A stretch of DNA of 64,000 nt. It comes from Chitinophagales bacterium. Lineage in GTDB: Bacteria > Bacteroidota > Bacteroidia > Chitinophagales > Chitinophagaceae. This document shows positions 1 through 64,000 of this stretch, piece by piece. The DNA lies in contig JACJXR010000009.1 in the NCBI GenBank assembly GCA_020636505.1, positions 4,228-68,227 of the forward strand. Reading direction: 5' to 3'. A program made the position numbers and the translations under genes. Each line of letters begins with the position of its first letter. The first letter of the stretch is position 1. The notes under the pieces are model-generated. The model did no database searches. It was not told the DNA's origin and saw nothing but the letters and a program-made list of their open reading frames with translations.

Positions 1-1
1 C

Positions 2-3000
2 GATACATTGAAACTGTTTTCAACGACTTCAACAGGTTCCACTTATGGTTGGACAGGACCGAATTCATTTACCTCATCTTCGCAAAATCCGGTAATTGCA
101 CCTTCTGTTCCCGCACAAACCGGCGATTATATTTTATATGTTTATAAGAACGGTTGTAACTCCTTGCCTGATACAACTACAGTTACAGTTTATGCAACTC
201 CTGATACTCCGTTCGCATCCAATAACGGTCCGCTTTGTACAGGAAACACATTAAACTTAATTGCTCAAACGGTAATGGGTGCTACTTATAGTTGGACGGG
301 CCCGAATAGCTTTACCTCAACCATACAAAGTCCAACCGTCTCTAACGTTACAACAACAGAAGCGGGTGTATATACGGTAGTTGCTACTATCAATGGATGT
401 CCGTCAGAGCCGGATACAACATTGGTTGTCGTCAATGTTACGCCTGCACCAGAAGTTGATTCTGTGAACACGGTCGATCCTACAAAGTGTGGTGGTAACG
501 ATGGACAGATAATATTGAACGGCCTTGACGCAAGCACTACATATACTGTTAACTTCACTAAAAACAGTACTCCACAATCACCTTTGAGTTTAAGTACCAA
601 TGGTTTGGGTGTATTAACCATAACCGGACTCACAGAAGGAGAATATGGATCTATCACAGTGACGGCACCAAGTGGTTGTTCCTCAGATCCCCTTGCAAAA
701 GTTACACTCACAGACCCCACACCTCCTTCCATCGCATTATTTGACAAGTCGAATCCTACTATATGTGGTGGTACTGATGGAACTATAACACTGGCAGGCT
801 TAATAAACGGCTATACTTACAGCATCAGGTTCAAACGTGACGGTACCTATCAATCACCTGTAACTGTTGTCGCAGGTGCCGGTGGTTTGTTGACTATACC
901 AAACCTCATTGCAGGCATCTATGACAGTATTACAGTTACTATTGATAGTTGTATTTCCAATGCAGTAAGCGCAGGTAGGTTGGATGATCCTGAAAAGCCT
1001 ATTGTTGCTGCTACAAATAACAGCCCTGTTTGTGAAGATAGCTTATTACAGTTGTTTGCAACAGCCGATTCAACCGGTGTTACTTGGAGTTGGACAGGTC
1101 CGAATTCATTTACATCAACACAGCAAAATCCTGTGTTTACCAATGCACTACCGATACAAGCCGGTGTATATTCTGTAACCGCTTCAAAGAATAACTGTAC
1201 TTCAGATCCTGATACAACGACAGTAGTGGTGTTTGCAACACCAACCACACCTGTGGCGAGCAACAACGGTCCGCTTTGTGATAGCAACACTCTGCAACTG
1301 TCTTCAACAACTGTGACAGGTGCAAGCTATTTCTGGTCTGGACCTAAGTCATTTACAGATACTGTACAATATCCGATAATATCACCTGCCGATACTTCAC
1401 GTGCGGGTAACTATATAGTCTATGTAACGGTCAATGGTTGTGAATCATTGAGAGATACCACTGAAGTTATCATACATCACAAGCCGGCGATAGGTAGCTA
1501 TTCGTTTACACACCCGACAACATGTAGCGGTACAGAAGGTACCATTACATTGAACGGACTCGTTGCAGATACTCCATATACGGTTAGCTTTACCAAAGAC
1601 GGTACGCCACAGTCTCCTCAAGTTATCACATCAACCAATTCAGGTGTTGTGGTAATAACGGGTCTGTCAGCAGGCATGTACACAAACCTTGCCGTTACGC
1701 TCAATAGTTGTACCTCGGATAGTTTGGCTTCCATCAGGTTGGACGACCCTGCGAAGCCTGTTGTTGCAGCTAGCAATAGCGGCCCTGTATGTCAGGATAG
1801 TTTGTTGCAATTGTTCGCAACAGCAGATTCTGCCGGAGTAACATGGAGTTGGACAGGTCCTAATTCATTTACCTCAACAACTCAGAATCCGGTATTCACA
1901 AATCCTGTACCTGCACAGAGTGGGGTGTACAGTGTAACAGCTACTAAGAACAACTGTGAGTCCGACCCTGATACAACAACGGTATTGGTAAAACCGACAC
2001 CAACAACACCTGTGGCGAGTAACAACGGACCACTTTGCGACAGTAACACATTACAACTGTCCGCTACTACAATCACTGATGCCGGTTATTTCTGGACAGG
2101 TCCACAATCATTCAGCGATACTGCTCATAATCCGATCATATCACCTGCCGATACTTCACGTGCCGGTAGCTACATAGTTTATGTGGTTGTTAATGGTTGT
2201 GAGTCATTAACAGATACTACTGAAGTTATCATACATCACAAACCGGCTATTGGAAGTTATTCGTTTACACACCCGACAACATGTAGCGGTACAGAAGGTA
2301 CCATTACATTGAACGGACTCGTTGCAGATACTCCATATACGGTTAGCTTTACCAAAGACGGTACACCACAGTCTCCTCAAGTTATCACATCAACCAATTC
2401 AGGTGTTGTGGTAATAACGGGTCTGTCAGCAGGCATGTACACAAACCTTGCCGTTACGCTCAATAGTTGTACCTCGGATAGTTTGGCTTCCATCAGGTTG
2501 GACGACCCTGCTAAACCTGTTGTTGCAGCAAGCAATAGCGGTCCTGTGTGTCAAGATAGTTTGTTACAATTGTTCGCAACCGCAGACTCTGCCGGAGTAA
2601 CATGGAGCTGGACAGGTCCAAATTCATTTACCTCAACAACTCAGAATCCGGTATTCACAAATCCTGTGCCTGCACAGAGTGGGGTATACAGTGTAACGGC
2701 TACTAAGAATAATTGTGAGTCTGATGCTGATACAACAACGGTATTGGTGAAACCGACACCTACTACACCTGTAGCTAGTAACAATAGTCCTTTGTGCGGA
2801 GGAGATACATTATTGTTGATGTCTACACTTGTCACTGATGCGACCTATACTTGGACAGGTCCACAATCGTTTAGTGATACTGCTCGCAATCCTGTAATTC
2901 CAAATGCTGACACTTCTCGTGCAGGTAACTATATCGTGTTTGTTACTGTTGACGGTTGTGTTTCTGTGACGGATACCACAGAAGTTATAATTCATCACAT

Positions 3001-6000
3001 ACCTGCCATAAGCAGTGTCACATATACCAATCCGACAACATGTAGCGGTACGGAAGGTACCATCACCATCAACGGTCTCGTGGGTGATACCACATATATG
3101 ATCACCTACATGAAGAATGGTGCCACTCAATCACCGTTGAACATTCCTACGAATGTTTCAGGTACGTTGGTGATGACCGGTTTGGGTGCGGGTACATACA
3201 CACAAATAAGTGTTGTGCTGAATAGTTGTTCGTCGGATACATTGGCTCCGATTGTACTAGATGACCCTAACGCTCCGATAGTGAATGCGTCAAACAGCGG
3301 TCCTGTATGTCAGGATAGTTTGTTACAGTTGTTTGCAACAGCAGATTCGACCGGCGTTACTTGGAGTTGGACAGGTCCAAATACATTTTCATCAACACAA
3401 CAGAATCCAATATTTACCAACCCAACACCTACGCAGAGTGGGGTATACTCTGTAACGGCTACTAAGAATAATTGTGAGTCCGACCCGGATACTACGACCG
3501 TATTGGTGAAACCAACACCAACAATACCTGTTGCCGGAAATAACGGTCCGCTGTGTGCAGGTGAAGACTTGAACTTGACAGCAACCACCATTGCGGATGC
3601 GGGTTATAATTGGAGAGGTCCTTTATCTTATACCGATACTGCACAAAACCCGGTTATCACTTCTGTGGATACATCACAAGCAGGTGACTATATCGTATTT
3701 GTTGTAGTGGATGGTTGTCCTTCTCCGGAAGATACCACCAATGTGGTGATACATCATGTGCCGGTTGTAAGTACTACATCATACACCCATCCTACCACTT
3801 GCTTAGGCTCTGAAGGAACTATTACCATAAACGGACTTGTCGGTGATACCACATATCTCGTTTCTTACTTGAAAGATGGTAACACACAAGCACCGATTGC
3901 CATTGGTACCAACGTATCCGGTACATTGGTGATGACAAGCCTGACAGCGGGATGGTATACACAAATAACTGTATCGCTGAATGGTTGTATCTCAGATACT
4001 CTTGCTCCGATATTGTTGGAAGACCCTAATGCTCCTGTGGTGACTGCATCTAACAATACACCTGTCTGCCAAGACAGTACATTCCAACTGTTCGCAACGG
4101 CAGACTCTACCGGAGTTACATGGAGCTGGACAGGCCCGTCGTCATATACTTCGAACCTGCAAAATCCAATAGTCAATAATCCAACTCCTGCAAATGCAGG
4201 TGTATATTCGGTAACGGCTACTAAGAATAATTGCGAGTCCGATCCTGATACGACAACAGTAGTGGTTTATCCAACACCGACATTCCCTGCTGCAACCAGT
4301 AACAGCCCAATATGTGAAGGCAACTCTGTATTGCTATTCTCACCAACCATTACAGATGCCAATTATTACTGGAGCGGGCCTAAATCATTTACTGATACGG
4401 TACAGAACCCGGTTTTGCCTAATGCGGATACAACATTTGCAGGAACGTATCACGTATATGTTACAGTCAATGGATGTTTGTCATTGCCGGACTCTACGAC
4501 TGTTGTTGTATTCCAGCTGCCTGCACCTATCATCGATAGTGTAATATTGGTTCATCCTTCAATGTGTAATGATAGTGATGGTAGTATTACATTGTCCGGC
4601 CTTCAGGCAAACACAACATTTGTTCTTAATTACAACCAGTTTAATCGTGCCAAAGGACCGTTGACGGTTACTTCAAACAGTTTAGGAAGAATTACTATTC
4701 CTAACCTTATTGCAGGTGATTATTCTGATATGACGCTTACCTCTCCTAACGGATGTACTTCTGATACATTGCCGGATATGGAGTTGAAAGACCCTGTACT
4801 GCCAACAATAGCTATTGATACTTTCTTCCATCCTACCACTTGTGGAGGAGCAGATGGTTCAATTGTTATTGAAGGTATGGACAACAGTGTTACGTATACA
4901 TTGAATTATCGTAAGAACACAACACCTGTTTCGGTGTCTGTAACAGCCAATGCACAGGGTAAGGTTACAGTATCGGGACTTACACAGGCAACTTACAAAG
5001 ACTTCTATTTAACCAAGTATGGCTGTGCGTCAAACGCCGTTGGTCCTGTAGACCTTATAGACCCGAATGCTCCGGTTATAAGTGTGGCAAGCAACTCACC
5101 GGTATGTGAGGGCGACACCATTAAGCTGGCGGGCTTTGCCGATTCAGCCGGTGTTACATGGAGTTGGACAGGTCCGGGCAGCTTTACTTCAAACGTGAAG
5201 AATCCGATTCGTGCCAATGCCATTCCTGCACATACGGGTATGTATTACCTGACGGCTATGAAGAACAACTGTACCTCCGAGCTTGATTCGGTGATGGTTA
5301 CTGTTCATCCTATGCCTACCACTTCCACAGCTACGAGCAATACTCCTGTTTGTTCGGGAGATTCGTTGAAACTGTTTGCAAGTACTATAACGGGTGCTAC
5401 GTATACTTGGTCAGGTCCTAAGAGCTATACTTCTTCATTGCAGAATCCGATAATCACTTTGCCGGATTCGTCTATGACCGGTGATTATATATTGTGGACA
5501 ATTGTCAACGGATGTTATTCCGAGCCTGATACCACATCTGTTACCGTATATCAAACACCTGTAATTGATAGCTATACTTTTGCTCACCCAACAACATGTT
5601 CGGGTACTGAAGGACAGATAGTCGCATACGGACTGTTTGCCAATACATCATACGGAGTAGACTATTCTAAGAACGGAATACCTGTTGCGACAAGCATTGT
5701 TACTGATGTCAACGGTAAGCTGACCATTGCAAATCTTGGTGCCGGTCTGTATACACAAGTAAGGTTTACGCTTAACAGTTGCCCTTCTGATACGTTGATA
5801 CCGATAGAGCTTAAAGATCCTAACGCACCTGTTGTGTCGGCATATACAACCACACCTACACTCTGTCAAGGTGATACTATCAAGCTGTTTGGTAATGCAG
5901 ACTCTACCGGTGTTGTATGGAGTTGGACAGGTCCTAGCTCATATACTTCTTCGCAACAAAATCCTATAATTGCCGGCGCGTTGCCGACAATGTCAGGTAT

Positions 6001-8566
6001 ATATTACTTAACGGCTACGAAGAACAACTGTACTTCTGCTCCTGATACAGCAAATGTATTGGTGTATCCTACACCACAAACACCTATTGTGTTGACCAAC
6101 AGTCCACTTTGTGAGGGTAGTACCATTACATTCTCTGTACAAACCTATGTCGGAGGACGTTATGTTTGGACCGGCCCGCTTGGCTTCTTCGATACGACAC
6201 AGTATCCAACTATTACCAATGCACAAGTCAACAGAACGGGTACATATAATATCAAAGTGTTCGTGAACGGGTGTGAGTCTCCGACAACAAGTACCAACGT
6301 ATATGTATACCCTATACCTGTGATAGTATCTTCTGCATACACCAACCCAACCACTTGTGGAGGTAATCAGGGTACCATTACATTGACCGGCTTGGTAGGC
6401 AATGCCACATATAACGTAAGCTATATTAAGAATGTTACACCGTTCTCTCAATCCCTAAGTGCAGATGCTACAGGTAAAATTGTAGTGACCGGCTTAACCG
6501 CAGGTACATACTCACAAGTGAAGGTGACAAGGAACGGTTGTAGTTCAGACACATTGATACCAATCTCTTTGTTCGATCCGAATGCACCTGTTGTTACGGC
6601 TTCGGCCAATTACTTCAATTGTGAGGGTACTAATATCAGTTTGAATGGTACTGCGGATTCCGCAGGTGTTACATGGAGCTGGACAGGTCCGGGTTCTTAT
6701 ACATCATCGGCACAAAGCCCGTTGATACCGAATGCTATTCCGGGACAGTCGGGTGTGTACACACTTACAGCTACGAAGAATGGTTGTGTGTCCGCTCCGG
6801 ATACTGCCAACGTTTATATTAAGGCGCTGCCTATAATCTTTGCAAGTAACAACGGTACCTTCTGTCCGGGTGATACAATACAGTTGTCGGCAACAGCCAT
6901 TACAACTGCACAGTACACATGGGCAGGCCCTAACTCATATTCCGATACAGGTCGTACACCTATAATCGTGAATGCACAAACCTACATGACCGGTAAGTAT
7001 TACGTGATAGCGGTGGATAGTGGTTGTGTATCTAAAGCAGATACCACTTTGGTGACTGTATACAATACACCTAACGCACCGGGTGTTACACTATGGAATA
7101 CCATTTGTGAAGGTGTTACTGCATCACCATTGTCGGCTACGGGTTCCAACTTGTTGTGGTATACCACTGCAACGGGAGGTGTGGGCAGTCCGTTCGCACC
7201 GGTTCCGTCTACGGCTAATCCGGGTGTCATCACTTTCTGGGTGAGCCAAACGGTGAATGGTTGTGAAAGCCCTCGTACAGCTACTAACGTACGAGTGCAT
7301 CCTAAACCGGTTCCACCGGTTGCCACTCCTGACTATATTGAATATTGTCAAGACGCTACAACTGTTCCGCTTGTTGCAACAGGTAGCAGCATCAAGTGGT
7401 ATACTGTACCTAGTGGAGGTACTCCATTGGCGGGCGCACCGACTCCTGCTTCGGGTGTTATAGGTTCATCGTTCTGGTATGTATCACAGACAAGTGTGGA
7501 TGGTTGCGAAAGTGACAGGGATACAGTTGAAGTGAAAATATCCGATAACATATTTGCTGAGATCGTGATTTCCAAAGACACGGTTTGTGCTTACGATTCG
7601 TTGATGGTTTGGGATGTGGACAAAGGCATAAAAGGTTCTTACTACCTATGGGATTTTGCAGGTGGAGAAGTGGTGTCGGGCGATAGCAGTGGTCCGTATG
7701 TCATACGTTGGGATACTGAAGGCACCAAGAAGATAGTAGTGAATTACGACAGCCTTATGTGCGGTAATCCTGACGATACAACAATATTCGTGAAACCGAT
7801 ACCTGTTGCAGACTTCTCCATCGACGAGCATCTGTGTTTGGGAGAGGTGACGATATTGAACCCTGTATGGACAAATGGCTCAAGATATGAATGGTCACTT
7901 GACGGTGGCAATATAGTGGATAGCACTGCCGATCGTAAGTATACCGTTACTTGGGAAACTCAAGGTGAGAAAGTGGTGGTATTGACTGTAACAGGTACCA
8001 ACAACTGTAAGTCGCTACCGTTCATGGGTGCGATAAACGTACACGAACGTCCTGTTGCTGAGATAACCTATATCAGCAAAACAGACCTTTGTATCGGTGA
8101 TACCATATCGATAGAAGCCAGAGAAACGCCTAATGTCCTGTATGAGTGGACGGGTAACCCAAGCTTCTTGAGCAACGGAGAACCTAAAGTGACTGCAAGA
8201 GTGGGTACGAAAGGTATTGTGAAACTTACCGTTACGGATGAGTGGCAATGTACTTCTACGGCAGGACTGAACATTGAAGCAGAGTCTTGTTGTACCATTG
8301 CTTTGCCTACTGCGTTCACGCCGAATAACGATGGTCTGAACGATCAGTTCAGAATCATCACCAATGGCCATCAGGAAGTTCAGATATTTGTCATCGTCAA
8401 CCGTTGGGGTCAGAAATTGTTTGAAACACGCGACCAAGCGGAAGGATGGAATGGTACTTTCAATGGTAAGAATGCCGACATCGGAGTGTACAACTACTAC
8501 GTCAAGTATAAGTGTAGCAACGGTGAGATACTCGAGAAGAAAGGAGATGTGGTACTGATGCGATAA
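2..8566 (+). CDS. Giant repetitive cell-surface protein (5' end cut by window edge) with T9SS type B / gliding-motility C-terminal sorting domain
   Basis: The frame is open from nt 2, with no stop before the TTG at 8. Eight ~253-aa super-repeats each contain one 'TC.G.(D/E)G.I.L.GL' SprB-like module and two ~80-aa 'SWTGP.SFTS...G.Y.VTA..N.C.S.PDTT' Ig-like modules. These are followed by PKD-like modules (YLWDFAGG, YEWSLDGG) and a CHU_C-type tail. Confidence 0.9.
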   Translation, partial: DTLKLFSTTSTGSTYGWTGPNSFTSSSQNPVIAPSVPAQTGDYILYVYKNGCNSLPDTTTVTVYATPDTPFASNNGPLCTGNTLNLIAQTVMGATYSWTGPNSFTSTIQSPTVSNVTTTEAGVYTVVATINGCPSEPDTTLVVVNVTPAPEVDSVNTVDPTKCGGNDGQIILNGLDASTTYTVNFTKNSTPQSPLSLSTNGLGVLTITGLTEGEYGSITVTAPSGCSSDPLAKVTLTDPTPPSIALFDKSNPTICGGTDGTITLAGLINGYTYSIRFKRDGTYQSPVTVVAGAGGLLTIPNLIAGIYDSITVTIDSCISNAVSAGRLDDPEKPIVAATNNSPVCEDSLLQLFATADSTGVTWSWTGPNSFTSTQQNPVFTNALPIQAGVYSVTASKNNCTSDPDTTTVVVFATPTTPVASNNGPLCDSNTLQLSSTTVTGASYFWSGPKSFTDTVQYPIISPADTSRAGNYIVYVTVNGCESLRDTTEVIIHHKPAIGSYSFTHPTTCSGTEGTITLNGLVADTPYTVSFTKDGTPQSPQVITSTNSGVVVITGLSAGMYTNLAVTLNSCTSDSLASIRLDDPAKPVVAASNSGPVCQDSLLQLFATADSAGVTWSWTGPNSFTSTTQNPVFTNPVPAQSGVYSVTATKNNCESDPDTTTVLVKPTPTTPVASNNGPLCDSNTLQLSATTITDAGYFWTGPQSFSDTAHNPIISPADTSRAGSYIVYVVVNGCESLTDTTEVIIHHKPAIGSYSFTHPTTCSGTEGTITLNGLVADTPYTVSFTKDGTPQSPQVITSTNSGVVVITGLSAGMYTNLAVTLNSCTSDSLASIRLDDPAKPVVAASNSGPVCQDSLLQLFATADSAGVTWSWTGPNSFTSTTQNPVFTNPVPAQSGVYSVTATKNNCESDADTTTVLVKPTPTTPVASNNSPLCGGDTLLLMSTLVTDATYTWTGPQSFSDTARNPVIPNADTSRAGNYIVFVTVDGCVSVTDTTEVIIHHIPAISSVTYTNPTTCSGTEGTITINGLVGDTTYMITYMKNGATQSPLNIPTNVSGTLVMTGLGAGTYTQISVVLNSCSSDTLAPIVLDDPNAPIVNASNSGPVCQDSLLQLFATADSTGVTWSWTGPNTFSSTQQNPIFTNPTPTQSGVYSVTATKNNCESDPDTTTVLVKPTPTIPVAGNNGPLCAGEDLNLTATTIADAGYNWRGPLSYTDTAQNPVITSVDTSQAGDYIVFVVVDGCPSPEDTTNVVIHHVPVVSTTSYTHPTTCLGSEGTITINGLVGDTTYLVSYLKDGNTQAPIAIGTNVSGTLVMTSLTAGWYTQITVSLNGCISDTLAPILLEDPNAPVVTASNNTPVCQDSTFQLFATADSTGVTWSWTGPSSYTSNLQNPIVNNPTPANAGVYSVTATKNNCESDPDTTTVVVYPTPTFPAATSNSPICEGNSVLLFSPTITDANYYWSGPKSFTDTVQNPVLPNADTTFAGTYHVYVTVNGCLSLPDSTTVVVFQLPAPIIDSVILVHPSMCNDSDGSITLSGLQANTTFVLNYNQFNRAKGPLTVTSNSLGRITIPNLIAGDYSDMTLTSPNGCTSDTLPDMELKDPVLPTIAIDTFFHPTTCGGADGSIVIEGMDNSVTYTLNYRKNTTPVSVSVTANAQGKVTVSGLTQATYKDFYLTKYGCASNAVGPVDLIDPNAPVISVASNSPVCEGDTIKLAGFADSAGVTWSWTGPGSFTSNVKNPIRANAIPAHTGMYYLTAMKNNCTSELDSVMVTVHPMPTTSTATSNTPVCSGDSLKLFASTITGATYTWSGPKSYTSSLQNPIITLPDSSMTGDYILWTIVNGCYSEPDTTSVTVYQTPVIDSYTFAHPTTCSGTEGQIVAYGLFANTSYGVDYSKNGIPVATSIVTDVNGKLTIANLGAGLYTQVRFTLNSCPSDTLIPIELKDPNAPVVSAYTTTPTLCQGDTIKLFGNADSTGVVWSWTGPSSYTSSQQNPIIAGALPTMSGIYYLTATKNNCTSAPDTANVLVYPTPQTPIVLTNSPLCEGSTITFSVQTYVGGRYVWTGPLGFFDTTQYPTITNAQVNRTGTYNIKVFVNGCESPTTSTNVYVYPIPVIVSSAYTNPTTCGGNQGTITLTGLVGNATYNVSYIKNVTPFSQSLSADATGKIVVTGLTAGTYSQVKVTRNGCSSDTLIPISLFDPNAPVVTASANYFNCEGTNISLNGTADSAGVTWSWTGPGSYTSSAQSPLIPNAIPGQSGVYTLTATKNGCVSAPDTANVYIKALPIIFASNNGTFCPGDTIQLSATAITTAQYTWAGPNSYSDTGRTPIIVNAQTYMTGKYYVIAVDSGCVSKADTTLVTVYNTPNAPGVTLWNTICEGVTASPLSATGSNLLWYTTATGGVGSPFAPVPSTANPGVITFWVSQTVNGCESPRTATNVRVHPKPVPPVATPDYIEYCQDATTVPLVATGSSIKWYTVPSGGTPLAGAPTPASGVIGSSFWYVSQTSVDGCESDRDTVEVKISDNIFAEIVISKDTVCAYDSLMVWDVDKGIKGSYYLWDFAGGEVVSGDSSGPYVIRWDTEGTKKIVVNYDSLMCGNPDDTTIFVKPIPVADFSIDEHLCLGEVTILNPVWTNGSRYEWSLDGGNIVDSTADRKYTVTWETQGEKVVVLTVTGTNNCKSLPFMGAINVHERPVAEITYISKTDLCIGDTISIEARETPNVLYEWTGNPSFLSNGEPKVTARVGTKGIVKLTVTDEWQCTSTAGLNIEAESCCTIALPTAFTPNNDGLNDQFRIITNGHQEVQIFVIVNRWGQKLFETRDQAEGWNGTFNGKNADIGVYNYYVKYKCSNGEILEKKGDVVLMR
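1499..1752 (+). repeat. Near-identical block, copy 1 (partner at 2258-2511)
   Basis: By-eye alignment at an offset of 759 bp shows a single mismatch (G1616 vs A2375) over ~254 bp. The rest of the two units is visibly more diverged. Confidence 0.85.
2258..2511 (+). repeat. Near-identical block, copy 2 (partner at 1499-1752)
   Basis: Same alignment as copy 1. Both copies encode the identical peptide SFTHPTTCSGTEGTITLNGLVADTPYTVSFTKDGTPQSPQVITSTNSGVVVITGLSAGMYTNLAVTLNSCTSDSLASIRLDDPA. Confidence 0.85.
8287..8563 (+). other. T9SS type B (CHU_C / gliding motility-associated) C-terminal sorting domain of the giant protein
   Basis: The C-terminal ~90 aa read CCTIALPTAFTPNNDGLNDQFRI...VNRWGQKLFE...GWNGTFNGK...GVYNYYVKY. 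This matches the well-known TAFTPNGDGINDxF...WDG pattern of this domain family. Confidence 0.85.
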
Positions 8567-8587
8567 GTACTAAACGAACTATATTTT

Positions 8588-8619
8588 AAACCCCGCTTTC
8601 TTAGTAGAAAGTGGGGTTT
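8588..8619. terminator. Hairpin between convergent genes (bidirectional terminator candidate)
   Basis: AAACCCCGCTTTC-ttagta-GAAAGTGGGGTTT forms a 13-bp stem with one G-U pair, followed by TTATTATTT. It overlaps the last codons of the minus-strand rhomboid gene. Confidence 0.6.
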
Positions 8620-9224
8620 ATTATTTGGTTGAAGAATATCTTTCCGTGTGTGGGGTCGAATATGAAAGTGAATATGAACCCGAATACTGCACCGTAAAAA
8701 TGTGCATCGTGTCCAATATTGTCTTGCGCTTTCTTAGCTGCATAAGCTGAGTAAACCAAATACAAAATGCCTGCCACTATCGCCGGTATGGGTATTATCC
8801 CGAATATCTTGAGTATGGCCCAAGGCTGAAAATAGATGAAGGAAAATACTACGGCAGATACAGCACCCGATGCACCCAATGCACGATAGTAATAATTCTC
8901 TCTATGCTTGGCGAAAGAGGGTAGCGACGACGCCAACAATGCCAACATATACATAATGAAGAAAAGCACCTTTTTACCCCAGTATATGGAATACATGGTT
9001 TCCACCGCCTCGCCGAACATATACAATACATACATGTTGAAGAACAGGTGTACCATGTCCGAATGCACAAACCCCGAGGTGATGAACCTATGATACTCCG
9101 ACGTGTTGTTGCGCATCAGTGCTGGGTACAAAAGCAGTTTGTTTTTCAATTCGTCGTTACTGAAAGCTATCAAAGAAACGATGGCCGTAGCCGCTATGAT
9201 GATTATTGTAGTACTGATACTCAT
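8601..9224 (-). CDS. Rhomboid family intramembrane serine protease
   Basis: 207 aa with six hydrophobic segments. Contains HSDMVHLFFNMYVLYMFG, the catalytic-type GASGAVSAVVF motif and a downstream His (GHDAHFYG). Confidence 0.85.
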   Translation of the reverse strand: MSISTTIIIIAATAIVSLIAFSNDELKNKLLLYPALMRNNTSEYHRFITSGFVHSDMVHLFFNMYVLYMFGEAVETMYSIYWGKKVLFFIMYMLALLASSLPSFAKHRENYYYRALGASGAVSAVVFSFIYFQPWAILKIFGIIPIPAIVAGILYLVYSAYAAKKAQDNIGHDAHFYGAVFGFIFTFIFDPTHGKIFFNQIINPTFY

Positions 9225-9235
9225 TCAATTATGTG

Positions 9236-9709
9236 TCAACTGTGATGGTATGGACTGTTGTGCAATATACTGAATGCCCTGTAAACCTGTTCTGCCGTAA
9301 TGAGCCGTACCAACTGGTGGGGAAACACCAATGAGGATAAGGACCAAACTTGTCCCGCTGCGTTTTTGATGCTATCCGTCACGCCGTAGGCTCCTCCTAT
9401 CAGTATCACCAATGTTTTGGTGCCTTGGTTCATCAGGTTTTGAAATTGGTCTGCCCATTGGGGCGAGGTGAGCTTTTTGCCTCTTTCGTCCAGTAATATC
9501 AGATGATGGTGTTTTTGCAGTTTGGAGGTTATCAGCTCTTCTTCCAACTTTTTGGCTCTATCAGCATCTGCTGTGGCCAGTTTCTTGGGTAGCTGCAATG
9601 TATGTAGGTTGATGTTGCACCAAGGCTTTATCTTCTTGAAGTAGTACTGTATACCATCTTCGATATGCGGTTCGTTGGCCTTTCCCACCGACCATATCTC
9701 AATATCCAT
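9236..9709 (-). CDS. rlmH: 23S rRNA (pseudouridine1915-N3)-methyltransferase RlmH
   Basis: 157 aa, the typical RlmH length. SPOUT-type sequence: MDIEIWSVGK..., LDERGKKLTS, LIGGAYG, FPHQLVRLITAEQVYRAFSI. Confidence 0.9.
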   Translation of the reverse strand: MDIEIWSVGKANEPHIEDGIQYYFKKIKPWCNINLHTLQLPKKLATADADRAKKLEEELITSKLQKHHHLILLDERGKKLTSPQWADQFQNLMNQGTKTLVILIGGAYGVTDSIKNAAGQVWSLSSLVFPHQLVRLITAEQVYRAFSILHNSPYHHS

Positions 9710-9772
9710 TTATCGTGTTTTTGCCCATGCAAAGTAGCTACAAAACAGCGTTTAAAGCAATTTGAAAATTAC

Positions 9773-9804
9773 TTTGCAAAAATCAATGGAAGCTCCTATC
9801 TTTG
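9773..9804 (+). promoter_or_regulatory. Bacteroidota-type promoter candidate for tRNA-Arg (-33 TTTG / -7 TAnnTTTG)
   Basis: TTTG at 9773-9776 and TATCTTTG at 9797-9804, with a 20-nt spacer, ending 22 nt upstream of the mature tRNA 5' end. Confidence 0.5.
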
Positions 9805-9825
9805 CAATCCCAAATTCAATGGGAT

Positions 9826-9899
9826 GGCCCCGTAGCTCAACTGAATAGAGCATCTCACTACGGATGAGAAGGTTTCAGGTTTGAATCCTGACGGGGTCA
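9826..9899 (+). tRNA. tRNA-Arg(ACG): tRNA-Arg, anticodon ACG
   Basis: Hand-folded cloverleaf. The acceptor stem GGCCCCG/CGGGGTC has one G-U; D stem GCTC/GAGC; anticodon stem TCTCA/TGAGA with loop CT-ACG-GA; 5-nt variable loop; T stem TCAGG/CCTGA; discriminator A. CCA is not encoded. Confidence 0.9.
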
Positions 9900-9901
9900 C
9901 T
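9886..9901 (+). repeat. attL core: TCCTGACGGGGTCACT (3' end of tRNA-Arg)
   Basis: Covers tRNA positions 60-73 plus 2 nt. It is identical to 31035-31050. Confidence 0.85.
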
Positions 9902-9913
9902 ACAAAGTAATTG

Positions 9914-9948
9914 AAAGCCTGACTAGTAGCGATCTAGCCAGGCTTTTT
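9914..9948 (+). terminator. Element-borne hairpin + T-run downstream of the reconstituted tRNA
   Basis: AAAGCCTG/CAGGCTTT outer stem plus CTAG/CTAG inner stem, followed by TTTTT. Confidence 0.55.
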
Positions 9949-9955
9949 CATTTTT

Positions 9956-10000
9956 GGGTACAACATAGGGCAAACATTTGCATGTTTTAACTCATTTTTC
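9956..10000 (+). repeat. Left-arm copy of a ~45-bp motif shared with the integrase upstream region (candidate arm-type site)
   Basis: GGGTACAACATAGGGCAAACA-tttgca-TGTTTT-aa-CTC here versus GGGTACAACATGGGGCAAACA-aaaagg-TGTTTT-tg-CTC at 30910-30953. The first 21 bp are 20/21 identical, in the same orientation. Confidence 0.6.
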
Positions 10001-10111
10001 CTTTTCAGTGGTTTGTTTATCGAGTAACCGTCTCAAAAGAAACCTCATACACCCAATAGGGAACAGTGCACATTCCGAGTTGAGTTTGTGTAGGAGTAAA
10101 CAAAATACAGC

Positions 10112-10360
10112 TTAACTCTTATCCTTAATTCTGAAGTAGGAATGCCTAACAGGGATATTGAATATGAAGTATACCAAATAACCTCTGTCTGACCTTAATA
10201 CAGCCTCGACGTAGTATGTGATACCAGAATGGAAATCTTTTACAGATACAATACATATTACTCTTATCGGCACTCTCAGGTATAACATCTGACCAGTTTT
10301 GGTTATAATCCATAGTCCATCAATGTCGTCTCCTGGGTCGTCATAATCTGTGATATCCAT
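10112..10360 (-). CDS. Hypothetical small protein (82 aa)
   Basis: Starts 4 nt after the stop of the upstream DUF3871-like gene on the same strand, which suggests operon packing. No recognisable motif. Confidence 0.45.
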   Translation of the reverse strand: MDITDYDDPGDDIDGLWIITKTGQMLYLRVPIRVICIVSVKDFHSGITYYVEAVLRSDRGYLVYFIFNIPVRHSYFRIKDKS

Positions 10361-10364
10361 AGTT

Positions 10365-11375
10365 TTAGTTTAAGTACCAACAGTCATCAGAAGAATCCAG
10401 GGCATGTTGTAATTGTGACACTAACTCAAAGGCATTTACGTTCCTATCCATAAAGTAGTCCACATATGAGCTCTTGTTGGCATTTGTGAACAGATTGTAC
10501 AGCTTCCATAGATTAATGCTCCCATCTGGTGAACTACAGAAGCTATTATCAGAGTAGTAGTCTTTACAGACTGTATTGATCTGACTATCCCCGAACATAA
10601 GGTCCGGTAGTTCCTTTTTCTTCTTTTCAGGCATGTGCCTGTACATTCTGCATCTCCCCACAAGGTTAGCAAACTGCCTTTCTGAGATACTATACTTACT
10701 AAACAAGCCATACAACCTTGACAATTCAACAGCATCGTAGTCTTTAAGAAGCATAAATATGCCGTTATATAGCTGATTGACATTATTTACCCTGAGGTTA
10801 GATAAGTAACCATCTGTAGCTACACACAGGTTAGTACATACCATATTCTTAAAGCCTATAAATACTTTAAAATGTTGGTCTGATGTGGACTTGTTGTATA
10901 GGTTGTCAAGGTTGTATGCCTTTATTCCCCCTACGGTCAGGTTAAGTTTACAACCATCTACTTCTGTTGTTATGGTAGGTATCTCTACTGTAAATGCCAT
11001 ACGCTCGTAATAGATAGTCTTTTCGTGCTCTTTGAGGGCTTTTGCAGGCTTATCCTTTGCTTCCGGCACTCTTCCCTTAACTGGATGAGATATGCGTATT
11101 ACAGGGCTTAAAACAGTCTCTGTAGGGAATACTGCTTTAACTGCCTTAATAGTTGTTTGTATGAACTCAGTATGGCTTATTACGGGCTCATTGTCTTTGA
11201 TGAATACAGGAATGATATGCCCCTTCTTGAGCTCGTTGAAAGTAGCTGAGACAGTGTTAGCTTCTATGAAATGCTGATTGGATGGTACAACCTGTATCTC
11301 ATTTACAACTTCCTGTAACGCAGCAGCTATATGTTTTGACCCATGGGGACTATTGTTATCTGTTAATATGTCCAT
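10365..11375 (-). CDS. DUF3871/DUF932-like phage/plasmid-associated protein
   Basis: The ORF runs to a GTG at 11513, but the ATG at 11375 (MDILTDNN...) limits overlap with the upstream gene to 20 nt. The FKVFIGFKNMVCTNLCV segment resembles the DUF932/DUF3871 core as I recall it. The family assignment is from memory only. Confidence 0.6.
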   Translation of the reverse strand: MDILTDNNSPHGSKHIAAALQEVVNEIQVVPSNQHFIEANTVSATFNELKKGHIIPVFIKDNEPVISHTEFIQTTIKAVKAVFPTETVLSPVIRISHPVKGRVPEAKDKPAKALKEHEKTIYYERMAFTVEIPTITTEVDGCKLNLTVGGIKAYNLDNLYNKSTSDQHFKVFIGFKNMVCTNLCVATDGYLSNLRVNNVNQLYNGIFMLLKDYDAVELSRLYGLFSKYSISERQFANLVGRCRMYRHMPEKKKKELPDLMFGDSQINTVCKDYYSDNSFCSSPDGSINLWKLYNLFTNANKSSYVDYFMDRNVNAFELVSQLQHALDSSDDCWYLN

Positions 11376-12234
11376 TGGCTTGTGTGTTTTGTACGGTTGA
11401 AGAATTGGTTTGTAATTGTAGTTGGTGCTTACGTGCTGTAAACTCTGTTTGTAGGGCTTGTTGGAGCCCAGGGTATGTGTTGTATAGTTGTGTAAGCTCA
11501 GGTATTGAACCACATCCCTGGATCCTTTCGATAATGGAGTTAATCAACTGTTCCCTGGACACTTGTTTACCCTCATTGCACCAATCAAGTATCTGTTTAC
11601 CTGTTTCTACGGTAGGTATGAACTCAGGCTTACCAAAGAATAGCTGTGTCCTGTCCTTAGATACTCGTGCATGTAAGTTTGTATCAAGGTCAAATACGAT
11701 AGTAAATTCGTAGTCAAGACCTTCTCTTTGCACTCCTTTAAGTCCTACTTTTTCAGGAACCATCTTACCGTTCTTGTCAGATAACACATAATCCTGTTTG
11801 GCTCGTATAGTTCCTATAACATGTACATCTGATTGTAGCATAGCATTGACAAATGCATTGTGACGTGGTGTAACCTTATTCCAGTTAGTGAAAGAGTTAC
11901 CGACCATCTTGGCATGTATATCAAGTATAGTTTCCCATTCGTGTGTAAGACTGTCGATAATAATCACAGAAACACCTCCCTGGATGCATACATTGATAGC
12001 TTGTATGTAACGTTCTGGACTGAATGGAGGCTCTAAGTGCAGCACTTTGAAGTTGCCCACATCGCTATACAATTCAGAGCTACGATTCTCTGTATCTATA
12101 ACAGCAATCTTATCCCAGGACCCACACAGTCCATAAGCTATGTACAAAGCGGATTTGGTCTTGCCTGAACCAGACGGTCCTTGTAAGGCACATTTTATCT
12201 TTACTTTCTTTCGTGAAGCTGTATTTAACTGCAT
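11356..12234 (-). CDS. AAA_24 / Sak4-like RecA-fold ATPase (phage-type recombination/replication accessory protein)
   Basis: Walker A GPSGSGKTKSAL, then IAVIDTENRS, and Walker B VSVIIIDSLTHEW. Size (292 aa) and layout are typical of PF13479-type phage ATPases. Confidence 0.75.
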   Translation of the reverse strand: MQLNTASRKKVKIKCALQGPSGSGKTKSALYIAYGLCGSWDKIAVIDTENRSSELYSDVGNFKVLHLEPPFSPERYIQAINVCIQGGVSVIIIDSLTHEWETILDIHAKMVGNSFTNWNKVTPRHNAFVNAMLQSDVHVIGTIRAKQDYVLSDKNGKMVPEKVGLKGVQREGLDYEFTIVFDLDTNLHARVSKDRTQLFFGKPEFIPTVETGKQILDWCNEGKQVSREQLINSIIERIQGCGSIPELTQLYNTYPGLQQALQTEFTARKHQLQLQTNSSTVQNTQANGHINR

Positions 12235-12254
12235 ATGATTTGATTTTGATGAAA

Positions 12255-12282
12255 TAAAAAAGCGGAGGTAAACACCCCCGCT
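12255..12282 (-). terminator. Intrinsic-terminator-like hairpin + U-run between the 112-aa gene and the Sak4-like gene (minus strand)
   Basis: The minus strand reads AGCGGGGG-tgtttac-CTCCGCT followed by TTTTTTATTT. Confidence 0.5.
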
Positions 12283-12309
12283 GTACTCTACCTACTAACC
12301 CACGGCAGT

Positions 12310-12648
12310 CTATGCAACCGCAAGCTCTTTACTCGTGTCTGGAATATTAGCAACACCCTCGGGCTGATAATCCCAGGTATGTGCCAACATTATCACTTCA
12401 CCTGTTTCAGGCATAGTGTACTCGTAAGGTTCGCATTGCTTACGAACAATGTTTCCAGGCATTTCCTTACCGACCATACGTTTTGCCGTTATTTCATCGA
12501 AAGTGGATGAAACAAAGCATCTACGTGATGTCGCATAGAAACGTCCTGTGTTTTGAGATTGAACCATCTCAATGTCTCCCATTAACTCAAGGGAAATGAA
12601 GTTTCCTTGTTCGCCTTCACGAACATGATAATTTGCTACAATGATCAT
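12310..12648 (-). CDS. Hypothetical protein (112 aa), first gene of the minus-strand module
   Basis: Clean ORF with an ATG start at the head of the Sak4/DUF3871 operon. No motif I can name; a single-strand-binding partner of Sak4 is only a guess. Confidence 0.55.
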   Translation of the reverse strand: MIIVANYHVREGEQGNFISLELMGDIEMVQSQNTGRFYATSRRCFVSSTFDEITAKRMVGKEMPGNIVRKQCEPYEYTMPETGEVIMLAHTWDYQPEGVANIPDTSKELAVA

Positions 12649-12847
12649 GATTGTACTGTTTTACTGATTTGAAAAAATGTTAGTAGAAAAGTGACGGGTA
12701 GTACCCGACACGCAAAATCGAGCAGGGGGTGAAATATAGGGGTGGATGTTTATTATCTATGTACAGTTTGATTGTTACTGCAGACTGTTTCTATAATTAA
12801 GCTTGAAATTGTGTTGCAAGTACTTTGCTATATTCGCATAAGTATAT

Positions 12848-13774
12848 ATGCAATTTTATATAAAAGCATCTGCATTCATTCTTTGTGCTGTTTTAGCACT
12901 ATTACAACTAATATCTGCTCCAATAGCTTTGGTGTTAGGCATATTTGTCAGTAACACATTAGGTCACCCTTTTCCCAATTTGAATAGCAAGGTTACCAAA
13001 AGGCTATTACAGTTTTCTATTGTTGGTTTAGGTTTTGGAATGAATGTTGAGAATGCACTAGCATCAAGCTTGAATGGTCTACTACTAATAGTTGTAACTA
13101 TTTTTGGTACAATTATTATTGGATATTTCGTTGGAAAGAATTTAAGAGTTGACAAAAAAATATCTTATTTGATTTCAGTCGGTACAGCTATTTGTGGCGG
13201 CAGTGCTATCGCTGCAACAGCTCCTATAATAAATGCCGATGATAATCATATAACAGTATCAATGAGTACTGTTTTTATACTTAACTCAGTTGCCCTTATT
13301 ATATTCCCTGTAATAGGACACTACATTCCACTTACAGAAATACAATTTGGTTATTGGTCAGCCATAGCTATACATGATACAAGTTCTGTAGTAGGTGCCG
13401 CAAGCCAATACGGTAATGAAGCTTTGGAGGTCGCAACAACAGTAAAATTAACACGAGCATTATGGATAGTCCCGCTATCATTATTAACTGCCATATTCTT
13501 CAAGAGTAATTCAGGAAAGACAAAAATTCCCTGGTTTATTGTATTGTTTATCATAGCTATGCTTTTCAATAGCTACTTTCCTGGTTTGGATACGTTCGCA
13601 AAATATATCGTGATCATAGCTAAGTCATGTTTAACCCTGACAATATTCTTGATTGGTTCATCATTGTCATTAAGTTTTATTAAAAAGACAGGTACACGTC
13701 CATTTATACAAGGTTTTTTATTGTGGGTTATTATCTCTATTACATCAATTATTGCTGTAATAGCTATCTACTAA
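12848..13774 (+). CDS. YeiH/UPF0324 family putative sulfate-exporter-type membrane protein
   Basis: 308 aa and strongly hydrophobic throughout. Contains SVGTAICGGSAIAATAPII and AIAIHDTSSVVGAA segments typical of PF03601 proteins. Confidence 0.75.
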   Translation: MQFYIKASAFILCAVLALLQLISAPIALVLGIFVSNTLGHPFPNLNSKVTKRLLQFSIVGLGFGMNVENALASSLNGLLLIVVTIFGTIIIGYFVGKNLRVDKKISYLISVGTAICGGSAIAATAPIINADDNHITVSMSTVFILNSVALIIFPVIGHYIPLTEIQFGYWSAIAIHDTSSVVGAASQYGNEALEVATTVKLTRALWIVPLSLLTAIFFKSNSGKTKIPWFIVLFIIAMLFNSYFPGLDTFAKYIVIIAKSCLTLTIFLIGSSLSLSFIKKTGTRPFIQGFLLWVIISITSIIAVIAIY

Positions 13775-13795
13775 AAAAAACTTATATTTGAATAA

Positions 13796-14197
13796 TTGGT
13801 CTTGAGCATTTTGAAGCAAATACTTGTCATATTAATAGCAATATGTTATGCCTTCGGCAGTGCCGAAGTAAGTTTGCATTTTCATTATTGTGGTAAGGTA
13901 TTTCAATATGTGTCTTTTTTTAGCGATCAAGAGAAAGATTCATGTTGTGGTGAGACAGGGGAAACAGATGGATGTTGTAAAAGCGATGTTGTAAAATGTG
14001 ATGTAGACGATCATAAACAGGGGCCTAAATACTTTCAGTTAAATAAAAAAACAACAGAAGATGCTTCTATAGCTTTAGCTAGTGAATCGTTTGAAACCTC
14101 GAAGTTTGTTAGCTTGATATACCATTACAGCAAGCTACACCCTCCACCAGTTCTCTCAACGAAGGTTTATCTGGATAATTGCGTTTTTCTTATTTGA
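13796..14197 (+). CDS. Small Cys-rich membrane-anchored protein, 'HYC..CC..PP' type (paralog of 16562-16975)
   Basis: TTG start and an N-terminal TM segment. Motifs are HFHYCG, SCCGE..DGCCKSD, VKCDVDD, HPPP and a C-terminal VFLI. It shares motif order with the second copy. Confidence 0.65.
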   Translation: MVLSILKQILVILIAICYAFGSAEVSLHFHYCGKVFQYVSFFSDQEKDSCCGETGETDGCCKSDVVKCDVDDHKQGPKYFQLNKKTTEDASIALASESFETSKFVSLIYHYSKLHPPPVLSTKVYLDNCVFLI

Positions 14198-14309
14198 TAT
14201 AAGTCATAATACGGTCAAACAAACCGTATGAACTAACAATTATGTTATGTTTTTGTTTCTATCTAGTCTGATTGAAATAAGAAAGTTTTATGACTAAAAT
14301 ATAATCAAT

Positions 14310-15653
14310 ATGAAAAAAGCTTTATTGATAATGCTATGCATGTCAGGCATAGCTAATTATACGAATGCGCAAAACGCAATAGATAAATACCTGACAGGTA
14401 CAAATAATTTTAAAGTAGTTGGAAATGCATCTAATGGCTTGCTAAATCCTCAGGATTTAGACTTTGAGCCGGGTACTAATACTTGGTGGGTACTAAATTA
14501 TGAAGGTAATACAGGAAGTGTATCTATATTTTTTGATGCTGATGGACCTGATCAAACATCTGAGTTTAGAAGAGATTCTCACGCCGGACACTTTATGATC
14601 AGAGCGTCTGCAATTGCTATCGGTGATAACGGAAATTTTGCTACCGTGCATGAAATACAAAACACAAACTCCGCATCTCCAACTTTTATGGGGCCTGCAT
14701 TATGGTCAACAGATACATCGATATTTGCTCGATTAGAGCAAAGTAACTGGGATCCGTCTACACTGTTAGGTAGTCACTTAGACATGTTGCACCAAAGCCC
14801 TTTCGCAATGGGTATAGCTCACGACAACGCAAATGCTTATTGGGTGTTTGATGGTTATAATGGCAATATTTGTAAGTACGATTTTAAGGCACCTCATATT
14901 GTAGGTGGAGATGATCATGCAGATGGAGAAATATACAGATATACTGATGTTACGGTTAAACGCAAATCCGGTGTGCCGAGTCATATGGCCCTGGATAAGC
15001 AGAATAACTGGCTGTATATAGTCGATGGTGGTAATAATCGGATTATAAGAATGAAAACCAATGATGCTACAGACGCAGGCCCTTTGACAGTGCCAAGTAC
15101 AGCTGGAGAGCCGCTCGCAAAATACCGCAATATGACTGGGGCTACTGTAGAAGTTCTCGTAAGTAGTGGACTAACCTCCCCGTGTGGAATTGACTATAAG
15201 GATAACAGAATTGTAGTGACAGATAATGCCACAGGAGAGATAATCATTTACGATGTGAGTAATGCACCTGCTACAGAAGTTGGAAGAATACAATCTGATG
15301 CCGGAATTATGGGTGTGAGAATTGATTGGGATAATGGAATATGGTTTGTTAATAGAAATAAGAGGCAGCTTGTAAAAATTGAGAATGCTAACGTGCCGAC
15401 AAGTATTAATGGCATACAGTCCAATACGAACCTTGTTGTATATCCTGTTCCGGCTCACGATATTTTAAATGTTGAATGGAATGGTGATGACGCTGCTGTA
15501 ATGTTGGTTGATGTTACTGGTAGAACTGTGTACCAAAATAAAATGACCGGAAAGAAGCTGACAATTAATTCTTCTGCCATGCCATCAGGAATGTATACCT
15601 TAGTCTTAAGAACAGATAAACAAGCGATCGCAAGAAAAGTGTTAATAGAATAA
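14310..15653 (+). CDS. Secreted NHL/beta-propeller-like protein with T9SS type A C-terminal sorting domain
   Basis: Signal peptide (MKKALLIMLCMSGIANYTNAQ). NHL-like strands YIVDGGNNRIIRM and IVVTDNATGEIIIYD. C-terminal VVYPVPAHDILNVEW...GMYTLVLRTD...KVLIE. Confidence 0.75.
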   Translation: MKKALLIMLCMSGIANYTNAQNAIDKYLTGTNNFKVVGNASNGLLNPQDLDFEPGTNTWWVLNYEGNTGSVSIFFDADGPDQTSEFRRDSHAGHFMIRASAIAIGDNGNFATVHEIQNTNSASPTFMGPALWSTDTSIFARLEQSNWDPSTLLGSHLDMLHQSPFAMGIAHDNANAYWVFDGYNGNICKYDFKAPHIVGGDDHADGEIYRYTDVTVKRKSGVPSHMALDKQNNWLYIVDGGNNRIIRMKTNDATDAGPLTVPSTAGEPLAKYRNMTGATVEVLVSSGLTSPCGIDYKDNRIVVTDNATGEIIIYDVSNAPATEVGRIQSDAGIMGVRIDWDNGIWFVNRNKRQLVKIENANVPTSINGIQSNTNLVVYPVPAHDILNVEWNGDDAAVMLVDVTGRTVYQNKMTGKKLTINSSAMPSGMYTLVLRTDKQAIARKVLIE

Positions 15654-16226
15654 ATGCAACTTCATATAAAAAATATGGTTTGCGACCGATGTAAATTGGT
15701 AGTAAAGGCTGAGCTTGAAAAGCTTGGCCTTTCTCCATTATCGGTACAGTTGGGTGTCGTGCAGTTACAAGAAGAATCTATACCAAATGAAGTCGTAGAA
15801 AAATTAAAAAACAGACTTAAAGAGTTAGGCTTTGAAATTATAGATGACAGGCGCAGCAGGTTAATAGAGGGAGTCAAAAAAATCATTATTGAGCTACTAT
15901 ATTCTGATAACGAATACCCTAATGTAAAGGTAAGTGACCTTCTGGCTAATAAGCTACACTATGATTATAGCTATTTGAGCAGATTGTTCTCAGAGACAGA
16001 AGGCATTACTATTGAACATTACCTGATACTGCAAAAAATAGAGCGGACAAAAGAACTGATTATATACGATGAACTTACATTGTCAGATATAGCGTACCAA
16101 TTAGGCTATAGCAGCACAGCACATTTGTCTGCTCAATTTAAAAAAGTCACAGGCATGACTCCTGGAACATTTCGCAAACAACAAGCCCAAAGCAGAAAAG
16201 AATTGGATAAAGTAGGTAAAAAGTAA
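15654..16226 (+). CDS. AraC-family transcriptional regulator with N-terminal HMA-like (CxxC) metal-binding domain
   Basis: N-terminus reads MQLHIKNMVCDRCKLVVKAEL (HMA fold, C-x-x-C). The C-terminal AraC HTH region reads LSDIAYQLGYSSTAHLSAQFKKVTGMTPGTFRK. The ATG directly abuts the upstream TAA. Confidence 0.85.
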   Translation: MQLHIKNMVCDRCKLVVKAELEKLGLSPLSVQLGVVQLQEESIPNEVVEKLKNRLKELGFEIIDDRRSRLIEGVKKIIIELLYSDNEYPNVKVSDLLANKLHYDYSYLSRLFSETEGITIEHYLILQKIERTKELIIYDELTLSDIAYQLGYSSTAHLSAQFKKVTGMTPGTFRKQQAQSRKELDKVGKK

Positions 16227-16309
16227 AAATCTTGTAAATATTAGCGTGAATTCTATAAGGCTGATAAATATGATAGAAGGAACTTTGTACTGTACTAATA
16301 TCTATTGAG

Positions 16310-16522
16310 ATGAGCGAACTAAAATTCAAAACAAATATTAACTGTGGCGGCTGTGTCAAAGCTGTGTCTGGTACATTAAATTGCAACTTAGAGATTGAGT
16401 CCTGGAATGTAGATGTAACCAATCCTGACAAGATATTAACTGTTAAAACAAATACACTTAGCCCGGAACAGGTAGTAGAATTGATTAACAATATAGGATT
16501 TGTAGCAAAACAAGCATCTTAG
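16310..16522 (+). CDS. Heavy-metal-associated (HMA) domain protein, CopZ-like chaperone
   Basis: 70 aa. KFKTNINCGGCVKAV carries a CxxC in the usual first-loop position of the ferredoxin-like HMA fold. Confidence 0.8.
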   Translation: MSELKFKTNINCGGCVKAVSGTLNCNLEIESWNVDVTNPDKILTVKTNTLSPEQVVELINNIGFVAKQAS

Positions 16523-16561
16523 TCACCTGTAGTCAAGATTTGGTATCTTTATGAATAGACA

Positions 16562-16975
16562 ATGAAAAAAGTCTTAGTAGCCATATTATCCATCTTTTAT
16601 CTTCTGAGCTCTTCAGGCTTCGTTGTATATGAGCACTACTGCATGGGAGAGTTGGCGCAGGCCTCTATATCCAACAATGTTTCTGACAAGGGACAATGCA
16701 GTAAGTGTGGTATGGAGAATAAAAAGGGTGAAGAAAATGGCTGCTGTAAAGACGAACAGAAGTTTGTAAAAACAGATGACCAGAATACTGGTGTTAAGTT
16801 AGTTATTAACAAGAGCCTTATTACATTAGCAGACCTGCCATCTTATTTAACCTACGATTATACGCTTCATTCATCTTACGGTACTGATATTAACACAGGG
16901 CTACCTCATGCTCCTCCATATACAGATATCTACAAGCATCCTATTTTCATTCGGGTGCAGTCTTTATTGATTTGA
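16562..16975 (+). CDS. Small Cys-rich membrane-anchored protein, 'HYC..CC..PP' type (paralog of 13796-14197)
   Basis: N-terminal TM segment. Motifs are YEHYCMG, QCSKCG..ENGCCKDE, VKTDDQ, HAPPY and a C-terminal SLLI. Confidence 0.7.
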   Translation: MKKVLVAILSIFYLLSSSGFVVYEHYCMGELAQASISNNVSDKGQCSKCGMENKKGEENGCCKDEQKFVKTDDQNTGVKLVINKSLITLADLPSYLTYDYTLHSSYGTDINTGLPHAPPYTDIYKHPIFIRVQSLLI

Positions 16976-17099
16976 TACAACACATTTTTTGCGATAGCTA
17001 TTAGTGCATCCAAACTATAGCACACTATAGTATGCATTAACGTCTGTCGCATTTTTGTTGCCCACCAATCATATTTAATAATTTAAAAATATTTATCTT

Positions 17100-17702
17100 A
17101 TGAAAAGTTTAATTTATGTCATGTTACTCATGAGCGCAGTAATGTTTGTAGCATGTAATAATGGTAATGATACACATCACGATCATAACCATGATGGTCA
17201 TGAGCATGGTATGTCCAACGAAGATATTCCTGTTGTAAAAGCAGAAATGGAAACAGATTCAATGTTTCAGGAACACATAGATGTAATCGCTCACTTTTAT
17301 ACACATATTCAAACAGCATTAGCTGATGATGATACAAAAGAGGCTTCCATTAGAGCTAAGCAGCTTTTAGCTCATATGCACGAATACGATACAGTAACAT
17401 TTAGTGAGAACGAACAGGAAGTGTATGATAAATATGAAGCTAAAATAGTTGAACTGTCTAGTGCTATCCAAAGTGCTGAGGATATAGATGCGCAAAGGAA
17501 ACATTTTGAAAGTATGTCAGATGTTATGTACCAGCTAGTGAAAACTATTGGCACGACAGAGCCATTGTACAAATCATATTGCCCTATGGCTTTCGATGGC
17601 AAAGGTGCAATGTGGCTGAGCGAAACTGAGGAAATAGCTAATCCATACTACGGAGCTTCCATGTATAGCTGCGGTAGTGTGCAGGAAGTTGTGAAGCGAT
17701 AA
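17100..17702 (+). CDS. DUF3347 domain lipoprotein with His-rich N-terminal stretch
   Basis: Lipobox-like MFVAC, then DTHHDHNHDGHEHG. The C-terminal YKSYCPMAFDGKGAMWLSETEEIANPYYGASMYSCGSV is characteristic of DUF3347. Confidence 0.8.
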   Translation: MKSLIYVMLLMSAVMFVACNNGNDTHHDHNHDGHEHGMSNEDIPVVKAEMETDSMFQEHIDVIAHFYTHIQTALADDDTKEASIRAKQLLAHMHEYDTVTFSENEQEVYDKYEAKIVELSSAIQSAEDIDAQRKHFESMSDVMYQLVKTIGTTEPLYKSYCPMAFDGKGAMWLSETEEIANPYYGASMYSCGSVQEVVKR

Positions 17703-17730
17703 ATACAATCAAGGCATCATAAATCAAATT

Positions 17731-20700
17731 ATGCTTAACAGAGTCATACATTATTTTCTGCATAACAAACTGGTAACGGTATTGGTATTAGTGCTGTTTG
17801 TAGCATGGGGCGTGGTAACTGCTCCCTTTGGATGGAAAGTAGGTGCACTACCATCAGACCCTGTTCCTGTAGATGCGATACCTGATATTGGCGAAAACCA
17901 ACAAATAGTTTTTACTAAATGGCCGGGACGCTCGCCCCAGGATATAGAAGACCAGATCACATACCCGCTAACAACCTCTTTGTTGGGTATCCCGGGGGTG
18001 AAGTCAATACGTAGCTCCTCTATGTTTGGGTTTAGCAGTATCTACATCATTTTTGATGAAGATATAGAGTTCTATTGGTCACGTTCCCGCATATTGGAAA
18101 AGCTCAATTCTCTGCCATCAGGTTTATTGCCCGATGCAGTGCAGCCTTCCTTAGGTCCTGATGCCACAGCTCTAGGGCAGGTATATTGGTACACATTGGA
18201 AGGGAGAGACAAAGACGGCAATCCTACTGGCGGTTGGGATTTACATGAACTTCGAACTGTACAGGATTTTTATGTAAAGTATGCACTTAATGGTGCTGAA
18301 GGAGTATCAGAAGTAGCTTCAATTGGTGGCTACGTACAGGAATATCAGGTGGATGTTAATCCTGATGCATTGAAGGCTTATAACATACCGTTGCACAAAG
18401 TGATGTTAGCGGTTAAAAACTCGAACAAGGATGTAGGTGCTAAAACAATAGAAATTAACAGAGCTGAATATCTCGTACGAGGCTTGGGGTATATCAAATC
18501 TATCGAAGACCTTGAATTGGCAGTTGTTGACGTACACGATAATGTGCCGATACGTATAAAAGATATTGGTGTTGTAACTACTGGCCCTGCTACTCGCAGA
18601 GGGTTGTTGGATAAAGAAGGTGCTGAAGTAGTTGGCGGTGTTGTGGTTACTCGTTACGGTGCAAATCCTTTGGAAGTCATCAACAACGTAAAAGATAAGA
18701 TTCAGGAAATAGCTCCGGGATTACCTAAGAAAACAATTGCAGATGGACGGGAAAGCCAATTGACTATTGTCCCTTTTTATGACCGAACACAATTGATCTA
18801 TGAGACTTTGGGCACGTTAGAGGAAGCATTATCTCTTGAGTTACTGATTACTATTCTAGTTGTTGTGATTATGGTGCTGAACCTGAGAGCTTCAATAATA
18901 ATTTCCAGTTTATTGCCATTAGCTGTGTTGATGGTTTTCATCGCAATGCGGTATTTCGGTGTAGACGCAAATATAGTTGCCCTGTCAGGAATAGCTATAG
19001 CTATTGGAACAATGGTTGACCTGGGAATAGTTTTATCTGAGAATGTCATCAAGCATATTAAAGAATCTTCCCAAGGACAAAAGCTGATTGATACAGTCTA
19101 TAACGCATCTGCTGAAGTAAGTGGTGCAATAGTAACAGCCGTAACTACAACTATTGTGAGCTTCATACCTGTATTCACCATGCAAGGTGCTGAAGGTAAG
19201 CTCTTCCGTCCGTTGGCTTTTACTAAGACATTTGCTTTGTTAGCTTCATTAGTAGTCGCATTATTGATATTGCCAACTATTGCACACTGGTTGTTTGGCG
19301 TTAAGCTTGATAAAGGTAAGCGCAGTAAAGCATTTAATATTATTCTGATTGTAGCAGGGTTGTTATCATTCATTTTTGTAAATGCTTGGGCTGGTTTAAC
19401 CTTAATAGCTTTTGGTATAGGTTGGTTTGTAACGGAATACAGCAAAAAGGATAATTTCTTAACCCGAAACCTGCCTATCATCATTACAGTAGTATCAGTA
19501 ACGTGGATATTGGCTCGGTACTGGATGCCATTAGGTGCAGGAAGGTCGTTATTCGTCAATTATATATTCGTCGCAGGCATCGTCGTTCTAATACTCTTGT
19601 TCTTTTATCTGCTTGAAAGGTATTATGAACGTATACTGAGTTGGTGTCTTGCTAATAAGCGAAAGTTCTTGATGATACCTGCTGTACTCATGTTCTTTGC
19701 ATTAAATATCTGGGTAGGTTTTAATGCAATGTTTGGTTTTGTAGCCAAAGGCTTTGATGCTGTTAATGTTAATATCAGAGCGACTAAAGTGTGGTCGGGT
19801 CTGTCTCATACCTTCCCCGGCATTGGTAAAGAGTTTATGCCTTCACTGGATGAAGGCAGTTTCTTGTTAATGCCAACATCCATGCCTCATGCTGGTATTG
19901 AGCAGAACAAGCAGGTTGTACAGCAACTTGATATGTTGGTGGCTAATATTCCCGAAGTAGATCAGGTAGTCGGTAAAATGGGACGAGCAGAGTCAGCTTT
20001 AGATCCTGCACCTATATCCATGTATGAGAATATCATTAACTACAAACCTGAATACATGATTAATGCCAAAGGGCATCGTGTCAGATATCAAACAGACGAT
20101 GAGGATAGGTTTGTATTGGTTAATGGAGATACTTTAAGCAATGAAGATGCTATAAAACAAGGTGTAAAGCAGTCGATGCTAATTGAAGATGAAAACGGAC
20201 AATACTTCAGAAATTGGCGAAGCCACATACATTCTCCTGACGATATATGGAATGAGATAACACAGGTGAGTCATATTCCCGGCATGACATCTGCACCTAA
20301 ACTACAACCAATAGAGACAAGGCTAGTGATGTTGCAGACAGGTATGCGTGCTCCTATGGGGATTAAAGTATATGGGCCTGATCTGGAAACAATAGAAGAC
20401 TTCGGATTGAAGTTGGAAGAAATACTAAAACAAGTGCCATCTGTAAAGAAAGAAGCTGTATTTGCAGACCGTATAGTGGGTAAGCCTTACATGCATTTGG
20501 ATATAGATAGAAATGCAATAGCTCGTTACGGATTAAGTGTAGAAGAAGTGCAACGTTCTATTGAGACTGCTATTGGCGGTATGCAAATTACCTCAACAGT
20601 TGAGGGAAGAGAACGGTATCCTGTTCGTGTACGTTACCCTCGTGAGTTAAGAGATGATCCAGAAAGTTTATCACAGATACTGATACCCACACCAACAGGT

Positions 20701-21525
20701 GTACAGATACCTTTAGGCGACCTTGTGGAAATTGAATACGTAAGAGGCCCGCAAGTCATCAAGAGTGAGGAGACATTTCTTACAGGCTATGTATTGTTCG
20801 ACAAAAAAGACGGTCAGGCAGAAGTGAATGTTGTAGAAGATGCACAGCGAGTGATACAGCAAAAGATAGATGAAGGTGCGTTAATAGTACCAGCAGGTGT
20901 CAATTACAAGTTCTCAGGTAGTTATGAGAATCAGGTTCGTGCTGAAAAAAGGCTGTCTGTTATTGTTCCATTGGTGCTGCTTATCATATTCCTGATACTG
21001 TATTTCCAGTTCCGCTCTGTGAGTACATCGCTAATGATATTTACGGGTATAGCTATGGCGTTTAGCGGAGCATTCCTGATGCTATGGTTATATGGTCAAA
21101 ACTGGTTTGTTGACTTCTCTATTTTCGGTACTAATATGCGTGACCTTTTCCAGATGCACACGGTTAACTTAAGTGTTGCAGTATGGGTAGGTTTTATAGC
21201 ACTTTTCGGCATTGCTACAGATGACGGTGTGCTCATGGGTACTTATCTCGACCAAAGTTTCAAGAATAATAGAACTAATACAGTAGCGGAAATAAGAGCA
21301 GCTGTTACAAAAGCAGGATTAAGGAGGATAAAACCTGCGATCATGACCACTGCAACAACCATCATTGCATTGTTGCCGGTACTTACATCCACAGGGCGTG
21401 GCGCAGATATTATGGTACCGATGGCTATACCTGCTTTTGGTGGCATGATCATCGCATGTGTTAGTTATTTCATTGTCCCTGTTTTGTATAGCTACAGGGA
21501 AGAACGAAAACTTAAAACAAAGTAA
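17731..21525 (+). CDS. CusA/CzcA-family heavy-metal efflux RND transporter (enlarged, 1264 aa)
   Basis: N-terminus MLNRVIHYFLHNKLVTVLVLV..., then PDIGENQQIVFTKWPGRSPQDIEDQITYPL and the EFMPSLDEGSFLLMP second-half start. Overall a 12-TM RND layout. Confidence 0.9.
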   Translation: MLNRVIHYFLHNKLVTVLVLVLFVAWGVVTAPFGWKVGALPSDPVPVDAIPDIGENQQIVFTKWPGRSPQDIEDQITYPLTTSLLGIPGVKSIRSSSMFGFSSIYIIFDEDIEFYWSRSRILEKLNSLPSGLLPDAVQPSLGPDATALGQVYWYTLEGRDKDGNPTGGWDLHELRTVQDFYVKYALNGAEGVSEVASIGGYVQEYQVDVNPDALKAYNIPLHKVMLAVKNSNKDVGAKTIEINRAEYLVRGLGYIKSIEDLELAVVDVHDNVPIRIKDIGVVTTGPATRRGLLDKEGAEVVGGVVVTRYGANPLEVINNVKDKIQEIAPGLPKKTIADGRESQLTIVPFYDRTQLIYETLGTLEEALSLELLITILVVVIMVLNLRASIIISSLLPLAVLMVFIAMRYFGVDANIVALSGIAIAIGTMVDLGIVLSENVIKHIKESSQGQKLIDTVYNASAEVSGAIVTAVTTTIVSFIPVFTMQGAEGKLFRPLAFTKTFALLASLVVALLILPTIAHWLFGVKLDKGKRSKAFNIILIVAGLLSFIFVNAWAGLTLIAFGIGWFVTEYSKKDNFLTRNLPIIITVVSVTWILARYWMPLGAGRSLFVNYIFVAGIVVLILLFFYLLERYYERILSWCLANKRKFLMIPAVLMFFALNIWVGFNAMFGFVAKGFDAVNVNIRATKVWSGLSHTFPGIGKEFMPSLDEGSFLLMPTSMPHAGIEQNKQVVQQLDMLVANIPEVDQVVGKMGRAESALDPAPISMYENIINYKPEYMINAKGHRVRYQTDDEDRFVLVNGDTLSNEDAIKQGVKQSMLIEDENGQYFRNWRSHIHSPDDIWNEITQVSHIPGMTSAPKLQPIETRLVMLQTGMRAPMGIKVYGPDLETIEDFGLKLEEILKQVPSVKKEAVFADRIVGKPYMHLDIDRNAIARYGLSVEEVQRSIETAIGGMQITSTVEGRERYPVRVRYPRELRDDPESLSQILIPTPTGVQIPLGDLVEIEYVRGPQVIKSEETFLTGYVLFDKKDGQAEVNVVEDAQRVIQQKIDEGALIVPAGVNYKFSGSYENQVRAEKRLSVIVPLVLLIIFLILYFQFRSVSTSLMIFTGIAMAFSGAFLMLWLYGQNWFVDFSIFGTNMRDLFQMHTVNLSVAVWVGFIALFGIATDDGVLMGTYLDQSFKNNRTNTVAEIRAAVTKAGLRRIKPAIMTTATTIIALLPVLTSTGRGADIMVPMAIPAFGGMIIACVSYFIVPVLYSYREERKLKTK

Positions 21526-21527
21526 TA

Positions 21528-22766
21528 ATGAAGTGGTACATATATAGCGTAATAGTATTGCTTTTAATAGGAGTACAGCTTGACGTTAAAGCACAAATGT
21601 CGGAACAGTATTTACTAGAAGCTGCAGCAAATAATCCTATGCTGAAAGCAAAGTATGCTGAGTTTGAAGCTGCTATGCAAAGAGCCGCACGTTCCAATGC
21701 ATTACCTGACCCTACGTTGTCTTTTGGATATTTTATTATGCCTGTTGAAACTAGGGTTGGACCTCAAAGAGCAAGATTCAGCCTTTCGCAGATGTTTCCG
21801 TGGTTTGGAACATTAGCTGCTAAAAAAGATATGATGACCTTACAGGCAGAGGCTAAATATCAAGAATTTTTAGATGCTCGTAATGAAGTATACTACGAAG
21901 TGAAAAAGGCATGGTACCCTTTATATGAAAACAAGCAGACGTTACAACTGCAAGAAGAGAACATAGAAATATTAAGAACTTATAAAAGGTTAGCGACAAC
22001 CGCTTTTAAGAATGGTAAAGGAAGCCTGTCTGATGCACTACGTACAGACATTATGATAGACATGGCTGCAACAGAGATACAATTATTGCAACAGGAGCAA
22101 ACTCCTTTACTGGTACGTTTCAATTCAATACTTAATCGCCCTGAAACAGCAGTTGTCAATATCCTAGACTCTTTGCCTGACCCAAGTATTGACATGAGCT
22201 ACCGTAAGGACAGCTTATTACAAAGAAACCCCGTCTTGAATGCATTAGACCTTAGACTACAATCAGTTCAAGTAGAGGAGAAGTTGGCAAAGAAACAAGG
22301 TTTGCCAAAGTTTGGAGTGGGTTTGGACTACGTAATTGTTGGTCAACGAAATGATGTAACAATTCCTGATAACGGTAATGATGTTCTGATGCCTATGGTA
22401 AGTATGAGCCTGCCCATATTCAGAGGGAAATACAGGTCTGCTGTAAAGGAGGCACAATATATGCAAGATGCTATATCAGCTAAAAAAGAAGCATTCACAA
22501 ACGAACTGAACAGTAAATATGCAACTGCAGAATATCAATTGAGTGAATCATACGAGCTAATAAAGCTCTATGATCAACAGATAGTAACTACGAAACAAGT
22601 AACAGACCTGCTGCTGACAGACTACAGTAATTCAGGAAAAGACTATGAAGAAGTGTTGCGTATGCAACAGCAATTGTTGAAATACAAGATCGCTAAAGTA
22701 AATGCTCTAAAAGATTATTACACAGTATTGGCACAACTCGATTATATAACATCGAAATCCGAGTAA
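21528..22766 (+). CDS. TolC-family outer-membrane efflux protein
   Basis: 412 aa with a signal peptide. The helical/beta-repeat character is typical of OMF proteins. It starts 2 nt after the RND gene's stop. Confidence 0.8.
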   Translation: MKWYIYSVIVLLLIGVQLDVKAQMSEQYLLEAAANNPMLKAKYAEFEAAMQRAARSNALPDPTLSFGYFIMPVETRVGPQRARFSLSQMFPWFGTLAAKKDMMTLQAEAKYQEFLDARNEVYYEVKKAWYPLYENKQTLQLQEENIEILRTYKRLATTAFKNGKGSLSDALRTDIMIDMAATEIQLLQQEQTPLLVRFNSILNRPETAVVNILDSLPDPSIDMSYRKDSLLQRNPVLNALDLRLQSVQVEEKLAKKQGLPKFGVGLDYVIVGQRNDVTIPDNGNDVLMPMVSMSLPIFRGKYRSAVKEAQYMQDAISAKKEAFTNELNSKYATAEYQLSESYELIKLYDQQIVTTKQVTDLLLTDYSNSGKDYEEVLRMQQQLLKYKIAKVNALKDYYTVLAQLDYITSKSE

Positions 22767-22767
22767 A

Positions 22768-24528
22768 ATGAAAAAGCTAAATAAAACAACATTATATATC
22801 GCATTAGGTACACTTGTTATAGGTGTACTATTAGGTGCATTATTCTTTGGCGGTAATAATAAGTCTTCACAGGATACTACCGCACAAGAAGCAGAGCAGA
22901 CTATTTGGACCTGCACCATGCACCCGCAAATCAGGAAAACAGAACCGGGGTTATGTCCTATATGTGGTATGGAACTGGTGCCTCTAAATACAGACGGTGC
23001 AGATGTCGGGCCATCAGAAGTTCGTATGACACCAACAGCTATGCAACTTGCTAATGTGCAGACGTCTGTTGTAAAAAGGCAGAAGCCTGTAAAAGAGATA
23101 AGAATGAATGGCAAGGTAAAGCCTGATGAAAGAAAGCTATTCTCACAAGTGTCGCATATACCCGGCAGGTTGGAACAGTTGCTGGTCGATTTTACAGGAG
23201 AATATGTTTCCTCAGGGCAAACAGTAGCCTACATCTACTCACCTGAATTGGTAACAGCTCAGGATGAACTTTTAGAAGCCTACAAAATAAAAGAAACACA
23301 ACCCGAGCTCTACAATGCTGCAAGAGAAAAATTAAAAAACTGGAAGCTGAGTGAAAAACAGATAGACAATATCATTAGTACCGGAAAGCTACAAGAACGG
23401 TTTCCTGTTATAGCAGATAAGTCAGGCATAGTTAGCAACAAGAAAGTAAATACAGGTGACTATGTAACGAGAGGACAAGCACTATTTGAAATTGCCAACC
23501 TGAATACAGTATGGATAATGTTTGATGTGTATGAACAAGACCTTACATGGGTAAACAAAGGCGATGTGGTCAAGTTTACGGTACAATCACTCCCAGGTAG
23601 GGTCTTTAAAAGTAAAGTAGATTTTATTGACCCGGTGATTGACCCTGCCAGACGAGTTGCAAGTGCAAGAGTACAAGTCTCAAATCAAAGTAATCAGCTT
23701 AAGCCTGAAATGTTTGCTACAGGAGTCATCGAAACGCCACTTAAAAAGCAGAATGAGGCATTAGTTATCCCTAAATCAGCAGTCATGTGGACAGGGGAAC
23801 GTTCAATAGTATATGTACAAGAACCATCTGCAGGAAGTGGGCGCAATTTTATGCTGCGAGAAGTAGTGCTAGGCCCAATGTTAGGAGATAGTTATGTGGT
23901 AAAAGAAGGTCTTGAGGAAGGAGAAGAGATAGTTACCAATGGTACGTTTAGTGTAGATGCGGCAGCACAACTGGCTGGTAAGCCTAGCATGATGAACCCG
24001 GAAGGAGGCGCAATGTCGATGGGGCATAATCACGGGGATATGAATAATAATGCTACAGAAGATGTTGGTAGAAAGAATATAAACGATTTAGAGCAGGCAA
24101 CTATTTACCAACTTGTACAACAATACGAACTTTTGAAAGATGCTCTTGTGGATGATGACTTCAATAAAAGTAAGCAACTTGCTAAAAGTTTTTATAAAGC
24201 AATGAAGCAGACGGATATGAGCAACTTCAGTGGGGCAGAACATATAATTTGGATGCAACACAGTAGTAATGCATTGAATGCACTTGAACAGATGAAAGAA
24301 GCAAAAAATATCGGTGAGATAAGGCGTTATCTAAAGCCATTATCTGGACAGATTATCACAATAGCCAGGCACTTTGCACCATTCAAAAAATCTCTTTATG
24401 TGATGCGATGTCCAATGGCTGATAAAAACAAAGGGGCTGATTGGATAAGTTTTGAAGGAGAAGTGAAAAACCCATACTATGGTGCAGAAATGCTTACATG
24501 CGGGTCTGTAATAGATACAATTCAATAA
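22768..24528 (+). CDS. Efflux RND periplasmic adaptor (CusB/CzcB-like) with N-terminal metal-binding zinc-ribbon-like module and C-terminal DUF3347 module
   Basis: TM anchor, then WTCTMHPQIRKTEPGLCPICGMELVP. The membrane-fusion core includes YIYSPELVTAQDELL and NTVWIMFDVYEQD. The C-terminus reads RCPMADKNKGADWISFEGEVKNPYYGAEMLTCGSV. Confidence 0.85.
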   Translation: MKKLNKTTLYIALGTLVIGVLLGALFFGGNNKSSQDTTAQEAEQTIWTCTMHPQIRKTEPGLCPICGMELVPLNTDGADVGPSEVRMTPTAMQLANVQTSVVKRQKPVKEIRMNGKVKPDERKLFSQVSHIPGRLEQLLVDFTGEYVSSGQTVAYIYSPELVTAQDELLEAYKIKETQPELYNAAREKLKNWKLSEKQIDNIISTGKLQERFPVIADKSGIVSNKKVNTGDYVTRGQALFEIANLNTVWIMFDVYEQDLTWVNKGDVVKFTVQSLPGRVFKSKVDFIDPVIDPARRVASARVQVSNQSNQLKPEMFATGVIETPLKKQNEALVIPKSAVMWTGERSIVYVQEPSAGSGRNFMLREVVLGPMLGDSYVVKEGLEEGEEIVTNGTFSVDAAAQLAGKPSMMNPEGGAMSMGHNHGDMNNNATEDVGRKNINDLEQATIYQLVQQYELLKDALVDDDFNKSKQLAKSFYKAMKQTDMSNFSGAEHIIWMQHSSNALNALEQMKEAKNIGEIRRYLKPLSGQIITIARHFAPFKKSLYVMRCPMADKNKGADWISFEGEVKNPYYGAEMLTCGSVIDTIQ

Positions 24529-24546
24529 TACTTAAAATGGTTTGTC

Positions 24547-26571
24547 ATGGAACACAATCATCATAAACATCACGAACACCACCATAATCACAAAAATGCA
24601 CATGCTGGTCATGAACATAGTGGACAAGGGCATCATGGTCATGATCATAATGCCATGATAGCTGATTTTAGAAAGCGTTTTTACATCGTATTGGTATTGA
24701 CTATTCCAACTATGTTGCTTTCTCCGATGATACAGCATTGGATGGGTGTTGAATGGTCTTTTACAGGTAGTGAATACCTTTTATTCGCTTTGTCATCCGT
24801 CATATTTGTGTATGGTGGCTGGCCATTCCTTTCAGGTCTTGTAAATGAACTCAAAAGTAAGAGCCCGGGAATGATGACATTGATAGGTTTTGCTATCTCT
24901 GTAGCATTTATTTACAGCAGTGCCACTGTGTTTGGACTTGAAGGTTCTGATTTTTTTTGGGAACTGGCAACTCTAATACTCATTATGCTATTAGGACACT
25001 GGATAGAGATGAAATCAGTAGCAGGTGCGTCCAAGGAATTAGAAATGCTGGTCAAGCTAATGCCATCTGAAGCACATTTAGTAAAAGGAGATACTACAGA
25101 AGAAGTGAAAACAGATAGCCTGCAGCCGGGTGATGTTATATTAATTAAGCCAGGTGAAAAAATTGCAGCAGACGGGATAATCAAAGATGGTAGTTCTCAT
25201 ATTAATGAATCGATGCTGACAGGTGAATCAAAACCTGTATCGAAAGAAAAAGGAGACAAAGTAATAGCAGGTTCCATCAATGGTAACGGAGCTATAAAGG
25301 TTGAAGTCTCTCATGGAACTAAAGACTCATATTTGTCACAGGTTATAAAGCTTGTTAGTGATGCCCAAAAGAGCAAATCAAAAACACAATTAATGGCAGA
25401 TACTGCCGCAAATTGGTTGACCATTATAGCTATAGTGTCTGGTATTACTACTTTTTTGGCGTGGTACTTATCAGGTCATGATCTTGCATACTCGATGGAG
25501 CGAATGGTAACAGTAATTATTATCTGTTGTCCTCATGCGCTTGGGCTTGCAGTGCCTTTAGTTGTCGCACGTTCAACAACTATTTCGGCTAAGAATGGTC
25601 TTTTGATAAAAAACAGAACCTCATTTGAGAATTCAAGAAAAGTAACAACTGTTGTCTTTGACAAAACAGGGACACTGACAATTGGAGAGTTTAAAGTTGT
25701 TCGTTTTAAAGCGTATACAGATTCGTATTCTGATGATGAGGTATTGGCGTTAGCCGCAGCAATAGAAGGCAGCTCAGAGCATCCTATTGCGGTAGGTATC
25801 GTTAATAAGGCAAAAGAGAAAGGATTACCTGTTCCTAAAGTGCAAGATGTTGAAGCTATTACAGGAAAGGGTATTTCAGCTAAATATGACAATAAAGAAG
25901 TACACATAGTTAGTCCAGGCTACCTCAAAGAAAAAAATATTACAATACCTGAACAGCAAGATGATGCTACTACACAGGTCTATATCCTTATTGATAATGA
26001 ACTTGCAGGAACTATAGCATTAGCGGATGAAATAAGAGAAGAGTCATATGAGGCGATTGATGAATTGAAGAAAGAAGGCGTAAAAAGCATGTTGTTAACA
26101 GGTGATAACGGTAAAGTCGCAAAGGCTGTAGCTGATAAATTGGGTATGGAAGATTTTATTGCAGAAGTTTTACCACACCAGAAGTTGGAACATATAAAAG
26201 ACTTGCAGGGTAAAGGAGAATTTGTAGCCATGACAGGTGATGGTATCAATGACGCTCCTGCATTAGCACAGGCAGATATAGGAATTGCGATAGGGTCAGG
26301 ATCTGATATTGCTGCTGAAACAGCAGGGATAGTGTTAGTGAACAGCAATCCTAAAGACGTGACCGGGTTAATTAAGTTTGGTAAAGCTACTTACAGGAAA
26401 ATGATACAAAACCTGATATGGGCAACAGGATATAATGTGATAGCTATGCCGGTAGCGGCAGGTGTGCTTTATAGTTGGGGTCTTATTCTCAGCCCAGCTG
26501 TAGGTGCTGTTTTAATGACTGTGAGTACAGTGGTAGTTGCTATTAATGCAAGTTTGTTGAAGGTGAGGTAG
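24547..26571 (+). CDS. copB: Heavy-metal (copper) P1B-type ATPase, CopB-like (CPH motif, His-rich N-terminus)
   Basis: 16 His in the first 37 aa. Motifs are TGESKPV, CCPHALGLAVP (CPH), FDKTGTLT and MTGDGINDAPAL. Confidence 0.85.
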   Translation: MEHNHHKHHEHHHNHKNAHAGHEHSGQGHHGHDHNAMIADFRKRFYIVLVLTIPTMLLSPMIQHWMGVEWSFTGSEYLLFALSSVIFVYGGWPFLSGLVNELKSKSPGMMTLIGFAISVAFIYSSATVFGLEGSDFFWELATLILIMLLGHWIEMKSVAGASKELEMLVKLMPSEAHLVKGDTTEEVKTDSLQPGDVILIKPGEKIAADGIIKDGSSHINESMLTGESKPVSKEKGDKVIAGSINGNGAIKVEVSHGTKDSYLSQVIKLVSDAQKSKSKTQLMADTAANWLTIIAIVSGITTFLAWYLSGHDLAYSMERMVTVIIICCPHALGLAVPLVVARSTTISAKNGLLIKNRTSFENSRKVTTVVFDKTGTLTIGEFKVVRFKAYTDSYSDDEVLALAAAIEGSSEHPIAVGIVNKAKEKGLPVPKVQDVEAITGKGISAKYDNKEVHIVSPGYLKEKNITIPEQQDDATTQVYILIDNELAGTIALADEIREESYEAIDELKKEGVKSMLLTGDNGKVAKAVADKLGMEDFIAEVLPHQKLEHIKDLQGKGEFVAMTGDGINDAPALAQADIGIAIGSGSDIAAETAGIVLVNSNPKDVTGLIKFGKATYRKMIQNLIWATGYNVIAMPVAAGVLYSWGLILSPAVGAVLMTVSTVVVAINASLLKVR

Positions 26572-26704
26572 CAATTCAATTTTACTTTGCATAGCTCTGA
26601 GAATATATTATTCAGTTCATTCCACCTGCAGCAACCTTACGTTTTCATCAATGTTGATTATAACCTTCACTGTATATGATTAATCAACTAATCAATCCTG
26701 TTCT

Positions 26705-26730
26705 ATGTAAGAGTACAATAACGCTATATA
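26705..26730 (+). repeat. Iteron-like motif pair, copy 1 (ATGTAAGAGTACA + AATAACGCTATATA)
   Basis: AATAACGCTATATA at 26717-26730 recurs exactly at 26863-26876. ATGTAAG(A/G)GTA recurs at 26879. Confidence 0.5.
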
Positions 26731-26862
26731 ATCCCAATATATATAAACTGAAAGCTGCTGTTAGCGTATAACTATAACTGTTTTACAATTAATAGTATGC
26801 TATTGCTATTTAAGCCTCGCCCTAGGGTAAGTTTATTATATCTGTTAATCTTGTAGAGAATT

Positions 26863-26892
26863 AATAACGCTATATATTATGTAAGGGTAACA
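26863..26892 (+). repeat. Iteron-like motif pair, copy 2 (AATAACGCTATATA + ATGTAAGGGTAACA)
   Basis: The same two half-motifs as at 26705-26730, in swapped order, 146 bp downstream. Confidence 0.5.
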
Positions 26893-27084
26893 AGTATTTC
26901 AAAAGGTAAAAAGAGGTGAAAATACTATGTATCTGCCACCTTTGCTTTATTACTTCGATATACTATGGCATGACTAATTATTTTCAGTTAAGCATTCTAA
27001 AGTCATTAAGCATATTCAATTATAACCTCAGGATAAACCCCGGCTATCCCTTATATTTGCATTACTGCATCACCAAAAGCAGTA

Positions 27085-27210
27085 CGAGAACATAGAAACT
27101 TAGAAAGAAACGTATCAGCAAGAGAAAGAAAGAAAGAAGAAGTAGCAGAACATTCCACAGAAGAAGAAACACTAGAGAAGAATCACATAAAAAAATCAAG
27201 CCGAAGAAAA
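27085..27210 (+). other. ~125-bp strongly purine-rich (A/G) tract on the + strand
   Basis: Reads ...GAGAACATAGAAACTTAGAAAGAAACG..AGAGAAAGAAAGAAAGAAGAAGTAGCAGAA..CAGAAGAAGAAAC..AGAGAAGAA..AAAAAATCAAGCCGAAGAAAA. It contains no ORF of 60 aa or more. Confidence 0.7.
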
Positions 27211-27295
27211 TTTCCTAACACCTCAATCACAGTTCGACTGTGCATTTTTATGAATTTAAACATGGATTACCTGTGGTTGACAACACAGATAACAA

Positions 27296-28798
27296 ATGAA
27301 GTTTGAGATACCTTCTAACTTGAAGGTGAAACGCATCGTTTTTGATGCTGATGAAAGGAGTAATGATATCGCCATAGATAAGCTCCATTATGTATGCCAC
27401 ATTATTAATCGGTTAATGCTTCGTCTTGATGATGATATGCGTTATAACGGATCAGACTATAAGTATGGTGTGCCTCTTAATAGCAGAGCCTTAAGAAAGG
27501 CACTTGGTAGACGGTACAGAGATACAATTGACGTGCTTATAGAGCATGGTATTATTGAAACCAACGATGTGTTTGAAGTAGGTAAAACTAGTAAGCAATA
27601 TAGGTTTACTGAGCAGTATAGGTATAGTAGCACCAAGTATGTAGCACCGAAAACAAACAAGTATAGAGAATTCTCTATTCCCCAAGGGGCTGTTAAAATC
27701 GATGCTTCTACTTTCTATGATGTGAGGTTAGTAAAAAGGGTGCAGAAAATGTTTGTCGGGCTGACTATAGATGTAATAGCAGCAAACTCTTGGGTTGATA
27801 AATATTATGAAGAGCAGCGTCAAGTGATTATATCTGCCAAGAACAAAAAAGCTATACAACGCAAGCTGAAAGAACTTGTTATAAAATGTAATGGTTATAG
27901 AGAGAGTATCAGGAAGGTACACGTCAAAGAAGCCTCTTTTGTACAAGATGCGTTTGGGCATAGGTTGCACACGCCTTTAACAAGACTAAAGAAAGAACTA
28001 AGACAATTTGTCAGATATGATGGTATGCCTCTTGTTGAGATTGATATTGCAAACAGTCAATTATTCTTTATGATACCTCTTCTTCAGTGGAAAATGTATC
28101 ATCCACAAGCTGGAGGAGGGGAGAAAAATACTTTTAAACATAGAATATGGATAGGAGAAGACCAAAGAGAGACATATAGGAATACCATTATGTGGTGCAA
28201 AGAGGTTGAAATGCAATATAGTAAAGGCTTACAGGAGATAAGTTTTGTCTCCGATGCATGCAAAGGAATTGTATATGAACGTGTTGCCCAATATCTGAGT
28301 GCTAGTGGATACTTTAAAAACGAGGAGGCGAAAGAAGAAAAGAGAGCGCATGTTAAGAAGTATCTACTAAAGTTGATTTTTGCTTCACCAACAAAAAACT
28401 ACAGCATGTACAATGCAAGCATTGGAGCCATATGGGATGCTTTTAAGGCTTGTTATCCAGAGATAGGTAAATTGGTTATCTTGATAAAGGGAGTAGATTA
28501 TAAGGCAATATCAAGGCTGTTACAACGCATAGAGAGCTACTGCATAATAGGTAGTGTTTGTAAGATAGTAAATGATAAAAATGCTGACATCCCATTATTT
28601 ACATTGCATGATTGCATTGTTACAACAGATAATTATGTTGAAACTGTGGAGAAAGAGCTATTAGGTATTATTACAGAATTGATTGGGTTTACACCAACCG
28701 TTAAGAGGAAGGTGTGGAATGTGAAGAAAACACAGTTTACTATGTTAAAGAATTACATTGACCGTATAAGTAATTTGATAAGAAAAAGGGCCGCATAA
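27296..28798 (+). CDS. Hypothetical 500-aa protein: N-terminal winged-helix-like region plus C-terminal region with family-A/T7-like polymerase motifs A, B and C (candidate element replicase)
   Basis: Motifs are GHRLHT (aa 221-226), LVEIDIANSQLFFM (D250), R350-x3-K354-x3-L358-x3-F362 and LFTLHDCIV (H438-D439). These are by-eye motif matches only. It is certainly a coding ORF; the function is inferred. Confidence 0.5.
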   Translation: MKFEIPSNLKVKRIVFDADERSNDIAIDKLHYVCHIINRLMLRLDDDMRYNGSDYKYGVPLNSRALRKALGRRYRDTIDVLIEHGIIETNDVFEVGKTSKQYRFTEQYRYSSTKYVAPKTNKYREFSIPQGAVKIDASTFYDVRLVKRVQKMFVGLTIDVIAANSWVDKYYEEQRQVIISAKNKKAIQRKLKELVIKCNGYRESIRKVHVKEASFVQDAFGHRLHTPLTRLKKELRQFVRYDGMPLVEIDIANSQLFFMIPLLQWKMYHPQAGGGEKNTFKHRIWIGEDQRETYRNTIMWCKEVEMQYSKGLQEISFVSDACKGIVYERVAQYLSASGYFKNEEAKEEKRAHVKKYLLKLIFASPTKNYSMYNASIGAIWDAFKACYPEIGKLVILIKGVDYKAISRLLQRIESYCIIGSVCKIVNDKNADIPLFTLHDCIVTTDNYVETVEKELLGIITELIGFTPTVKRKVWNVKKTQFTMLKNYIDRISNLIRKRAA

Positions 28799-28809
28799 GC
28801 AGCCCTTTT
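28784..28809. terminator. Hairpin overlapping the stop codon of 27296-28798, between convergent genes
   Basis: AAAAGGGC...GCCCTTTT stem with an inner GC/GC pairing, followed by a T-rich run. Confidence 0.5.
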
Positions 28810-29000
28810 ATTACATTCGAATATGCAAATTGCTATACCATCTCACCTCGTTTCAGCGTTTCACAGGAGAAATCAATGTCTCACTATGTATATCTGATAA
28901 TTTATCATTTTCATGCGTTGTAGAGCTATAGCCTTGGTAAACAAAGTGTGTTGCCAATAGGTAGTAACAAGCTTTACCTTTTGCGTTATCATTCTTATTC

Positions 29001-29402
29001 TCAACCATTTTTATGACTATTTATAAACTGTTCAACATGCTCCTTTGTATATAGGTATTTTCTGCTTCCTGGAGCTTTTACAAATCCGATATAACCATTA
29101 TCACGATACTTCTGTAATGTCTTGCGACTTACTTTCAACATGCGGCAAACTTGTGCTGTATTGTAGTATTGTGTTTCTTCAGCATGTTCTTTGCTGAAAT
29201 GTTGAAGAATAAACTGCTTAACCGCAGTGATTACTTCTGGGCTGTCTAAAGCCTGTAACACCTCATCTTTTACATAGACGTTACCTAGTGCATCTACATA
29301 TGCACCTTTCTGTTTCCCTTCGTCGAGGTATACCTGTAGCCTTTGTTCAGGCATACCTAGACGTCTGGCTAATGCCAGTTTCTCATTCTTGTTTTTAGGC
29401 AT
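29001..29402 (-). CDS. Excisionase-family / MerR-like helix-turn-helix DNA-binding protein (Xis candidate)
   Basis: The C-terminal half reads YYNTAQVCRMLKVSRKTLQKYRDNGYIGFVKAPGSRKYLYTKEHVEQFI, which fits the excisionase-type HTH pattern. It lies next to the integrase. Confidence 0.7.
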   Translation of the reverse strand: MPKNKNEKLALARRLGMPEQRLQVYLDEGKQKGAYVDALGNVYVKDEVLQALDSPEVITAVKQFILQHFSKEHAEETQYYNTAQVCRMLKVSRKTLQKYRDNGYIGFVKAPGSRKYLYTKEHVEQFINSHKNG

Positions 29403-29672
29403 AATAAACCTGTTAGTACTGCTTCATAGCAATACATGTTAATTAATACAACATGTAAGACTACCACGCCGTGCTGTGGTAGAATCCGTATGCTTGGGTA
29501 TACTGATACTGTAAGTATACACCTAAACAAATTCAGCCTTACAGCAATATCAGACTGAACCTGTCAATGAAGCCCCACTAATGCTCAAGAGATTGAGCTT
29601 TTAGGTTCTAAGTGGAGTAATACGACTATTGTCGTATAGCAAAACTATGTTTCTGCTTTGTTTTTACAAAAA

Positions 29673-30884
29673 TTATTCATCAAACGCTTTCATAGACTGA
29701 TCCAAGTCGGCATTGACGATCTTAGCGTAAATAAGAGTCTCTCGTATGTTTGCATGGCCTAATAGCTTTTGTACATGTTCTATAGGTATTCCTCTTCGCA
29801 GGGCATTTGTTGCAAATGAGTGTCTGCTAACGTGAAAGGAAAGATTTTTATTAATATCTGCTTTTTTCGCTATTGATTTCAGGTTCTTATTGATCTTAGC
29901 AGTAGCTAAAGTAATTGCTTTGTCTAGCTTAACAGGGTCTGCTTTTGTAATATCCTCATGCAAGCATGCGAATACATAGTCGTTCTCTTCGTTTCCTTTA
30001 GCCCTGTATCTGTTTAGGATATTCTGAGCGACTTTAGGCATGTATATAGTAGATTGAACGCCTGTCTTCTGAATAACAATGTTTATATGCTCTCCGGATA
30101 TGTTCCCCCATTTCAGTAATAACACATCTGATACTCTCAGTCCACATGCATAACATGAAAAAATGAACATGTCACGGTGTTTTTGTAGTCTAGGGCTGTC
30201 CGATAGGTCCAAATGCATGATAGCATCGATCTCATGTTGAAGAAGATACGCTCTCTCTGTTTTTGCTGATCTTAAGGTTATCTTTCCAAAAGGGTTGTCC
30301 CTTTGCTCGATTAGCCCTTCCTTGACTGCTGTATTAAATACCTGACGGATGAATTTAAGATTACTGTGAACGGTACTGGCAGAGTTGCCAATAACTTTAA
30401 CCATATACCTTTCGTATTTCTTGATAAAACTTACGTCAATATCTGTAAATGCATAACTGTCTTTTCCAACATACTTTTTTAGTTTAGCAATTACAGATTT
30501 CGTTCGATCATATGTACCTATTTTACCTTTTGCATAATATCCGTTAACAATACTGTTTGCGACTGCGAAAAAGTCTTCATTGCTGGTTCCGTTCAAGGTT
30601 GCTTTTATCTCTTTAACGCTGACATGAAGGTCTTTGCTCTCTGTCTTCAAGAGACTATTAAGGATAGCAGTTTCTTTCGTTCTAAGCATATTATTCATAC
30701 GAACACTATTTGGGTGGGTAGTTTTCACGACCTTTCTTTGGTCATCCCAGAATCGCTCTTCTATTCGTATGCCAGTTGCAATATTTGTACTTTTTCGGTT
30801 TTTAATTATCCTGAAATAAAGGGGTAGTGTTCCTTTCTTGTTTAGCTTATCCTTTCTTAGTACTAGTTGTATAGATGATGCCAT
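29673..30884 (-). CDS. Tyrosine-type site-specific integrase
   Basis: Start chosen at MASSIQLVLRKDKLNKKGTLPLYFRI, the typical Bacteroidota integrase N-terminus. Catalytic pattern: GLRVSD (R), HVSRHSFAT (H-x-x-R), LLGH and TLIYAKI (Y). Confidence 0.9.
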   Translation of the reverse strand: MASSIQLVLRKDKLNKKGTLPLYFRIIKNRKSTNIATGIRIEERFWDDQRKVVKTTHPNSVRMNNMLRTKETAILNSLLKTESKDLHVSVKEIKATLNGTSNEDFFAVANSIVNGYYAKGKIGTYDRTKSVIAKLKKYVGKDSYAFTDIDVSFIKKYERYMVKVIGNSASTVHSNLKFIRQVFNTAVKEGLIEQRDNPFGKITLRSAKTERAYLLQHEIDAIMHLDLSDSPRLQKHRDMFIFSCYACGLRVSDVLLLKWGNISGEHINIVIQKTGVQSTIYMPKVAQNILNRYRAKGNEENDYVFACLHEDITKADPVKLDKAITLATAKINKNLKSIAKKADINKNLSFHVSRHSFATNALRRGIPIEHVQKLLGHANIRETLIYAKIVNADLDQSMKAFDE

Positions 30885-30909
30885 AATTAAATTATTTCTG
30901 TAAAAAAAG

Positions 30910-30953
30910 GGGTACAACATGGGGCAAACAAAAAGGTGTTTTTGCTCCTCAAT
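30910..30953 (+). repeat. Right-arm copy of the ~45-bp motif (partner 9956-10000), in the integrase upstream region
   Basis: See 9956-10000. It also forms an imperfect palindrome, GGGGCAAACA-aaaagg-TGTTTTTGCTCC. Confidence 0.6.
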
Positions 30954-31034
30954 AATGCCTATTGTTACTCGATAAAAAATATTAATATGATTGCTGAGAG
31001 AGGAATACAGTAAATCAAAGAGTAAGAATGGGTA

Positions 31035-31050
31035 GGAAGTGTTTTCCTGA
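31035..31050 (+). repeat. attR core: TCCTGACGGGGTCACT
   Basis: Exact copy of 9886-9901. No tRNA body precedes it. Confidence 0.85.
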
Positions 31051-31060
31051 CGGGGTCACT

Positions 31061-31088
31061 TGATGATGAAGCCCACCGCAAAGCGGTA
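31061..31088 (+). terminator. Hairpin + T6 immediately right of attR (likely the original tRNA-Arg terminator)
   Basis: GCCCACCGC-aaa-GCGGTAGGGC (one bulged A) followed by TTTTTT. Confidence 0.65.
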
Positions 31089-31295
31089 GGGCTTTTTTCT
31101 TTGTGTGAACCAAACTTGTTGTAGCGAAACAAAGAAGAAGAAGCCCTGTTGAGACCCGCGACTGGATAATTCCACAACTTGTGGAGAGCTCACCCTACAA
31201 TAAAATCATATTCATTATTTTAATGTCAAAATAGCTAGAGTACCACTTAAGGGAAATACTTATACCCCCTTTAAGTGATTTATTAATTGAAAAAT

Positions 31296-32198
31296 ATGCC
31301 TAGAATATTGTTGTTTTTAATACTAAATATTTTTGCTTGTGCCCAGTCTATTGCACAAGAGAAAGGTGTTGCTCAATCTATTGCAGATAAGGAACGCATA
31401 AATGCCATTAATACCTTAGACTCTCTTTGTTTAAAAGATAAGTATCAGGAAATTATCAACTTTTGTAGTGAATCAAACTATCATTTAAACTCTGTTTGCA
31501 CGTACAACTTAATTGGTGCTCATTATTTTTTAGGTGATTCTATAATAGCCTGGAGTTTATTGGATAAAGAAATAAATAGAATTACTTCTAATTCGTCCAA
31601 TAGTCCTTATGCGTTGCATCTTTTATTGGGTGAGGATTATTCATCCTACAAGAAGTTTTTAATGACTAGCTCGGCTAAAAGCTACATTGTAAGCATAATG
31701 GATTCACTTTATATGATGGAAAGTATTACCGAAAAAGAAAGTGGTAAAGAATTGATGCATCTATTGATTGAAGATCAATGGGTTCGAAAAACGTCATCAT
31801 TATATGATCACTTTAAACCAGACAGAAAACACCTGTTACCTAGTAAAATTGATAGCATGGATGCTATCAAGGCGCAAAGAGATCATTGTACCAAAGTTTT
31901 CGACTTTTATCAAAAGCAAAATAAACTCTTTTCCAAGACAGAAGTAGGAATATTATATTACAGGCAACTATTTCTTTTTTTTCATGAGGTGGATATGACA
32001 AGACGTGACTTTTATCACAAATTATTAAAAGAAGGAGTGGCTTCCGGGGCTTTTAAAATAGAGGCTCAAATGAACTTTGAAATGAGTACTCGATTTATTG
32101 AAATGGGAGCTTTAGAGTTTTTTAAACATCTGGACGAAATTCAAGAAGAGTATAGAAAGAAATACTCAAAACCTGGGTACAGATATGGTATATATTAG
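31296..32198 (+). CDS. Hypothetical secreted protein (~300 aa)
   Basis: Signal-peptide-like N-terminus MPRILLFLILNIFACAQSIAQ. Looks AT-rich by eye. No recognised motif. Confidence 0.6.
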   Translation: MPRILLFLILNIFACAQSIAQEKGVAQSIADKERINAINTLDSLCLKDKYQEIINFCSESNYHLNSVCTYNLIGAHYFLGDSIIAWSLLDKEINRITSNSSNSPYALHLLLGEDYSSYKKFLMTSSAKSYIVSIMDSLYMMESITEKESGKELMHLLIEDQWVRKTSSLYDHFKPDRKHLLPSKIDSMDAIKAQRDHCTKVFDFYQKQNKLFSKTEVGILYYRQLFLFFHEVDMTRRDFYHKLLKEGVASGAFKIEAQMNFEMSTRFIEMGALEFFKHLDEIQEEYRKKYSKPGYRYGIY

Positions 32199-32217
32199 GA
32201 AATGAGTGCTTTTATCT

Positions 32218-32242
32218 CTTGTTGGTGAAGAACACCAACAAG
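32218..32242. terminator. Perfect 10-bp hairpin between convergent genes
   Basis: CTTGTTGGTG-aagaa-CACCAACAAG. There is no clear U-run. Confidence 0.45.
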
Positions 32243-32264
32243 GGCGTAAAGGCCGGTAGAGAAC

Positions 32265-32645
32265 CTACTCAAACTTCACCCTTGTCAATATATACAAGTA
32301 CAGCACCTTGGATATACGCATCAGCCATGGTTGTAGCAGTACAACCATAATGGTGGACGCACCAAGCGCATAGTACATGCTGTTGTCTTTCCACGACAAC
32401 CCGAATATGACTGCATAAAGTATAAAACAGAGTATATACACCACCACAGTACTTACGTAGTTCATGCCCGGTGCATCGTTACTTTTGTGTTGCAACGTTT
32501 CGCCACACTCGGTACACTTTTCATGCGTGGCCAACATCTTTCCTAGTGGGAATACGCTCTTGTTTATGAAAACATCTCCTTTGCCACAGTGTGGGCACTT
32601 CATGCGTACTATACCACGAAGCATTGGAGGCTTTTGCTCAGACAT
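32265..32645 (-). CDS. DUF983 domain protein (zinc-ribbon + two TM segments)
   Basis: CPHCGKG...CTECG zinc ribbon followed by two hydrophobic helices. 126 aa, the typical DUF983 layout. Confidence 0.75.
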   Translation of the reverse strand: MSEQKPPMLRGIVRMKCPHCGKGDVFINKSVFPLGKMLATHEKCTECGETLQHKSNDAPGMNYVSTVVVYILCFILYAVIFGLSWKDNSMYYALGASTIMVVLLQPWLMRISKVLYLYILTRVKFE

Positions 32646-32767
32646 CTGCTTGTTGTTTCCGTAAAATTAAAAAAATGGACAACAAAACACTCGTCATTGC
32701 GAGGTGTGTAGCGACGTGGTAATCTCACGAAACGTTACTCTTACTTGGATATAAACTTCATTTTATA

Positions 32768-33037
32768 CTATTCATATATTCCGGTAGCAGTCAATACATA
32801 TCTGAATTTTGTGAAATCAGGAGTCAATTCAGTCTTAGTAAGCTCTAATATTTTACCCAGTTGCTGTTCGTCGAGAACGTAACCATCATAGTAATTGACG
32901 TCATCGTCTCTATATTCTATAAAATCACTTACTTCAATAGGACTGAATTCAATTTCATATGCTTCTAAAACCGGTCCTGAATCATTGGTGTCATAAAGTT
33001 CAATATGTCTTTCTATTCGTATGAGTTTTCCTAACAT
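32768..33037 (-). CDS. Hypothetical small acidic protein (89 aa)
   Basis: Clean ORF, rich in D/E/Y. No family recognised. Confidence 0.5.
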   Translation of the reverse strand: MLGKLIRIERHIELYDTNDSGPVLEAYEIEFSPIEVSDFIEYRDDDVNYYDGYVLDEQQLGKILELTKTELTPDFTKFRYVLTATGIYE

Positions 33038-33102
33038 AACGTAATTTATTACTATTATTTATTGTATATTTGCTATTATAAATAAACCTAAAACTCAATA
33101 CC

Positions 33103-33729
33103 ATGAATCAAAAACAACAACGCTTCGTTACGGAGTATCTCCGCATTGGGGATAAGGTCATCGCCTACCGTATAGCTTACCAAACACGTTCCACCAACTT
33201 GCGCTCATTGGAGTCTGCCGTTAATCGATTACTGAACGACCCCGAAGTGGCCAAAGCTATTTCTGATGTACAGTCGCGCATACGTGCAGATGTGGAGCAG
33301 GAGCTTAAAGAAGAATTCCGCAGAGAACTATTGAGCGTTCAGCGCAAGCGAGAGCTGTTGGCCGCCATCGCTACAGGCGATATACTGGTCGAGCAGCATT
33401 ACAAAGGCAAAGGATGTGCTACTTGCACACAACTAGTAAGGCCAACCATCAACCAAATGCTCAAAGCCATAGATATAGACAGTAAGCTGGCAAGGCATTA
33501 TACAGTCAATAAGCCCGCAAGCAAGACGGATACCATTCAACCTGTAAAGCCCCTTAAGGAGCATAGGGTAGAGCAGCCTGAACCTACACCAGTACAAGGT
33601 GATATTGCCGCTGAACAAGAGTTGGGAGTCATTACAGACGAAAAATTGCATAGGTTCATATGCCCTGAGGTAAGCAACACAAGGACAATTGCCCTAGTTC
33701 CTACCAAACAGTACCAACAATTGGAATAA
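33103..33729 (+). CDS. Phage terminase small subunit-like protein (Terminase_2-type N-terminus), orphan
   Basis: N-terminus MNQKQQRFVTEYLRIGDKVIAYRIAYQ...SAVNRLLNDPEVAKAI matches the QxRFxxEYL...A...AGY...A..LL..P.V pattern of PF03592-type TerS. A TATATTTG box lies at 33065-33072. Confidence 0.65.
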   Translation: MNQKQQRFVTEYLRIGDKVIAYRIAYQTRSTNLRSLESAVNRLLNDPEVAKAISDVQSRIRADVEQELKEEFRRELLSVQRKRELLAAIATGDILVEQHYKGKGCATCTQLVRPTINQMLKAIDIDSKLARHYTVNKPASKTDTIQPVKPLKEHRVEQPEPTPVQGDIAAEQELGVITDEKLHRFICPEVSNTRTIALVPTKQYQQLE

Positions 33730-33938
33730 AACATGGATTCTGCAACAAAACACAACAATTTGCAACAAACCGATGTTATTGCGATGACCCCGATCTTTTA
33801 AAATAATCATAATTTATAGCAGGAAACAAAAGAATAATATGGCCGCTTTTTCTTAACTGGCTTTGTTTACGTACATTTGTTAGCCATTTCAAACAGGTTA
33901 TCATTTTTCAACATATATAATTAACGAGTACATATTTC

Positions 33939-35258
33939 ATGGGTTACATTAAAGAACGTTTCAAAGAAAAGGCAGACGCGCTGGGAGCAGAGATCAAGGA
34001 TATCTTGTCGCAGCACGGAGAAAAGGTTATTGGTGAAGTGAAGGTGTCGCAAGCATACCAAGGTATGCGTGGTATACCGGGCCTTATTACCGAAACATCT
34101 TTATTGGATTCTGAAGAAGGTATCCGTTTCCGTGGTTACTCCATCCCCGAGTTGAGAGAATTGCTGCCAAAGGCAGAGGGCGGTATAGAGCCGTTGCCTG
34201 AAGGTCTGTTCTATCTTATGTTGGTGGGAGAGCTTCCGTCAAAAGAAGATGTGGACCACTTGAGTGCTGTATTGGCGCGCCGTTCTAATGTGCCAAAACA
34301 CGTATTCAACATACTGGACAAAATGCCGGTATCCACTCACCCGATGACCTTGTTCTCCATCGGTGTTATGGCATTGCAAACCGAGTCTAAGTTTGCCAAG
34401 GCATACAAAGACGGTATCAGCAAGAAAGATTACTGGGAGTATACTTACGAAGATACCATCACATTGATAGCCCGCCTTCCTCAATTGGCTGCTTATATCT
34501 ACCGCATGAAGTATCATGGTGGTGAAAGCATCGAGCCGGATGCGGACTTGGATTGGGCTGCGAACTTCGCGCATATGTTGGGCTACGAAGACAAGAGCTT
34601 CTGGGCTTTGATGAGATTGTATATGACCATCCACGCCGACCACGAAGGTGGTAACGTGTCTGCACATGCCACACACCTTGTGGGTTCTGCACTTAGCGAC
34701 CCTTACTTGGCCTTTACAGCGGGTATGACCGGTCTTGCAGGTCCTTTGCACGGCTTGGCCAACCAAGAGGTGATAGGCTGGATAGAAGATATGTGTGAGG
34801 AGTTGAACACTCAAGAACCATCACAAGAGCAAATAGCACAATACATAAAAGATACATTGGCTGCGGGTAAAGTGGTTCCGGGTTACGGACACGCGGTATT
34901 GCGCAAGACCGACCCTCGTTTCACCGCACAAATGGAGTTTGCCAAGGTACATTGCCCTGATGCTCCTATGGTGAAGAATGTATGGAAGATATACGAAGTG
35001 GCTCCGGACATCTTGAATGCTACCGGAAAGATCAAGAACCCTTGGCCTAACGTTGATGCACACTCAGGTGCTTTGTTGACGCACTATGGTCTTGTTGAGA
35101 AAGAGTTCTATACCGTATTGTTCGGTGTATCTCGTGCTCTTGGTGTATTGGCCAGCCTTTGTTGGGATCGCGCACTTGGATTGCCTATCGAGCGTCCTAA
35201 GTCGCTTACCACCAAGCGTATCAAAGAGATGATCGGTGAAACCGAGGTTGCCTCTTAA
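33939..35258 (+). CDS. gltA: Citrate synthase
   Basis: 439 aa. Contains [43 protein letters not shown] and [15 protein letters not shown]. Confidence 0.95.
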
Positions 35259-35288
35259 GAACAAATACATAAATATTTATTATAATTA

Positions 35289-35316
35289 CAGAGGCGCTCC
35301 AAAGGCGTCTCTGTTT
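35289..35316 (+). terminator. Intrinsic terminator candidate after gltA
   Basis: CAGAGGCGC-tccaaag-GCGTCTCTG forms a 9-bp stem with one G-U, followed by TTTATT. Confidence 0.6.
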
Positions 35317-35338
35317 ATTCCATCATAATATTATTGCA

Positions 35339-36313
35339 ATGAGTAAAGGTCCTATTTCACAGTTCATACAACATCATTACCGCCACTTCAACGCGGCTGC
35401 CCTTGTGGATGCCGCCAAAGGGTACGAAACACACCTTATGGAAGATGGCAAGATGCTGGTATCCTTGGCAGGTGCAATGAGTACTGCCGAGCTGGGTATA
35501 TCCTTGGCTGAGATGATTCGCCAAGACAAAGTGCATATCATCAGTTGTACAGGTGCCAACCTTGAGGAAGACATCATGAACCTTGTGGCACATACACACT
35601 ACAAACGTGTACCCAACTATCGTGATTTGAGCCCTAAAGAAGAGTGGGAACTGTTGGAGAATGGCTTCAACCGTGTTACAGATACTTGTATTCCTGAAGA
35701 AGAAGCTTTCCGTCGTATACAGAAGCACATCTATAAGATATGGAAAGACGCTGAGGAGAACGGTGAACGTTACTTCCCTCACGAGTATATGTACAAGCTG
35801 CTTTTGAGTGAGGTGATGAAGGAGAACTACGAGATAGATCCCAAACACAGTTGGATGATAGCCGCTGCTGAGAAGAACCTCCCAATTGTTGTTCCGGGTT
35901 GGGAAGACAGCACCATGGGTAACATCTTTGCTTCTTACTGCATCAAAGGTGAGCTAAAGGCTAGCACCATGAAGAGTGGTATAGAGTATATGGTTTGGTT
36001 GTCAGACTGGTATAGGAACAACTCGGCAGGCAAGGGTGTAGGCTTCTTCCAAATAGGTGGAGGTATAGCCGGTGACTTCCCGATATGTGTTGTCCCGATG
36101 ATGTATCAAGACCTTGAATGGCATGATGTGCCGTTCTGGAGCTACTTCTGTCAAATAAGCGACAGCACAACTTCTTACGGTTCTTACAGTGGTGCAGTAC
36201 CTAACGAGAAGATAACTTGGGGTAAGCTGGACATCAATACACCTAAGTACATAGTGGAAAGTGATGCCACAATTGTGGCTCCATTGATATTCGGATACCT
36301 CTTGGGTTGGTAA
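35339..36313 (+). CDS. Deoxyhypusine synthase family protein (bacterial DHS-like)
   Basis: 324 aa. Contains SLAGAMSTAELG, ISCTGANLEED, FFQIGGGIAGDFP and ITWGKLD, the last being a WGK lysine motif as in eukaryotic DHS. Confidence 0.85.
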   Translation: MSKGPISQFIQHHYRHFNAAALVDAAKGYETHLMEDGKMLVSLAGAMSTAELGISLAEMIRQDKVHIISCTGANLEEDIMNLVAHTHYKRVPNYRDLSPKEEWELLENGFNRVTDTCIPEEEAFRRIQKHIYKIWKDAEENGERYFPHEYMYKLLLSEVMKENYEIDPKHSWMIAAAEKNLPIVVPGWEDSTMGNIFASYCIKGELKASTMKSGIEYMVWLSDWYRNNSAGKGVGFFQIGGGIAGDFPICVVPMMYQDLEWHDVPFWSYFCQISDSTTSYGSYSGAVPNEKITWGKLDINTPKYIVESDATIVAPLIFGYLLGW

Positions 36314-36342
36314 TAGACTCAAAAGGTTGACATAACAATAAT

Positions 36343-36359
36343 GGCTGCCAGTGGCAGCC
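36343..36359. terminator. Hairpin between convergent genes
   Basis: GGCTGCC-agt-GGCAGCC followed by TTTATTG. Confidence 0.55.
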
Positions 36360-36389
36360 TTTATTGTTTATAAATAAGATGTGATTGTA

Positions 36390-36896
36390 TTATTTGGTGC
36401 GCTTGGTACCTTGGAATTGAGTGTAGCTCAATTTGCCATCGGCAGTGGTTTCTTCTATCAATATTTCGATTCTATCATTACCGATGTAGTCCATGGTAAC
36501 TGTTTTGCCGCTTGGTACATCCGTAACTTCAACTTCTGTACTGTTGTATACACGACCGATGTACTTCTCCAAAGTACCACGGCTGTATAAGAAGAACTGT
36601 ATGTATATCTCTGGTTCTGCACCGTATGCATCTACAATTGCTGAGTCAATAATAACTGGTTCTGTATTGATTTTTGTAATACCGTCATAAGTTCCTAGGA
36701 ACTTAGTCCTCATGTATGTCTCACATTGAGACCCTTCGAAACCTTCTTCACAACGGCAAAAACCATCTACGCAAACGCCGTCGTGACGGCACATAAATGT
36801 TTTACAACTGTCATGTGTACAGGAACTGTATAGTACTGTAAATGAGATGCTAATGAAGGCTATAGCAGTTATCAACGAGTATTTCCAAAGCTTCAT
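36390..36896 (-). CDS. Lipoprotein with an EGF-like Cys-rich module
   Basis: Signal/lipobox ...VLYSSC. CRCEEGFEGSQC fits the C-x-C-x5-G-x2-C EGF signature. Confidence 0.65.
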   Translation of the reverse strand: MKLWKYSLITAIAFISISFTVLYSSCTHDSCKTFMCRHDGVCVDGFCRCEEGFEGSQCETYMRTKFLGTYDGITKINTEPVIIDSAIVDAYGAEPEIYIQFFLYSRGTLEKYIGRVYNSTEVEVTDVPSGKTVTMDYIGNDRIEILIEETTADGKLSYTQFQGTKRTK

Positions 36897-36957
36897 ATTC
36901 TACTGAAGTTATTATTTATGCCAAAATACAAAAAATCCCGACTAAATAAAGTATCTG

Positions 36958-38001
36958 TTACTTTTTTTCGTTTGATAGTGAATTCCATCCTTGTGCCTTG
37001 AGGTTGTGTGTGTTACCTCCTTTGGTTTCCAGCTTTATTCCCTCTTCTGCTTCGGTGATATAACCTATCGGAGAGATGGACTCATTCAGTACCAATTTCT
37101 CATAGTCTTCTTGAGATACGGTGAACAGCAGCTCGTAGTCTTCGCCGCCGTTAAGGGCACACATTGTTGGGTCTATTTTGAACTCATAGGCCAACTCCCT
37201 TGCTTCATCGTGTATCGGTAGCTTCTTTTCATATAATATACATCCCTTGTTGCTACTGTCGCAAAGATGCATGACATCTGAGCTTACACCATCGCTTACA
37301 TCCATCATCGATGTAGGTGTGATACCTTGTTCCGCCAACCAAGTAACAATGTCTGTTCTGGCTTCGGGTTTCAATATACGACCGACACAATATGGGTACT
37401 TCTGCAAGTCGGGCTGTACGTCAGGGTGTTCCAGATAAATTTGCTTCTCCCTTTCTAATAGCTGCAAACCGAGGTATGCTGCACCAAGGTCTCCTGTAAC
37501 ACATATGATATCGCCCTTTTGAGCTCCTGAACGTAGTACATATTTATCAGGTGTTACTTCGCCAATGGCTGTAACGCTTATGATGAATCCCTTTCCTGAA
37601 CTGGTGGTATCTCCACCTATCAAGTCAACATTATACTTTTGACATGCGGCATATACACCTTCGTAAAACTCATCAAGTGCTTCAACGGAAAATCTGTTGG
37701 ATACACCTATGCTCATAGTAATATGAGTAGGGGTGGAGTTCATGGCACATATGTCAGATAAATTTACCACAACGGATTTGTAGCCAAGATGTTTCAAAGG
37801 AGTGTACATCAAGTCAAAGTGTACATCCTCTATCAAAAGGTCTGTGGAAATTACAGACTGTCTACCGAATTGGTCTATTACGGCACCGTCGTCACCAACA
37901 CTTTGTATGGTGCCTGCAATGCGTGTTTCGTTGTTTTGTGTCAAACGGTTTATCAAACCAAACTCACCCAGTTCTCCTATTTCAGTACGTTCTTCACTCA
38001 T
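36958..38001 (-). CDS. thiL: Thiamine-monophosphate kinase
   Basis: GEFGLINRL, SVGDDGAVID and the AIR-synthase-like N- and C-terminal domain pattern. 347 aa. Confidence 0.9.
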   Translation of the reverse strand: MSEERTEIGELGEFGLINRLTQNNETRIAGTIQSVGDDGAVIDQFGRQSVISTDLLIEDVHFDLMYTPLKHLGYKSVVVNLSDICAMNSTPTHITMSIGVSNRFSVEALDEFYEGVYAACQKYNVDLIGGDTTSSGKGFIISVTAIGEVTPDKYVLRSGAQKGDIICVTGDLGAAYLGLQLLEREKQIYLEHPDVQPDLQKYPYCVGRILKPEARTDIVTWLAEQGITPTSMMDVSDGVSSDVMHLCDSSNKGCILYEKKLPIHDEARELAYEFKIDPTMCALNGGEDYELLFTVSQEDYEKLVLNESISPIGYITEAEEGIKLETKGGNTHNLKAQGWNSLSNEKK

Positions 38002-38786
38002 TATATCTTACTTCTGATGATTTTAAGCATGTCGCTATGTATTAAGCCGTTTGTGGCCAGTGTTTCTTTGTCGTTCACGTTGTATGGATCTCCGTCGAAG
38101 TTGGTGATGATACCACCGGCTTCTTCCACTATGAGATAGCCTGCGGCTATGTCCCAAGGGTTGAGGTTGTACTCCCAAAAACCATCAAAGCGTCCACATG
38201 CCACCCAGCAAAGGTCAATGGCTGCAGAGCCTAAGCGTCTTACAGGCAGGCCTTCCATAATAAAGCGTTCAAACACTTTTATCGGATGCTCATAGGTCTT
38301 GGGCCATTTGTATGGGAAGCCGGTTACCAAACAAGCCTTTTTGAAATCGTCTTTTTCTGATACAGATATCACTTGTCCGTTGAGGGTGGCGCCTTTGTCT
38401 TTTTCTGCAAAGAACAATTCGTTCATCAAGGGGTTGTACACAACACCCATCATCATTTGGTCTTTGTACTTAAGACCGATGCTGACACAACATATGGGTA
38501 TACCATGTGCGAAGTTCACCGTTCCGTCAATAGGGTCGATGATCCACTGATAGTCGGAGTCTGTTATCATTTCTCCGGCTTCTTCACTGATGATGGTATG
38601 GTCTGGGTAGGTTTCTCTGATGATGTCAATAATCCTTTTTTCGGAGTGGTTGTCCACTTCTGTCACAAGGTTGTTGACACTACCCTTATTGTTGATCTTG
38701 AAAGTTCCTTGAAAATAATATTGAATGATTCGGCCGGCTTCTTTGGCGGCCTTCAGCATTACTTCCTTTTCTTCGCTCATTTCCAT
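38001..38786 (-). CDS. Inositol monophosphatase family protein (SuhB-like)
   Basis: Contains SEEAGE and WIIDPIDGTVNFAHG motifs. Its stop overlaps the thiL start (TAATG on the minus strand). Confidence 0.9.
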   Translation of the reverse strand: MEMSEEKEVMLKAAKEAGRIIQYYFQGTFKINNKGSVNNLVTEVDNHSEKRIIDIIRETYPDHTIISEEAGEMITDSDYQWIIDPIDGTVNFAHGIPICCVSIGLKYKDQMMMGVVYNPLMNELFFAEKDKGATLNGQVISVSEKDDFKKACLVTGFPYKWPKTYEHPIKVFERFIMEGLPVRRLGSAAIDLCWVACGRFDGFWEYNLNPWDIAAGYLIVEEAGGIITNFDGDPYNVNDKETLATNGLIHSDMLKIIRSKI

Positions 38787-38794
38787 ATAGAGAG

Positions 38795-40252
38795 CTATAA
38801 TTTTATTTCGTTACCAAGGTAATAATCTATCACCTTAAGTTTAAATACAAGGTCGTATTTGGCACTTGCCAGATTGCCCGATGCTTTGGCGTAGTTGTTC
38901 TGTGTCACCAAATATTCGATGGTATTGGTCAGCCCTAACTCGTTGCGCTTCTGTGCAAAGTCGTATGCTCGTTTGGCTGCATCTGCCGAACGTTTGGCCG
39001 CATAGTATTTCTGTACGGCGTTCTTAGCATCGTTGTGCGCTTTGTACACATCTTGTCTCAACTTCAACTCGGATTGTCTGAGATTCAGTTGCTGACTCAT
39101 CATGTTTATCTTGGCTTGCTTCAAAGCCGTTTGGCTCTGCCAACCATTGAACAGAGGTATGTTCACTCCGATGGATACGGTTTGCCTGAAGTTGTTGTCA
39201 AGTTGCTTTCCCAATGGGATGGTTGATGTGGTGTATTGAGGTTGCAATTGATAAATGTCGTATCGGTTCTTTGATGTGGAATCGTAAGCATAAGAACCGA
39301 ATATCCGACTTTCGGTATAGCCACCTGTAAGGTTATAATCTTTGAATGTGGTGGAGTAGTTGGTACCTGCTTGTGCATTGAGTGCCACAACCGGAAGTAA
39401 TGCTCCTTTTGCGGCCCAATAGCCTTTCTTGGCGGCTATCAACCTCAACTCGTTACTGCGAACAGTACCTAAGTTCTTTTCGGCTGCCAAGTAAACTGTT
39501 TCAGGATCTACCAATATGGTTTCTATCTCTTTCTCAATATCGAATGTTGGAACCTCGGGTTCAAACGGCGTTTCGAAATCCAGATTAAGTATCGCTTTGA
39601 TGTCAAGTACTGCTGCATTGTATTCCGTCAATGCACTTATTAAGTTGGCACTGTCTGATGCCAACTGCGCTTCCAATTGTGCAACATTCAGTTCAGGTAG
39701 TCTGCCTGCTTCCACAAACTGTGTTGTTTGTTCCAATTGTGCTTTGGATAAGGCAGCTTGTTGCTCATTTATCTTTATCTGTTCTTTTGCCAACAATAAA
39801 CGTAGGTACCCCGTGGCGACATTCAACGATACATCGTTCATTATCTGCTCAAGGTCCACCTCTGCGGCTCTCAGGTTGTATTTGTTTTGTGATATCCTGT
39901 TCCTGCGTTGGAACCATCCGAACACCAATACATCGGCGCTACCACCGATACTCATGAAATCGTAACTTGTATTGTCTACGAATTGGTTGGTGGTGGGGTC
40001 TACCGAACGTCCGAAACTTCTACCGTAGTTGGTGTTGGCATTCACATTTGGGAGTTGGGACAGGCGGCTTTGTGTCAGTGTGAGTTTTGCCAACCTTTTG
40101 TTCAGTTCATTTTGTTGGATGGTGATGTTATGCTCAAGGGCATACCTTACCGAACGCTTAAGACTCCAACTGTCGTCTTGCGCATATGAGTGATAGTTAA
40201 AGCTTGTGGCCAAAAGCAGTATAAGTATCAGAGCTTTAGAGACATGCTTCAT
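38795..40252 (-). CDS. TolC-family outer membrane protein
   Basis: 485 aa with a signal peptide. It shows the two-repeat helical OMF pattern (e.g. LKRSVRYALEHNITIQQ, LEQTTQFVEAGRL). Confidence 0.8.
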   Translation of the reverse strand: MKHVSKALILILLLATSFNYHSYAQDDSWSLKRSVRYALEHNITIQQNELNKRLAKLTLTQSRLSQLPNVNANTNYGRSFGRSVDPTTNQFVDNTSYDFMSIGGSADVLVFGWFQRRNRISQNKYNLRAAEVDLEQIMNDVSLNVATGYLRLLLAKEQIKINEQQAALSKAQLEQTTQFVEAGRLPELNVAQLEAQLASDSANLISALTEYNAAVLDIKAILNLDFETPFEPEVPTFDIEKEIETILVDPETVYLAAEKNLGTVRSNELRLIAAKKGYWAAKGALLPVVALNAQAGTNYSTTFKDYNLTGGYTESRIFGSYAYDSTSKNRYDIYQLQPQYTTSTIPLGKQLDNNFRQTVSIGVNIPLFNGWQSQTALKQAKINMMSQQLNLRQSELKLRQDVYKAHNDAKNAVQKYYAAKRSADAAKRAYDFAQKRNELGLTNTIEYLVTQNNYAKASGNLASAKYDLVFKLKVIDYYLGNEIKL

Positions 40253-40313
40253 TCTGTAAAAATAGCTTAAAAATACTTGGTGGTGGATGGATGGTAAGTT
40301 AATAAATATGTGG

Positions 40314-40805
40314 CTAATCGCCTTTGGGTGTTTTTATAGGAGGTTCTTCTTCTTCGTGTCCTGATTTCTCTTCATCGCCAAGTTCGGCACAGTCGCTTTC
40401 TTGTTCTATCACTATTTGTGTGGGATTGTTGCTTTTGGTCAGGGCGTCCATGTATTCCATATAGCCGCCGTATTGTGCCATCAATTGGTATCCTGTACGT
40501 GACAACTCCAACTTACCGGCCATCCCAAATCCTGCAACTGGGTTTACAAGTCCTGAGTTCAACAATACTTCCCAAATACGTTCTGATTCGACATAGGGTA
40601 GTTTCAGGTTGGCTGCTTTGAAAATGTCGTCCTCCATATGCAGCACGTCTATGTGAGAATTATAATAGAGGGTTTTAAGAACAAGGTCTATTATCTGCTT
40701 GTCTATCTCGTTGCGGTCTATGGCTACGGATTTGATCTTTGCTTTCTTGAGCTTGTTGGCTCTGTTGTGATGTCTGGACAAGCGTGTGATCCTAGCTTCT
40801 TTCAT
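40314..40805 (-). CDS. Hypothetical protein (163 aa) with acidic C-terminal tail
   Basis: Clean ORF. No motif recognised. Confidence 0.55.
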   Translation of the reverse strand: MKEARITRLSRHHNRANKLKKAKIKSVAIDRNEIDKQIIDLVLKTLYYNSHIDVLHMEDDIFKAANLKLPYVESERIWEVLLNSGLVNPVAGFGMAGKLELSRTGYQLMAQYGGYMEYMDALTKSNNPTQIVIEQESDCAELGDEEKSGHEEEEPPIKTPKGD

Positions 40806-40905
40806 ATATGTACAAAGATAAGCCTATATAAATGAGAAGCATTATTGCATACATACTTTAACGTATACAATAATGCTTATGTGAAAAGACCTTATGGCAG
40901 TCTTC

Positions 40906-41919
40906 TTAATCTTTCTTTTCTTTCAGCCTGCGGTATGCTTCGCGGTTTTCGTTTTCGAGTTGCTCTTCTTGCTCCTGGTCTTTGTCGTACGCACGAATGA
41001 TCTGCTTCACAAGCCTGTGCCTTACAACGTCCGCTTCGTCAAGCTGAATGTAAGCGATACCCTGTATATTCCTTAATATCTTGGTGGCCTTTATAAGACC
41101 CGATTTCTGATTTTTAGGAAGGTCTATCTGGGTAAGGTCACCTGTGATAATAGCTTTTGCCGATGCACCGATACGTGTCAAAAACATCTTAAGCTGAAGG
41201 TCTGTTGCGTTTTGTGCCTCATCGAGTATGATGAAAGCGTTGTCCAACGTCCTACCACGCATATAGGCAAGTGGCGCTATCTCGATGATTCGGTTGGCCA
41301 TATAATAGTTCAGCTTGTCTGACGGTATCATATCGTCCAACGCATCGTACAGCGGCCTCAAGTATGGGTCGATCTTCTCCTTCAAGTCACCTGGTAAGAA
41401 GCCAAGGCTTTCACCTGCTTCCACAGCGGGCCTTGTAAGGATTATCTTTCGTACTGCTTTGTTCTTCAAAGCACGTACTGCAAGTGCCACAGCAGTATAT
41501 GTTTTACCTGTACCGGCAGGGCCTACTGCAAAGATGACGTCGTTCTTTTCAGAAGCATTGGCCATCATCTTTTGGTTTTGTGTTTTGGCGCGTATCACCT
41601 TACCGTTCGGGCCGAACACGATGATATCGTTGCTTCCTTCGTCTTTGAGGAAGTCGCTGTTTTCATCTTCGTCGCCCAATATTTCGGCAAAGTAATTTTC
41701 AGACAGGTGACCGTTGCGCTCCAAGTACTTTATCACCTGACTTATTCTCAGTTGTGCGTTGGCCACCTCTTCGGGTTGGCCCGCCAACTTGATCTGTGTT
41801 CCTCTCGAGAGTATTTTGAGTAGTGGGAATTTCCTTTTTAAAATGTCAAACTTGCTGTTGTTTACTCCGAAGAACTCAATGGGATTAACCGTTTCAAGAC
41901 TTATTATTGCTTCTGTCAA
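40906..41919 (-). CDS. phoH: PhoH-family ATPase
   Basis: Walker A AVGPAGTGKTYTAVA, then ILTRPAVEAGESLGFLPGDL and FIILDEAQN. Confidence 0.92.
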   Translation of the reverse strand: MTEAIISLETVNPIEFFGVNNSKFDILKRKFPLLKILSRGTQIKLAGQPEEVANAQLRISQVIKYLERNGHLSENYFAEILGDEDENSDFLKDEGSNDIIVFGPNGKVIRAKTQNQKMMANASEKNDVIFAVGPAGTGKTYTAVALAVRALKNKAVRKIILTRPAVEAGESLGFLPGDLKEKIDPYLRPLYDALDDMIPSDKLNYYMANRIIEIAPLAYMRGRTLDNAFIILDEAQNATDLQLKMFLTRIGASAKAIITGDLTQIDLPKNQKSGLIKATKILRNIQGIAYIQLDEADVVRHRLVKQIIRAYDKDQEQEEQLENENREAYRRLKEKKD

Positions 41920-42185
41920 TGTGCCTCTATTTTTGATGTAGTGAATTAATAACCAATATACTGAACAGTGTGCGCAAGTAATGTTAACAAATAATAAACC
42001 CTCATATCGGGGTTTGGGTCAAGTGTTTCCGTTTGTTATGAAGTTAATGATATATAACGGCGATGTCCAGTATTATAGTTTTCATTTTACTAACTATTGT
42101 GCATATCTTTTTTATTCATGAAAATGCACCTTGATAATCAACATTGCATATATGAAATATTATTTTTGCCCGTAGAAAAGAAAGC

Positions 42186-43013
42186 ATGTACATATTAAAA
42201 GATAAAGTAGTTGCCATTACAGGAGCCTCATCGGGTATCGGAAAAGCATTGGCGTATGCAGCATTGTCTCGCGGAGCAAAGGTTGCTGTATGTGCCAGAA
42301 ATATTGCGAAACTCGAGGAGACATTCGCCTCGGTTGATAAAGACCGTATACTGATGGTACAAGTGGATGTGAGCAAAGAGGAAGACTGTAAAAGGTTTGT
42401 GGATGATACGGTGCAGAAATGGGGTGGTGTAGATGTGTTGTTGAACAATGCAGGAATAAGTATGCGTGCATTGTTTGAAGAGGTGGAACTGTCTGTGATA
42501 AAAGAGCTAATGGACATCAACTTCTGGGGGTCTGTATACTGCACCAAATACGCATTGAAGCATATATTGAAAGCAAAAGGTGTGATATTGGGTGTATCCT
42601 CGATAGCCGGGTACAGAGGGTTACCCGGTAGAATGGCATATTCCTCTTCCAAGTTTGCGCTACAAGGCTTTTTGGAGTCGTTGCGTACAGAGTTGTTGAA
42701 TACAGGTGTACATGTGATGTGGGTATGCCCGGGCTTTACAGAATCGAACATACGAAAAGTGGCACGCTCTTCGGATGGCAGCCCGCAGCAAGAGTCGCCT
42801 TTGAAGGAGCAGAAACTTATGTCTGCCGACGAAGTTGCCGAAAGAACGATAGTTGGTATAGAAAAGCGTAAGCGCACTTTGGTGATGACCTTTCAGGGTA
42901 AACTGACTGTATTTGTAAACAAGCTCTTTCCGGGCTTTGCTGATAAGCAGGTTTACAAGCATTTTTTACATGAACCTGACTCTCCTTTGCGCAAATATGA
43001 AACCAACGATTAA
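42186..43013 (+). CDS. SDR-family oxidoreductase
   Basis: TGASSGIG cofactor motif, NNAG and YSSSK (Y-x3-K). A TATTTTTG box lies at 42161-42168. Confidence 0.9.
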   Translation: MYILKDKVVAITGASSGIGKALAYAALSRGAKVAVCARNIAKLEETFASVDKDRILMVQVDVSKEEDCKRFVDDTVQKWGGVDVLLNNAGISMRALFEEVELSVIKELMDINFWGSVYCTKYALKHILKAKGVILGVSSIAGYRGLPGRMAYSSSKFALQGFLESLRTELLNTGVHVMWVCPGFTESNIRKVARSSDGSPQQESPLKEQKLMSADEVAERTIVGIEKRKRTLVMTFQGKLTVFVNKLFPGFADKQVYKHFLHEPDSPLRKYETND

Positions 43014-43123
43014 TAATATTTGCACGTCTTATTATCATGTAGGGTAACCTATGTTACAATGTGTATTATTAAGATTCGTTTAATTTGTATTTGCGTACTT
43101 TTATTAAGCAAAACATGTTCAGT

Positions 43124-45367
43124 ATGAAGAACTTACTCCTTATCACAGCGTCGCTCGTGCTGTTTTTGAATGCAGGCGCTCAATTCCAGAATGATGTTTA
43201 CAGACCATTCAATGGAGCTAAGGTATATGCCTATGGTGCAGAAAAGAAATTACCTTGGGTAGGAGGAGTTAATGCACCTCAATTCTCCATGGCCGACCTG
43301 AACCAAGACGGTAAGAAAGATGTGGTGATATATGAGCGGAGTATGGGAGTGAAAACTGTATTGGCTACAGGTAATGGTGGATACGTTTACGACTCAAAAT
43401 ATGAGTCTGCTTTTATGGAGCATAATCTCTCAGGCTACCTTACAATGGTAGATTACAACAGAGACGGTGTGCCTGATATGATAACACGTGGTGGTACGGG
43501 TATTACGGTATACAAAGGTTACTACGATGGTGGTCAATTGAAGTTCAATTTGTTCAAAGCACTATACTATTCAAGCAATACAGGACCGATAAATGCTTAC
43601 GTAGAGCCAATAGATATTCCTGCAATAGGAGATGTTGATGGTGATGGTGATATAGATTTCATCTCTTACTTCGTGTTGGGTAGCCAGATGACATTTTACA
43701 GAAACTGTCAGGTTGAAGATGGCTTACCTAAAGACAGCATCAAGATATGTGTACAGGACGGTTGTTGGGCTAGGACGACTCAAAACTATGAGCGTACTCA
43801 GCTATTGGGACAATGGTGTGGCGATATATGGAAAACATGTAACAAAGGAAGCGCAAATAAAACCACACATAGTGGTAACACACTTTGCATGATAGATATT
43901 GACGGTGATTCCGATATGGATTACTTCAATGGTAACGTCAGCTTTCCGGATATACAGTTTTTCTACAACGGAAAAACTGAACATAGTGTAGCTGTGGATA
44001 CTGCTATCAAAGAAGATACCATCTGGGCAGCCGGTGGTAAGAGCATGTATATGCCTATGTTCCCTGCAGCTTTCGCTGTGGATGTTGACAATGACAACGA
44101 TCTTGACCTGTTGTTCTCACCAAACGATGCCAATACAGAGAACTATAAGTCTGTCTCCTATTATAAAAACACCGGTAGCAGCAGTGCACCAAAATTTGAG
44201 TATCAGTCCGATACTTTTCTTGTCGAACATATGATAGATATGGGTACAGGAGCATATCCGTTGTTTTACGATTATGACAGAGATGGCAAGAAAGACTTGT
44301 TCATCGGTTCAGATGGATTTTATGAACCATCGACAGGAAATTTCAGAAGTAAAATCGCGTACTACAAAAACACATCTTCCAATACCGCATACTCATTCAC
44401 TTTGCAGACGGATGATTTCTTAGGCCTATACGCTACCAACATCAATGGAGCCGCATTGGCAATCGGTGATTTGGATAACGATACCCTTGATGACTTGGTG
44501 ATAGGTAAATCTGACGGAACATTTGCATTTTATAAGAACACTGCTGCAACTCCTGCCGACCAACCTGTATGGGTGCAAGGCACCAATGCGATAATAGATG
44601 CAACTACCAGTAAGGTTTTGGATGTTGGCGACTTTGCCGCTCCCGCTATTTATGATATTGATGCCGACGGTAAGAACGACCTTATTTCAGGTAACCAAGT
44701 AGGCGATCTGTATTACTTCAACAATTACAGCTCGCAAGTGGGGCTTGTTGGACTTAAAGAAATAAACAAGAACCTTGGAGGTGTTAAGATATTCGATTCC
44801 TTCCAAGTGTATGGCTACAGTGTACCATACTTCGGACCTATGGATAATACAGGTAAGGACTATTTGGTTGTAGGTAGCTACTGGGGTGAGTTGTTCCGTT
44901 ACGATGGATTCCAGAATGGAGCCATGCCGGCCAAGTATACCAAGATAGACTCTGTATATTCTTGGATAAATGTACGTCAGCGTGCAGCACCTGCATTCGC
45001 CAACGTGGACAACGATGCCAAGAACCTGTATGAAATGGTGATAGGAAATACGTTGGGTGGTGTTACATTCTACAAACAAGATTTTCCTGTTTCGGTTTCC
45101 GATTGGCAGGTTAGAAATATGGATGTGAAAGTATATCCAAACCCTGCAAAGAACGACTTGGCCGTTTCATGGCAGGCGGGCAATGTAAACGATGTGGTGA
45201 CCATACAAATAGTATCGATAACAGGACAACAACTGATAAACAATACTTACAATGCACAGCAATCAACTGCGCATATCAATATCGCCAACTTGGCATCGGG
45301 TATGTACTATGCAATAGTACAGTCGAACGGTCAAAGGGTGGTGAAGCCTGTTACCATTCTTAAATAG
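43124..45367 (+). CDS. FG-GAP/VCBS-repeat protein with T9SS type A C-terminal sorting domain (paralog 1)
   Basis: Start chosen at MKNLLLITASL. Repeated D.D.DGD.D motifs (GDVDGDGDIDF, DIDGDSDMDY, DVDNDNDLDL, DYDRDGKKDL, DLDNDTLDDL, DIDADGKNDL). C-terminus VKVYPNPAKNDL...GMYYAIVQS...VTILK. Confidence 0.85.
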   Translation: MKNLLLITASLVLFLNAGAQFQNDVYRPFNGAKVYAYGAEKKLPWVGGVNAPQFSMADLNQDGKKDVVIYERSMGVKTVLATGNGGYVYDSKYESAFMEHNLSGYLTMVDYNRDGVPDMITRGGTGITVYKGYYDGGQLKFNLFKALYYSSNTGPINAYVEPIDIPAIGDVDGDGDIDFISYFVLGSQMTFYRNCQVEDGLPKDSIKICVQDGCWARTTQNYERTQLLGQWCGDIWKTCNKGSANKTTHSGNTLCMIDIDGDSDMDYFNGNVSFPDIQFFYNGKTEHSVAVDTAIKEDTIWAAGGKSMYMPMFPAAFAVDVDNDNDLDLLFSPNDANTENYKSVSYYKNTGSSSAPKFEYQSDTFLVEHMIDMGTGAYPLFYDYDRDGKKDLFIGSDGFYEPSTGNFRSKIAYYKNTSSNTAYSFTLQTDDFLGLYATNINGAALAIGDLDNDTLDDLVIGKSDGTFAFYKNTAATPADQPVWVQGTNAIIDATTSKVLDVGDFAAPAIYDIDADGKNDLISGNQVGDLYYFNNYSSQVGLVGLKEINKNLGGVKIFDSFQVYGYSVPYFGPMDNTGKDYLVVGSYWGELFRYDGFQNGAMPAKYTKIDSVYSWINVRQRAAPAFANVDNDAKNLYEMVIGNTLGGVTFYKQDFPVSVSDWQVRNMDVKVYPNPAKNDLAVSWQAGNVNDVVTIQIVSITGQQLINNTYNAQQSTAHINIANLASGMYYAIVQSNGQRVVKPVTILK

Positions 45368-45392
45368 ATTTAAGTAAAGTATTACAACGAGC

Positions 45393-47669
45393 ATGAAAGC
45401 ATTATCACTATCCATAATCCTATTGTTTCTATGTGGCCAATCTTTTGCTCAGTTTCAAGGCGATGTGTTTCGCTCGCGGAATGATGCAAAAGTTATAGGC
45501 TATGGAGGAAAGGAAAAGACACTTGCATGGGCCGGTGGTATCAATTCACCACAGTTTGCAATGGGAGACCTGAATCAGGATGGTCGTGAAGACTTGGTGA
45601 TATATGAACGAGGATATGGACCCAGAACTTTTCTCGCAACAAGTAACGGAGAATACAAGTATAGTCCTCAATATGAAGCAAGTTTTGCACCTCATTTTTA
45701 CAACCCTTCTTATTACACGAACGGGTATCTGAAGCTGATAGACTACAACAAAGACAATATTCCTGATCTGTTCGCTTATGGATATTTTGGATGCACTGCT
45801 TATACCGGCTATTACGACAGCAGTGTCTTGAAGTTTAAACAATATAAGGAGGTAAGGTATGATGACCCAAACAGTCCGGGTAGTACCATAAGCATATTTG
45901 TAAACTCACCCGATATACCGGGTTTTGAGGATATAGATAACGACGGCGATATCGATTTTCTCTCATATGGTTTTGGCGGTAACACCATCACATGGTATAA
46001 GAACTGCGCCAAAGAGAAAGGTATGCCATTTGACAGTATCATTATATGTGTAGAGGATGATTGTTGGGGAAAGACCGTTCAAGATACCGCACGTACACAT
46101 AGGTTGCATACCTCTTGCCCGCAATACTTTAGAACTTGCAAACGCAGCAGCGCAAAGACCACACACTCCGGCAACACTCTATGCCTGATAGATATGGACA
46201 AGGATGGCGACTATGATTACCTAAACGGAAACATATCTTATACCGACATACAATATTTAAAAAACGGAAGGAGTGAGTTTGGTGGTGTTGATACGATAAT
46301 AGCTCAGGATACTTCTTGGGGTGGTTCTTCGGGTAATAAAGATGTTTTTATGCCGAACATGCCGGCTGCATTTTATGTGGATATAGATCATGACGGTGAT
46401 AAAGACCTTGTATTTTCTCCGGTTGATGAAACGACTTTGGAGAATTATAAGTCCGCCGCTTTTTACGAGAATACTAGCACGACATCCGTTCCAAATTTTG
46501 TATTCAGAACTGACACGTTCTTGGTTGATAAAATGATAGACAAAGGCTACGGTTGTTATCCGGTGTTCTATGATTTCAACAAAGACGGCAAGAAAGATTT
46601 GTTTATAGGCTCTGATGGATATTATCAACCCACACAGGGTAGGAAAAGAAGCACCATATCTTATTACAAAAACACATCAACACCGGGCAACTTCAGTTTT
46701 GAATTGCAGACAGATGATTTCTTAGGCTTGTATGCAAGAGATGTACAAGGCGCAGCAATCGCAATAGGTGATATTGACAATGATACGCTAGACGACCTTG
46801 TGATTGGAAAGACAGACGGTACATTTGAGCTTTATAAGAATACGGCAGCATCTGCTGTTGATTCACCTATATGGGTGTATTCTACAAATGCACTAATGGA
46901 CCCGGCCACCAGTAAGGTATTGGATGTAGGCGATTTTGCAACTCCTGTGATATATGATATAGACAAAGACGGTAAGAATGACTTGATAAGCGGTAATATG
47001 ATAGGTGAGTTGTATTACTTCAACAATTACAGTTCACAAGCAGGGTTGGTAGCTTTAAAAGAGATGACCAAAACACTTGGAGGTGTCAATGAATTTGACC
47101 CGAGCAGGGGAGAAGGTTACAGTGTTCCCTACATTGGACCGATGGACAATACAGGAACAGATTATTTAGTGGTTGGGACATATTTTGGAGAGTTGAAGCG
47201 TTACGACGGTTTCCAGAGTGGAAGTGTACCTGCTAAATTCACAATGATAGACTCCAACTATTCTTGGATAAATGCAAGACACAGAGCTGCACCTGCATTT
47301 GCAAATGTGGATGGTGATGCTGACAACCTATATGAACTGGTATTGGGTAATGTGCTTGGTGGAGCCAACTTTTACAGACAAGATTATAAAGTGTCTGTAA
47401 AGGATATAAACACTGTAGAACTTAAAGTGTCTGTATATCCCAACCCTGCAAAGAACGACCTTACTGTTTCTTGGACAAGTATAGGTAAGAACAAAAGTGT
47501 GATAGTGCAATTGATATCGGTAACAGGACAGAACATAGCAGCCGGTGTTTATCCTGCAGACCAATCCGCTGCACATATTGATATCAGTAGCTTGTCGCCG
47601 GGAGTATACTATGCCATTGTGCAGTCGCAAGAAGAAAGGGTTGTGAAGCCTGTAACGATATTACGATAA
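45393..47669 (+). CDS. FG-GAP/VCBS-repeat protein with T9SS type A C-terminal sorting domain (paralog 2)
   Basis: Collinear with 43124-45367 over its whole length, with the same Ca-binding-like D-rich loops. C-terminus VSVYPNPAKNDL...GVYYAIVQS...VTILR. Confidence 0.85.
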   Translation: MKALSLSIILLFLCGQSFAQFQGDVFRSRNDAKVIGYGGKEKTLAWAGGINSPQFAMGDLNQDGREDLVIYERGYGPRTFLATSNGEYKYSPQYEASFAPHFYNPSYYTNGYLKLIDYNKDNIPDLFAYGYFGCTAYTGYYDSSVLKFKQYKEVRYDDPNSPGSTISIFVNSPDIPGFEDIDNDGDIDFLSYGFGGNTITWYKNCAKEKGMPFDSIIICVEDDCWGKTVQDTARTHRLHTSCPQYFRTCKRSSAKTTHSGNTLCLIDMDKDGDYDYLNGNISYTDIQYLKNGRSEFGGVDTIIAQDTSWGGSSGNKDVFMPNMPAAFYVDIDHDGDKDLVFSPVDETTLENYKSAAFYENTSTTSVPNFVFRTDTFLVDKMIDKGYGCYPVFYDFNKDGKKDLFIGSDGYYQPTQGRKRSTISYYKNTSTPGNFSFELQTDDFLGLYARDVQGAAIAIGDIDNDTLDDLVIGKTDGTFELYKNTAASAVDSPIWVYSTNALMDPATSKVLDVGDFATPVIYDIDKDGKNDLISGNMIGELYYFNNYSSQAGLVALKEMTKTLGGVNEFDPSRGEGYSVPYIGPMDNTGTDYLVVGTYFGELKRYDGFQSGSVPAKFTMIDSNYSWINARHRAAPAFANVDGDADNLYELVLGNVLGGANFYRQDYKVSVKDINTVELKVSVYPNPAKNDLTVSWTSIGKNKSVIVQLISVTGQNIAAGVYPADQSAAHIDISSLSPGVYYAIVQSQEERVVKPVTILR

Positions 47670-47684
47670 CAATATTCAGATCAT

Positions 47685-47715
47685 AAAAAGAGCCGCTCAA
47701 TGAGCGGCTCTTTTT
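47685..47715. terminator. Bidirectional intrinsic terminator
   Basis: AAAAAGAGCCGCTC-aat-GAGCGGCTCTTTTT: a 10-bp GC-rich stem flanked by an A-run and a T-run, between convergent genes. Confidence 0.8.
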
Positions 47716-47733
47716 ATTGGTGGGTACAATGAA

Positions 47734-48150
47734 TTAGTCTTCCCAAACGTATTGCTTCTTGTTGAGCAACAACGCTTCTCCGTCGATTGTCTTTTTATCG
47801 GTACCTGCTTCAAACACTTCGCAAGTGTAAAGGATACGGTTCTTTTCTTTGAATATCTCTTTTACAGTCACAACAGCTTCGTACTCGGTATCAACAAACA
47901 TAGGAGCGAACCACTTCATGGATTGACTCATGTATACATGTCCGTCTACATACCAAAGTGCACCGAATATTTTGGTAAATACACTGGCACCAAGGAAACC
48001 ATGAATGATATTGCGACCGAACATGCTGTCTTTTCCTGCTTGTGGGTCTATATGCAGAGGGTTGGTATCTCCGCTGACACGTGCAAAGGTGTCTACATCG
48101 TCTTGAGTATAGCTGAACTTGTGGCGGAATTCATCTCCGATCTTTAGCAT
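47734..48150 (-). CDS. MaoC-family (R)-specific enoyl-CoA hydratase / hotdog-fold dehydratase
   Basis: Hydratase-2 motif ARVSGDTNPLHIDPQAG. 138 aa. Confidence 0.85.
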   Translation of the reverse strand: MLKIGDEFRHKFSYTQDDVDTFARVSGDTNPLHIDPQAGKDSMFGRNIIHGFLGASVFTKIFGALWYVDGHVYMSQSMKWFAPMFVDTEYEAVVTVKEIFKEKNRILYTCEVFEAGTDKKTIDGEALLLNKKQYVWED

Positions 48151-48320
48151 AAAAATGATTTTTTAGAATGAATGATTTCTATTTACGGGGTCAAAATAAC
48201 AAAAGGAACAGAAATATCACGCCCATATAGCACCTAAAACGCGTTTAATACCTGATAAGTGGTTGAGTTTCAGAGGATGTTAATAAACTGTGTATTTTAA
48301 GAATTAGTATGTGATATTTT

Positions 48321-48350
48321 TTTGTTTTGTAATATAAATCCATACCTTTG
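48321..48350 (+). promoter_or_regulatory. Weak Bacteroidota-type promoter candidate upstream of 48483
   Basis: TTTG at 48321-48324 and TACCTTTG at 48343-48350, with an 18-nt spacer. This implies a ~125-nt leader. The motif is short and common in AT-rich DNA. Confidence 0.3.
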
Positions 48351-48482
48351 CGCCGCCAAAAGGAACTTATTGGAGGTAATAATACCTTAATATACCGAAA
48401 ATACAGAGCTAATATTGGCGATTGACCTTTACGGTCGAAATGAACATTAAACAAAGAAGCTTAATAAATAAAACCAAATAAA

Positions 48483-49979
48483 ATGGCTAACAAAGACAGT
48501 AAAAGTTTTGTTGACACAATGGTGGATGCTCAAAAGCAAATGGTGGAAACTATGACAGAAACCACTAAGAAATTTGCAAACGGTAACACAGCAATGAAAG
48601 AGACGATAGAGAAAGGAAGCGAGTGGTACAAGAATTGGATGGAGAACCAAAACAAAATATTCTCTAAAGCTCAGGATAAAGCAACAGGCTTTTCAGAAAA
48701 CAGCCAAGACGCAATGTCTAAGATGAACGAGTTTTACCAAAACTGGTTCAACACTCAAATGGGTTGGGCTAAGCAAATGTGGGAAATGAACATGGACCAC
48801 ATGACGAAGACAGCCAACCAAACAAAAAACAACACAAACGACCCAATGGCCGCTTGGAACAACTGGACCAACAATTGGAACAGCTGGATGAACAACATGA
48901 ACCAAGCCGCTCAGTGGAACGATATGATGAACAAATGGCAAACTGCCAATCCTTTCAATGCAGATGCTTGGAAAACAACTTCTGAAAATTGGATGGGTAT
49001 GTTCAATCAATACTACGAAATGTTGAACAACAGCTTCGCTGAAATGCAGAAGAACATGCAGAACGGTACTACCGAAGATGCTTACCGCAATATGGTGAAT
49101 GTTTCTGAAGGTTTCACTCGTTTCTCTGAAATGTGGATGCCTTTCTGGAAATCAATACAAGAGAAGTCTTTCAACTCTGAGTACTTCAGCAAATTGGTTA
49201 ATCCTGCTGCTTACAAAGATATGATGGACAAGTTCTTTGGTTTCATGCCTGAGCAAAGCCGTGAGTACTTCCAGAACATGACCAACATGAGTCAGGAGCA
49301 CTTTGCGAATATGAGCAAAAACGGTATGAACAACTACCAGCAAATGCAGAGCATGATGAAAGGTATGATGCCTAATCCTGCTGATATGTTCGGTGGTATG
49401 TTGACCAACTACAACAACTTCTACAATATGATGAACAACGCGGCAACACCTTTCACAAAGATGATGACGCCTAATCAGCATACAAAGAGCTTGACTGTTT
49501 GGAACGATATCGCCAACCGTTTGGCTATCTACAACATCAAGAATTCTGAATTGCAATTCATGGTGTACACTCAAGGTACTAAAGTGATGGATGCTCTTGC
49601 AGAGAACGTTGCTAAGAAAATCGAAGGTGGTGAAGAGATTAACAGCATCATGTCTCTATACCAAGAGTGGTTGAACCTAGGTGATAAGACTTTCGTTGAA
49701 TTGTTCGAAAGCGAGCCTTACAGCAAGTTGATGGCTGAAGTTAACTCAATGCAGTTGACTCTTCGTAAAGACATCGAAGGTCAGCTTGAGCAGTACATGG
49801 TAGGTATACCGGTAGCTACTCGTAGTGAAATGGATGAGCTTTACAAAACCATCTATGATCTTAAGAAGCAAGTTCGCGAATTGGAGAAAGTAACAGTGAA
49901 CAACATCTCTGACGAGAACCCTGTTAAGAAAACAACTGCTACAAAGGCAACTGCTACCAAAACAGCGACAAAGAAGTAA
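48483..49979 (+). CDS. Phasin / PhaE-like protein, N/M/W/Q-rich, with Lys/Thr/Ala basic tail
   Basis: The N-terminus FVDTMVDAQKQMVETMTE... is phasin-like. The C-terminal PVATRSEMDELYKTIYDLKKQVRELEK resembles the PhaE (PHA synthase III E) C-terminus. The tail is KKTTATKATATKTATKK. Function is tentative. Confidence 0.45.
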   Translation: MANKDSKSFVDTMVDAQKQMVETMTETTKKFANGNTAMKETIEKGSEWYKNWMENQNKIFSKAQDKATGFSENSQDAMSKMNEFYQNWFNTQMGWAKQMWEMNMDHMTKTANQTKNNTNDPMAAWNNWTNNWNSWMNNMNQAAQWNDMMNKWQTANPFNADAWKTTSENWMGMFNQYYEMLNNSFAEMQKNMQNGTTEDAYRNMVNVSEGFTRFSEMWMPFWKSIQEKSFNSEYFSKLVNPAAYKDMMDKFFGFMPEQSREYFQNMTNMSQEHFANMSKNGMNNYQQMQSMMKGMMPNPADMFGGMLTNYNNFYNMMNNAATPFTKMMTPNQHTKSLTVWNDIANRLAIYNIKNSELQFMVYTQGTKVMDALAENVAKKIEGGEEINSIMSLYQEWLNLGDKTFVELFESEPYSKLMAEVNSMQLTLRKDIEGQLEQYMVGIPVATRSEMDELYKTIYDLKKQVRELEKVTVNNISDENPVKKTTATKATATKTATKK

Positions 49980-50008
49980 TATTCATAGATAGTGTATAAT
50001 TGTGGTGA

Positions 50009-50028
50009 GGGGCTGAGCAATCAGCCCC
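50009..50028. terminator. Hairpin between convergent genes
   Basis: GGGGCTGA-gcaa-TCAGCCCC, followed by TTATCTTTTT. It abuts the prmC stop codon. Confidence 0.6.
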
Positions 50029-50895
50029 TTATCTTTTTGCAGAAAGCATGCGTTCATTGCCGAACATGTCTTTTTTCAAGGCGGTGGAATATCCTTGTTG
50101 TTCGAACATCTTCTTTGTATCCGTTGCATAGTCTTGGTGCAGCTCGCAATAAATAACGCCTCCGGAGTTTAGGTGTGTCTTCCCAAACTCGGCGATATGT
50201 CTGTAAAAGAGTAGTGCATCGTCGTCCGGAACAAACAAAGCCGTACCCGGCTCGTAATCTCTTACGTTCCTATCCAGCTTCTCTTTTTCGGATATGGGTA
50301 TGTATGGAGGGTTGGAAACAATAATGTCAAAAGACGGTAATTGACTCCAATTGCCTTTGTTTAGAAAGTCGAACAAGAGGAAGGTTACTTCAGCATTGTT
50401 TTGTGTTGCGTTTCTTTTAGCCACGTCAAGCGCGTCTGCACTTACATCTATGCTTGTTATGGCTGCTTTTGGTAACAGCTTTTTCAATGATATGGGGATG
50501 CACCCGCTACCGGAGCCTATATCCAAGATAGAAGGTTGTGAGCCTTGTTGTTCATCCACTATCCATTGCACCAGCTCTTCGGTCTCAGGACGTGGAATCA
50601 ATACATGCTCGTTTACAAAATAGTCGGCACCTAAGAAGTGAGTTGTTTGTGTGATATGTTGAATAGGTACTCCCGTTAGGAGACGCTCTGTCGCATTATT
50701 CAGTTGCTCAGTTTGTTGGGTGGTCAGGGTTGTGTCTTTGACGAGCCTTTCGGAGTACGTGAGCCCTGTAATGTGCTCCATTAATATATTGGCTATGGCA
50801 ACAGCCTCGTTTTTATCGTACAGCTGTTGGAGGTCTGATACTAGATTGCGATATGATATGTTATGCCCCGACATGGAGGTAAAGATATTCAACAA
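50029..50895 (-). CDS. prmC: Peptide chain release factor N5-glutamine methyltransferase
   Basis: SAM motif ILDIGSGSGCI and catalytic VSNPPYI. Confidence 0.9.
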   Translation of the reverse strand: MLNIFTSMSGHNISYRNLVSDLQQLYDKNEAVAIANILMEHITGLTYSERLVKDTTLTTQQTEQLNNATERLLTGVPIQHITQTTHFLGADYFVNEHVLIPRPETEELVQWIVDEQQGSQPSILDIGSGSGCIPISLKKLLPKAAITSIDVSADALDVAKRNATQNNAEVTFLLFDFLNKGNWSQLPSFDIIVSNPPYIPISEKEKLDRNVRDYEPGTALFVPDDDALLFYRHIAEFGKTHLNSGGVIYCELHQDYATDTKKMFEQQGYSTALKKDMFGNERMLSAKR

Positions 50896-50900
50896 AAGTC

Positions 50901-51998
50901 GTGAAACTGTTTTTGTATTTTCGACCTGTGAACCACGAACAATACATAAGACGATGTTTGGAACTTGCCGAAAGAGGCAAGGGGTACGTAAGCCCCAATC
51001 CGATGGTGGGTGCCGTATTGGTGCATAATGATGTTGTGATAGGCGAAGGCTGGCATAAAGAATATGGCGGCCCTCATGCAGAGGTGAACTGCCTAAAGAG
51101 TGTATCTCCTGAACATAAACACTTGATCACAGATAGTACCATGTATGTATCATTAGAGCCGTGTGCTCATCATGGTAAAACACCGCCTTGTGCAACGCGA
51201 GTAGTTAACGAACAGGTCAAGCGTGTTGTGATATGCAATGTAGATCCGTTTGAACAGGTAGCAGGTAAGGGTATAGAGATATTGAACAATGCAAATATCG
51301 AAACGACAACAGGAGTACTTGATGATGCAGGCAAATGGGTGAACAGGCGCTTTTTCTGCTACAACGAATACAAACGTCCTTATATCATACTCAAATGGGC
51401 GCAAACACAAGATGGCTTTATTGCGCCGCTTAACAGGGAGCGTTTTCAAATAACGAATAAGCAAAGTACGCAACTGATACATAAATGGCGTACGGAAGAG
51501 GATGCAATAATGGTCGGGTATAATACCGCTATACATGACAACCCCGAATTGACGGCAAGAGAGTGGCTTGGTAATAACCCGCTGAGGATAGTGTTGGATA
51601 AAGAGTTGAAGCTATCTAATGATATGAAACTGTTTAACAATGCGGCTGAGACATGGGTGCTGAACAAACAACAAAATGACACTGTCAATAACGTCAGTTT
51701 CGTACAGATGGATTTTGATAAAGGTGTAGTGCATGAAGTATTGGCCGAACTGTATAATGCTCGTAAGCAATCGTTGATAGTAGAAGGTGGCGCAGTGTTG
51801 TTGCAAAGCTTCATAGATGCCGGACTGTGGGACGAAGCTAGAGTGTTTACAGGAGATGTTATATTGAAAGAAGGTATTGATGCTCCGGTACTCGCAAACC
51901 ATACTCATGCTTTTGACAAAGCCATTGCCGGTGACAAGTTGGATGTATACATAAACAAAGAATCAAAATATCCGTATGTGGACGGGTGGGGGCTTTAG
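50901..51998 (+). CDS. ribD: Bifunctional riboflavin biosynthesis deaminase/reductase RibD
   Basis: Deaminase zinc motif GPHAEV...LEPCAHHGKTPPC, with a C-terminal reductase domain. The real start may be the in-frame GTG at 50928 (MNHEQYIRRCLELA). Confidence 0.9.
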   Translation: MKLFLYFRPVNHEQYIRRCLELAERGKGYVSPNPMVGAVLVHNDVVIGEGWHKEYGGPHAEVNCLKSVSPEHKHLITDSTMYVSLEPCAHHGKTPPCATRVVNEQVKRVVICNVDPFEQVAGKGIEILNNANIETTTGVLDDAGKWVNRRFFCYNEYKRPYIILKWAQTQDGFIAPLNRERFQITNKQSTQLIHKWRTEEDAIMVGYNTAIHDNPELTAREWLGNNPLRIVLDKELKLSNDMKLFNNAAETWVLNKQQNDTVNNVSFVQMDFDKGVVHEVLAELYNARKQSLIVEGGAVLLQSFIDAGLWDEARVFTGDVILKEGIDAPVLANHTHAFDKAIAGDKLDVYINKESKYPYVDGWGL

Positions 51999-52001
51999 TG
52001 T

Positions 52002-52871
52002 ATGTTATTGCTGATACTCGTTATTCTACTTAATACCGTCATCTTTAGCATCTTCAAACTGTTCTCAAGGTTTTGTATAGATTCATTGCAAGCCATTACG
52101 GTAAACTATTGGGTATGCGTATTGACGGGAACAATGTTCTCCGGTATAAATCCTGTACAGAACTTATCAAGCACCGGATGGCTTATATATGCATTGCTAT
52201 TGGGAGTATTACTGATAGGGTTGTTCAATCTGCTTTCGTACAGTACCAATAAGGAAGGGATGATGGCAACAACCATAGCCAACAAATTGTCGTTGGTGAT
52301 ACCTGTGTTCTTTTCATACTACCTATACAGCGACAGCATGGATGTGTTGAAGATGCTTGGAATCATATTGGCTTTACCGGCAGTTTATCTTTCCAGCTAT
52401 AAGAAAGAACGTCTGCAAATGAGTTCGTTGCTGTTGCCATTCATCATATTTCTTGGTAGCGGTTTTATGGATACCTTTTTGAAGTACGTGCAACATCACC
52501 ATTTATCTACCGAACAGTCACAGGCACATTTCAGTATAGTAGGGTTTGGTGTGGCTGCCTCCATAGGGAGTATGATTGTGGTATATAAGAGTGTGGTTGG
52601 TAAGCATAAAATTGAATTAAGGAGCGTAATAGCAGGAGTTCTGCTTGGTGTGCCCAACTACTTTTCCATATTTCTGCTGATTCGACTATTGGATAGCGGT
52701 ATGATGCAAAGCTCGGCCATCATTCCTGTAAACAACATCGGTATCGTATTGGTGACAACCATTGTAGCCATAAGTTTATTCAAGGAAAAGGCTACGGGAT
52801 ATAAAGTGGCCGGAATAGGATTGTCGCTTTTGTCGATATTAATGATAATATTGGGAGAACAGAATGGATAG
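52002..52871 (+). CDS. DMT/EamA-type membrane transporter
   Basis: 289 aa with about ten hydrophobic segments in two similar halves. Confidence 0.7.
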   Translation: MLLLILVILLNTVIFSIFKLFSRFCIDSLQAITVNYWVCVLTGTMFSGINPVQNLSSTGWLIYALLLGVLLIGLFNLLSYSTNKEGMMATTIANKLSLVIPVFFSYYLYSDSMDVLKMLGIILALPAVYLSSYKKERLQMSSLLLPFIIFLGSGFMDTFLKYVQHHHLSTEQSQAHFSIVGFGVAASIGSMIVVYKSVVGKHKIELRSVIAGVLLGVPNYFSIFLLIRLLDSGMMQSSAIIPVNNIGIVLVTTIVAISLFKEKATGYKVAGIGLSLLSILMIILGEQNG

Positions 52872-53469
52872 TGTTTACAAATACAAAACGATAGTAAAAG
52901 AGTCTACGAGTGACTTTAGGGATAGAGGTAGCAAGTTCTTTGGTTTTGCATATCCCATAAACGACCTTGATGAAGTAAAAGATATAGTCAAAGACCTGAA
53001 GAAAGCCCATCCCAAAGCTGTGCATTATTGTTACGGATGTAGAGTGGGTGTTGATGGAACTATGTTCAGAGCTAACGACGATGGAGAACCGTCAGGGTCT
53101 GCAGGTAAACCGATACTGGGGCAAATAGACAGTGCAGGGTTGACCAATGTGTTGGTAGTTGTGGTTAGATATTTCGGTGGTACATTATTGGGAGTGCCGG
53201 GATTGATAAACGCATATAAGACTGCTACCGAAGAAGCTCTGACAAAAGCCGAAGTGGTAGAAAAGCAAATTGAAAAGATCATCACGATTACTTTCGATTA
53301 TCCTGTAATGAACGATGTGATGCAACTGTTGAAACAATCGGAAGCGACCATACACAAACAAGACTTACAACTGTTTTGTGAAATAAAAGCAGGAATACCG
53401 TTGAGTGCCGCCGAAGAATACTTTGCCAAACTCTCCGAACTTAGAGGTGTCAACATAAAAGACAATTGA
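52864..53469 (+). CDS. YigZ / IMPACT-family protein
   Basis: Contains KGSKF-type N-terminus ([11 protein letters not shown]), [25 protein letters not shown] and [13 protein letters not shown]. Confidence 0.85.
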
Positions 53470-53470
53470 A

Positions 53471-54403
53471 TTGAGCCAAGCCGAATTGCATACACGATCG
53501 ATCAAAGAACAGGCTGCGAAGCTTGGCTTTATGAGTTGTGGCATTGCCAAGGCCGAAAGGCTTGATGATGATGCTGTGCGATTGGAACAGTGGCTCAATA
53601 AAGGTTATAATGGCAAGATGGAGTACATGGAGCGCAACTTCGACAAGCGAGTGGATCCGCGAGAGTTGGTGCCGGGTGCAAAGTCTGTCATAACGCTTTT
53701 GTTCAACTATTATCCAAGTGAGGAGCAACAACCGGATGCACCCAAAATAGCCAAATATGCTTGGGGTAAGGATTATCACTACGTGATAAAAGACAAGCTG
53801 AAAGCCTTGTTGCAATATATCAACCAAGAGATAGGCGAAGTGCAAGGACGAGGTTTCGTAGACAGTGCTCCTGTATTGGAAAAATCATGGGCCGTTCGTT
53901 CCGGTCTTGGATGGGTAGGTAAGAATGCGAATTTGCTTACCAAAAATGCGGGCTCTTTTTTCTTTGTTGCTACCCTTATCTGTGATTTGGAGTTGATACC
54001 TTCAGAACCTTTCAGTACAGACCATTGCGGCACATGCACCAAATGCATAGATGCTTGCCCGACAGATGCCATTGTGAGTCCTACTGTTGTGAATGGCAGC
54101 AAATGTATTTCATACTTCACCATCGAGTTAAAAGACGCATTGATACCTAGTGAATATCATGATAAACTGAATGGTTGGATGTTCGGTTGTGATATATGCC
54201 AAGATGTTTGTCCTTGGAACCGTTTCTCAAAACCACATAACGAACCTGAATTCACTCCGGTACATGAAGTATTGAACCTCGGTTTACAGGAATGGGAACA
54301 AATGACGGAAGATACTTTCTCAAAACTGTTTGGCAAGTCTGCACTCAAGCGAACCAAACTGCAAGGTGTGCAGCGTAATATTTCCGCTTTAAAGATGCTG
54401 TAA
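53471..54403 (+). CDS. queG: tRNA epoxyqueuosine(34) reductase
   Basis: TTG start. Two 4Fe-4S motifs, [16 protein letters not shown] and [11 protein letters not shown], within the typical QueG frame. Confidence 0.9.
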
Positions 54404-54405
54404 AC

Positions 54406-55071
54406 TTATTGCTCCTTGCCACCAAGCATAGGTACGAAAGAGAAGTCGCCTAATTCTTCTTCGTGGATATTGCCATCCTTATCTTTTGTGATGCGTAACA
54501 TTTTCTGTGCACCATCACTACCGACAGGTATCATCATTATGCCGCCCGGCTTCAGTTGTTCAATCAACTTCTCAGGAACATAAGGTGCAGCTGCTGTGAC
54601 TATCACTTTGTCGAAGGGTGCGTATGTTTTCAAACCTTGATATCCATCTCCGTAGAATCGTTTGATGGATGGGTAGTTTTTGAGAAAGAAGAATTTACCG
54701 ATATAGTCGTACAGTTCTTTTTGTCTTTCGATGCTGTAAACCGTAGCTCCCATCTCCGCCAATACACAAGCTTGGTATGCGCTGCCTGTGCCAATTTCCA
54801 GCACTTTGTCGAACTTCTTAATTTCCAACAACTCGGTCATGTACGCAACGGTATACGGTTGCGAAATGGTTTGTCCCGCAGCTATCGGGAAAGCTCTGTC
54901 CTCATAAGCCTTACGTTCAAAAGCAGGGTCTAAAAAGAAATGACGCGGAATGGCATTGATGGCGTCCAATACACGCGCATCTTTTATGCCTTTCTTTTTC
55001 AGTGTGTCTATCAGATTTTTCCTCAGCCCTTTGTGCAGGTACGTATCTTCTTTGGGTTTGCTGTGAAGCAT
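54406..55071 (-). CDS. pcm: Protein-L-isoaspartate O-methyltransferase
   Basis: Start chosen at MLHSKPKEDTYLHKGLRKNLID. Contains GQTISQPYTVAYM and the SAM motif VLEIGTGSAYQ. Confidence 0.9.
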   Translation of the reverse strand: MLHSKPKEDTYLHKGLRKNLIDTLKKKGIKDARVLDAINAIPRHFFLDPAFERKAYEDRAFPIAAGQTISQPYTVAYMTELLEIKKFDKVLEIGTGSAYQACVLAEMGATVYSIERQKELYDYIGKFFFLKNYPSIKRFYGDGYQGLKTYAPFDKVIVTAAAPYVPEKLIEQLKPGGIMMIPVGSDGAQKMLRITKDKDGNIHEEELGDFSFVPMLGGKEQ

Positions 55072-55126
55072 GATGTAAAAATAGGGTAGGGAAACTTGAT
55101 ATGAAATGGTTGTGGTTAAATATTCT

Positions 55127-55777
55127 TTACTTGAAATTGAATACCAAGCCCACACCCGCGTAATTATCTTGCAATACAGGCTGCATGCGCATGGAAATAT
55201 CAGGAGATATATCGAAGTTCTTCAAGTGTGCGGATGCTACAGCATCCAATATTTGTGCGGCATAACCGACAGCGGTCAGCAGTACGATGACATCCAAGTC
55301 TTTTCTGTAAGAGTCTTGCAGTCGTTTGATGTCTGCAACAGTATATAACGGGAATTGGTCGTTTTCTGTGGTGGCGTCCAGCCTGCTGATGTATGCTTTC
55401 TTATATAGGGTGTATTTGTCGTAGTTGTATTTGATAAAGTATCCGGCAGTACCAAGTATGGCATATACCAGAGGGAGTTTCCAGTATTGTCTGTTATAGA
55501 ATTGCCCGGAGCCCGGTAGTATGGATGCATACATGCCCGCCTTCTTCGGGTTGGGGACAAATACCTTCTTCAACTTCACCATAGAGGTATCTGCAACATC
55601 TTGCTCCACAGGAGCAGCATCGGCTTTGAAGAATGCGTTGTTTTGACTCAACGTTCTGATGCTGTCGGTCATAGCACTTGTGCTGTCTTCCTGAGCAAAT
55701 GTGTCCTGCGCGAATGCAAAACACAGCATTAATGTCAATATGAACGTTAAACCTCTCAAAGTCTTATTGTTGCGCAA
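55127..55777 (-). CDS. DUF5683-like membrane protein
   Basis: Signal-like N-terminus (TTG start). SILPGSGQFYNRQYWKLPLVYAILG is the DUF5683 core as I recall it. Confidence 0.65.
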   Translation of the reverse strand: MRNNKTLRGLTFILTLMLCFAFAQDTFAQEDSTSAMTDSIRTLSQNNAFFKADAAPVEQDVADTSMVKLKKVFVPNPKKAGMYASILPGSGQFYNRQYWKLPLVYAILGTAGYFIKYNYDKYTLYKKAYISRLDATTENDQFPLYTVADIKRLQDSYRKDLDVIVLLTAVGYAAQILDAVASAHLKNFDISPDISMRMQPVLQDNYAGVGLVFNFK

Positions 55778-55845
55778 ATTTATTCAAATGATGCATAAAA
55801 AAACAGCCTCATTTAGAGGCTGATGATTTTTTAGTGTGAATATTC

Positions 55846-58005
55846 TTATTTCGACCTCATGCCGATCTTCACTTTCGAGCCCATCTTGTTCATGTCCTCA
55901 ATGATATTTACCGTCTCGGCAAGGTATGCGTCTTTGGACAGATTTTTTATCCATTCTTCATTCCTCTTAATGGTGGTGCTGTCCATATTTATCTTGGCAA
56001 TATCCTCTTTAGGATTAGCGATGGTCAGTTTATCAGCCTTTTCGCTCAATTCTTTCAATCTGTCCGCAGTAGCGTTCAATTCAGCCATTTCTTCTTTGTA
56101 AACCACTTCATTCAACGATGTGGTTTTATCGTCTTCTTGCTTCTTGATGCGGTCTGCATTGTCTTTTATCAGCTTGAATGTTTCGTTGTCGTTGATACGT
56201 GCATAGCTTTTCTCCGCCAATTTGCGTGTATCCACAGCTTTTGAAACCATTTTGTAGTTAGCTGCAGGAATTTCATCCCAAGGTAGGGCAGACTTGTCTT
56301 TACGCTCACCCATATCCAAATGTTCGTATTGGTCAGGGAAGATGATGTCCGGTGTAACACCTCTCAACTGAGTGGAACCTCCGTTTATTCTATAAAACTT
56401 CTGTATGGTCAGTTTCAAAGCGCCTATCCCTTCATCGTCTCCCTCTTTGTTCAGTTTCATGAACTTCGAAAACTCATCGAGTGATACGATCTTCTGGACG
56501 GTTCCTTTGCCGAATGTGGTAGAGCCTACTATCACCGCACGCTTGTAGTCTTGCAATGCAGCAGCCATTATCTCTGATGCTGATGCACTACCGTGGTTGA
56601 TCATTATAGCCAAAGGACCATCATAAAGAGTGCCTTCTTGTCTGTCTTCAAGAGTTACAGGTTCGGAGTGGCTGCTTTTCACCTGAACGATAGGGCCTTC
56701 GTCAACAAATAAACCGGCCATGTTGATAACATCGTTCAACGAACCACCGCCATTGTAGCGTAGGTCTAGGATGATACCCGATACATTGGCATTCTTCAAT
56801 TTCATTACCTCAATGGCCACATCTTCTGAACATCTGCGTCCATTTGCATTCTGGAAGTTGGCATAGAAGTCAGGCAGGTAGATATAACCCACCGGTCCTG
56901 CTTCGGATTCAATGATAGCAGACTTGGCAAATGCTTCCTCTATTTGTACCTCACCACGTATGATGGGTATTACTTTTTCGGCGCCGTTCACTTTTTTAAC
57001 GGTCAGTCTTACCTCAGTACCCTTGGCACCGCGGATTATCTTAACCGCTTCGTCTATATCGTAATCTGTAACATCCACAGGTTCTTGTTCACCCTGTGCG
57101 ACTTTTATTATTTGGTCGCCTGACTCCAATTCACCTTGTTTCCAACAAGGGCTACCTGCTATTATTTCAACTATGGTAATTCGTCCTTCTTTTTCTTGGA
57201 GTCTTGCTCCTATACCGAAGAATGTACCTGACATGGCTTCGTCGAATTTCTTCTTATCCTCAGGAGGGAAATAATCCGTATGTGGGTCTTGAGTATTGGT
57301 AATGCAATTCACATACATGGTGAATCTGTCTTCCGCATCCAATTTGTGAACACGCTTGTAGAAGAAGTCCATGCTTTTTTCAAGACCTTCTCTCGCTTCT
57401 TTCTCCAGCTCTGCTTCTGTTTTCGTTTCTTTCAGCGTGGTGTCGTTATCGTCTATTCTTTGCTGTTGAGTCTTCTTAAGACTCACATAGCTGCTGAGTG
57501 CGCGAGACTTAAGATACTTGCGCCAACGGTCTTTACGCTCTGCGGCATCTTTTGGGAAGCTCAGTGTTTCGTCACCCACAGTATACTCTTCATTCAACGT
57601 ATAGTCGAAAGGCTTGGCCAATATCTCTTTGTAATACTTTTCTGTCTCCTCGGAGCCTTTGTCGTAGAGCTCAGTGAACTTATCATAGAATGCAGTGGAA
57701 CCTTCTTTTATCTCATCGTCTATTTTGAACTCGTATTCGGATAGAATATCAATATCGGCTTGAGTAAGTATACGCCTATCGTAGTCCATCCTGTTGATGA
57801 AACGGTTATATACTTGAGCAGAAAAAGAGTCGTTCAGCTCGCGTGGAGAAAAATGTCCTTGCTCCAAAGCCTTTGTGACGGTCTCAATTATTTTCTGCTT
57901 CTGTGTTTGATTGATGTTGTTGCTATACCTGAAAGAAAAAAACGCAGCCAAGGCAGCGACAATCAATAATGGTATTAAAATCTTGTTCCTCATGAATCTC
58001 AACAT
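55846..58005 (-). CDS. S41-family carboxy-terminal processing peptidase
   Basis: 719 aa. A PDZ-like segment is followed by GIILDLRYNGGGSLND and GSASASEIMAAALQDY. Confidence 0.88.
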   Translation of the reverse strand: MLRFMRNKILIPLLIVAALAAFFSFRYSNNINQTQKQKIIETVTKALEQGHFSPRELNDSFSAQVYNRFINRMDYDRRILTQADIDILSEYEFKIDDEIKEGSTAFYDKFTELYDKGSEETEKYYKEILAKPFDYTLNEEYTVGDETLSFPKDAAERKDRWRKYLKSRALSSYVSLKKTQQQRIDDNDTTLKETKTEAELEKEAREGLEKSMDFFYKRVHKLDAEDRFTMYVNCITNTQDPHTDYFPPEDKKKFDEAMSGTFFGIGARLQEKEGRITIVEIIAGSPCWKQGELESGDQIIKVAQGEQEPVDVTDYDIDEAVKIIRGAKGTEVRLTVKKVNGAEKVIPIIRGEVQIEEAFAKSAIIESEAGPVGYIYLPDFYANFQNANGRRCSEDVAIEVMKLKNANVSGIILDLRYNGGGSLNDVINMAGLFVDEGPIVQVKSSHSEPVTLEDRQEGTLYDGPLAIMINHGSASASEIMAAALQDYKRAVIVGSTTFGKGTVQKIVSLDEFSKFMKLNKEGDDEGIGALKLTIQKFYRINGGSTQLRGVTPDIIFPDQYEHLDMGERKDKSALPWDEIPAANYKMVSKAVDTRKLAEKSYARINDNETFKLIKDNADRIKKQEDDKTTSLNEVVYKEEMAELNATADRLKELSEKADKLTIANPKEDIAKINMDSTTIKRNEEWIKNLSKDAYLAETVNIIEDMNKMGSKVKIGMRSK

Positions 58006-58140
58006 AATCTTATGACTTATTTGCTATACAAACAAATGTAACCCTTTTGCTGTTAATAAAACGCTAATCAGCAGCACATTACAGGGGATGCTTCGGGGGA
58101 TATTCAAAGCGTGGAATATCGTAACTTGCACCCTGAAATC

Positions 58141-58866
58141 ATGCAAAAGGTCAATTATCACAATATAGGGCAAATAGAGTATGGTGCGGCTTTCAAGTTG
58201 CAAGAGGAGTATATGCAAAAGGGGCTCAAAGTAAAGGCCGCCCGTTTTGGCAAACCCGAGGAGGAATTTCCTGCCGACGATATAGAGCATTATCTATTTG
58301 TTTGTGAACATCCGCATGTATACACATTGGGTAAGAGCGGGCATATGGAGAACCTGCTTGTGAACGATGCTCGATTGAAAGAGTTGGGTGTCAGTTTTTA
58401 CAACACCAACAGGGGAGGAGACATTACGTATCACGGGCCCGGACAATTGGTGGGATACCCTGTATTGGATCTCGAACAATACTTCACCGATCTTGGCAAG
58501 TACATGCGTAGCCTTGAAGAAGCCGTCATCAAAACCGTTGCTCATTATGGCATAGAAGCAGGACGACTGGAAGGTGCCACCGGAGTATGGCTTGACCCCG
58601 ACAACCCTCAACGCGCAAGGAAGATATGTGCAATGGGTGTGAAGTGTAGCCGTTGGATGACGATGCACGGACTCGCACTGAATGTAAATACCGACTTAAG
58701 TTTCTTCGGGCATATAGTGCCTTGCGGCATTTCCGACAAAGCGGTTACCTCCATCAAGCAGGAGCTTGGCCATGAAGTTGATATGGACGAAGTGACCGAA
58801 GTCTTCGTAAAGGCTTTCGCGGAGGTGTTTGAATCCGAGATAGTTGAATTGGAGCTACAAGGTTAG
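58141..58866 (+). CDS. lipB: Lipoyl(octanoyl) transferase
   Basis: Contains EHPHVYTLGK, RGGDITYHGPGQLVGYPVLDL and KICAMGVK. The ATG at 58141 is preferred over the upstream GTG at 58111. Confidence 0.9.
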   Translation: MQKVNYHNIGQIEYGAAFKLQEEYMQKGLKVKAARFGKPEEEFPADDIEHYLFVCEHPHVYTLGKSGHMENLLVNDARLKELGVSFYNTNRGGDITYHGPGQLVGYPVLDLEQYFTDLGKYMRSLEEAVIKTVAHYGIEAGRLEGATGVWLDPDNPQRARKICAMGVKCSRWMTMHGLALNVNTDLSFFGHIVPCGISDKAVTSIKQELGHEVDMDEVTEVFVKAFAEVFESEIVELELQG

Positions 58867-59759
58867 TAGATGGTTATATAACCTTCTTCCATTTTATCGG
58901 TTCCCTCGAACAGAATGAATTTGTAGATGCCCTTCTTGCCGAAGTTGCGCTTGTCTATTATCACTTGCTTTTGCCTGATACGTGGTACATCAAGAATAGG
59001 TGTTCTTTCATTTCCTTTTTCGTAGAAGCGTATGGCGTATGTGGAGCGCGTATTCTGAGGGAGCTCAAGTGTCACATGTCCGGTAAACGGGTTGGTGAAT
59101 ACATATTGAGACTTCATGTATCCTATCTGATTGCTGTTCTGGTCCATTGGGATGTCCAGCTTGATGGTAGGCTTCGGTTGTGAAGGAGTGGTAGAGCTGA
59201 CGGTTGCATTTGTGCTGCGTACAGGTGTTCTTGCAGTGTTTACTCGTGTATTGTCCGCATTGGCTCTATTGCCTGTATAAACAGGCGTAGCATCTGTTTT
59301 GGGGTCAAAAGTCGATGCAACTACATCGTTTGACTCTATTTTGATGGTGGAGGCATAACGCTGCAGAGAATCGTTTGGAGGAATAACTCCTTTTTCCAAT
59401 AGTGATGCACTGTCGTTATATATCTTAATACGGTTGCTGTACCATGTAAGGTCGGAGCTGAACGCGATATTCAATCGATACCAATTGTCTCCGGGGTTGG
59501 GATGCCCGTCAATGTAGGCTTGTACACCTTGTTTCAAGTCTTTTACATAGCCGATGGTAACAAAGTTCACCACACTATCGGATGAACGCTGAACCGCAAT
59601 GGATTTCAATCCACTGTATTGGCAAGACCAACTTAAAACGTTGATACCCTTATTAGTGGCACCTACAATGTCCGGCAAGGCCGGTTGTGCGAACGAAGGT
59701 GTGCCGATAACAAGAAAAAATATAAAAAGTGTAAATCTGTACACGATTTTCCCAATCAT
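58863..59759 (-). CDS. Hypothetical secreted protein (298 aa)
   Basis: Signal peptide FLVIGTPSFAQ. No recognised motif. Confidence 0.6.
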   Translation of the reverse strand: MIGKIVYRFTLFIFFLVIGTPSFAQPALPDIVGATNKGINVLSWSCQYSGLKSIAVQRSSDSVVNFVTIGYVKDLKQGVQAYIDGHPNPGDNWYRLNIAFSSDLTWYSNRIKIYNDSASLLEKGVIPPNDSLQRYASTIKIESNDVVASTFDPKTDATPVYTGNRANADNTRVNTARTPVRSTNATVSSTTPSQPKPTIKLDIPMDQNSNQIGYMKSQYVFTNPFTGHVTLELPQNTRSTYAIRFYEKGNERTPILDVPRIRQKQVIIDKRNFGKKGIYKFILFEGTDKMEEGYITIY

Positions 59760-59905
59760 CCGCCAAACCTAATGCAAATTTTATTTTGACAGAAAAATAT
59801 TGTTATACATTTTCAATTCAATAACAAATAGCCAAAGGATGACACTCGCCATTTGTACTTGACACATTTTATCTTTAGTTTGGCTGTTTATATCATATAC
59901 TACTT

Positions 59906-61552
59906 ATGGGGCTATTTAAAACCAAACCGCTGAGCGTATTGTTTGCCGAAGCGGAAGACTCAGATAAAAGTTTAAAAAAGACATTATCCGCCACATCGTT
60001 GGTGGCATTGGGTATAGGAGCCATCATTGGTGCAGGGCTATTCTCCATTACGGGTATAGCCGCAGCCAGCCATGCAGGCCCGGGTATCACCATCTCTTTC
60101 ATCATTGCAGCCGTAGGTTGTGCGTTTGCAGGTCTGTGTTACGCGGAGTTTGCATCCATGATACCCATAGCGGGTAGCGCGTATACCTATTCATATGCCA
60201 CAATGGGTGAATTCATCGCATGGATCATCGGTTGGGACCTTGTTTTGGAATATGCCGTAGGTGCGGCAACGGTTTCCATCAGCTGGTCCAAGTACTTGGT
60301 GAAGTTTTTAGGGTATTACGATATCAATTTAGGAGAACAATTCACCCATTCGCCGGTTGAGGGAGGTATTATGAATATACCTGCTGTAATAATCGTGATG
60401 CTGATGTCATCATTGTTGATGCGCGGTACACGTGAATCTGCCGTTGTGAATGGTGTTATCGTTGCATTGAAAGTTTCCGTTGTATTGGTGTTTATCGCAT
60501 TGGGATGGCAATATATCCGTCCTGAGAACTTCGATCCATATGTGCCTACCAATACAGGTACATTCGGTGAATTTGGTTTCAGTGGTGTGATAAGGGCTGC
60601 TGCCATCGTATTCTTTGCATATATCGGCTTCGATGCGGTATCCACTGCGGCACAAGAGGCCAAGAATCCGAAACGGGATATGCCGATAGGGATATTGGTG
60701 TCTCTGGCGATATGTACCATACTATATATACTCTTCGCACACGTAATGACGGGTGTGGCCAACTATCAAACCTTTGCGGGTGCTGATGGTATTGCTCCTG
60801 TTGCCATAGCGATCGACCAAATGGGTTCTCCAAATGCGGCGGGTGTCGTACAGCCGGATTATCCATGGTTGAACCAAGCCATCATATTGGCGATATTGGC
60901 GGGTTATGCTTCGGTTATCATGGTGATGTTGATGGGGCAATCAAGAGTATTTTTCTCAATGAGTCGTGACGGTTTGGTACCGGGCGTATTCTCCAAAGTA
61001 CACCACAAGTATCGTACTCCCGCACGTAACAACTTCATGTTCATGCTGTTGGTGAGTGTATTTGCAGCATTTGTACCTGCAGATGTGGTAGGCGAGATGA
61101 CCAGTATCGGAACATTGTTCGCATTCATATTGGTAAGCATAGGAGTGATAGTGATGCGTCGCAATCAGCCGGATGCACCAAGAGCATTCAAAACTCCGTT
61201 GGTGCCATTGGTACCGATATTGGGTGTGGTTACCTGTTTGTTCATGATGGTATTCCTACCGTTGGATACATGGATAAGGCTTGTGGCATGGATGATGGTA
61301 GGTTTCGACCTTTACTTGTTCTACGGTATGCGCAACAGCCATATGAACAAAGAGGGCTTCTCGAACAAGAGCTTCCGTACGGTGGCATATACCGGTTTCG
61401 GTTCTACGGTATTGTTGATAATCATTGCAGTATTGCATCAGAACTCGATAGGTGGACCTGATGGACTGTTCTATTTTGCCGTCGTATTCGGCATATTGCA
61501 CTTGGTGATATACTCAGTGGGTGCAAGACAGCAGAACAAGCATGTGAAATAA
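59906..61552 (+). CDS. APC-superfamily amino acid permease (CAT-like)
   Basis: 548 aa with 12-14 hydrophobic segments. Contains LGIGAIIGAGLF and FFAYIGFDAVSTAAQEAKNPKRDMP motifs. Confidence 0.88.
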   Translation: MGLFKTKPLSVLFAEAEDSDKSLKKTLSATSLVALGIGAIIGAGLFSITGIAAASHAGPGITISFIIAAVGCAFAGLCYAEFASMIPIAGSAYTYSYATMGEFIAWIIGWDLVLEYAVGAATVSISWSKYLVKFLGYYDINLGEQFTHSPVEGGIMNIPAVIIVMLMSSLLMRGTRESAVVNGVIVALKVSVVLVFIALGWQYIRPENFDPYVPTNTGTFGEFGFSGVIRAAAIVFFAYIGFDAVSTAAQEAKNPKRDMPIGILVSLAICTILYILFAHVMTGVANYQTFAGADGIAPVAIAIDQMGSPNAAGVVQPDYPWLNQAIILAILAGYASVIMVMLMGQSRVFFSMSRDGLVPGVFSKVHHKYRTPARNNFMFMLLVSVFAAFVPADVVGEMTSIGTLFAFILVSIGVIVMRRNQPDAPRAFKTPLVPLVPILGVVTCLFMMVFLPLDTWIRLVAWMMVGFDLYLFYGMRNSHMNKEGFSNKSFRTVAYTGFGSTVLLIIIAVLHQNSIGGPDGLFYFAVVFGILHLVIYSVGARQQNKHVK

Positions 61553-61572
61553 GACACAACATATTAAGAGTA

Positions 61573-61605
61573 AGGGCTTTCCGTTATGGGAAGCCCTTCT
61601 TTATT
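61573..61605 (+). terminator. Intrinsic terminator candidate after the permease gene
   Basis: AGGGCTTTCC-gttatg-GGAAGCCCT (one bulge) followed by TCTTTATT. Confidence 0.55.
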
Positions 61606-61654
61606 GTAAGTATATATCAGGCTATAAGTACTATAATCTATGCGATAAATTGGC

Positions 61655-61662
61655 TACTTTTG
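61655..61662 (+). promoter_or_regulatory. -7 box candidate (TACTTTTG) upstream of lpdA
   Basis: Matches TAnnTTTG, 49 nt upstream of the ATG. No good -33 TTTG was seen. Confidence 0.3.
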
Positions 61663-61710
61663 TGCCTCTGTTTTGAACAAATCATTTATTAATAAAAATA
61701 TTTCCTGTAT

Positions 61711-63117
61711 ATGACATACGACGTGATCGTAATAGGTAGTGGCCCGGGCGGATATGTTGCCGCCATACGTGCTTCTCAGTTAGGATTTAAAACTGCGATA
61801 GTAGAGCGTGAAAACCTTGGTGGTATCTGTTTGAACTGGGGATGTATTCCTACGAAGGCCCTGCTGAAATCAGCACAAGTGCTAGAATACATCAGCCACG
61901 CGCAGGATTACGGTGTTTCCGTAGGCGATTATAAAGCCGATTTCAACGCTATGATCAAGCGTAGCCGCGGTGTTGCCGATAAGATGAGTAAGGGTATCCA
62001 GTTCTTGATGAAGAAGAACAAGATAGATGTCATCAACGGACAGGCCAAACTTACCAAAGGAAAAGAAGTGGAGGTTACAGGTACTGACGGTAAAAAGTCG
62101 AACTATACCGGAAAACACATCATACTTGCCACAGGTGGCCGTGCACGTGAATTGCCGAACCTACCGATAGACGGTAAGAAAGTAATAGGTTATCGTGAGG
62201 CGATGAATATGCCTTCACAGCCCGAGTCTATGATCATCGTAGGTTCAGGTGCGATAGGTGTTGAGTTTGCTTACTACTATCACAGTGTAGGTACTAAAGT
62301 GACCATCGTTGAATTCATGCCACGCATTGTGCCGGTTGAAGATGAAGACGTATCTCGCGAGTTGGCTCGTCAGTATAAGAAGAAAGGTATCACCATCATG
62401 ACTGACTCTTCTGTAGAGAAAGTGGATACAAAAGGCAGCAAAGTAAAAGCGACTGTTAAGACAGCCAAAGGCGAAGAGATATTGGAAGCAGATGTTGTTT
62501 TGAGTGCAGTAGGTGTTAGTGCCAACATTGAGAACATCGGTCTTGAAGACCTTGGTATCAAAACAGAAAAAGGTAAGGTGATGGTAGATGGCTACTACAA
62601 CACAAATGTAGCCGGTGTATATGCGATAGGCGACATCGTTCCGGGTCAAGCATTGGCACACGTAGCCATGAAAGAAGCGGTGATATGTGTGGAAGCATTC
62701 GCTCAGAAAGAAGGTAAATACGGTCACGTTCCTGAAGTATTGGACTACAACAACGTACCGGGCTGTACTTATTGTTCTCCTGAAATAGCATCTGTAGGAA
62801 TGACTGAAGCGCAAGCCAAAGAAGCCGGTTATGAGATAAAAGTGGGTAAATTTCCATTCTCAGCATCGGGTAAGGCAAGTGCCGCAGGAGCCAACGAAGG
62901 TTTTGTGAAGGTGGTATTTGATGCCAAATACGGCGAATGGTTAGGTGCTCACCTGATAGGAGCCAACGTTACGGAGATAATCGCAGAAACGGTTACCGCT
63001 CGTAAATTGGAAACAACATATCATGAGCAGATAGACACCATCTTCCCGCACCCTACAATGAGTGAGGCGGTGAAAGATGCTATCGAAGTTGCTCTTGGAG
63101 AAGCGATTCACATTTAA
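61711..63117 (+). CDS. lpdA: Dihydrolipoyl dehydrogenase
   Basis: FAD motif VIVIGSGPGGY, redox disulfide GGICLNWGCIPTK, NAD motif IVGSGAIGVE, and C-terminal HPTMSE. Confidence 0.95.
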   Translation: MTYDVIVIGSGPGGYVAAIRASQLGFKTAIVERENLGGICLNWGCIPTKALLKSAQVLEYISHAQDYGVSVGDYKADFNAMIKRSRGVADKMSKGIQFLMKKNKIDVINGQAKLTKGKEVEVTGTDGKKSNYTGKHIILATGGRARELPNLPIDGKKVIGYREAMNMPSQPESMIIVGSGAIGVEFAYYYHSVGTKVTIVEFMPRIVPVEDEDVSRELARQYKKKGITIMTDSSVEKVDTKGSKVKATVKTAKGEEILEADVVLSAVGVSANIENIGLEDLGIKTEKGKVMVDGYYNTNVAGVYAIGDIVPGQALAHVAMKEAVICVEAFAQKEGKYGHVPEVLDYNNVPGCTYCSPEIASVGMTEAQAKEAGYEIKVGKFPFSASGKASAAGANEGFVKVVFDAKYGEWLGAHLIGANVTEIIAETVTARKLETTYHEQIDTIFPHPTMSEAVKDAIEVALGEAIHI

Positions 63118-63139
63118 GAATAAACAGACTTGAAATATT

Positions 63140-63168
63140 AAAGGCTGCTCAATGAGCAGCCTTTTTTT
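63140..63168 (+). terminator. Intrinsic terminator after lpdA
   Basis: AAAGGCTGCTC-aat-GAGCAGCCTTT followed by a T7 run. Confidence 0.8.
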
Positions 63169-63206
63169 GTGTTTTTATTAAGTATCAATAATGGTAATTT
63201 GTGTAC

Positions 63207-63800
63207 ATGCGCAACCTACCTATAAGAAGACCGTTCATATACGCCATAACCGGTTTTTCCTTCTTCATGTTGGCGCATATGGGATTCAATTTACTGCATT
63301 ATGGTATTAACCGATCGGTAGGTTTTCCCATACACATCAACTATATGCATACGAATGCTTATTGTGATGATATTGCAGCATATGGTAAAGAGGGAGGATG
63401 GGAAGAAATATATCATTTCAGTTGGCTTGCATTAATGATATTGTATCCGCTCATCGGTTACTTTTTGGTGAAGAAGAGAAAAACCGAGTTGTCGTTTTGG
63501 AATTGGTTAGGAGTGTTTATGCTTATAGTGCCGCTGTATAACAGTGTACAGACATTTGCAGAAAGAATATTTTATGCATTGAGATACGATAGGACTATCG
63601 CAGAATCTGTTAGTGCTATACTTACACCCAAGTTGATCCCAATCTATATAATATCCGTATTGATAGCCATCTATACTTTCTTCAAGCTATTGTATAAAAA
63701 AGAAAGGATACTGCTGTTGCTGATATCCTTTCCTGTATATGTTGTTACGTACTATTCTTGGTTCTACGTTTGGGGTTGGTATGTCATGCCAACCGTCTAA
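63207..63800 (+). CDS. Hypothetical membrane protein
   Basis: About 5-6 hydrophobic segments. The ATG at 63207 lies just inside the GTG-initiated ORF. Confidence 0.55.
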   Translation: MRNLPIRRPFIYAITGFSFFMLAHMGFNLLHYGINRSVGFPIHINYMHTNAYCDDIAAYGKEGGWEEIYHFSWLALMILYPLIGYFLVKKRKTELSFWNWLGVFMLIVPLYNSVQTFAERIFYALRYDRTIAESVSAILTPKLIPIYIISVLIAIYTFFKLLYKKERILLLLISFPVYVVTYYSWFYVWGWYVMPTV

Positions 63801-63808
63801 CTTAATCT

Positions 63809-64000
63809 CTAGTCTGCTGCTCTGTTCAAAAAATCGTCAAACGGTTTCATGGCTTTGAACACATTGGTACAGTGTTTCATAAAGTCGGCCGATGTGACCA
63901 TTTTATCATCAAAACGATTTACCGCCAAATAGCTCTTGTATTGCAATAGGTCCATTTCAGGGTGGTCTTTCGGGAAACCTTTTGGTGCTGTTTTCAGTTT
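63809..64000 (-). CDS. DUF2461 (TIGR02453) family protein, C-terminal fragment (5' part beyond window edge)
   Basis: Not in the ORF track. The minus-strand frame is open from 64000 to the TAG at 63809-63811. It encodes KLKTAPKGFPKDHPEMDLLQYKSYLAVNRFDDK..., which matches the GFPKDHP..LLK.KS segment of DUF2461 proteins. Confidence 0.6.
   Translation of the reverse strand, partial: KLKTAPKGFPKDHPEMDLLQYKSYLAVNRFDDKMVTSADFMKHCTNVFKAMKPFDDFLNRAAD

Follow-up and report, generated by a model that had tools for sequence, protein, structure and literature searches.

Tycheposons, islands of Prochlorococcus and other marine bacteria recognised by hallmark gene profiles (primase, helicase) and a lineage-specific recombinase clade (Hackl et al.; bioRxiv 10.1101/2020.12.28.424599), and pipolins, whose defining gene is a primer-independent family-B polymerase (PMC5695915, PMC11551731), are among the systems closest to the locus described here. 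A second line of relevant work concerns reduced family-A enzymes. TV-Pols are minimal family-A-like polymerases of 400-600 aa that occur in Bacteroidetes and have no nuclease domain (Iyer, Abhiman & Aravind 2008, PMC2579912); those of one subset possess an additional N-terminal domain and occur in linkage with lambda-type integrases, and TV-Pols have been predicted to be the primase-polymerases of replicative mobile elements (PMC2579912). For CcPol-MP of SCCmec, priming of DNA synthesis with a small partner protein has been shown biochemically (PMC7581432, PMC10061031).

We report here a computational analysis of 64 kb of DNA (hereafter, the window) from a Chitinophagaceae bacterium, which carries an integrative island of 21,159 bp at positions 9902-31060. 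It is a member of a Bacteroidota family, so far largely undescribed, whose islands insert at tRNA gene 3' ends and encode a miniature DNA-polymerase-like enzyme of their own.

Island boundaries and the empty site

The ends of the island and the adjoining sequences contain the following features.

9826-9900, + strand: intact tRNA-Arg(ACG) (ARAGORN; Rfam RF00005, 60.8 bits), its 3' end being the integration target (attB half)
9886-9901, + strand: attL core, a 16-nt exact direct repeat TCCTGACGGGGTCACT identical to the tRNA 3' end
9914-9946, unstranded: hairpin carried by the element, with a T-run after it, giving the reconstituted tRNA a terminator-like structure
9956-9976, + strand: left-arm 21-nt box GGGTACAACATAGGGCAAACA
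30910-30930, + strand: right-arm 21-nt box GGGTACAACATGGGGCAAACA
31045-31060, + strand: attR core, the second copy of TCCTGACGGGGTCACT, without a tRNA body
about 31070-31098, + strand: flanking hairpin with T6, outside the element

The core sequence occurs exactly twice in the 64 kb, a number reached in 0 of 100 shuffles, and its length is fixed at exactly 16 nt because the flanking bases mismatch on either side. An earlier note on this DNA had recognised both copies, one as the tRNA 3' end and one without a tRNA body (a search 5' of the second copy found none), but had placed the latter at 31035-31050, 10 nt too far to the left. The hairpin and T6 that it described after the second copy are also real, although they lie at about 31070-31098 rather than 31061-31088. 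Their identification as the original tRNA terminator was sound in part: the structure is ancestral relative to the insertion at 9902-31060, since it is shared with the genome L004, where it lies directly 3' of the tRNA, but a second core copy lies just past the hairpin in L004, so that the structure may itself be a scar left by an earlier element. The different, element-borne hairpin expected after the reconstituted tRNA is present at 9914-9946 and recurs in the left arm of both L069 and L070.

L004, a Flavipsychrobacter genome, provides the empty site that the earlier note had envisaged in a relative: its tRNA-Arg is joined directly to a homolog of window positions 31045-31147, 86% identical over 103 nt. 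This is a different species (RlmH 74% identical) and the site bears scars, hence the comparison is not one of strain-level polymorphism; L004 shows that such elements decay in place at tRNA-Arg. In about 12 relatives rlmH and tRNA-Arg remain adjacent, and no gene of the element lies within 10 kb of them. The exact window element was not found in an excised or empty form, the two independent assemblies L152 and L153 containing the integrated junction only.

GC content agreed with the claim that the interior is more AT-rich than its surroundings, being 0.383 in the element, 0.445 in the left flank and 0.429 at 33.9-64 kb (Mann-Whitney p = 1.8e-8, 1-kb windows), except that the adjoining right flank (31061-33900) is as AT-rich as the element at 0.380. 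A TerS-like gene lies 2 kb beyond attR, outside the repeats, and has a homolog in L010 near rlmH without a tRNA. The segment 9902-31060 is a genuine mobile island, bounded by repeats and regenerating tRNA-Arg(ACG).

Recombination and replication genes

The genes of the backbone lie at both ends of the island, as listed below.

10112-10360, - strand: 82-aa backbone protein (e82), with homologs at the same position in L069 (77%) and L070 (47%)
10365-11375, - strand: DUF3871 backbone protein, probable ATG start 11375 (PF12987, E = 9e-113)
11356-12234, - strand: AAA_24 RecA-like/Sak4-like ATPase, a backbone gene (PF13479, E = 4e-14; phrog_1366, E = 4e-80; the Sak4-like phrog_124, E = 4.5e-8)
12310-12648, - strand: 112-aa backbone protein (e112), also in L069/L070
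12637-12715, unstranded: upstream (promoter) region of the e112 operon, of which an 87% identical scar copy adjoins tRNA-Arg in L004
27296-28798, + strand: minimal family-A-polymerase-like (PolA-like) protein, TV-Pol-like, 500 aa, without an exonuclease domain
28868-28957, - strand: DUF5131 gene remnant of 30 aa (tblastn 43% over 30 aa, E = 2e-4)
29001-29402, - strand: HTH_17/MerR-like excisionase-family protein (PF12728, E = 2.7e-13; TIGR01764; phrog_66)
29673-30920, - strand: tyrosine integrase (Int), probable start 30884, with an N-terminal arm-DNA-binding domain (PF00589, PF13102, PF17293)

The tyrosine integrase (29673-30884) and Xis-like HTH protein (29001-29402) previously noticed inside the right end were both substantiated. 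The integrase has Arm-DNA-bind_5, SAM_5 and Phage_integrase domains and an intact catalytic R...HxxR...H...Y set, and is 95%, 62% and 59% identical to those of L036, L035 and L038 respectively. The HTH_17 protein is conserved together with it in these three loci at 72-95%, which also retain an intact DUF5131 gene; its TIGR01764 score of 26.8 bits is below the cut-off of 28.8, and we regard it as a candidate recombination directionality factor. The 21-nt box occurs once per arm and twice in the window (two copies in 0 of 100 shuffles). Its left-arm copy is kept in L069 and L070 and its right-arm copy hardly varies between the right arms of L035, L036 and L038, despite integrases that are only about 60% identical, making the boxes candidate arm-type integrase binding sites.

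The gene described earlier as polymerase-like does encode the fold of a minimal family-A polymerase. In its AF2 model (pLDDT 81.8, pTM 0.78), the best 50 Foldseek matches in PDB were all family-A DNA polymerases, and the best viral structural matches were phage proteins of 400-430 aa with TM up to 0.79. No match to solved polymerases was obtained by sequence-level search, and a profile comparison with the putative TV-Pol of Ma-LMM01 was not significant, with the LLQRIE, HD and D motifs alone aligning. The family has 9,848 representatives, some of the longer ones with phage-style HNH homing-endonuclease fusions, and its invariant residues are R223, R236, D250, K354, H438 and D439. From fold and motifs, the protein is presumed to be the replication primase-polymerase of the element.

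Among the left-hand proteins, AAA_24 has homologs in 417 phage records, annotated as RecA-like recombination proteins, while DUF3871 has more than 5,540 close homologs and an AF2 model (pLDDT 72) with no significant match among PDB folds. Searches with e112 against Pfam, PHROG and PDB sequences and a family search with e82 returned no match.

In 49 related loci, the genes linked to the PolA-like gene were tyrosine integrase (24/49), AAA_24 (14/49), DUF3871 (13/49) and e112 (8/49), and in at least nine compact relatives the PolA-like and AAA_24 genes are directly adjacent and divergent. An intact gene for tRNA-Val, Asn, Lys, Ser or Thr adjoins the integrase in eight relatives examined. One member, L101, is 11.3 kb long with a 32-nt repeat at its bounds; HTH_17 and DUF5131 are not universal in the family, because L101 has neither. 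The delimited members measure 11, 21 and 39 kb and share the same non-structural backbone.

Family profile searches found no relaxase, T4SS, capsid, portal or terminase gene inside the element, as had been claimed, nor were relaxase, T4SS, capsid or terminase present among the recurrent gene clusters of the 49 loci; the earlier view that this is neither a classical ICE nor a prophage is borne out by the gene content of both element and family. A defective prophage remnant could account for the phage-type integrase, AAA_24 and polymerase genes but is highly improbable, given that no capsid, portal, terminase, tail or lysis gene, or remnant thereof, is present, that three members of such different size have one non-structural backbone, and that no DNA match was found among 50,697 phage records.

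More weight, though still with considerable doubt, is given to a PICI- or VEIME-like phage satellite, which would be induced by a helper phage, replicate with its own polymerase and be packaged in helper capsids. The gene set, with integrase, Xis-like protein and replication module but no structural genes, matches the general layout of satellites, and similar modules are found in VEIMEs and PICI-like tycheposons (PMC9618062; 10.1101/2020.12.28.424599). AAA_24 and the PolA-like protein, with the HNH fusions of its longer relatives, are phage-type genes; the integrase-bearing members L039, L040 and L049 are listed as viral contigs in IMG/VR; and AAA_24 and DUF3871 occur as a pair on a contig from human faeces whose deposited name is 'Bacteriophage sp.'. 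The TerS-like gene past attR would also fit a satellite but for its position outside the repeats and its L010 homolog. TerS, capsid-remodelling, pac/cos and phage-interference genes, however, are absent from the element and from the recurrent family genes, the three sizes suggest no single packaged size, and the window copy has no XRE-type regulator, with which a satellite would have to sense its helper.

Alternatively, the island could be an integrative mobilizable element (IME): after excision, a Bacteroidota conjugative element in the same cell would recognise an oriT on it and mobilise it. Many tRNA-integrated islands devoid of T4SS genes are reported to be mobilised in trans (PMC5704250), and protein searches can miss an oriT, which may be small. 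This is improbable, as no relaxase or Mob protein is encoded in the element ORFs, the 11.3-kb relative or the recurrent family clusters, there is no oriT candidate, and a self-encoded polymerase module is unusual for IMEs.

Cargo, non-coding gap and sister element

The cargo and the gap to its right consist of the following.

12848-26571, + strand: metal-resistance cargo, about 13.7 kb, comprising the next ten entries
12848-13774: YeiH-like permease
13796-14197 and 16562-16975: HYC_CC_PP proteins
14310-15653: T9SS-sorted NHL protein
15654-16226: AraC regulator
16310-16522: HMA metallochaperone
17100-17702: DUF3347 protein
17731-21525: CzcA-type RND pump
21528-22766: outer-membrane factor
22768-24528: CusB-type fusion protein with a heavy-metal-binding domain
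24547-26571: His-rich P-type ATPase
26572-27295, unstranded: non-coding gap, AT-rich (GC 0.32) and containing a purine-rich stretch, about 27090-27215

The predicted cargo products make up a Czc/Cus-type RND efflux system and a P-type ATPase for heavy-metal resistance. The earlier division of the interior into three blocks (DUF3871/Sak4, about 14 kb of metal cargo, polymerase) was right in gene content, but the blocks are one conserved backbone in two halves with the cargo wedged between; in the sister and related elements the cargo is entirely different. The supposed origin-like region at 26572-27295 is indeed AT-rich and purine-rich and contains no credible ORF; the origin label is unproven, because the region has no iteron array (weak two-copy repeats alone were found) and no conservation in the sister, in which homology right of the cargo begins only at 27210. 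Sister elements have an XRE gene and a 177-aa gene at this position, both missing from the window.

The sister element, the 39,094-bp Logan contig SRR28393029_9786, has the same core, Int and HTH_17 proteins 95% identical to those of the window and a left module 72-80% identical. Its ends share an exact 17-nt overlap that joins them as right arm-core-left arm, collinear with the attP predicted for the window. The junction probably represents the predicted circular or tandem form, the 17-nt overlap being compatible with either; the right arm-core-left arm junction predicted in the earlier note is seen in the sister, but no excised form of the window copy was seen.

The window copy may be deregulated or partly decayed, because comparison with the sister shows the XRE and 177-aa genes to be gone and DUF5131 to be cut down to 30 aa. 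These losses, the integrated junctions found exclusively in three assemblies and the in-place decay at tRNA-Arg in L004 would fit a fixed island that arrived site-specifically, no longer excises and is under selection for its metal-resistance cargo alone. We consider this unlikely: the cores are identical at 16/16 positions, both arm boxes are intact, the Int, HTH_17, PolA-like, AAA_24, DUF3871, e112 and e82 ORFs are full-length with conserved residues, and the compact L101 is also without HTH_17 and DUF5131.

Proposed cycle and comparison with known systems

Very probably, then, the locus is an integrated mobile island of a tRNA-targeting Bacteroidota family. For its excision, polymerase activity and transfer route we propose the following model, drawn from sequence and structure prediction: an integrase/Xis-driven, self-replicating cargo island that depends on a helper for transfer. 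Int, acting on the arm boxes and directed by the HTH_17 protein, would recombine the two cores, yielding a 21-kb circle and restoring tRNA-Arg before the old terminator. The circle would be copied by the element-encoded module of TV-Pol-like primase-polymerase, RecA-like AAA_24, DUF3871, 112-aa and 82-aa proteins, the replication genes, adjacent in compact relatives, becoming contiguous across attP. With no transfer or packaging genes on the island, a helper would be needed, and transfer could proceed via phage particles, a conjugative element, vesicles or transformation. Cargo would be exchanged at the single position between the backbone halves.

The model resembles tycheposons and pipolins. 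In tycheposons, as in the window family, tRNA genes are targeted, one end has a tyrosine recombinase facing inward, a small replication module lies by the recombinase or at the opposite end, the cargo between is exchangeable, the repeats are partial tRNA sequences, and older elements accrete and decay beside the tRNA. The window family, compared by layout, differs in having TV-Pol-like polymerase, AAA_24 and DUF3871 as its replication genes. Pipolins are integrative, commonly at tRNA genes, encode a DNA polymerase of their own alongside tyrosine recombinases, and act as platforms on which cargo or defence genes are exchanged; their polymerase is not of the family-A fold found here, and the AAA_24/DUF3871 module is not known in them.

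Helper-dependent islands or 'hitchers', such as the Pseudomonas tmRNA-linked islands transduced by jumbo phage (PMC12595487; PMC11389934), also combine an integrase and cargo with flanking direct repeats at a small-RNA gene, and equally lack recognisable genes for autonomous transfer. They differ in integrase family, target (tmRNA) and host, and a replication module of the present type has not been reported for them.

The modelled PolA-like protein appears to fit the published description of TV-Pols, with a long antiparallel helix pair, a beta-hairpin Arg, two palm Asp and RxxxK. TV-Pols, however, were defined via linkage to a D5-like helicase, whereas the partner ATPase here is a RecA-like AAA_24, and PMC2579912 describes neither tRNA targeting nor an att architecture, nor DUF3871 and e112 as partners. 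The CcPol-MP-Cch2 systems of SCCmec and related Bacillota elements (PMC7581432, PMC10061031) similarly place a truncated A-family polymerase beside recombinase genes in an integrative resistance island. SCC elements use large serine recombinases and target rlmH (orfX) rather than a tRNA, their hosts are Bacillota rather than Bacteroidota, and the partners of their polymerase are an OB-fold protein and a D5/DUF927-type helicase, neither of which was identifiable in the window element. The biochemical demonstration of priming in SCCmec offers a concrete model of the possible function of the 500-aa protein.

Integration at the 3' end of tRNA-Arg

The island occupies window positions 9902-31060 (21,159 bp), and the sites at its two ends are as follows.

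Sites at the ends of the island (window positions)
9826-9900 (+): tRNA-Arg(ACG), the single tRNA in the window (ARAGORN and Rfam)
9886-9901 and 31045-31060: the two copies of the 16-mer TCCTGACGGGGTCACT
9914-9946: hairpin and T-run following the intact tRNA
9956-9976 and 30910-30930: 21-nt arm box GGGTACAACATRGGGCAAACA, one per arm
10016-10028 and 30964-30976: 13-nt inverted repeat between the arms, TTTATCGAGTAAC and GTTACTCGATAAA
about 31070-31098: hairpin past the second copy of the 16-mer

An earlier note on this DNA had proposed an island bounded by a repeat of the tRNA end. The 16-mer was confirmed twice in the window, and none of 100 dinucleotide-preserving shuffles contained two copies (0/100); because the bases adjoining both sides differ between the copies, the repeat is exactly 16 nt. 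A tRNA body was searched for upstream of the second copy and none was found, leaving an intact tRNA at one end of the island and a body-less direct repeat of its 3' end at the other. The second copy had been placed at 31035-31050, and its true position is 10 nt further right; the hairpin described past it is present but had likewise been located 10 nt too far left, and the different hairpin with a T-run after the intact tRNA was recovered. In Rfam, the tRNA was the sole match both in the window and in L004, the Flavipsychrobacter genome that carries an empty site, and a conserved 79-nt stretch matched no known RNA.

The arm box was also absent as a pair from the shuffles (0/100 with two copies) and is kept in relatives whose integrase is about 60% identical; the tRNA-like cores of these relatives differ. 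The 13-nt inverted repeat, which is not conserved in the sister element (Logan contig SRR28393029_9786), may be bound by an accessory protein or may be due to chance.

The GC content is 0.383 within the element versus 0.445 in the left flank and 0.429 beyond 33.9 kb (p = 1.8e-8). The adjacent 2.8 kb on the right (31061-33900) is AT-rich like the element (GC 0.380) and encodes a 303-aa protein with no family match, DUF983, DUF7683 and a TerS-like protein (33103-33729; Terminase_2, 28 bits; phrog_51, E = 7e-11) that lies outside the element. This stretch may have been left behind by an older island or satellite at the same tRNA; against this, a 60%-identical TerS-like homolog is found in the related locus L010, 2.2 kb from rlmH, where there is no tRNA. 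The left flank contains a giant 2,852-aa ORF with many internal repeats (8-8566, +), unrelated to the element, which has a 55% identical homolog in L004.

The host belongs to the Chitinophagaceae, close to Flavipsychrobacter and Taibaiella. The adjacency of rlmH and tRNA-Arg(ACG) is common to about 12 related genomes, and no element gene lies within 10 kb in any of them. The L004 sequence is the chromosome of a Flavipsychrobacter MAG (OZ245820.1); in it, tRNA-Arg is directly joined to TTGATGATGAAGCCCACCGCATAGCGG…, and the sequence after the tRNA corresponds to window 31045-31147 with 86% identity over 103 nt. The empty site that the earlier note had suggested looking for in related genomes was thereby found, as tRNA-Arg with a precise junction and no element, in a comparison that is between species and involves a site bearing older scars. 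These scars (L004 positions 9365-9442 and about 9644-9661, - strand) consist of a decayed remnant of the start and upstream region of e112, the gene for the 112-aa backbone protein, 87% identical to window 12637-12715, and, about 165 nt past the tRNA, a second core copy of its 3' end. Since both persist, a related element was formerly present at this tRNA-Arg and has been almost wholly deleted, and tRNA-Arg is a recurrent target at which older elements decay in place. When the flanking proteins were looked up by exact match, rlmH returned one 1.3-kb contig and the 303-aa right-flank protein nothing, which yielded no strain-level empty site. Right-flank synteny is uninformative, because it is lost across the relatives except for one gene in L010, which is without the tRNA.

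The island is a site-specific insertion at the 3' end of tRNA-Arg; the inserted element has an intact tyrosine integrase and an Xis-like protein, and its arm boxes are conserved.

Gene content, backbone and exchanged cargo

Gene blocks of the element (window positions)
10112-12648, all (-), left block: 82-aa protein (e82), DUF3871, AAA_24, 112-aa protein (e112)
12848-26571 (+), middle block (cargo): YeiH-like permease, two HYC_CC_PP proteins, T9SS-sorted NHL protein, AraC regulator, HMA chaperone, DUF3347, CzcA-type RND pump, outer-membrane factor, CusB-type fusion protein, His-rich P-type ATPase (24547-26571)
26572-27295, gap: 724 nt, non-coding and AT-rich
27296-30920, right block: 500-aa PolA-like protein without family match (27296-28798, +), 30-aa DUF5131 remnant, HTH_17 excisionase-family protein (-), tyrosine integrase (-)

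The integrase, just inside one end of the element, has an Arm-DNA-bind_5 domain and the complete catalytic set R...HxxR...H...Y. The AAA_24 protein is RecA/Sak4-like (phrog_1366, E = 4e-80). The predicted structure of DUF3871 had no significant PDB fold match and its PDB sequence search was also empty; the e112 family profile, compared with PDB in view of a possible OB-fold partner comparable to MP of SCCmec, returned noise only. Iterons or an origin were sought in the 724-nt gap, where nothing stronger than weak two-copy repeats was detected, and a near-identity DNA search with the whole element gave no plasmid or phage match.

A search with the 500-aa protein retrieved relatives with a common right-hand order (XRE, 500-aa protein, DUF5131, HTH_17, Int) and cargo that is unrelated among them: T9SS/RHS proteins, an ImuB-DnaE2 mutasome with WYL and RmuC, or a giant protein. 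The sister element, on a contig of 39,094 bp, has Int and HTH_17 proteins 95% identical to those of the window and an identical core; at its opposite end, tblastn identified a 112-aa/AAA_24/DUF3871/82-aa module 69-80% identical to that of the window, beside a cargo of RmuC, TerB_C, BrxC/D and a helicase. Compared with the sister, the window copy has lost the XRE gene, a 177-aa gene and most of DUF5131, and may for that reason be deregulated.

The ends of the sister contig overlap by exactly 17 nt, and the joined sequence reads right arm-core-left arm, in collinear alignment with the predicted attP of the window element. Judged from the assembled sequence, this junction is that of a circular or tandem form. 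A circular junction had been proposed as a check on the island; a putative attP-type junction was found for the sister, and the window copy is on record only as the integrated form, because the two independent assemblies available are 100% identical to the window across attR. The contig L151, which carries a 100%-identical partial DUF3871, extends inward to the cargo and does not reach across the junction. The island is real, and its original interpretation was essentially right.

A metagenome scan with the PolA-like family yielded 80 further loci; its query was the closer subset of the family, the full alignment having no sufficiently conserved block of columns. ORFs were then clustered over 49 PolA-like loci, each of at least 6 kb. 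Besides the PolA-like gene itself (49/49), the recurrent genes were the integrase (24/49), AAA_24 (14/49), DUF3871 (13/49), the XRE regulator (12/49), e112 (8/49), HTH_17 and DUF5131 (5/49 each); RadC, SSB, a helicase-like protein and a Type ISP restriction enzyme also formed recurrent clusters, and there was no capsid, terminase or relaxase among the recurrent clusters of the 49 loci. In at least nine compact relatives, AAA_24 and DUF3871 immediately adjoin the polymerase gene, divergently and 200-480 nt apart, and most of these have the integrase just downstream. The earlier note had listed a phage-like module and a polymerase-like gene next to an origin-like region as separate blocks; the genes are present as described, but, given their adjacency in the compact relatives, the two blocks are halves of one backbone. 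In the window element and its sister, the cargo is inserted between these halves.

The eight relatives examined each have an intact tRNA gene (for Val, Asn, Lys, Ser or Thr) beside the integrase. One relative, L101, is 11.3 kb long, with a 32-nt repeat at tRNA-Val marking its ends, and encodes Fic, an XRE regulator, e112, DUF3871, AAA_24, the polymerase and Int. Across the family, tRNA genes are targeted and cargo is exchanged at a fixed position, and the sister provides the putative attP-type junction. The island belongs to a large Bacteroidota family, for the most part undescribed, of integrative elements that bear a polymerase and swap their cargo.

The cargoes found on this chassis in soil and water Bacteroidota comprise metal efflux, BREX- and RmuC-type defence, T9SS/RHS toxins, the ImuB-DnaE2 mutasome and a nitrous-oxide reductase cluster. 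P-type metal ATPases occur in 4/49 PolA-like loci (L075, L152, L153 and the window), which makes metal resistance a repeated cargo theme. The mutasome locus (L038, 20-7635) carries ImuB-DnaE2 with WYL, RmuC, HIRAN and SRAP. In L070 (1-8017, 11762-21017), a four-gene left module (111 aa, AAA_24, DUF3871, 81 aa) has a nitrous-oxide reductase (nos) cluster on one side and BREX genes (BrxL, PglZ) on the other, with the left arm and tRNA-like core present and the tRNA body absent; since the module adjoins the nos cluster, denitrification genes may travel on the chassis. MT839478.1, a 4,253-bp sequence from a human faecal sample deposited as 'Bacteriophage sp.', also encodes, side by side, homologs of AAA_24 (53% identical to the window protein) and DUF3871 (47%); it gave the sole substantial DUF3871 matches in 50,697 phage records.

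The polymerase-like 500-aa protein

Searches of PDB sequences with the single protein and with the family profile gave no match, and only the fold search succeeded. An AlphaFold2 model was built from 21 family sequences (pLDDT 81.8, pTM 0.78), and all of its 50 best PDB fold matches were family-A DNA polymerases (probability 1.00 each, TM about 0.4), including Aquifex Pol I, Klenow, Taq, Bst, apicoplast Pol and Pol theta. The best viral fold matches were phage proteins of 400-430 aa (TM up to 0.79), one of them named 'putative DNA polymerase I'. The description of this gene as polymerase-like, given previously from sequence, is in this way borne out by the predicted fold.

Invariant residues across the family are R223, R236, D250, K354, H438 and D439. 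K354 is invariant both in the full family alignment (A1) and among the closer relatives (alignment A3); R350 is invariant solely in A3 and is less than 90% conserved in A1. In the model, helices span 160-179 and 184-209, R223 and R236 lie in a hairpin, D250 at a strand end, R350xxxK354 in helix 346-362 and H438-D439 at a hairpin turn, so that the invariant residues fall, in the predicted secondary structure, within the elements where motifs A, B and C are expected. An exonuclease domain is absent. The structural features listed for TV-Pol (PMC2579912) are all present: a two-helix thumb, a beta-hairpin Arg, two palm Asp, RxxxK in the fingers, no nuclease and a length of 400-600 aa (here 500 aa).

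The Microcystis phage Ma-LMM01 (L155) encodes at 22746-24266 (-), beside two transposase genes, the 506-aa hypothetical protein MAP_030, which we assume to be the TV-Pol of this phage because the transposases adjoin it. In MAP_030, HD follows LLQRIE after about 25 residues, an order and spacing shared with the window's 500-aa protein, and the LLQRIE, HD and D motifs of the two proteins align in order. The family HMM against this putative TV-Pol was not significant (E = 0.64; hhalign probability 1.8%).

The first search had returned 23 homologs, suggesting a rare family; this was ruled out by an exhaustive HMM search that gave 9,848 cluster representatives, 3,696 of them with E ≤ 1e-30. The family has no Pfam model. 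Its distant members occur in phage records of 595-735 kb and IMG/VR contigs of 270-390 kb. Longer members were considered as helicase fusions and this was rejected, the extensions being HNH homing endonucleases; P0146, P0158, P0162 and P0255 carry NUMOD4 and HNH_3 homing endonucleases fused at the C terminus, as is typical of phage genes.

Proposed life cycle and comparison with known systems

We propose that Int, with HTH_17, would excise a 21-kb circle in which Int, attP, e82, DUF3871, AAA_24 and e112 become contiguous. The circle would then be copied by the TV-Pol-like polymerase, probably acting as a primase-polymerase, together with AAA_24, DUF3871 and the small proteins. This proposal has precedents in what was predicted for TV-Pols (PMC2579912) and in the primase CcPol-MP of SCCmec (PMC7581432; PMC10061031). 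Transfer between cells would have to depend on a helper. A bolder reading, which we consider less likely than not, is that of an unnamed large Bacteroidota family of tRNA-targeting, cargo-swapping islands that would replicate as circles via a minimal family-A (TV-Pol-like) primase-polymerase with a RecA-like AAA_24, DUF3871 and a 112-aa partner.

Metal-resistance islands inserted at a tRNA are in themselves ordinary, and the value of this one lies in its backbone, which ties a large polymerase-like family without a Pfam model and the common DUF3871 to a testable life cycle in which the element would integrate at a tRNA, excise and replicate itself. No prior description of this backbone was found in the literature searched, in which a single paper, an iron-stimulon study of oral and gut Bacteroidetes, mentions DUF3871. 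Should the bolder reading be correct, the family would be a family-A counterpart of the family-B 'self-synthesizing' pipolins, and would give a first functional context to DUF3871 (more than 5,500 close homologs) and to the unmodelled polymerase family (about 9,800 cluster representatives). If the polymerase primes like CcPol in SCCmec, A-family primase-polymerases would reach a second phylum beyond the Bacillota cassettes, with a different partner set. The family is also a possible route to studying how islands without transfer genes move from cell to cell.

Pfam, PHROG and NCBIfam scans of all major ORFs of the element detected no relaxase, T4SS, coupling protein, capsid, portal or terminase, and likewise no tail or lysis genes. 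An ICE is defined by a type IV secretion system, coupling protein and relaxase, and a prophage by capsid, portal, large terminase, tail and lysis genes; the element is accordingly neither a classical ICE nor a prophage, as had been argued at the outset. An IME is defined by a relaxase/Mob protein and/or an oriT; no relaxase was detected in the element or among the recurrent family genes. None of the features that define a PICI (TerS, capsid-size redirection or a capsid gene) lies inside the element's repeats, the TerS-like gene being outside, and the helper-responsive repressor expected of a PICI has no counterpart in the window copy, which lacks the XRE regulator of its relatives.

The CcPol-MP-Cch2 module of SCC combines an A-family polymerase, a small OB-fold partner, a D5/DUF927 helicase and serine recombinases, whereas the element has a tyrosine recombinase, no D5/DUF927 helicase and an e112 without a PDB-sequence match, and differs also in target and phylum. 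TV-Pols are linked to a D5-like helicase or, in their N-terminal-domain subset, to an integrase, resolvase or transposase (PMC2579912); linkage to a lambda-type integrase is shared here, with an integrase in 24/49 loci, while no D5 helicase was seen and the AAA_24 ATPase is in that position. Pipolins are alike in their tRNA target, tyrosine recombinase, own polymerase and role as a cargo/defence platform, and differ in their defining primer-independent family-B polymerase (piPolB), the model of the element's protein matching only family-A enzymes in its 50 best PDB matches. By architecture alone, the element resembles tycheposons (Hackl et al., bioRxiv 10.1101/2020.12.28.424599) in its tRNA target, inward-facing recombinase at one end and cargo; the decay in place of older elements at the tRNA, which belongs to the tycheposon model, is likewise seen in L004, and this layout fits their definition, in which an optional replication module lies beside the recombinase or at the opposite end.

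Follow-up and report, generated by a model that had tools for sequence, protein, structure and literature searches.

The window, by which we mean the whole 64,000-nucleotide stretch of Chitinophagales DNA analysed here, contains a 500-amino-acid open reading frame close to an integrase gene, and the question is what enzyme this frame encodes and what a mobile element would use it for. A sequence-only reading had picked out family-A or T7-like polymerase motifs in the frame, which we call POL, and had proposed an element-encoded replicase of a kind that it could not assign to any family and considered unusual. The frame is real and runs from ATG to stop, and its parts are arranged as follows.

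27296-28798, forward strand: POL, gene for a 500-aa TV-Pol-like minimal family-A polymerase (ORF, model, Foldseek, conservation in 161 homologues)
27296-27715, forward strand: N-terminal domain, aa 1-140, winged-helix-like, putative DNA or origin binding (separate model, Foldseek, hhalign)
27773-27922, forward strand: thumb, two long antiparallel helices, aa 160-179 and 184-209 (DSSP of the model)
27941-28006, forward strand: beta-hairpin with invariant R223 (GHRLHT), then R236 (ELRQF) (model strands, conservation)
28025-28066, forward strand: motif A, strand 244-251 ending at D250, then N-S-Q (conservation, hhalign)
28343-28381, forward strand: fingers O-helix, R350-x3-K354-x3-L358-x3-F362 (hhalign, conservation)
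28523-28534, forward strand: LQRIE motif with Q410 and E413 (conservation; Q410 corresponds to Pol I Q849 by hhalign)
28598-28627, forward strand: motif C beta-hairpin (435-437 and 440-444) with H438-D439 at the turn (conservation, hhalign)

The AlphaFold2 model of POL reached a pLDDT of 81.8 and a pTM of 0.78. When we compared it with the PDB using Foldseek, the best 50 matches were all family-A DNA polymerases, among them the Aquifex and M. smegmatis enzymes, Klenow, Taq, Bst, the apicoplast Pol and Pol theta, at E-values of 1.6e-5 to 8e-4 and a probability of 1.00, with TM-scores of only 0.3-0.41; no unrelated fold was found. The top matches in BFVD were viral proteins of 403-409 aa (E 8.5e-19 and 1.1e-14), one of which is named 'Putative DNA polymerase I', and Pol A enzymes came next. 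The other viral matches that carry a name were family-A DNA polymerases, 'uncharacterized' proteins and, at ranks 33 and 50, T7-like RNA polymerases. A reading of the His and Asp motifs as those of a relaxase or an HD-phosphohydrolase was dropped after this fold search. The two thumb helices were modelled with a pLDDT of about 90 and the strands of the Arg-hairpin were placed at 216-217 and 224-225, while the fingers are rearranged and carry a low-confidence insert at 265-310. The absence of exonuclease motifs noted earlier was borne out, since Pfam, NCBIfam and PHROGs detected no exonuclease domain, and POL has neither a 5' nuclease nor a proofreading domain. The model gives POL a right-hand family-A fold in which motifs A, B and C follow one another in the expected order; the predicted metal-binding aspartates of the palm are D250 and D439.

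Searches with sequence models were silent. The comparison with PF00476 and PF00940 that had been recommended gave no match to POL, and nothing meaningful was returned by the rest of Pfam, NCBIfam or PHROGs; PF00476 was absent even at E<=10, that is, below the Pfam gathering threshold. Neither phmmer nor a 141-sequence family HMM (at E<=10) matched any PDB sequence. We then aligned the 141-sequence POL family profile with a 12-sequence Pol A profile built here, using hhalign. POL residues 317-473 were aligned with residues 714-918 of E. coli Pol I at a weak P of 0.013, pairing R350 with R754, K354 with K758, L358 with F762, F362 with Y766, Q410 with Q849, H438 with H881 and D439 with D882, and placing F383..P388 on the YFERYPGV segment of Pol I. 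A second, colinear match, again weak (P=0.28), paired R236 with R682 and D250 with D705 and put Q255 at the position of E710. Because these P-values are weak, the residue mapping rests on colinearity together with the structural match. In single-sequence comparisons, the O-helix corresponded to R518/K522/Y530 of T7 DNA polymerase and motif C to IHDS of T7 RNA polymerase.

We next aligned 161 homologues (median length 492 aa) with MAFFT to examine residue conservation; most of them are 22-35% identical to POL, about 25% overall. R223, D250, Y327, E413, H438 and D439 are each present in 161/161 sequences. K354 follows with 160, Q410 and R236 with 158 each and Q255 with 156 of the 161, while position 350 is Arg in 138 and Lys in 10 more. 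Position 362 is Phe or Tyr in 150/161 (Phe 91, Tyr 59). Y327 is an invariant residue of the fingers with E/D328 next to it, and in motif C the HD pair is followed by S or C where Pol I has E883. The motifs read by eye were thus all in place: GHRLHT at aa 221-226, the motif A aspartate at nt 28043-28045 (GAT), the helix R350-AHV-K354-KYL-L358-KLI-F362 and the motif C His-Asp pair at nt 28607-28612 (CATGAT). Since the residues cited are near-invariant across 161 divergent homologues, the motif resemblance far exceeds chance. The family amounts to 3430 representative clusters (50% identity) at E<=1e-3, further search rounds added almost nothing, and every record seen for the clade is annotated 'hypothetical'.

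POL therefore has to be compared with known polymerases of similar design. It shares with Pol I and T7 DNA polymerase (PF00476) the right-hand fold, equivalents of R682, D705, R754, K758, Y766, Q849, H881 and D882, and a YFxRYPGV-like segment. It differs from Pol I in lacking the 3'-5' and 5'-3' exonucleases, in the replacement of E883 by S/C and of E710 by Q, and in length (500 aa against 928 aa in E. coli Pol I). The T7-like RNA polymerases (PF00940) have in common with POL the core of palm and fingers, an HDS-type motif C and an R-x3-K-x7-aromatic helix, but POL is about half their size, has no promoter-recognition or N-terminal domains of their kind and matches their fold less well.

A closer counterpart is the transposon-virus polymerase (TV-Pol) family described by Iyer, Abhiman & Aravind in 2008 (PMC2579912). 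The hallmarks of this family are a thumb of two antiparallel coiled-coil helices N-terminal to the palm, an invariant Arg carried by a beta-hairpin and an RRM-like palm with two highly conserved Asp, and its fingers are inserted after the first palm strand and carry RxxxK and a conserved Asp (PMC2579912). TV-Pols have no fused or linked nuclease, occur on mobile elements, Bacteroidetes included, bear an extra N-terminal domain in members linked to a lambda-type integrase, resolvase or transposase, and were predicted to be primase-polymerases (PMC2579912). POL resembles them in its bihelical thumb, Arg hairpin, two Asp, RxxxK, lack of a nuclease, additional N-terminal domain, link to an integrase and occurrence in Bacteroidetes. 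In contrast, RxxxK is present in the POL family but no conserved counterpart of the fingers Asp was identified; the N-terminal domain was predicted to be all-helical in the TV-Pol paper, whereas that of POL is modelled as an alpha/beta winged helix; and the recurrent partner of TV-Pols is a D5-like helicase, while those of POL are AAA_24 and DUF3871 proteins. We also aligned the POL family with the family of MAP_030 from Microcystis phage Ma-LMM01, a presumed TV-Pol (hhalign, P=4.8e-4, probability 32%, 201 columns), a sequence link of moderate strength, and the segment LLQRIE is identical in the two proteins. MAP_030 is probably the Ma-LMM01 TV-Pol of the 2008 paper; its shallow 6-sequence profile gave no significant hhalign match to Pol A. 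Architecture and context of POL thus match the TV-Pol family, a likeness drawn from the published description and from this presumed member.

The only biochemically characterised relative is CcPol-MP of SCCmec, an A-family primase-polymerase that uses dNTPs (Bebel et al. 2020, PMC7581432) and sits in a replication module beside the recombinases together with the Cch2 helicase (PMC7581432; Rice 2023, PMC10061031). Both CcPol and POL are family-A polymerases whose genes adjoin that of their element's site-specific recombinase. They share an aspartate-based active site, which CcPol requires, and CcPol primes de novo with dNTPs. However, CcPol depends on a separate OB-fold subunit, MP, for single-stranded DNA binding and priming, whereas POL has a winged-helix-like domain of its own. 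CcPol is accompanied by serine recombinases in Bacillota and POL by a tyrosine integrase, and a helicase is linked to CcPol and to most TV-Pols while none was detected in POL loci. Related PolA-SSB polymerases retain the 3'-5' exonuclease fold either in part or completely (Rice 2023, PMC10061031) and are directly followed by a small OB-fold SSB gene; POL is followed by a DUF5131 remnant and xis and by no gene in the same orientation. Pipolins (piPolB), casposons (PolB) and AEP prim-pol elements show the same logic, an integrase-bearing element with its own priming or polymerising enzyme, with polymerase folds (family B or AEP) unrelated to that of POL (PMC2579912; Rice 2023, PMC10061031).

These comparisons settle two points on which the earlier account had gone astray. 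A published family, TV-Pol, does fit POL (PMC2579912), and such an enzyme on an integrative element is not unusual, given that TV-Pols are integrase-linked, also in Bacteroidetes (PMC2579912), and that biochemical work has demonstrated primase-polymerase activity for an A-family enzyme of an integrative element (PMC7581432). The reading of POL as a family-A polymerase is supported, no result of the kind named beforehand as refuting it was obtained, and the novelty of such an enzyme is not supported.

The N-terminal domain was modelled separately (residues 1-140, pLDDT 85.3). Its best 50 PDB matches by Foldseek were all winged-helix DNA binders, including N-domains of plasmid RepA initiators, as had been guessed from the sequence, though the best E-value was only 0.05; DEDD exonucleases were not among the matches. 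In the alignment with MAP_030 (P=4.8e-4), this domain is colinear with the N-terminal half of the MAP_030 family. A winged-helix-like fold for aa 1-140 is consistent with these models, without being statistically proven.

We then delimited the element that carries POL. The island spans 21.2 kb (9901-31060), is inserted in a tRNA-Arg gene (9826-9900) and is bounded by two 16-nt direct repeats between which the GC content drops. Its cargo is heavy-metal resistance, with a Cus-type efflux system and a P-type ATPase. The features that bear on POL are listed below.

9886-9901, forward strand: attL, 16-nt core TCCTGACGGGGTCACT at the 3' end of tRNA-Arg (tRNA, direct repeat)
10365-11375, reverse strand: DUF3871 protein, candidate partner (PF12987, E 9e-113; start codon chosen)
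11356-12234, reverse strand: AAA_24 ATPase, RecA-like/Sak4-like, candidate partner (PF13479; PHROG 1366, Sak4-like PHROG 124)
12310-12648, reverse strand: S112, small conserved 112-aa protein heading the S112-AAA_24-DUF3871 string (conservation)
26572-27295, forward strand: non-coding region 5' of POL, candidate promoter, leader, operator or origin (putative function)
29001-29402, reverse strand: excisionase-like HTH_17 / MerR-type gene (PF12728, E 2.7e-13; PHROG excisionase families)
29673-30920, reverse strand: tyrosine integrase with Arm-DNA-bind_5, SAM-like and catalytic domains (Pfam)
31045-31060, forward strand: attR, second copy of the 16-nt core, then the displaced tRNA terminator (direct repeat)

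The excisionase-like gene has a 72% identical homologue at the same position in a relative locus, L004. S112 is conserved in 7 loci at 43-57% identity and has no Pfam family or PDB match.

The non-coding stretch upstream of POL is 724 nt long. Purines make up 82% of a 60-nt tract that starts about 210 nt upstream of the ATG, and (AGAA)4 lies at 27123-27138. A Bacteroidetes-type -7 box, TAtaTTTG, was read at 27052-27059 and falls in a block 84% identical to L004. Further downstream, the block 27210-27333 is 93.5% identical to that of a relative whose protein is only 60% identical, and a near-palindrome, CTGTGGTTGACAACACAG, at 27271-27288 is present in 4/5 relatives. Repeats upstream of POL are two-copy only and 12-17 nt long, and no Rfam family was found in 26000-31200. 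Of the setting proposed earlier, the purine-rich non-coding region upstream and xis/int downstream were confirmed, but the iterons were not.

To place POL in a wider context, we collected 56 genome loci with homologues, almost all from Bacteroidota, using a 12-sequence alignment as the query. Across 51 Bacteroidota loci, the only recurrent genes were POL itself (51), an integrase (37), AAA_24 (19) and DUF3871 (19); no nuclease was among the recurrent neighbours. The integrase gene is convergent with POL and within 300 nt downstream in 21 loci. AAA_24 recurs in its 19 loci at about 50% identity, and Chryseobacterium has a compact gene order in which DUF3871-AAA_24, POL and int follow one another. 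Beside one Hymenobacter plasmid homologue lie a KilA-C protein and a fragment of a resolvase; this triad has been described for Brucella TV-Pol elements. Both Hymenobacter plasmids with POL homologues carry conventional Rep and ParA genes, and we therefore rejected the idea that POL is the plasmid Rep. Homologues are also found in jumbo phages and in plasmids that have their own replication genes, and the neighbours of phage-borne versions are DUFs only. One close relative of POL adjoins an ImuB/DnaE2-like mutagenesis cassette. Among the integrative elements of Bacteroidota there is thus a family in which POL belongs to the core genes.

Based on these observations, we suggest that POL is probably a TV-Pol-type minimal family-A polymerase that serves, most likely, as an origin-binding primase-polymerase for the excised island. 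The analysis shows the fold, the conservation of catalytic residues, the order of the domains, the ends of the element and the linkage of the genes, whereas catalysis, the use of dNTPs or NTPs, priming, origin binding and the roles of the partners are what we infer. Excision by Int and Xis would yield a circular element, on which the N-terminal domain would position POL, perhaps at the conserved stretch directly preceding the POL gene. Next, the polymerase domain would start DNA synthesis de novo with dNTPs, extend primers, or both, perhaps helped by the RecA-like AAA_24 ATPase, DUF3871 and the small 112-aa protein, and replication would be completed by the host replisome or by POL itself. A bolder version, which we put forward only tentatively and consider less likely to hold than to fail, is that one polypeptide combines origin recognition, de novo priming and synthesis. 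With nothing more than the integrase it would then make up a self-replicating integrative module smaller than any other known in Bacteroidota, and in a subset of elements the RecA-like AAA_24, DUF3871 and a small beta-rich protein would be a new accessory set, replacing the helicase and SSB on which other TV-Pol and CcPol systems draw.

Several other explanations have to be weighed. The motif resemblance might be fortuitous and POL something other than a polymerase, such as a relaxase or a DNA-processing enzyme of another type, and indeed no sequence database model matches it. This is hardly credible, because the fold matches are uniformly family-A polymerases in two libraries, the best profile alignment covers motifs B to C in order with motif A in the weaker colinear match (P=0.28), and no signature of relaxases, HUH or other, came to light. 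A Rep-like initiator that keeps the polymerase fold in a catalytically dead form would agree with the N-terminus resembling, among others, plasmid RepA N-domains, and vestigial RRM-only 'Pol' partners have been described (Rice 2023, PMC10061031). A dead enzyme would not be expected to show the pattern seen here, in which the residues for catalysis and nucleotide binding are fixed or almost fixed among 161 highly divergent sequences, and we regard this explanation as very improbable.

Rather more weight, although still little, belongs to two readings in which the enzyme is active. POL might be a miniature T7-like DNA-dependent RNA polymerase that transcribes genes of the element or makes only RNA primers for the host replisome; ancestral TV-Pols were indeed proposed to have had both DNA and RNA polymerase activities (PMC2579912). 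Its motif C reads HD-S/C, as in IHDS of T7 RNA polymerase, rather than HDE as in Pol I, and the steric-gate Glu of Pol I is Gln in POL. Because of these two replacements both dNTPs and NTPs stay in consideration as substrates, and T7-like RNA polymerases do appear among the viral fold matches at the ranks given above. DNA polymerases nevertheless rank above them in both fold searches, and a protein of 500 aa has no space for a specificity loop or for a promoter-opening domain at its N-terminus. Where T7 RNA polymerase has Y639, moreover, the family has Phe more often than Tyr (91 against 59 of 161); the Y639F substitution in T7 RNA polymerase relaxes rNTP selectivity. The sole characterised relative primes with dNTPs only, and we consider a dedicated RNA polymerase unlikely. 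To the same degree we doubt a non-replicative role, in which POL would fill gaps or carry out translesion synthesis for the element, or would act in defence or conflict together with AAA_24 and DUF3871. The lack of a linked helicase or recognisable origin would suit such a role, as would the mutagenesis cassette beside one relative and the homologues in jumbo phages and plasmids that replicate by their own genes. PADLOC, however, gave nothing credible for POL, AAA_24, DUF3871 or S112 (best E about 1e-3, over short stretches), and, no matter which cargo the element carries, POL and the integrase recur as a tight pair at its end, which is how a core maintenance gene would behave.

The TV-Pol class, to which we assign POL as a probable primase-polymerase, is itself no conceptual surprise: its prediction dates from 2008 and the characterisation of a relative from 2020. 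What the analysis brings into view is a large, biochemically uncharacterised clade of this known class, spanning Bacteroidota integrative islands, plasmids and jumbo phages, for which neither Pfam nor NCBIfam has a model. For biochemistry and engineering, POL offers a compact family-A enzyme (a core of about 360 aa) that is possibly self-priming, and it makes a testable case in which a winged-helix domain could convert a primer-dependent polymerase into an initiator. In addition, if POL is recognised as a TV-Pol-type polymerase, thousands of islands of the 'integrase-only' kind can probably replicate once they are excised, and this capacity bears on the persistence and spread of resistance islands.

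POL, the predicted minimal family-A polymerase gene, is an uninterrupted 500-codon ORF at 27296-28798 (+) in the window, and public data contain the identical protein, from a Chitinophagales MAG, where it is labelled hypothetical. The residues named in the sequence-only reading were all correctly placed, namely GHRLHT at 221-226, Asp250 (nt 28043-28045), Arg350, Lys354, Leu358 and Phe362, and His438-Asp439 (nt 28607-28612). POL had no meaningful match in Pfam, NCBIfam or PHROGs, phmmer against PDB sequences returned nothing, and a 141-sequence family HMM found no PDB chain at E<=10; because the sequence libraries are empty for POL, it is understandable that this reading could name no family. 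An exhaustive phmmer search of 1.84 billion cluster representatives recovered 3430 relatives when the cutoff was E<=1e-3; 1423 of them also passed E<=1e-10, and lengths were typically 450-600 aa. When we read conservation in alignments of 21, 141 and 161 (MAFFT) sequences, the residues picked beforehand stood out in all three. In the MAFFT alignment, Arg223, Asp250, Tyr327, Glu413, His438 and Asp439 are present in 161/161 sequences, followed by Lys354 (160/161), Gln410 and Arg236 (158/161 each) and Gln255 (156/161), while Arg350 is found in 138/161, with Lys in 10 more, and position 362 is Phe or Tyr in 150/161. Since these residues are fixed even though overall identity to POL is mostly 22-35%, strong purifying selection on the putative active site, and not chance, is indicated.

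The 21-sequence alignment yielded a confident AlphaFold2 model of POL (pLDDT 81.8, pTM 0.78), with low confidence confined to residues 130-138, 265-310 and 478-481. The topology of the model is that of a family-A polymerase domain, with the following predicted elements:

aa 160-179 and 184-209: thumb, two long antiparallel helices
aa 216-217 and 224-225: short hairpin with Arg223
aa 244-251: strand ending in Asp250
including Arg350-Phe362: fingers, helical
aa 435-437 and 440-444: beta-hairpin with His438-Asp439 at the turn
aa 469-473: additional strand

This topology would place Asp250 and Asp439 side by side. The best 50 Foldseek matches in the PDB were all family-A DNA polymerases (50/50; E 1.6e-5 to 8e-4, probability 1.00, TM 0.3-0.41), including Aquifex and M. 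smegmatis Pol I, Klenow, Taq, Bst, the Plasmodium apicoplast polymerase and human Pol theta. In BFVD, the top two matches were viral proteins of 403-409 aa, one of them named 'Putative DNA polymerase I', with E-values of 8.5e-19 (TM 0.79 to target) and 1.1e-14; phage proteins of ~400-450 aa and many Pol A enzymes followed, with T7-like RNA polymerases further down at ranks 33 and 50.

We then compared the POL family with a Pol A reference profile of 12 diverse sequences, including E. coli Pol I, T7, SP6, T5-like, ICP1, rV5-like and N4-like enzymes, in which Arg668, Asp705, Arg754, Lys758, Gln849, His881, Asp882 and Glu883 are invariant and Tyr766 is present in 11/12. The best local hhalign match (P=0.013) joins residues 317-473 to Pol I 714-918, pairing Arg350, Lys354, Leu358 and Phe362 of the fingers with Arg754, Lys758, Phe762 and Tyr766, the Phe383..Pro388 stretch with the YFERYPGV segment of Pol I, and Gln410, His438, Asp439 and Cys440 with Gln849, His881, Asp882 and Glu883. 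A second colinear match (P=0.28) pairs Arg236 with Arg682, Asp250 with Asp705 and Gln255 with Glu710. Compared one sequence at a time, T7 DNA polymerase again gave motif B and T7 RNA polymerase again gave motif C (IHDS). These P-values are weak alone, but the matches are colinear, they coincide with the catalytic motifs, and the structural comparison, an independent line, gives the same answer. The fold matches, the residue conservation and the colinear mapping together support the polymerase assignment.

The separate model of residues 1-140 is also confident (pLDDT 85.3). Its best 50 Foldseek matches were all winged-helix DNA binders (50/50), among them ArsR/BigR, MarR, Fur/PerR, CodY, TubR, TFE-alpha and ScpB, and the highest query TM values (0.40-0.45) belonged to the N-domains of two staphylococcal plasmid RepA initiators, 4pql and 4pt7. 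No match fell below E=0.05, so that the winged-helix N-terminus proposed from the sequence is consistent with the model but unproven. The absence of an exonuclease from POL was confirmed. POL thus combines an intact, strongly constrained family-A-type active site with an appended winged-helix-like domain, and has no nuclease.

The chemistry of this active site leaves room for a minority reading, in which POL is an RNA polymerase or an RNA primase. The steric-gate Glu of Pol I is replaced by Gln in POL, Glu883 of Pol I is replaced by Ser or Cys in the POL family, as in T7 RNA polymerase, and at the Tyr766/Tyr639 position 57% of sequences have Phe and 37% have Tyr. A role in defence or repair, or POL as a dead initiator, is less likely, given that a PADLOC search returned nothing credible and that the catalytic residues are invariant.

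POL lies in a 21.2-kb island (9901-31060) inserted in a tRNA-Arg gene. The last 16 nt of this gene, TCCTGACGGGGTCACT, are repeated at 31045-31060 (attR), where the displaced tRNA terminator follows, and the GC content is 0.34-0.41 between the two repeats versus 0.43-0.47 outside. The features at the attL end are:

9826-9900: tRNA-Arg, island insertion site
10365-12234, minus strand: DUF3871 and AAA_24 (Sak4-like) pair
12310-12648, minus strand: S112, a gene for a small 112-aa protein

From attL, the order is DUF3871, AAA_24 ATPase and S112, all on the minus strand, and then the cargo: a permease, a T9SS-sorted protein, an AraC regulator, a large ORF (17731-21525), an outer-membrane efflux protein (OEP), a CusB/HlyD-type membrane-fusion protein and a P-type ATPase. 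A 724-nt non-coding region, POL, an HTH_17 excisionase-like gene (xis) and a tyrosine integrase adjoining attR complete the island. A 21-nt direct repeat, GGGTACAACAT(A/G)GGGCAAACA, occurs just inside attL (9956-9976) and, near attR, directly before what is probably the true start of the integrase (30910-30930); the copies are candidate arm-type integrase binding sites. Between POL and xis is a remnant of a DUF5131 (Gp37/Gp68-like) gene (28868-28957, -; tblastn 43% over 30 aa, E 2e-4), intact copies of which (261-285 aa) occupy the same position in the two closest relatives, loci L103 and L104. Outside the island, a 2852-aa ORF (8-8566, +) fills the first 8.5 kb, and a terminase small-subunit-like ORF (PF03592, E 3e-6; 33103-33729, +), adjoining DUF7683 and DUF983 genes ~2 kb past attR, might be left over from another mobile element.

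We scanned 185,579 species genomes, identifying neighbours by tblastn with the window proteins and by all-against-all clustering of neighbouring ORFs, and obtained 56 loci, almost all in Bacteroidota (Chitinophagales, Flavobacteriales, Cytophagales, Sphingobacteriales and Bacteroidales). Only four families recur: POL (51 loci), integrase (37), AAA_24 (19) and DUF3871 (19). In 21 loci the integrase is convergent and within 300 nt of the POL stop; POL is tightly and repeatedly linked to the module that integrates a tRNA-targeting island. Chryseobacterium sp. JAH exemplifies the compact elements, ordered DUF3871-AAA_24 / POL / int, a core interrupted by cargo in the window, and the closest relatives retain POL-(DUF5131)-xis-int. 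The AAA_24 ATPase is RecA-like (Sak4-like by PHROG), and DUF3871 had no relative in PHROG or the PDB; both are ~50% identical between Bacteroidota loci (e.g. L001, L008, L010, L015 and L017) whose POL proteins are only ~25% identical. S112, which had no Pfam or PDB match, is 43-57% identical in seven other loci and heads an S112-AAA_24-DUF3871 string in the window and in L031. The element of the close relative L104 adjoins (1-3635) a DnaE2-like (PHP/DNA_pol3_alpha) and ImuB-like (IMS) mutagenesis pair and an SRAP gene.

In the closest relatives, an XRE-type (XRE/HTH_3) regulator often lies just upstream of POL (L103 2316-2549; L002 9502-9756). tblastn found no match to it in the window's element, so control of POL may differ here. 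The region upstream of POL had been labelled iteron-containing, which the repeat search did not bear out, and it matched no Rfam family. Block 27027-27090 shares 84% identity with locus L004 of Flavipsychrobacter and contains a -7 box of the Bacteroidetes type (TAtaTTTG, 27052-27059); the purine-rich tract that follows this box (27070-27215) is probably a 5' leader of ~220 nt rather than iterons. The homologous stretch is called as a 75-aa ORF in L103. Positions 27210-27333, reaching into the POL start, are 93.5% identical to L103 2768-2889, where the POL proteins are only 60% identical. Inside this block, a hairpin CACAGTTCGACTGTG (27228-27242) is followed by a T-run, and a near-palindrome CTGTGGTTGACAACACAG (27271-27288), 8-25 nt before the POL ATG, is kept as CTGTG-N9-ACAG in 4/5 relatives. 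The block or its near-palindrome could be an operator, a translational control or leader structure, or an origin element.

Viruses carry POL homologues too: 28 IMG/VR contigs have one, some of them jumbo phages of 270-390 kb, as do unannotated metagenomic phage records of 595-735 kb. The phage-borne proteins are shorter, ~395 aa (L080, L082, L083, L087-L089, L093, L096 and L100). An ORF family of ~1300 aa, whose representative had no Pfam match, recurs within 6 kb of POL in nine viral contigs, directly downstream in L088, and a sigma-70-like gene lies near POL in some. Two Hymenobacter plasmids that carry homologues have their own Rep and ParA genes; POL is therefore not their sole replicase.

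The TV-Pol family was defined by Iyer, Abhiman and Aravind in 2008 for 400-600-aa proteins of transposons and viruses, explicitly including Bacteroidetes (PMC2579912). Its core is a minimal family-A domain with a bihelical thumb, a beta-hairpin bearing an absolutely conserved Arg, two palm Asp residues and RxxxK fingers built on an HTH, and nucleases are never present; one type is fused or adjacent to D5-like helicases, and the other has an extra N-terminal domain and lies beside lambda-type integrases, resolvases or transposases (PMC2579912). Taken one by one, most of these structural and contextual features are present in POL, including the RxxxK motif; a conserved fingers Asp, also part of the TV-Pol description, was not identified in the POL family, whose invariant fingers residue is Tyr327, followed by Glu or Asp at 328. 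Membership was tested directly with MAP_030 (506 aa) of Microcystis phage Ma-LMM01, a named TV-Pol host (PMC2579912). MAP_030 adjoins two genes annotated as transposases, which we take to be the IS605-type pair of that paper, and we infer that it is the published TV-Pol. It has the same R...R...D...K...LLQRIE...HD pattern as POL, and hhalign joined the two family profiles with P=4.8e-4 over 201 columns, across the N-terminal domain, thumb and Arg hairpin; under relaxed settings the alignment stays colinear through Asp250/Asp264 and LLQRIE. The shallow MAP_030 profile alone did not reach Pol A. As an independent contextual link, the Hymenobacter tibetensis homologue has a resolvase fragment and a KilA-C antirepressor as neighbours, the same triad as reported from the TV-Pol element of Brucella. 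We consider it likely that POL belongs to the TV-Pol family. The suggestion that such an element-borne enzyme would be unusual is accordingly not supported, because POL is most likely of a known kind, integrase-linked TV-Pols of Bacteroidetes having been noted in 2008 (PMC2579912).

Primase-polymerase activity was predicted for TV-Pols (PMC2579912). CcPol of SCCmec, counted as a TV-Pol by Iyer et al., was studied by Bebel et al. in 2020: together with the small protein MP, CcPol is an active polymerase of the A family and, given ssDNA, makes DNA primers de novo using dNTPs, and CcPol-MP and the Cch2 helicase form a replication module (PMC7581432), a picture extended by Rice in 2023 to PolA-SSB pairs across Bacillota (PMC10061031). 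If it works like CcPol-MP and as predicted for TV-Pols, POL would bind the circular element after excision and initiate and/or extend DNA synthesis on it. The RecA-like AAA_24 ATPase, DUF3871 and S112 might, speculatively, be accessory factors in elements carrying them, with S112 a candidate SSB/OB-fold analogue of MP. The AAA_24/DUF3871 partnership is not described in PMC2579912 or PMC10061031. The value of the finding lies in this recurrent partnership and in a very large clade, without a Pfam or NCBIfam model or biochemistry, that has a probable fused DNA-binding domain.
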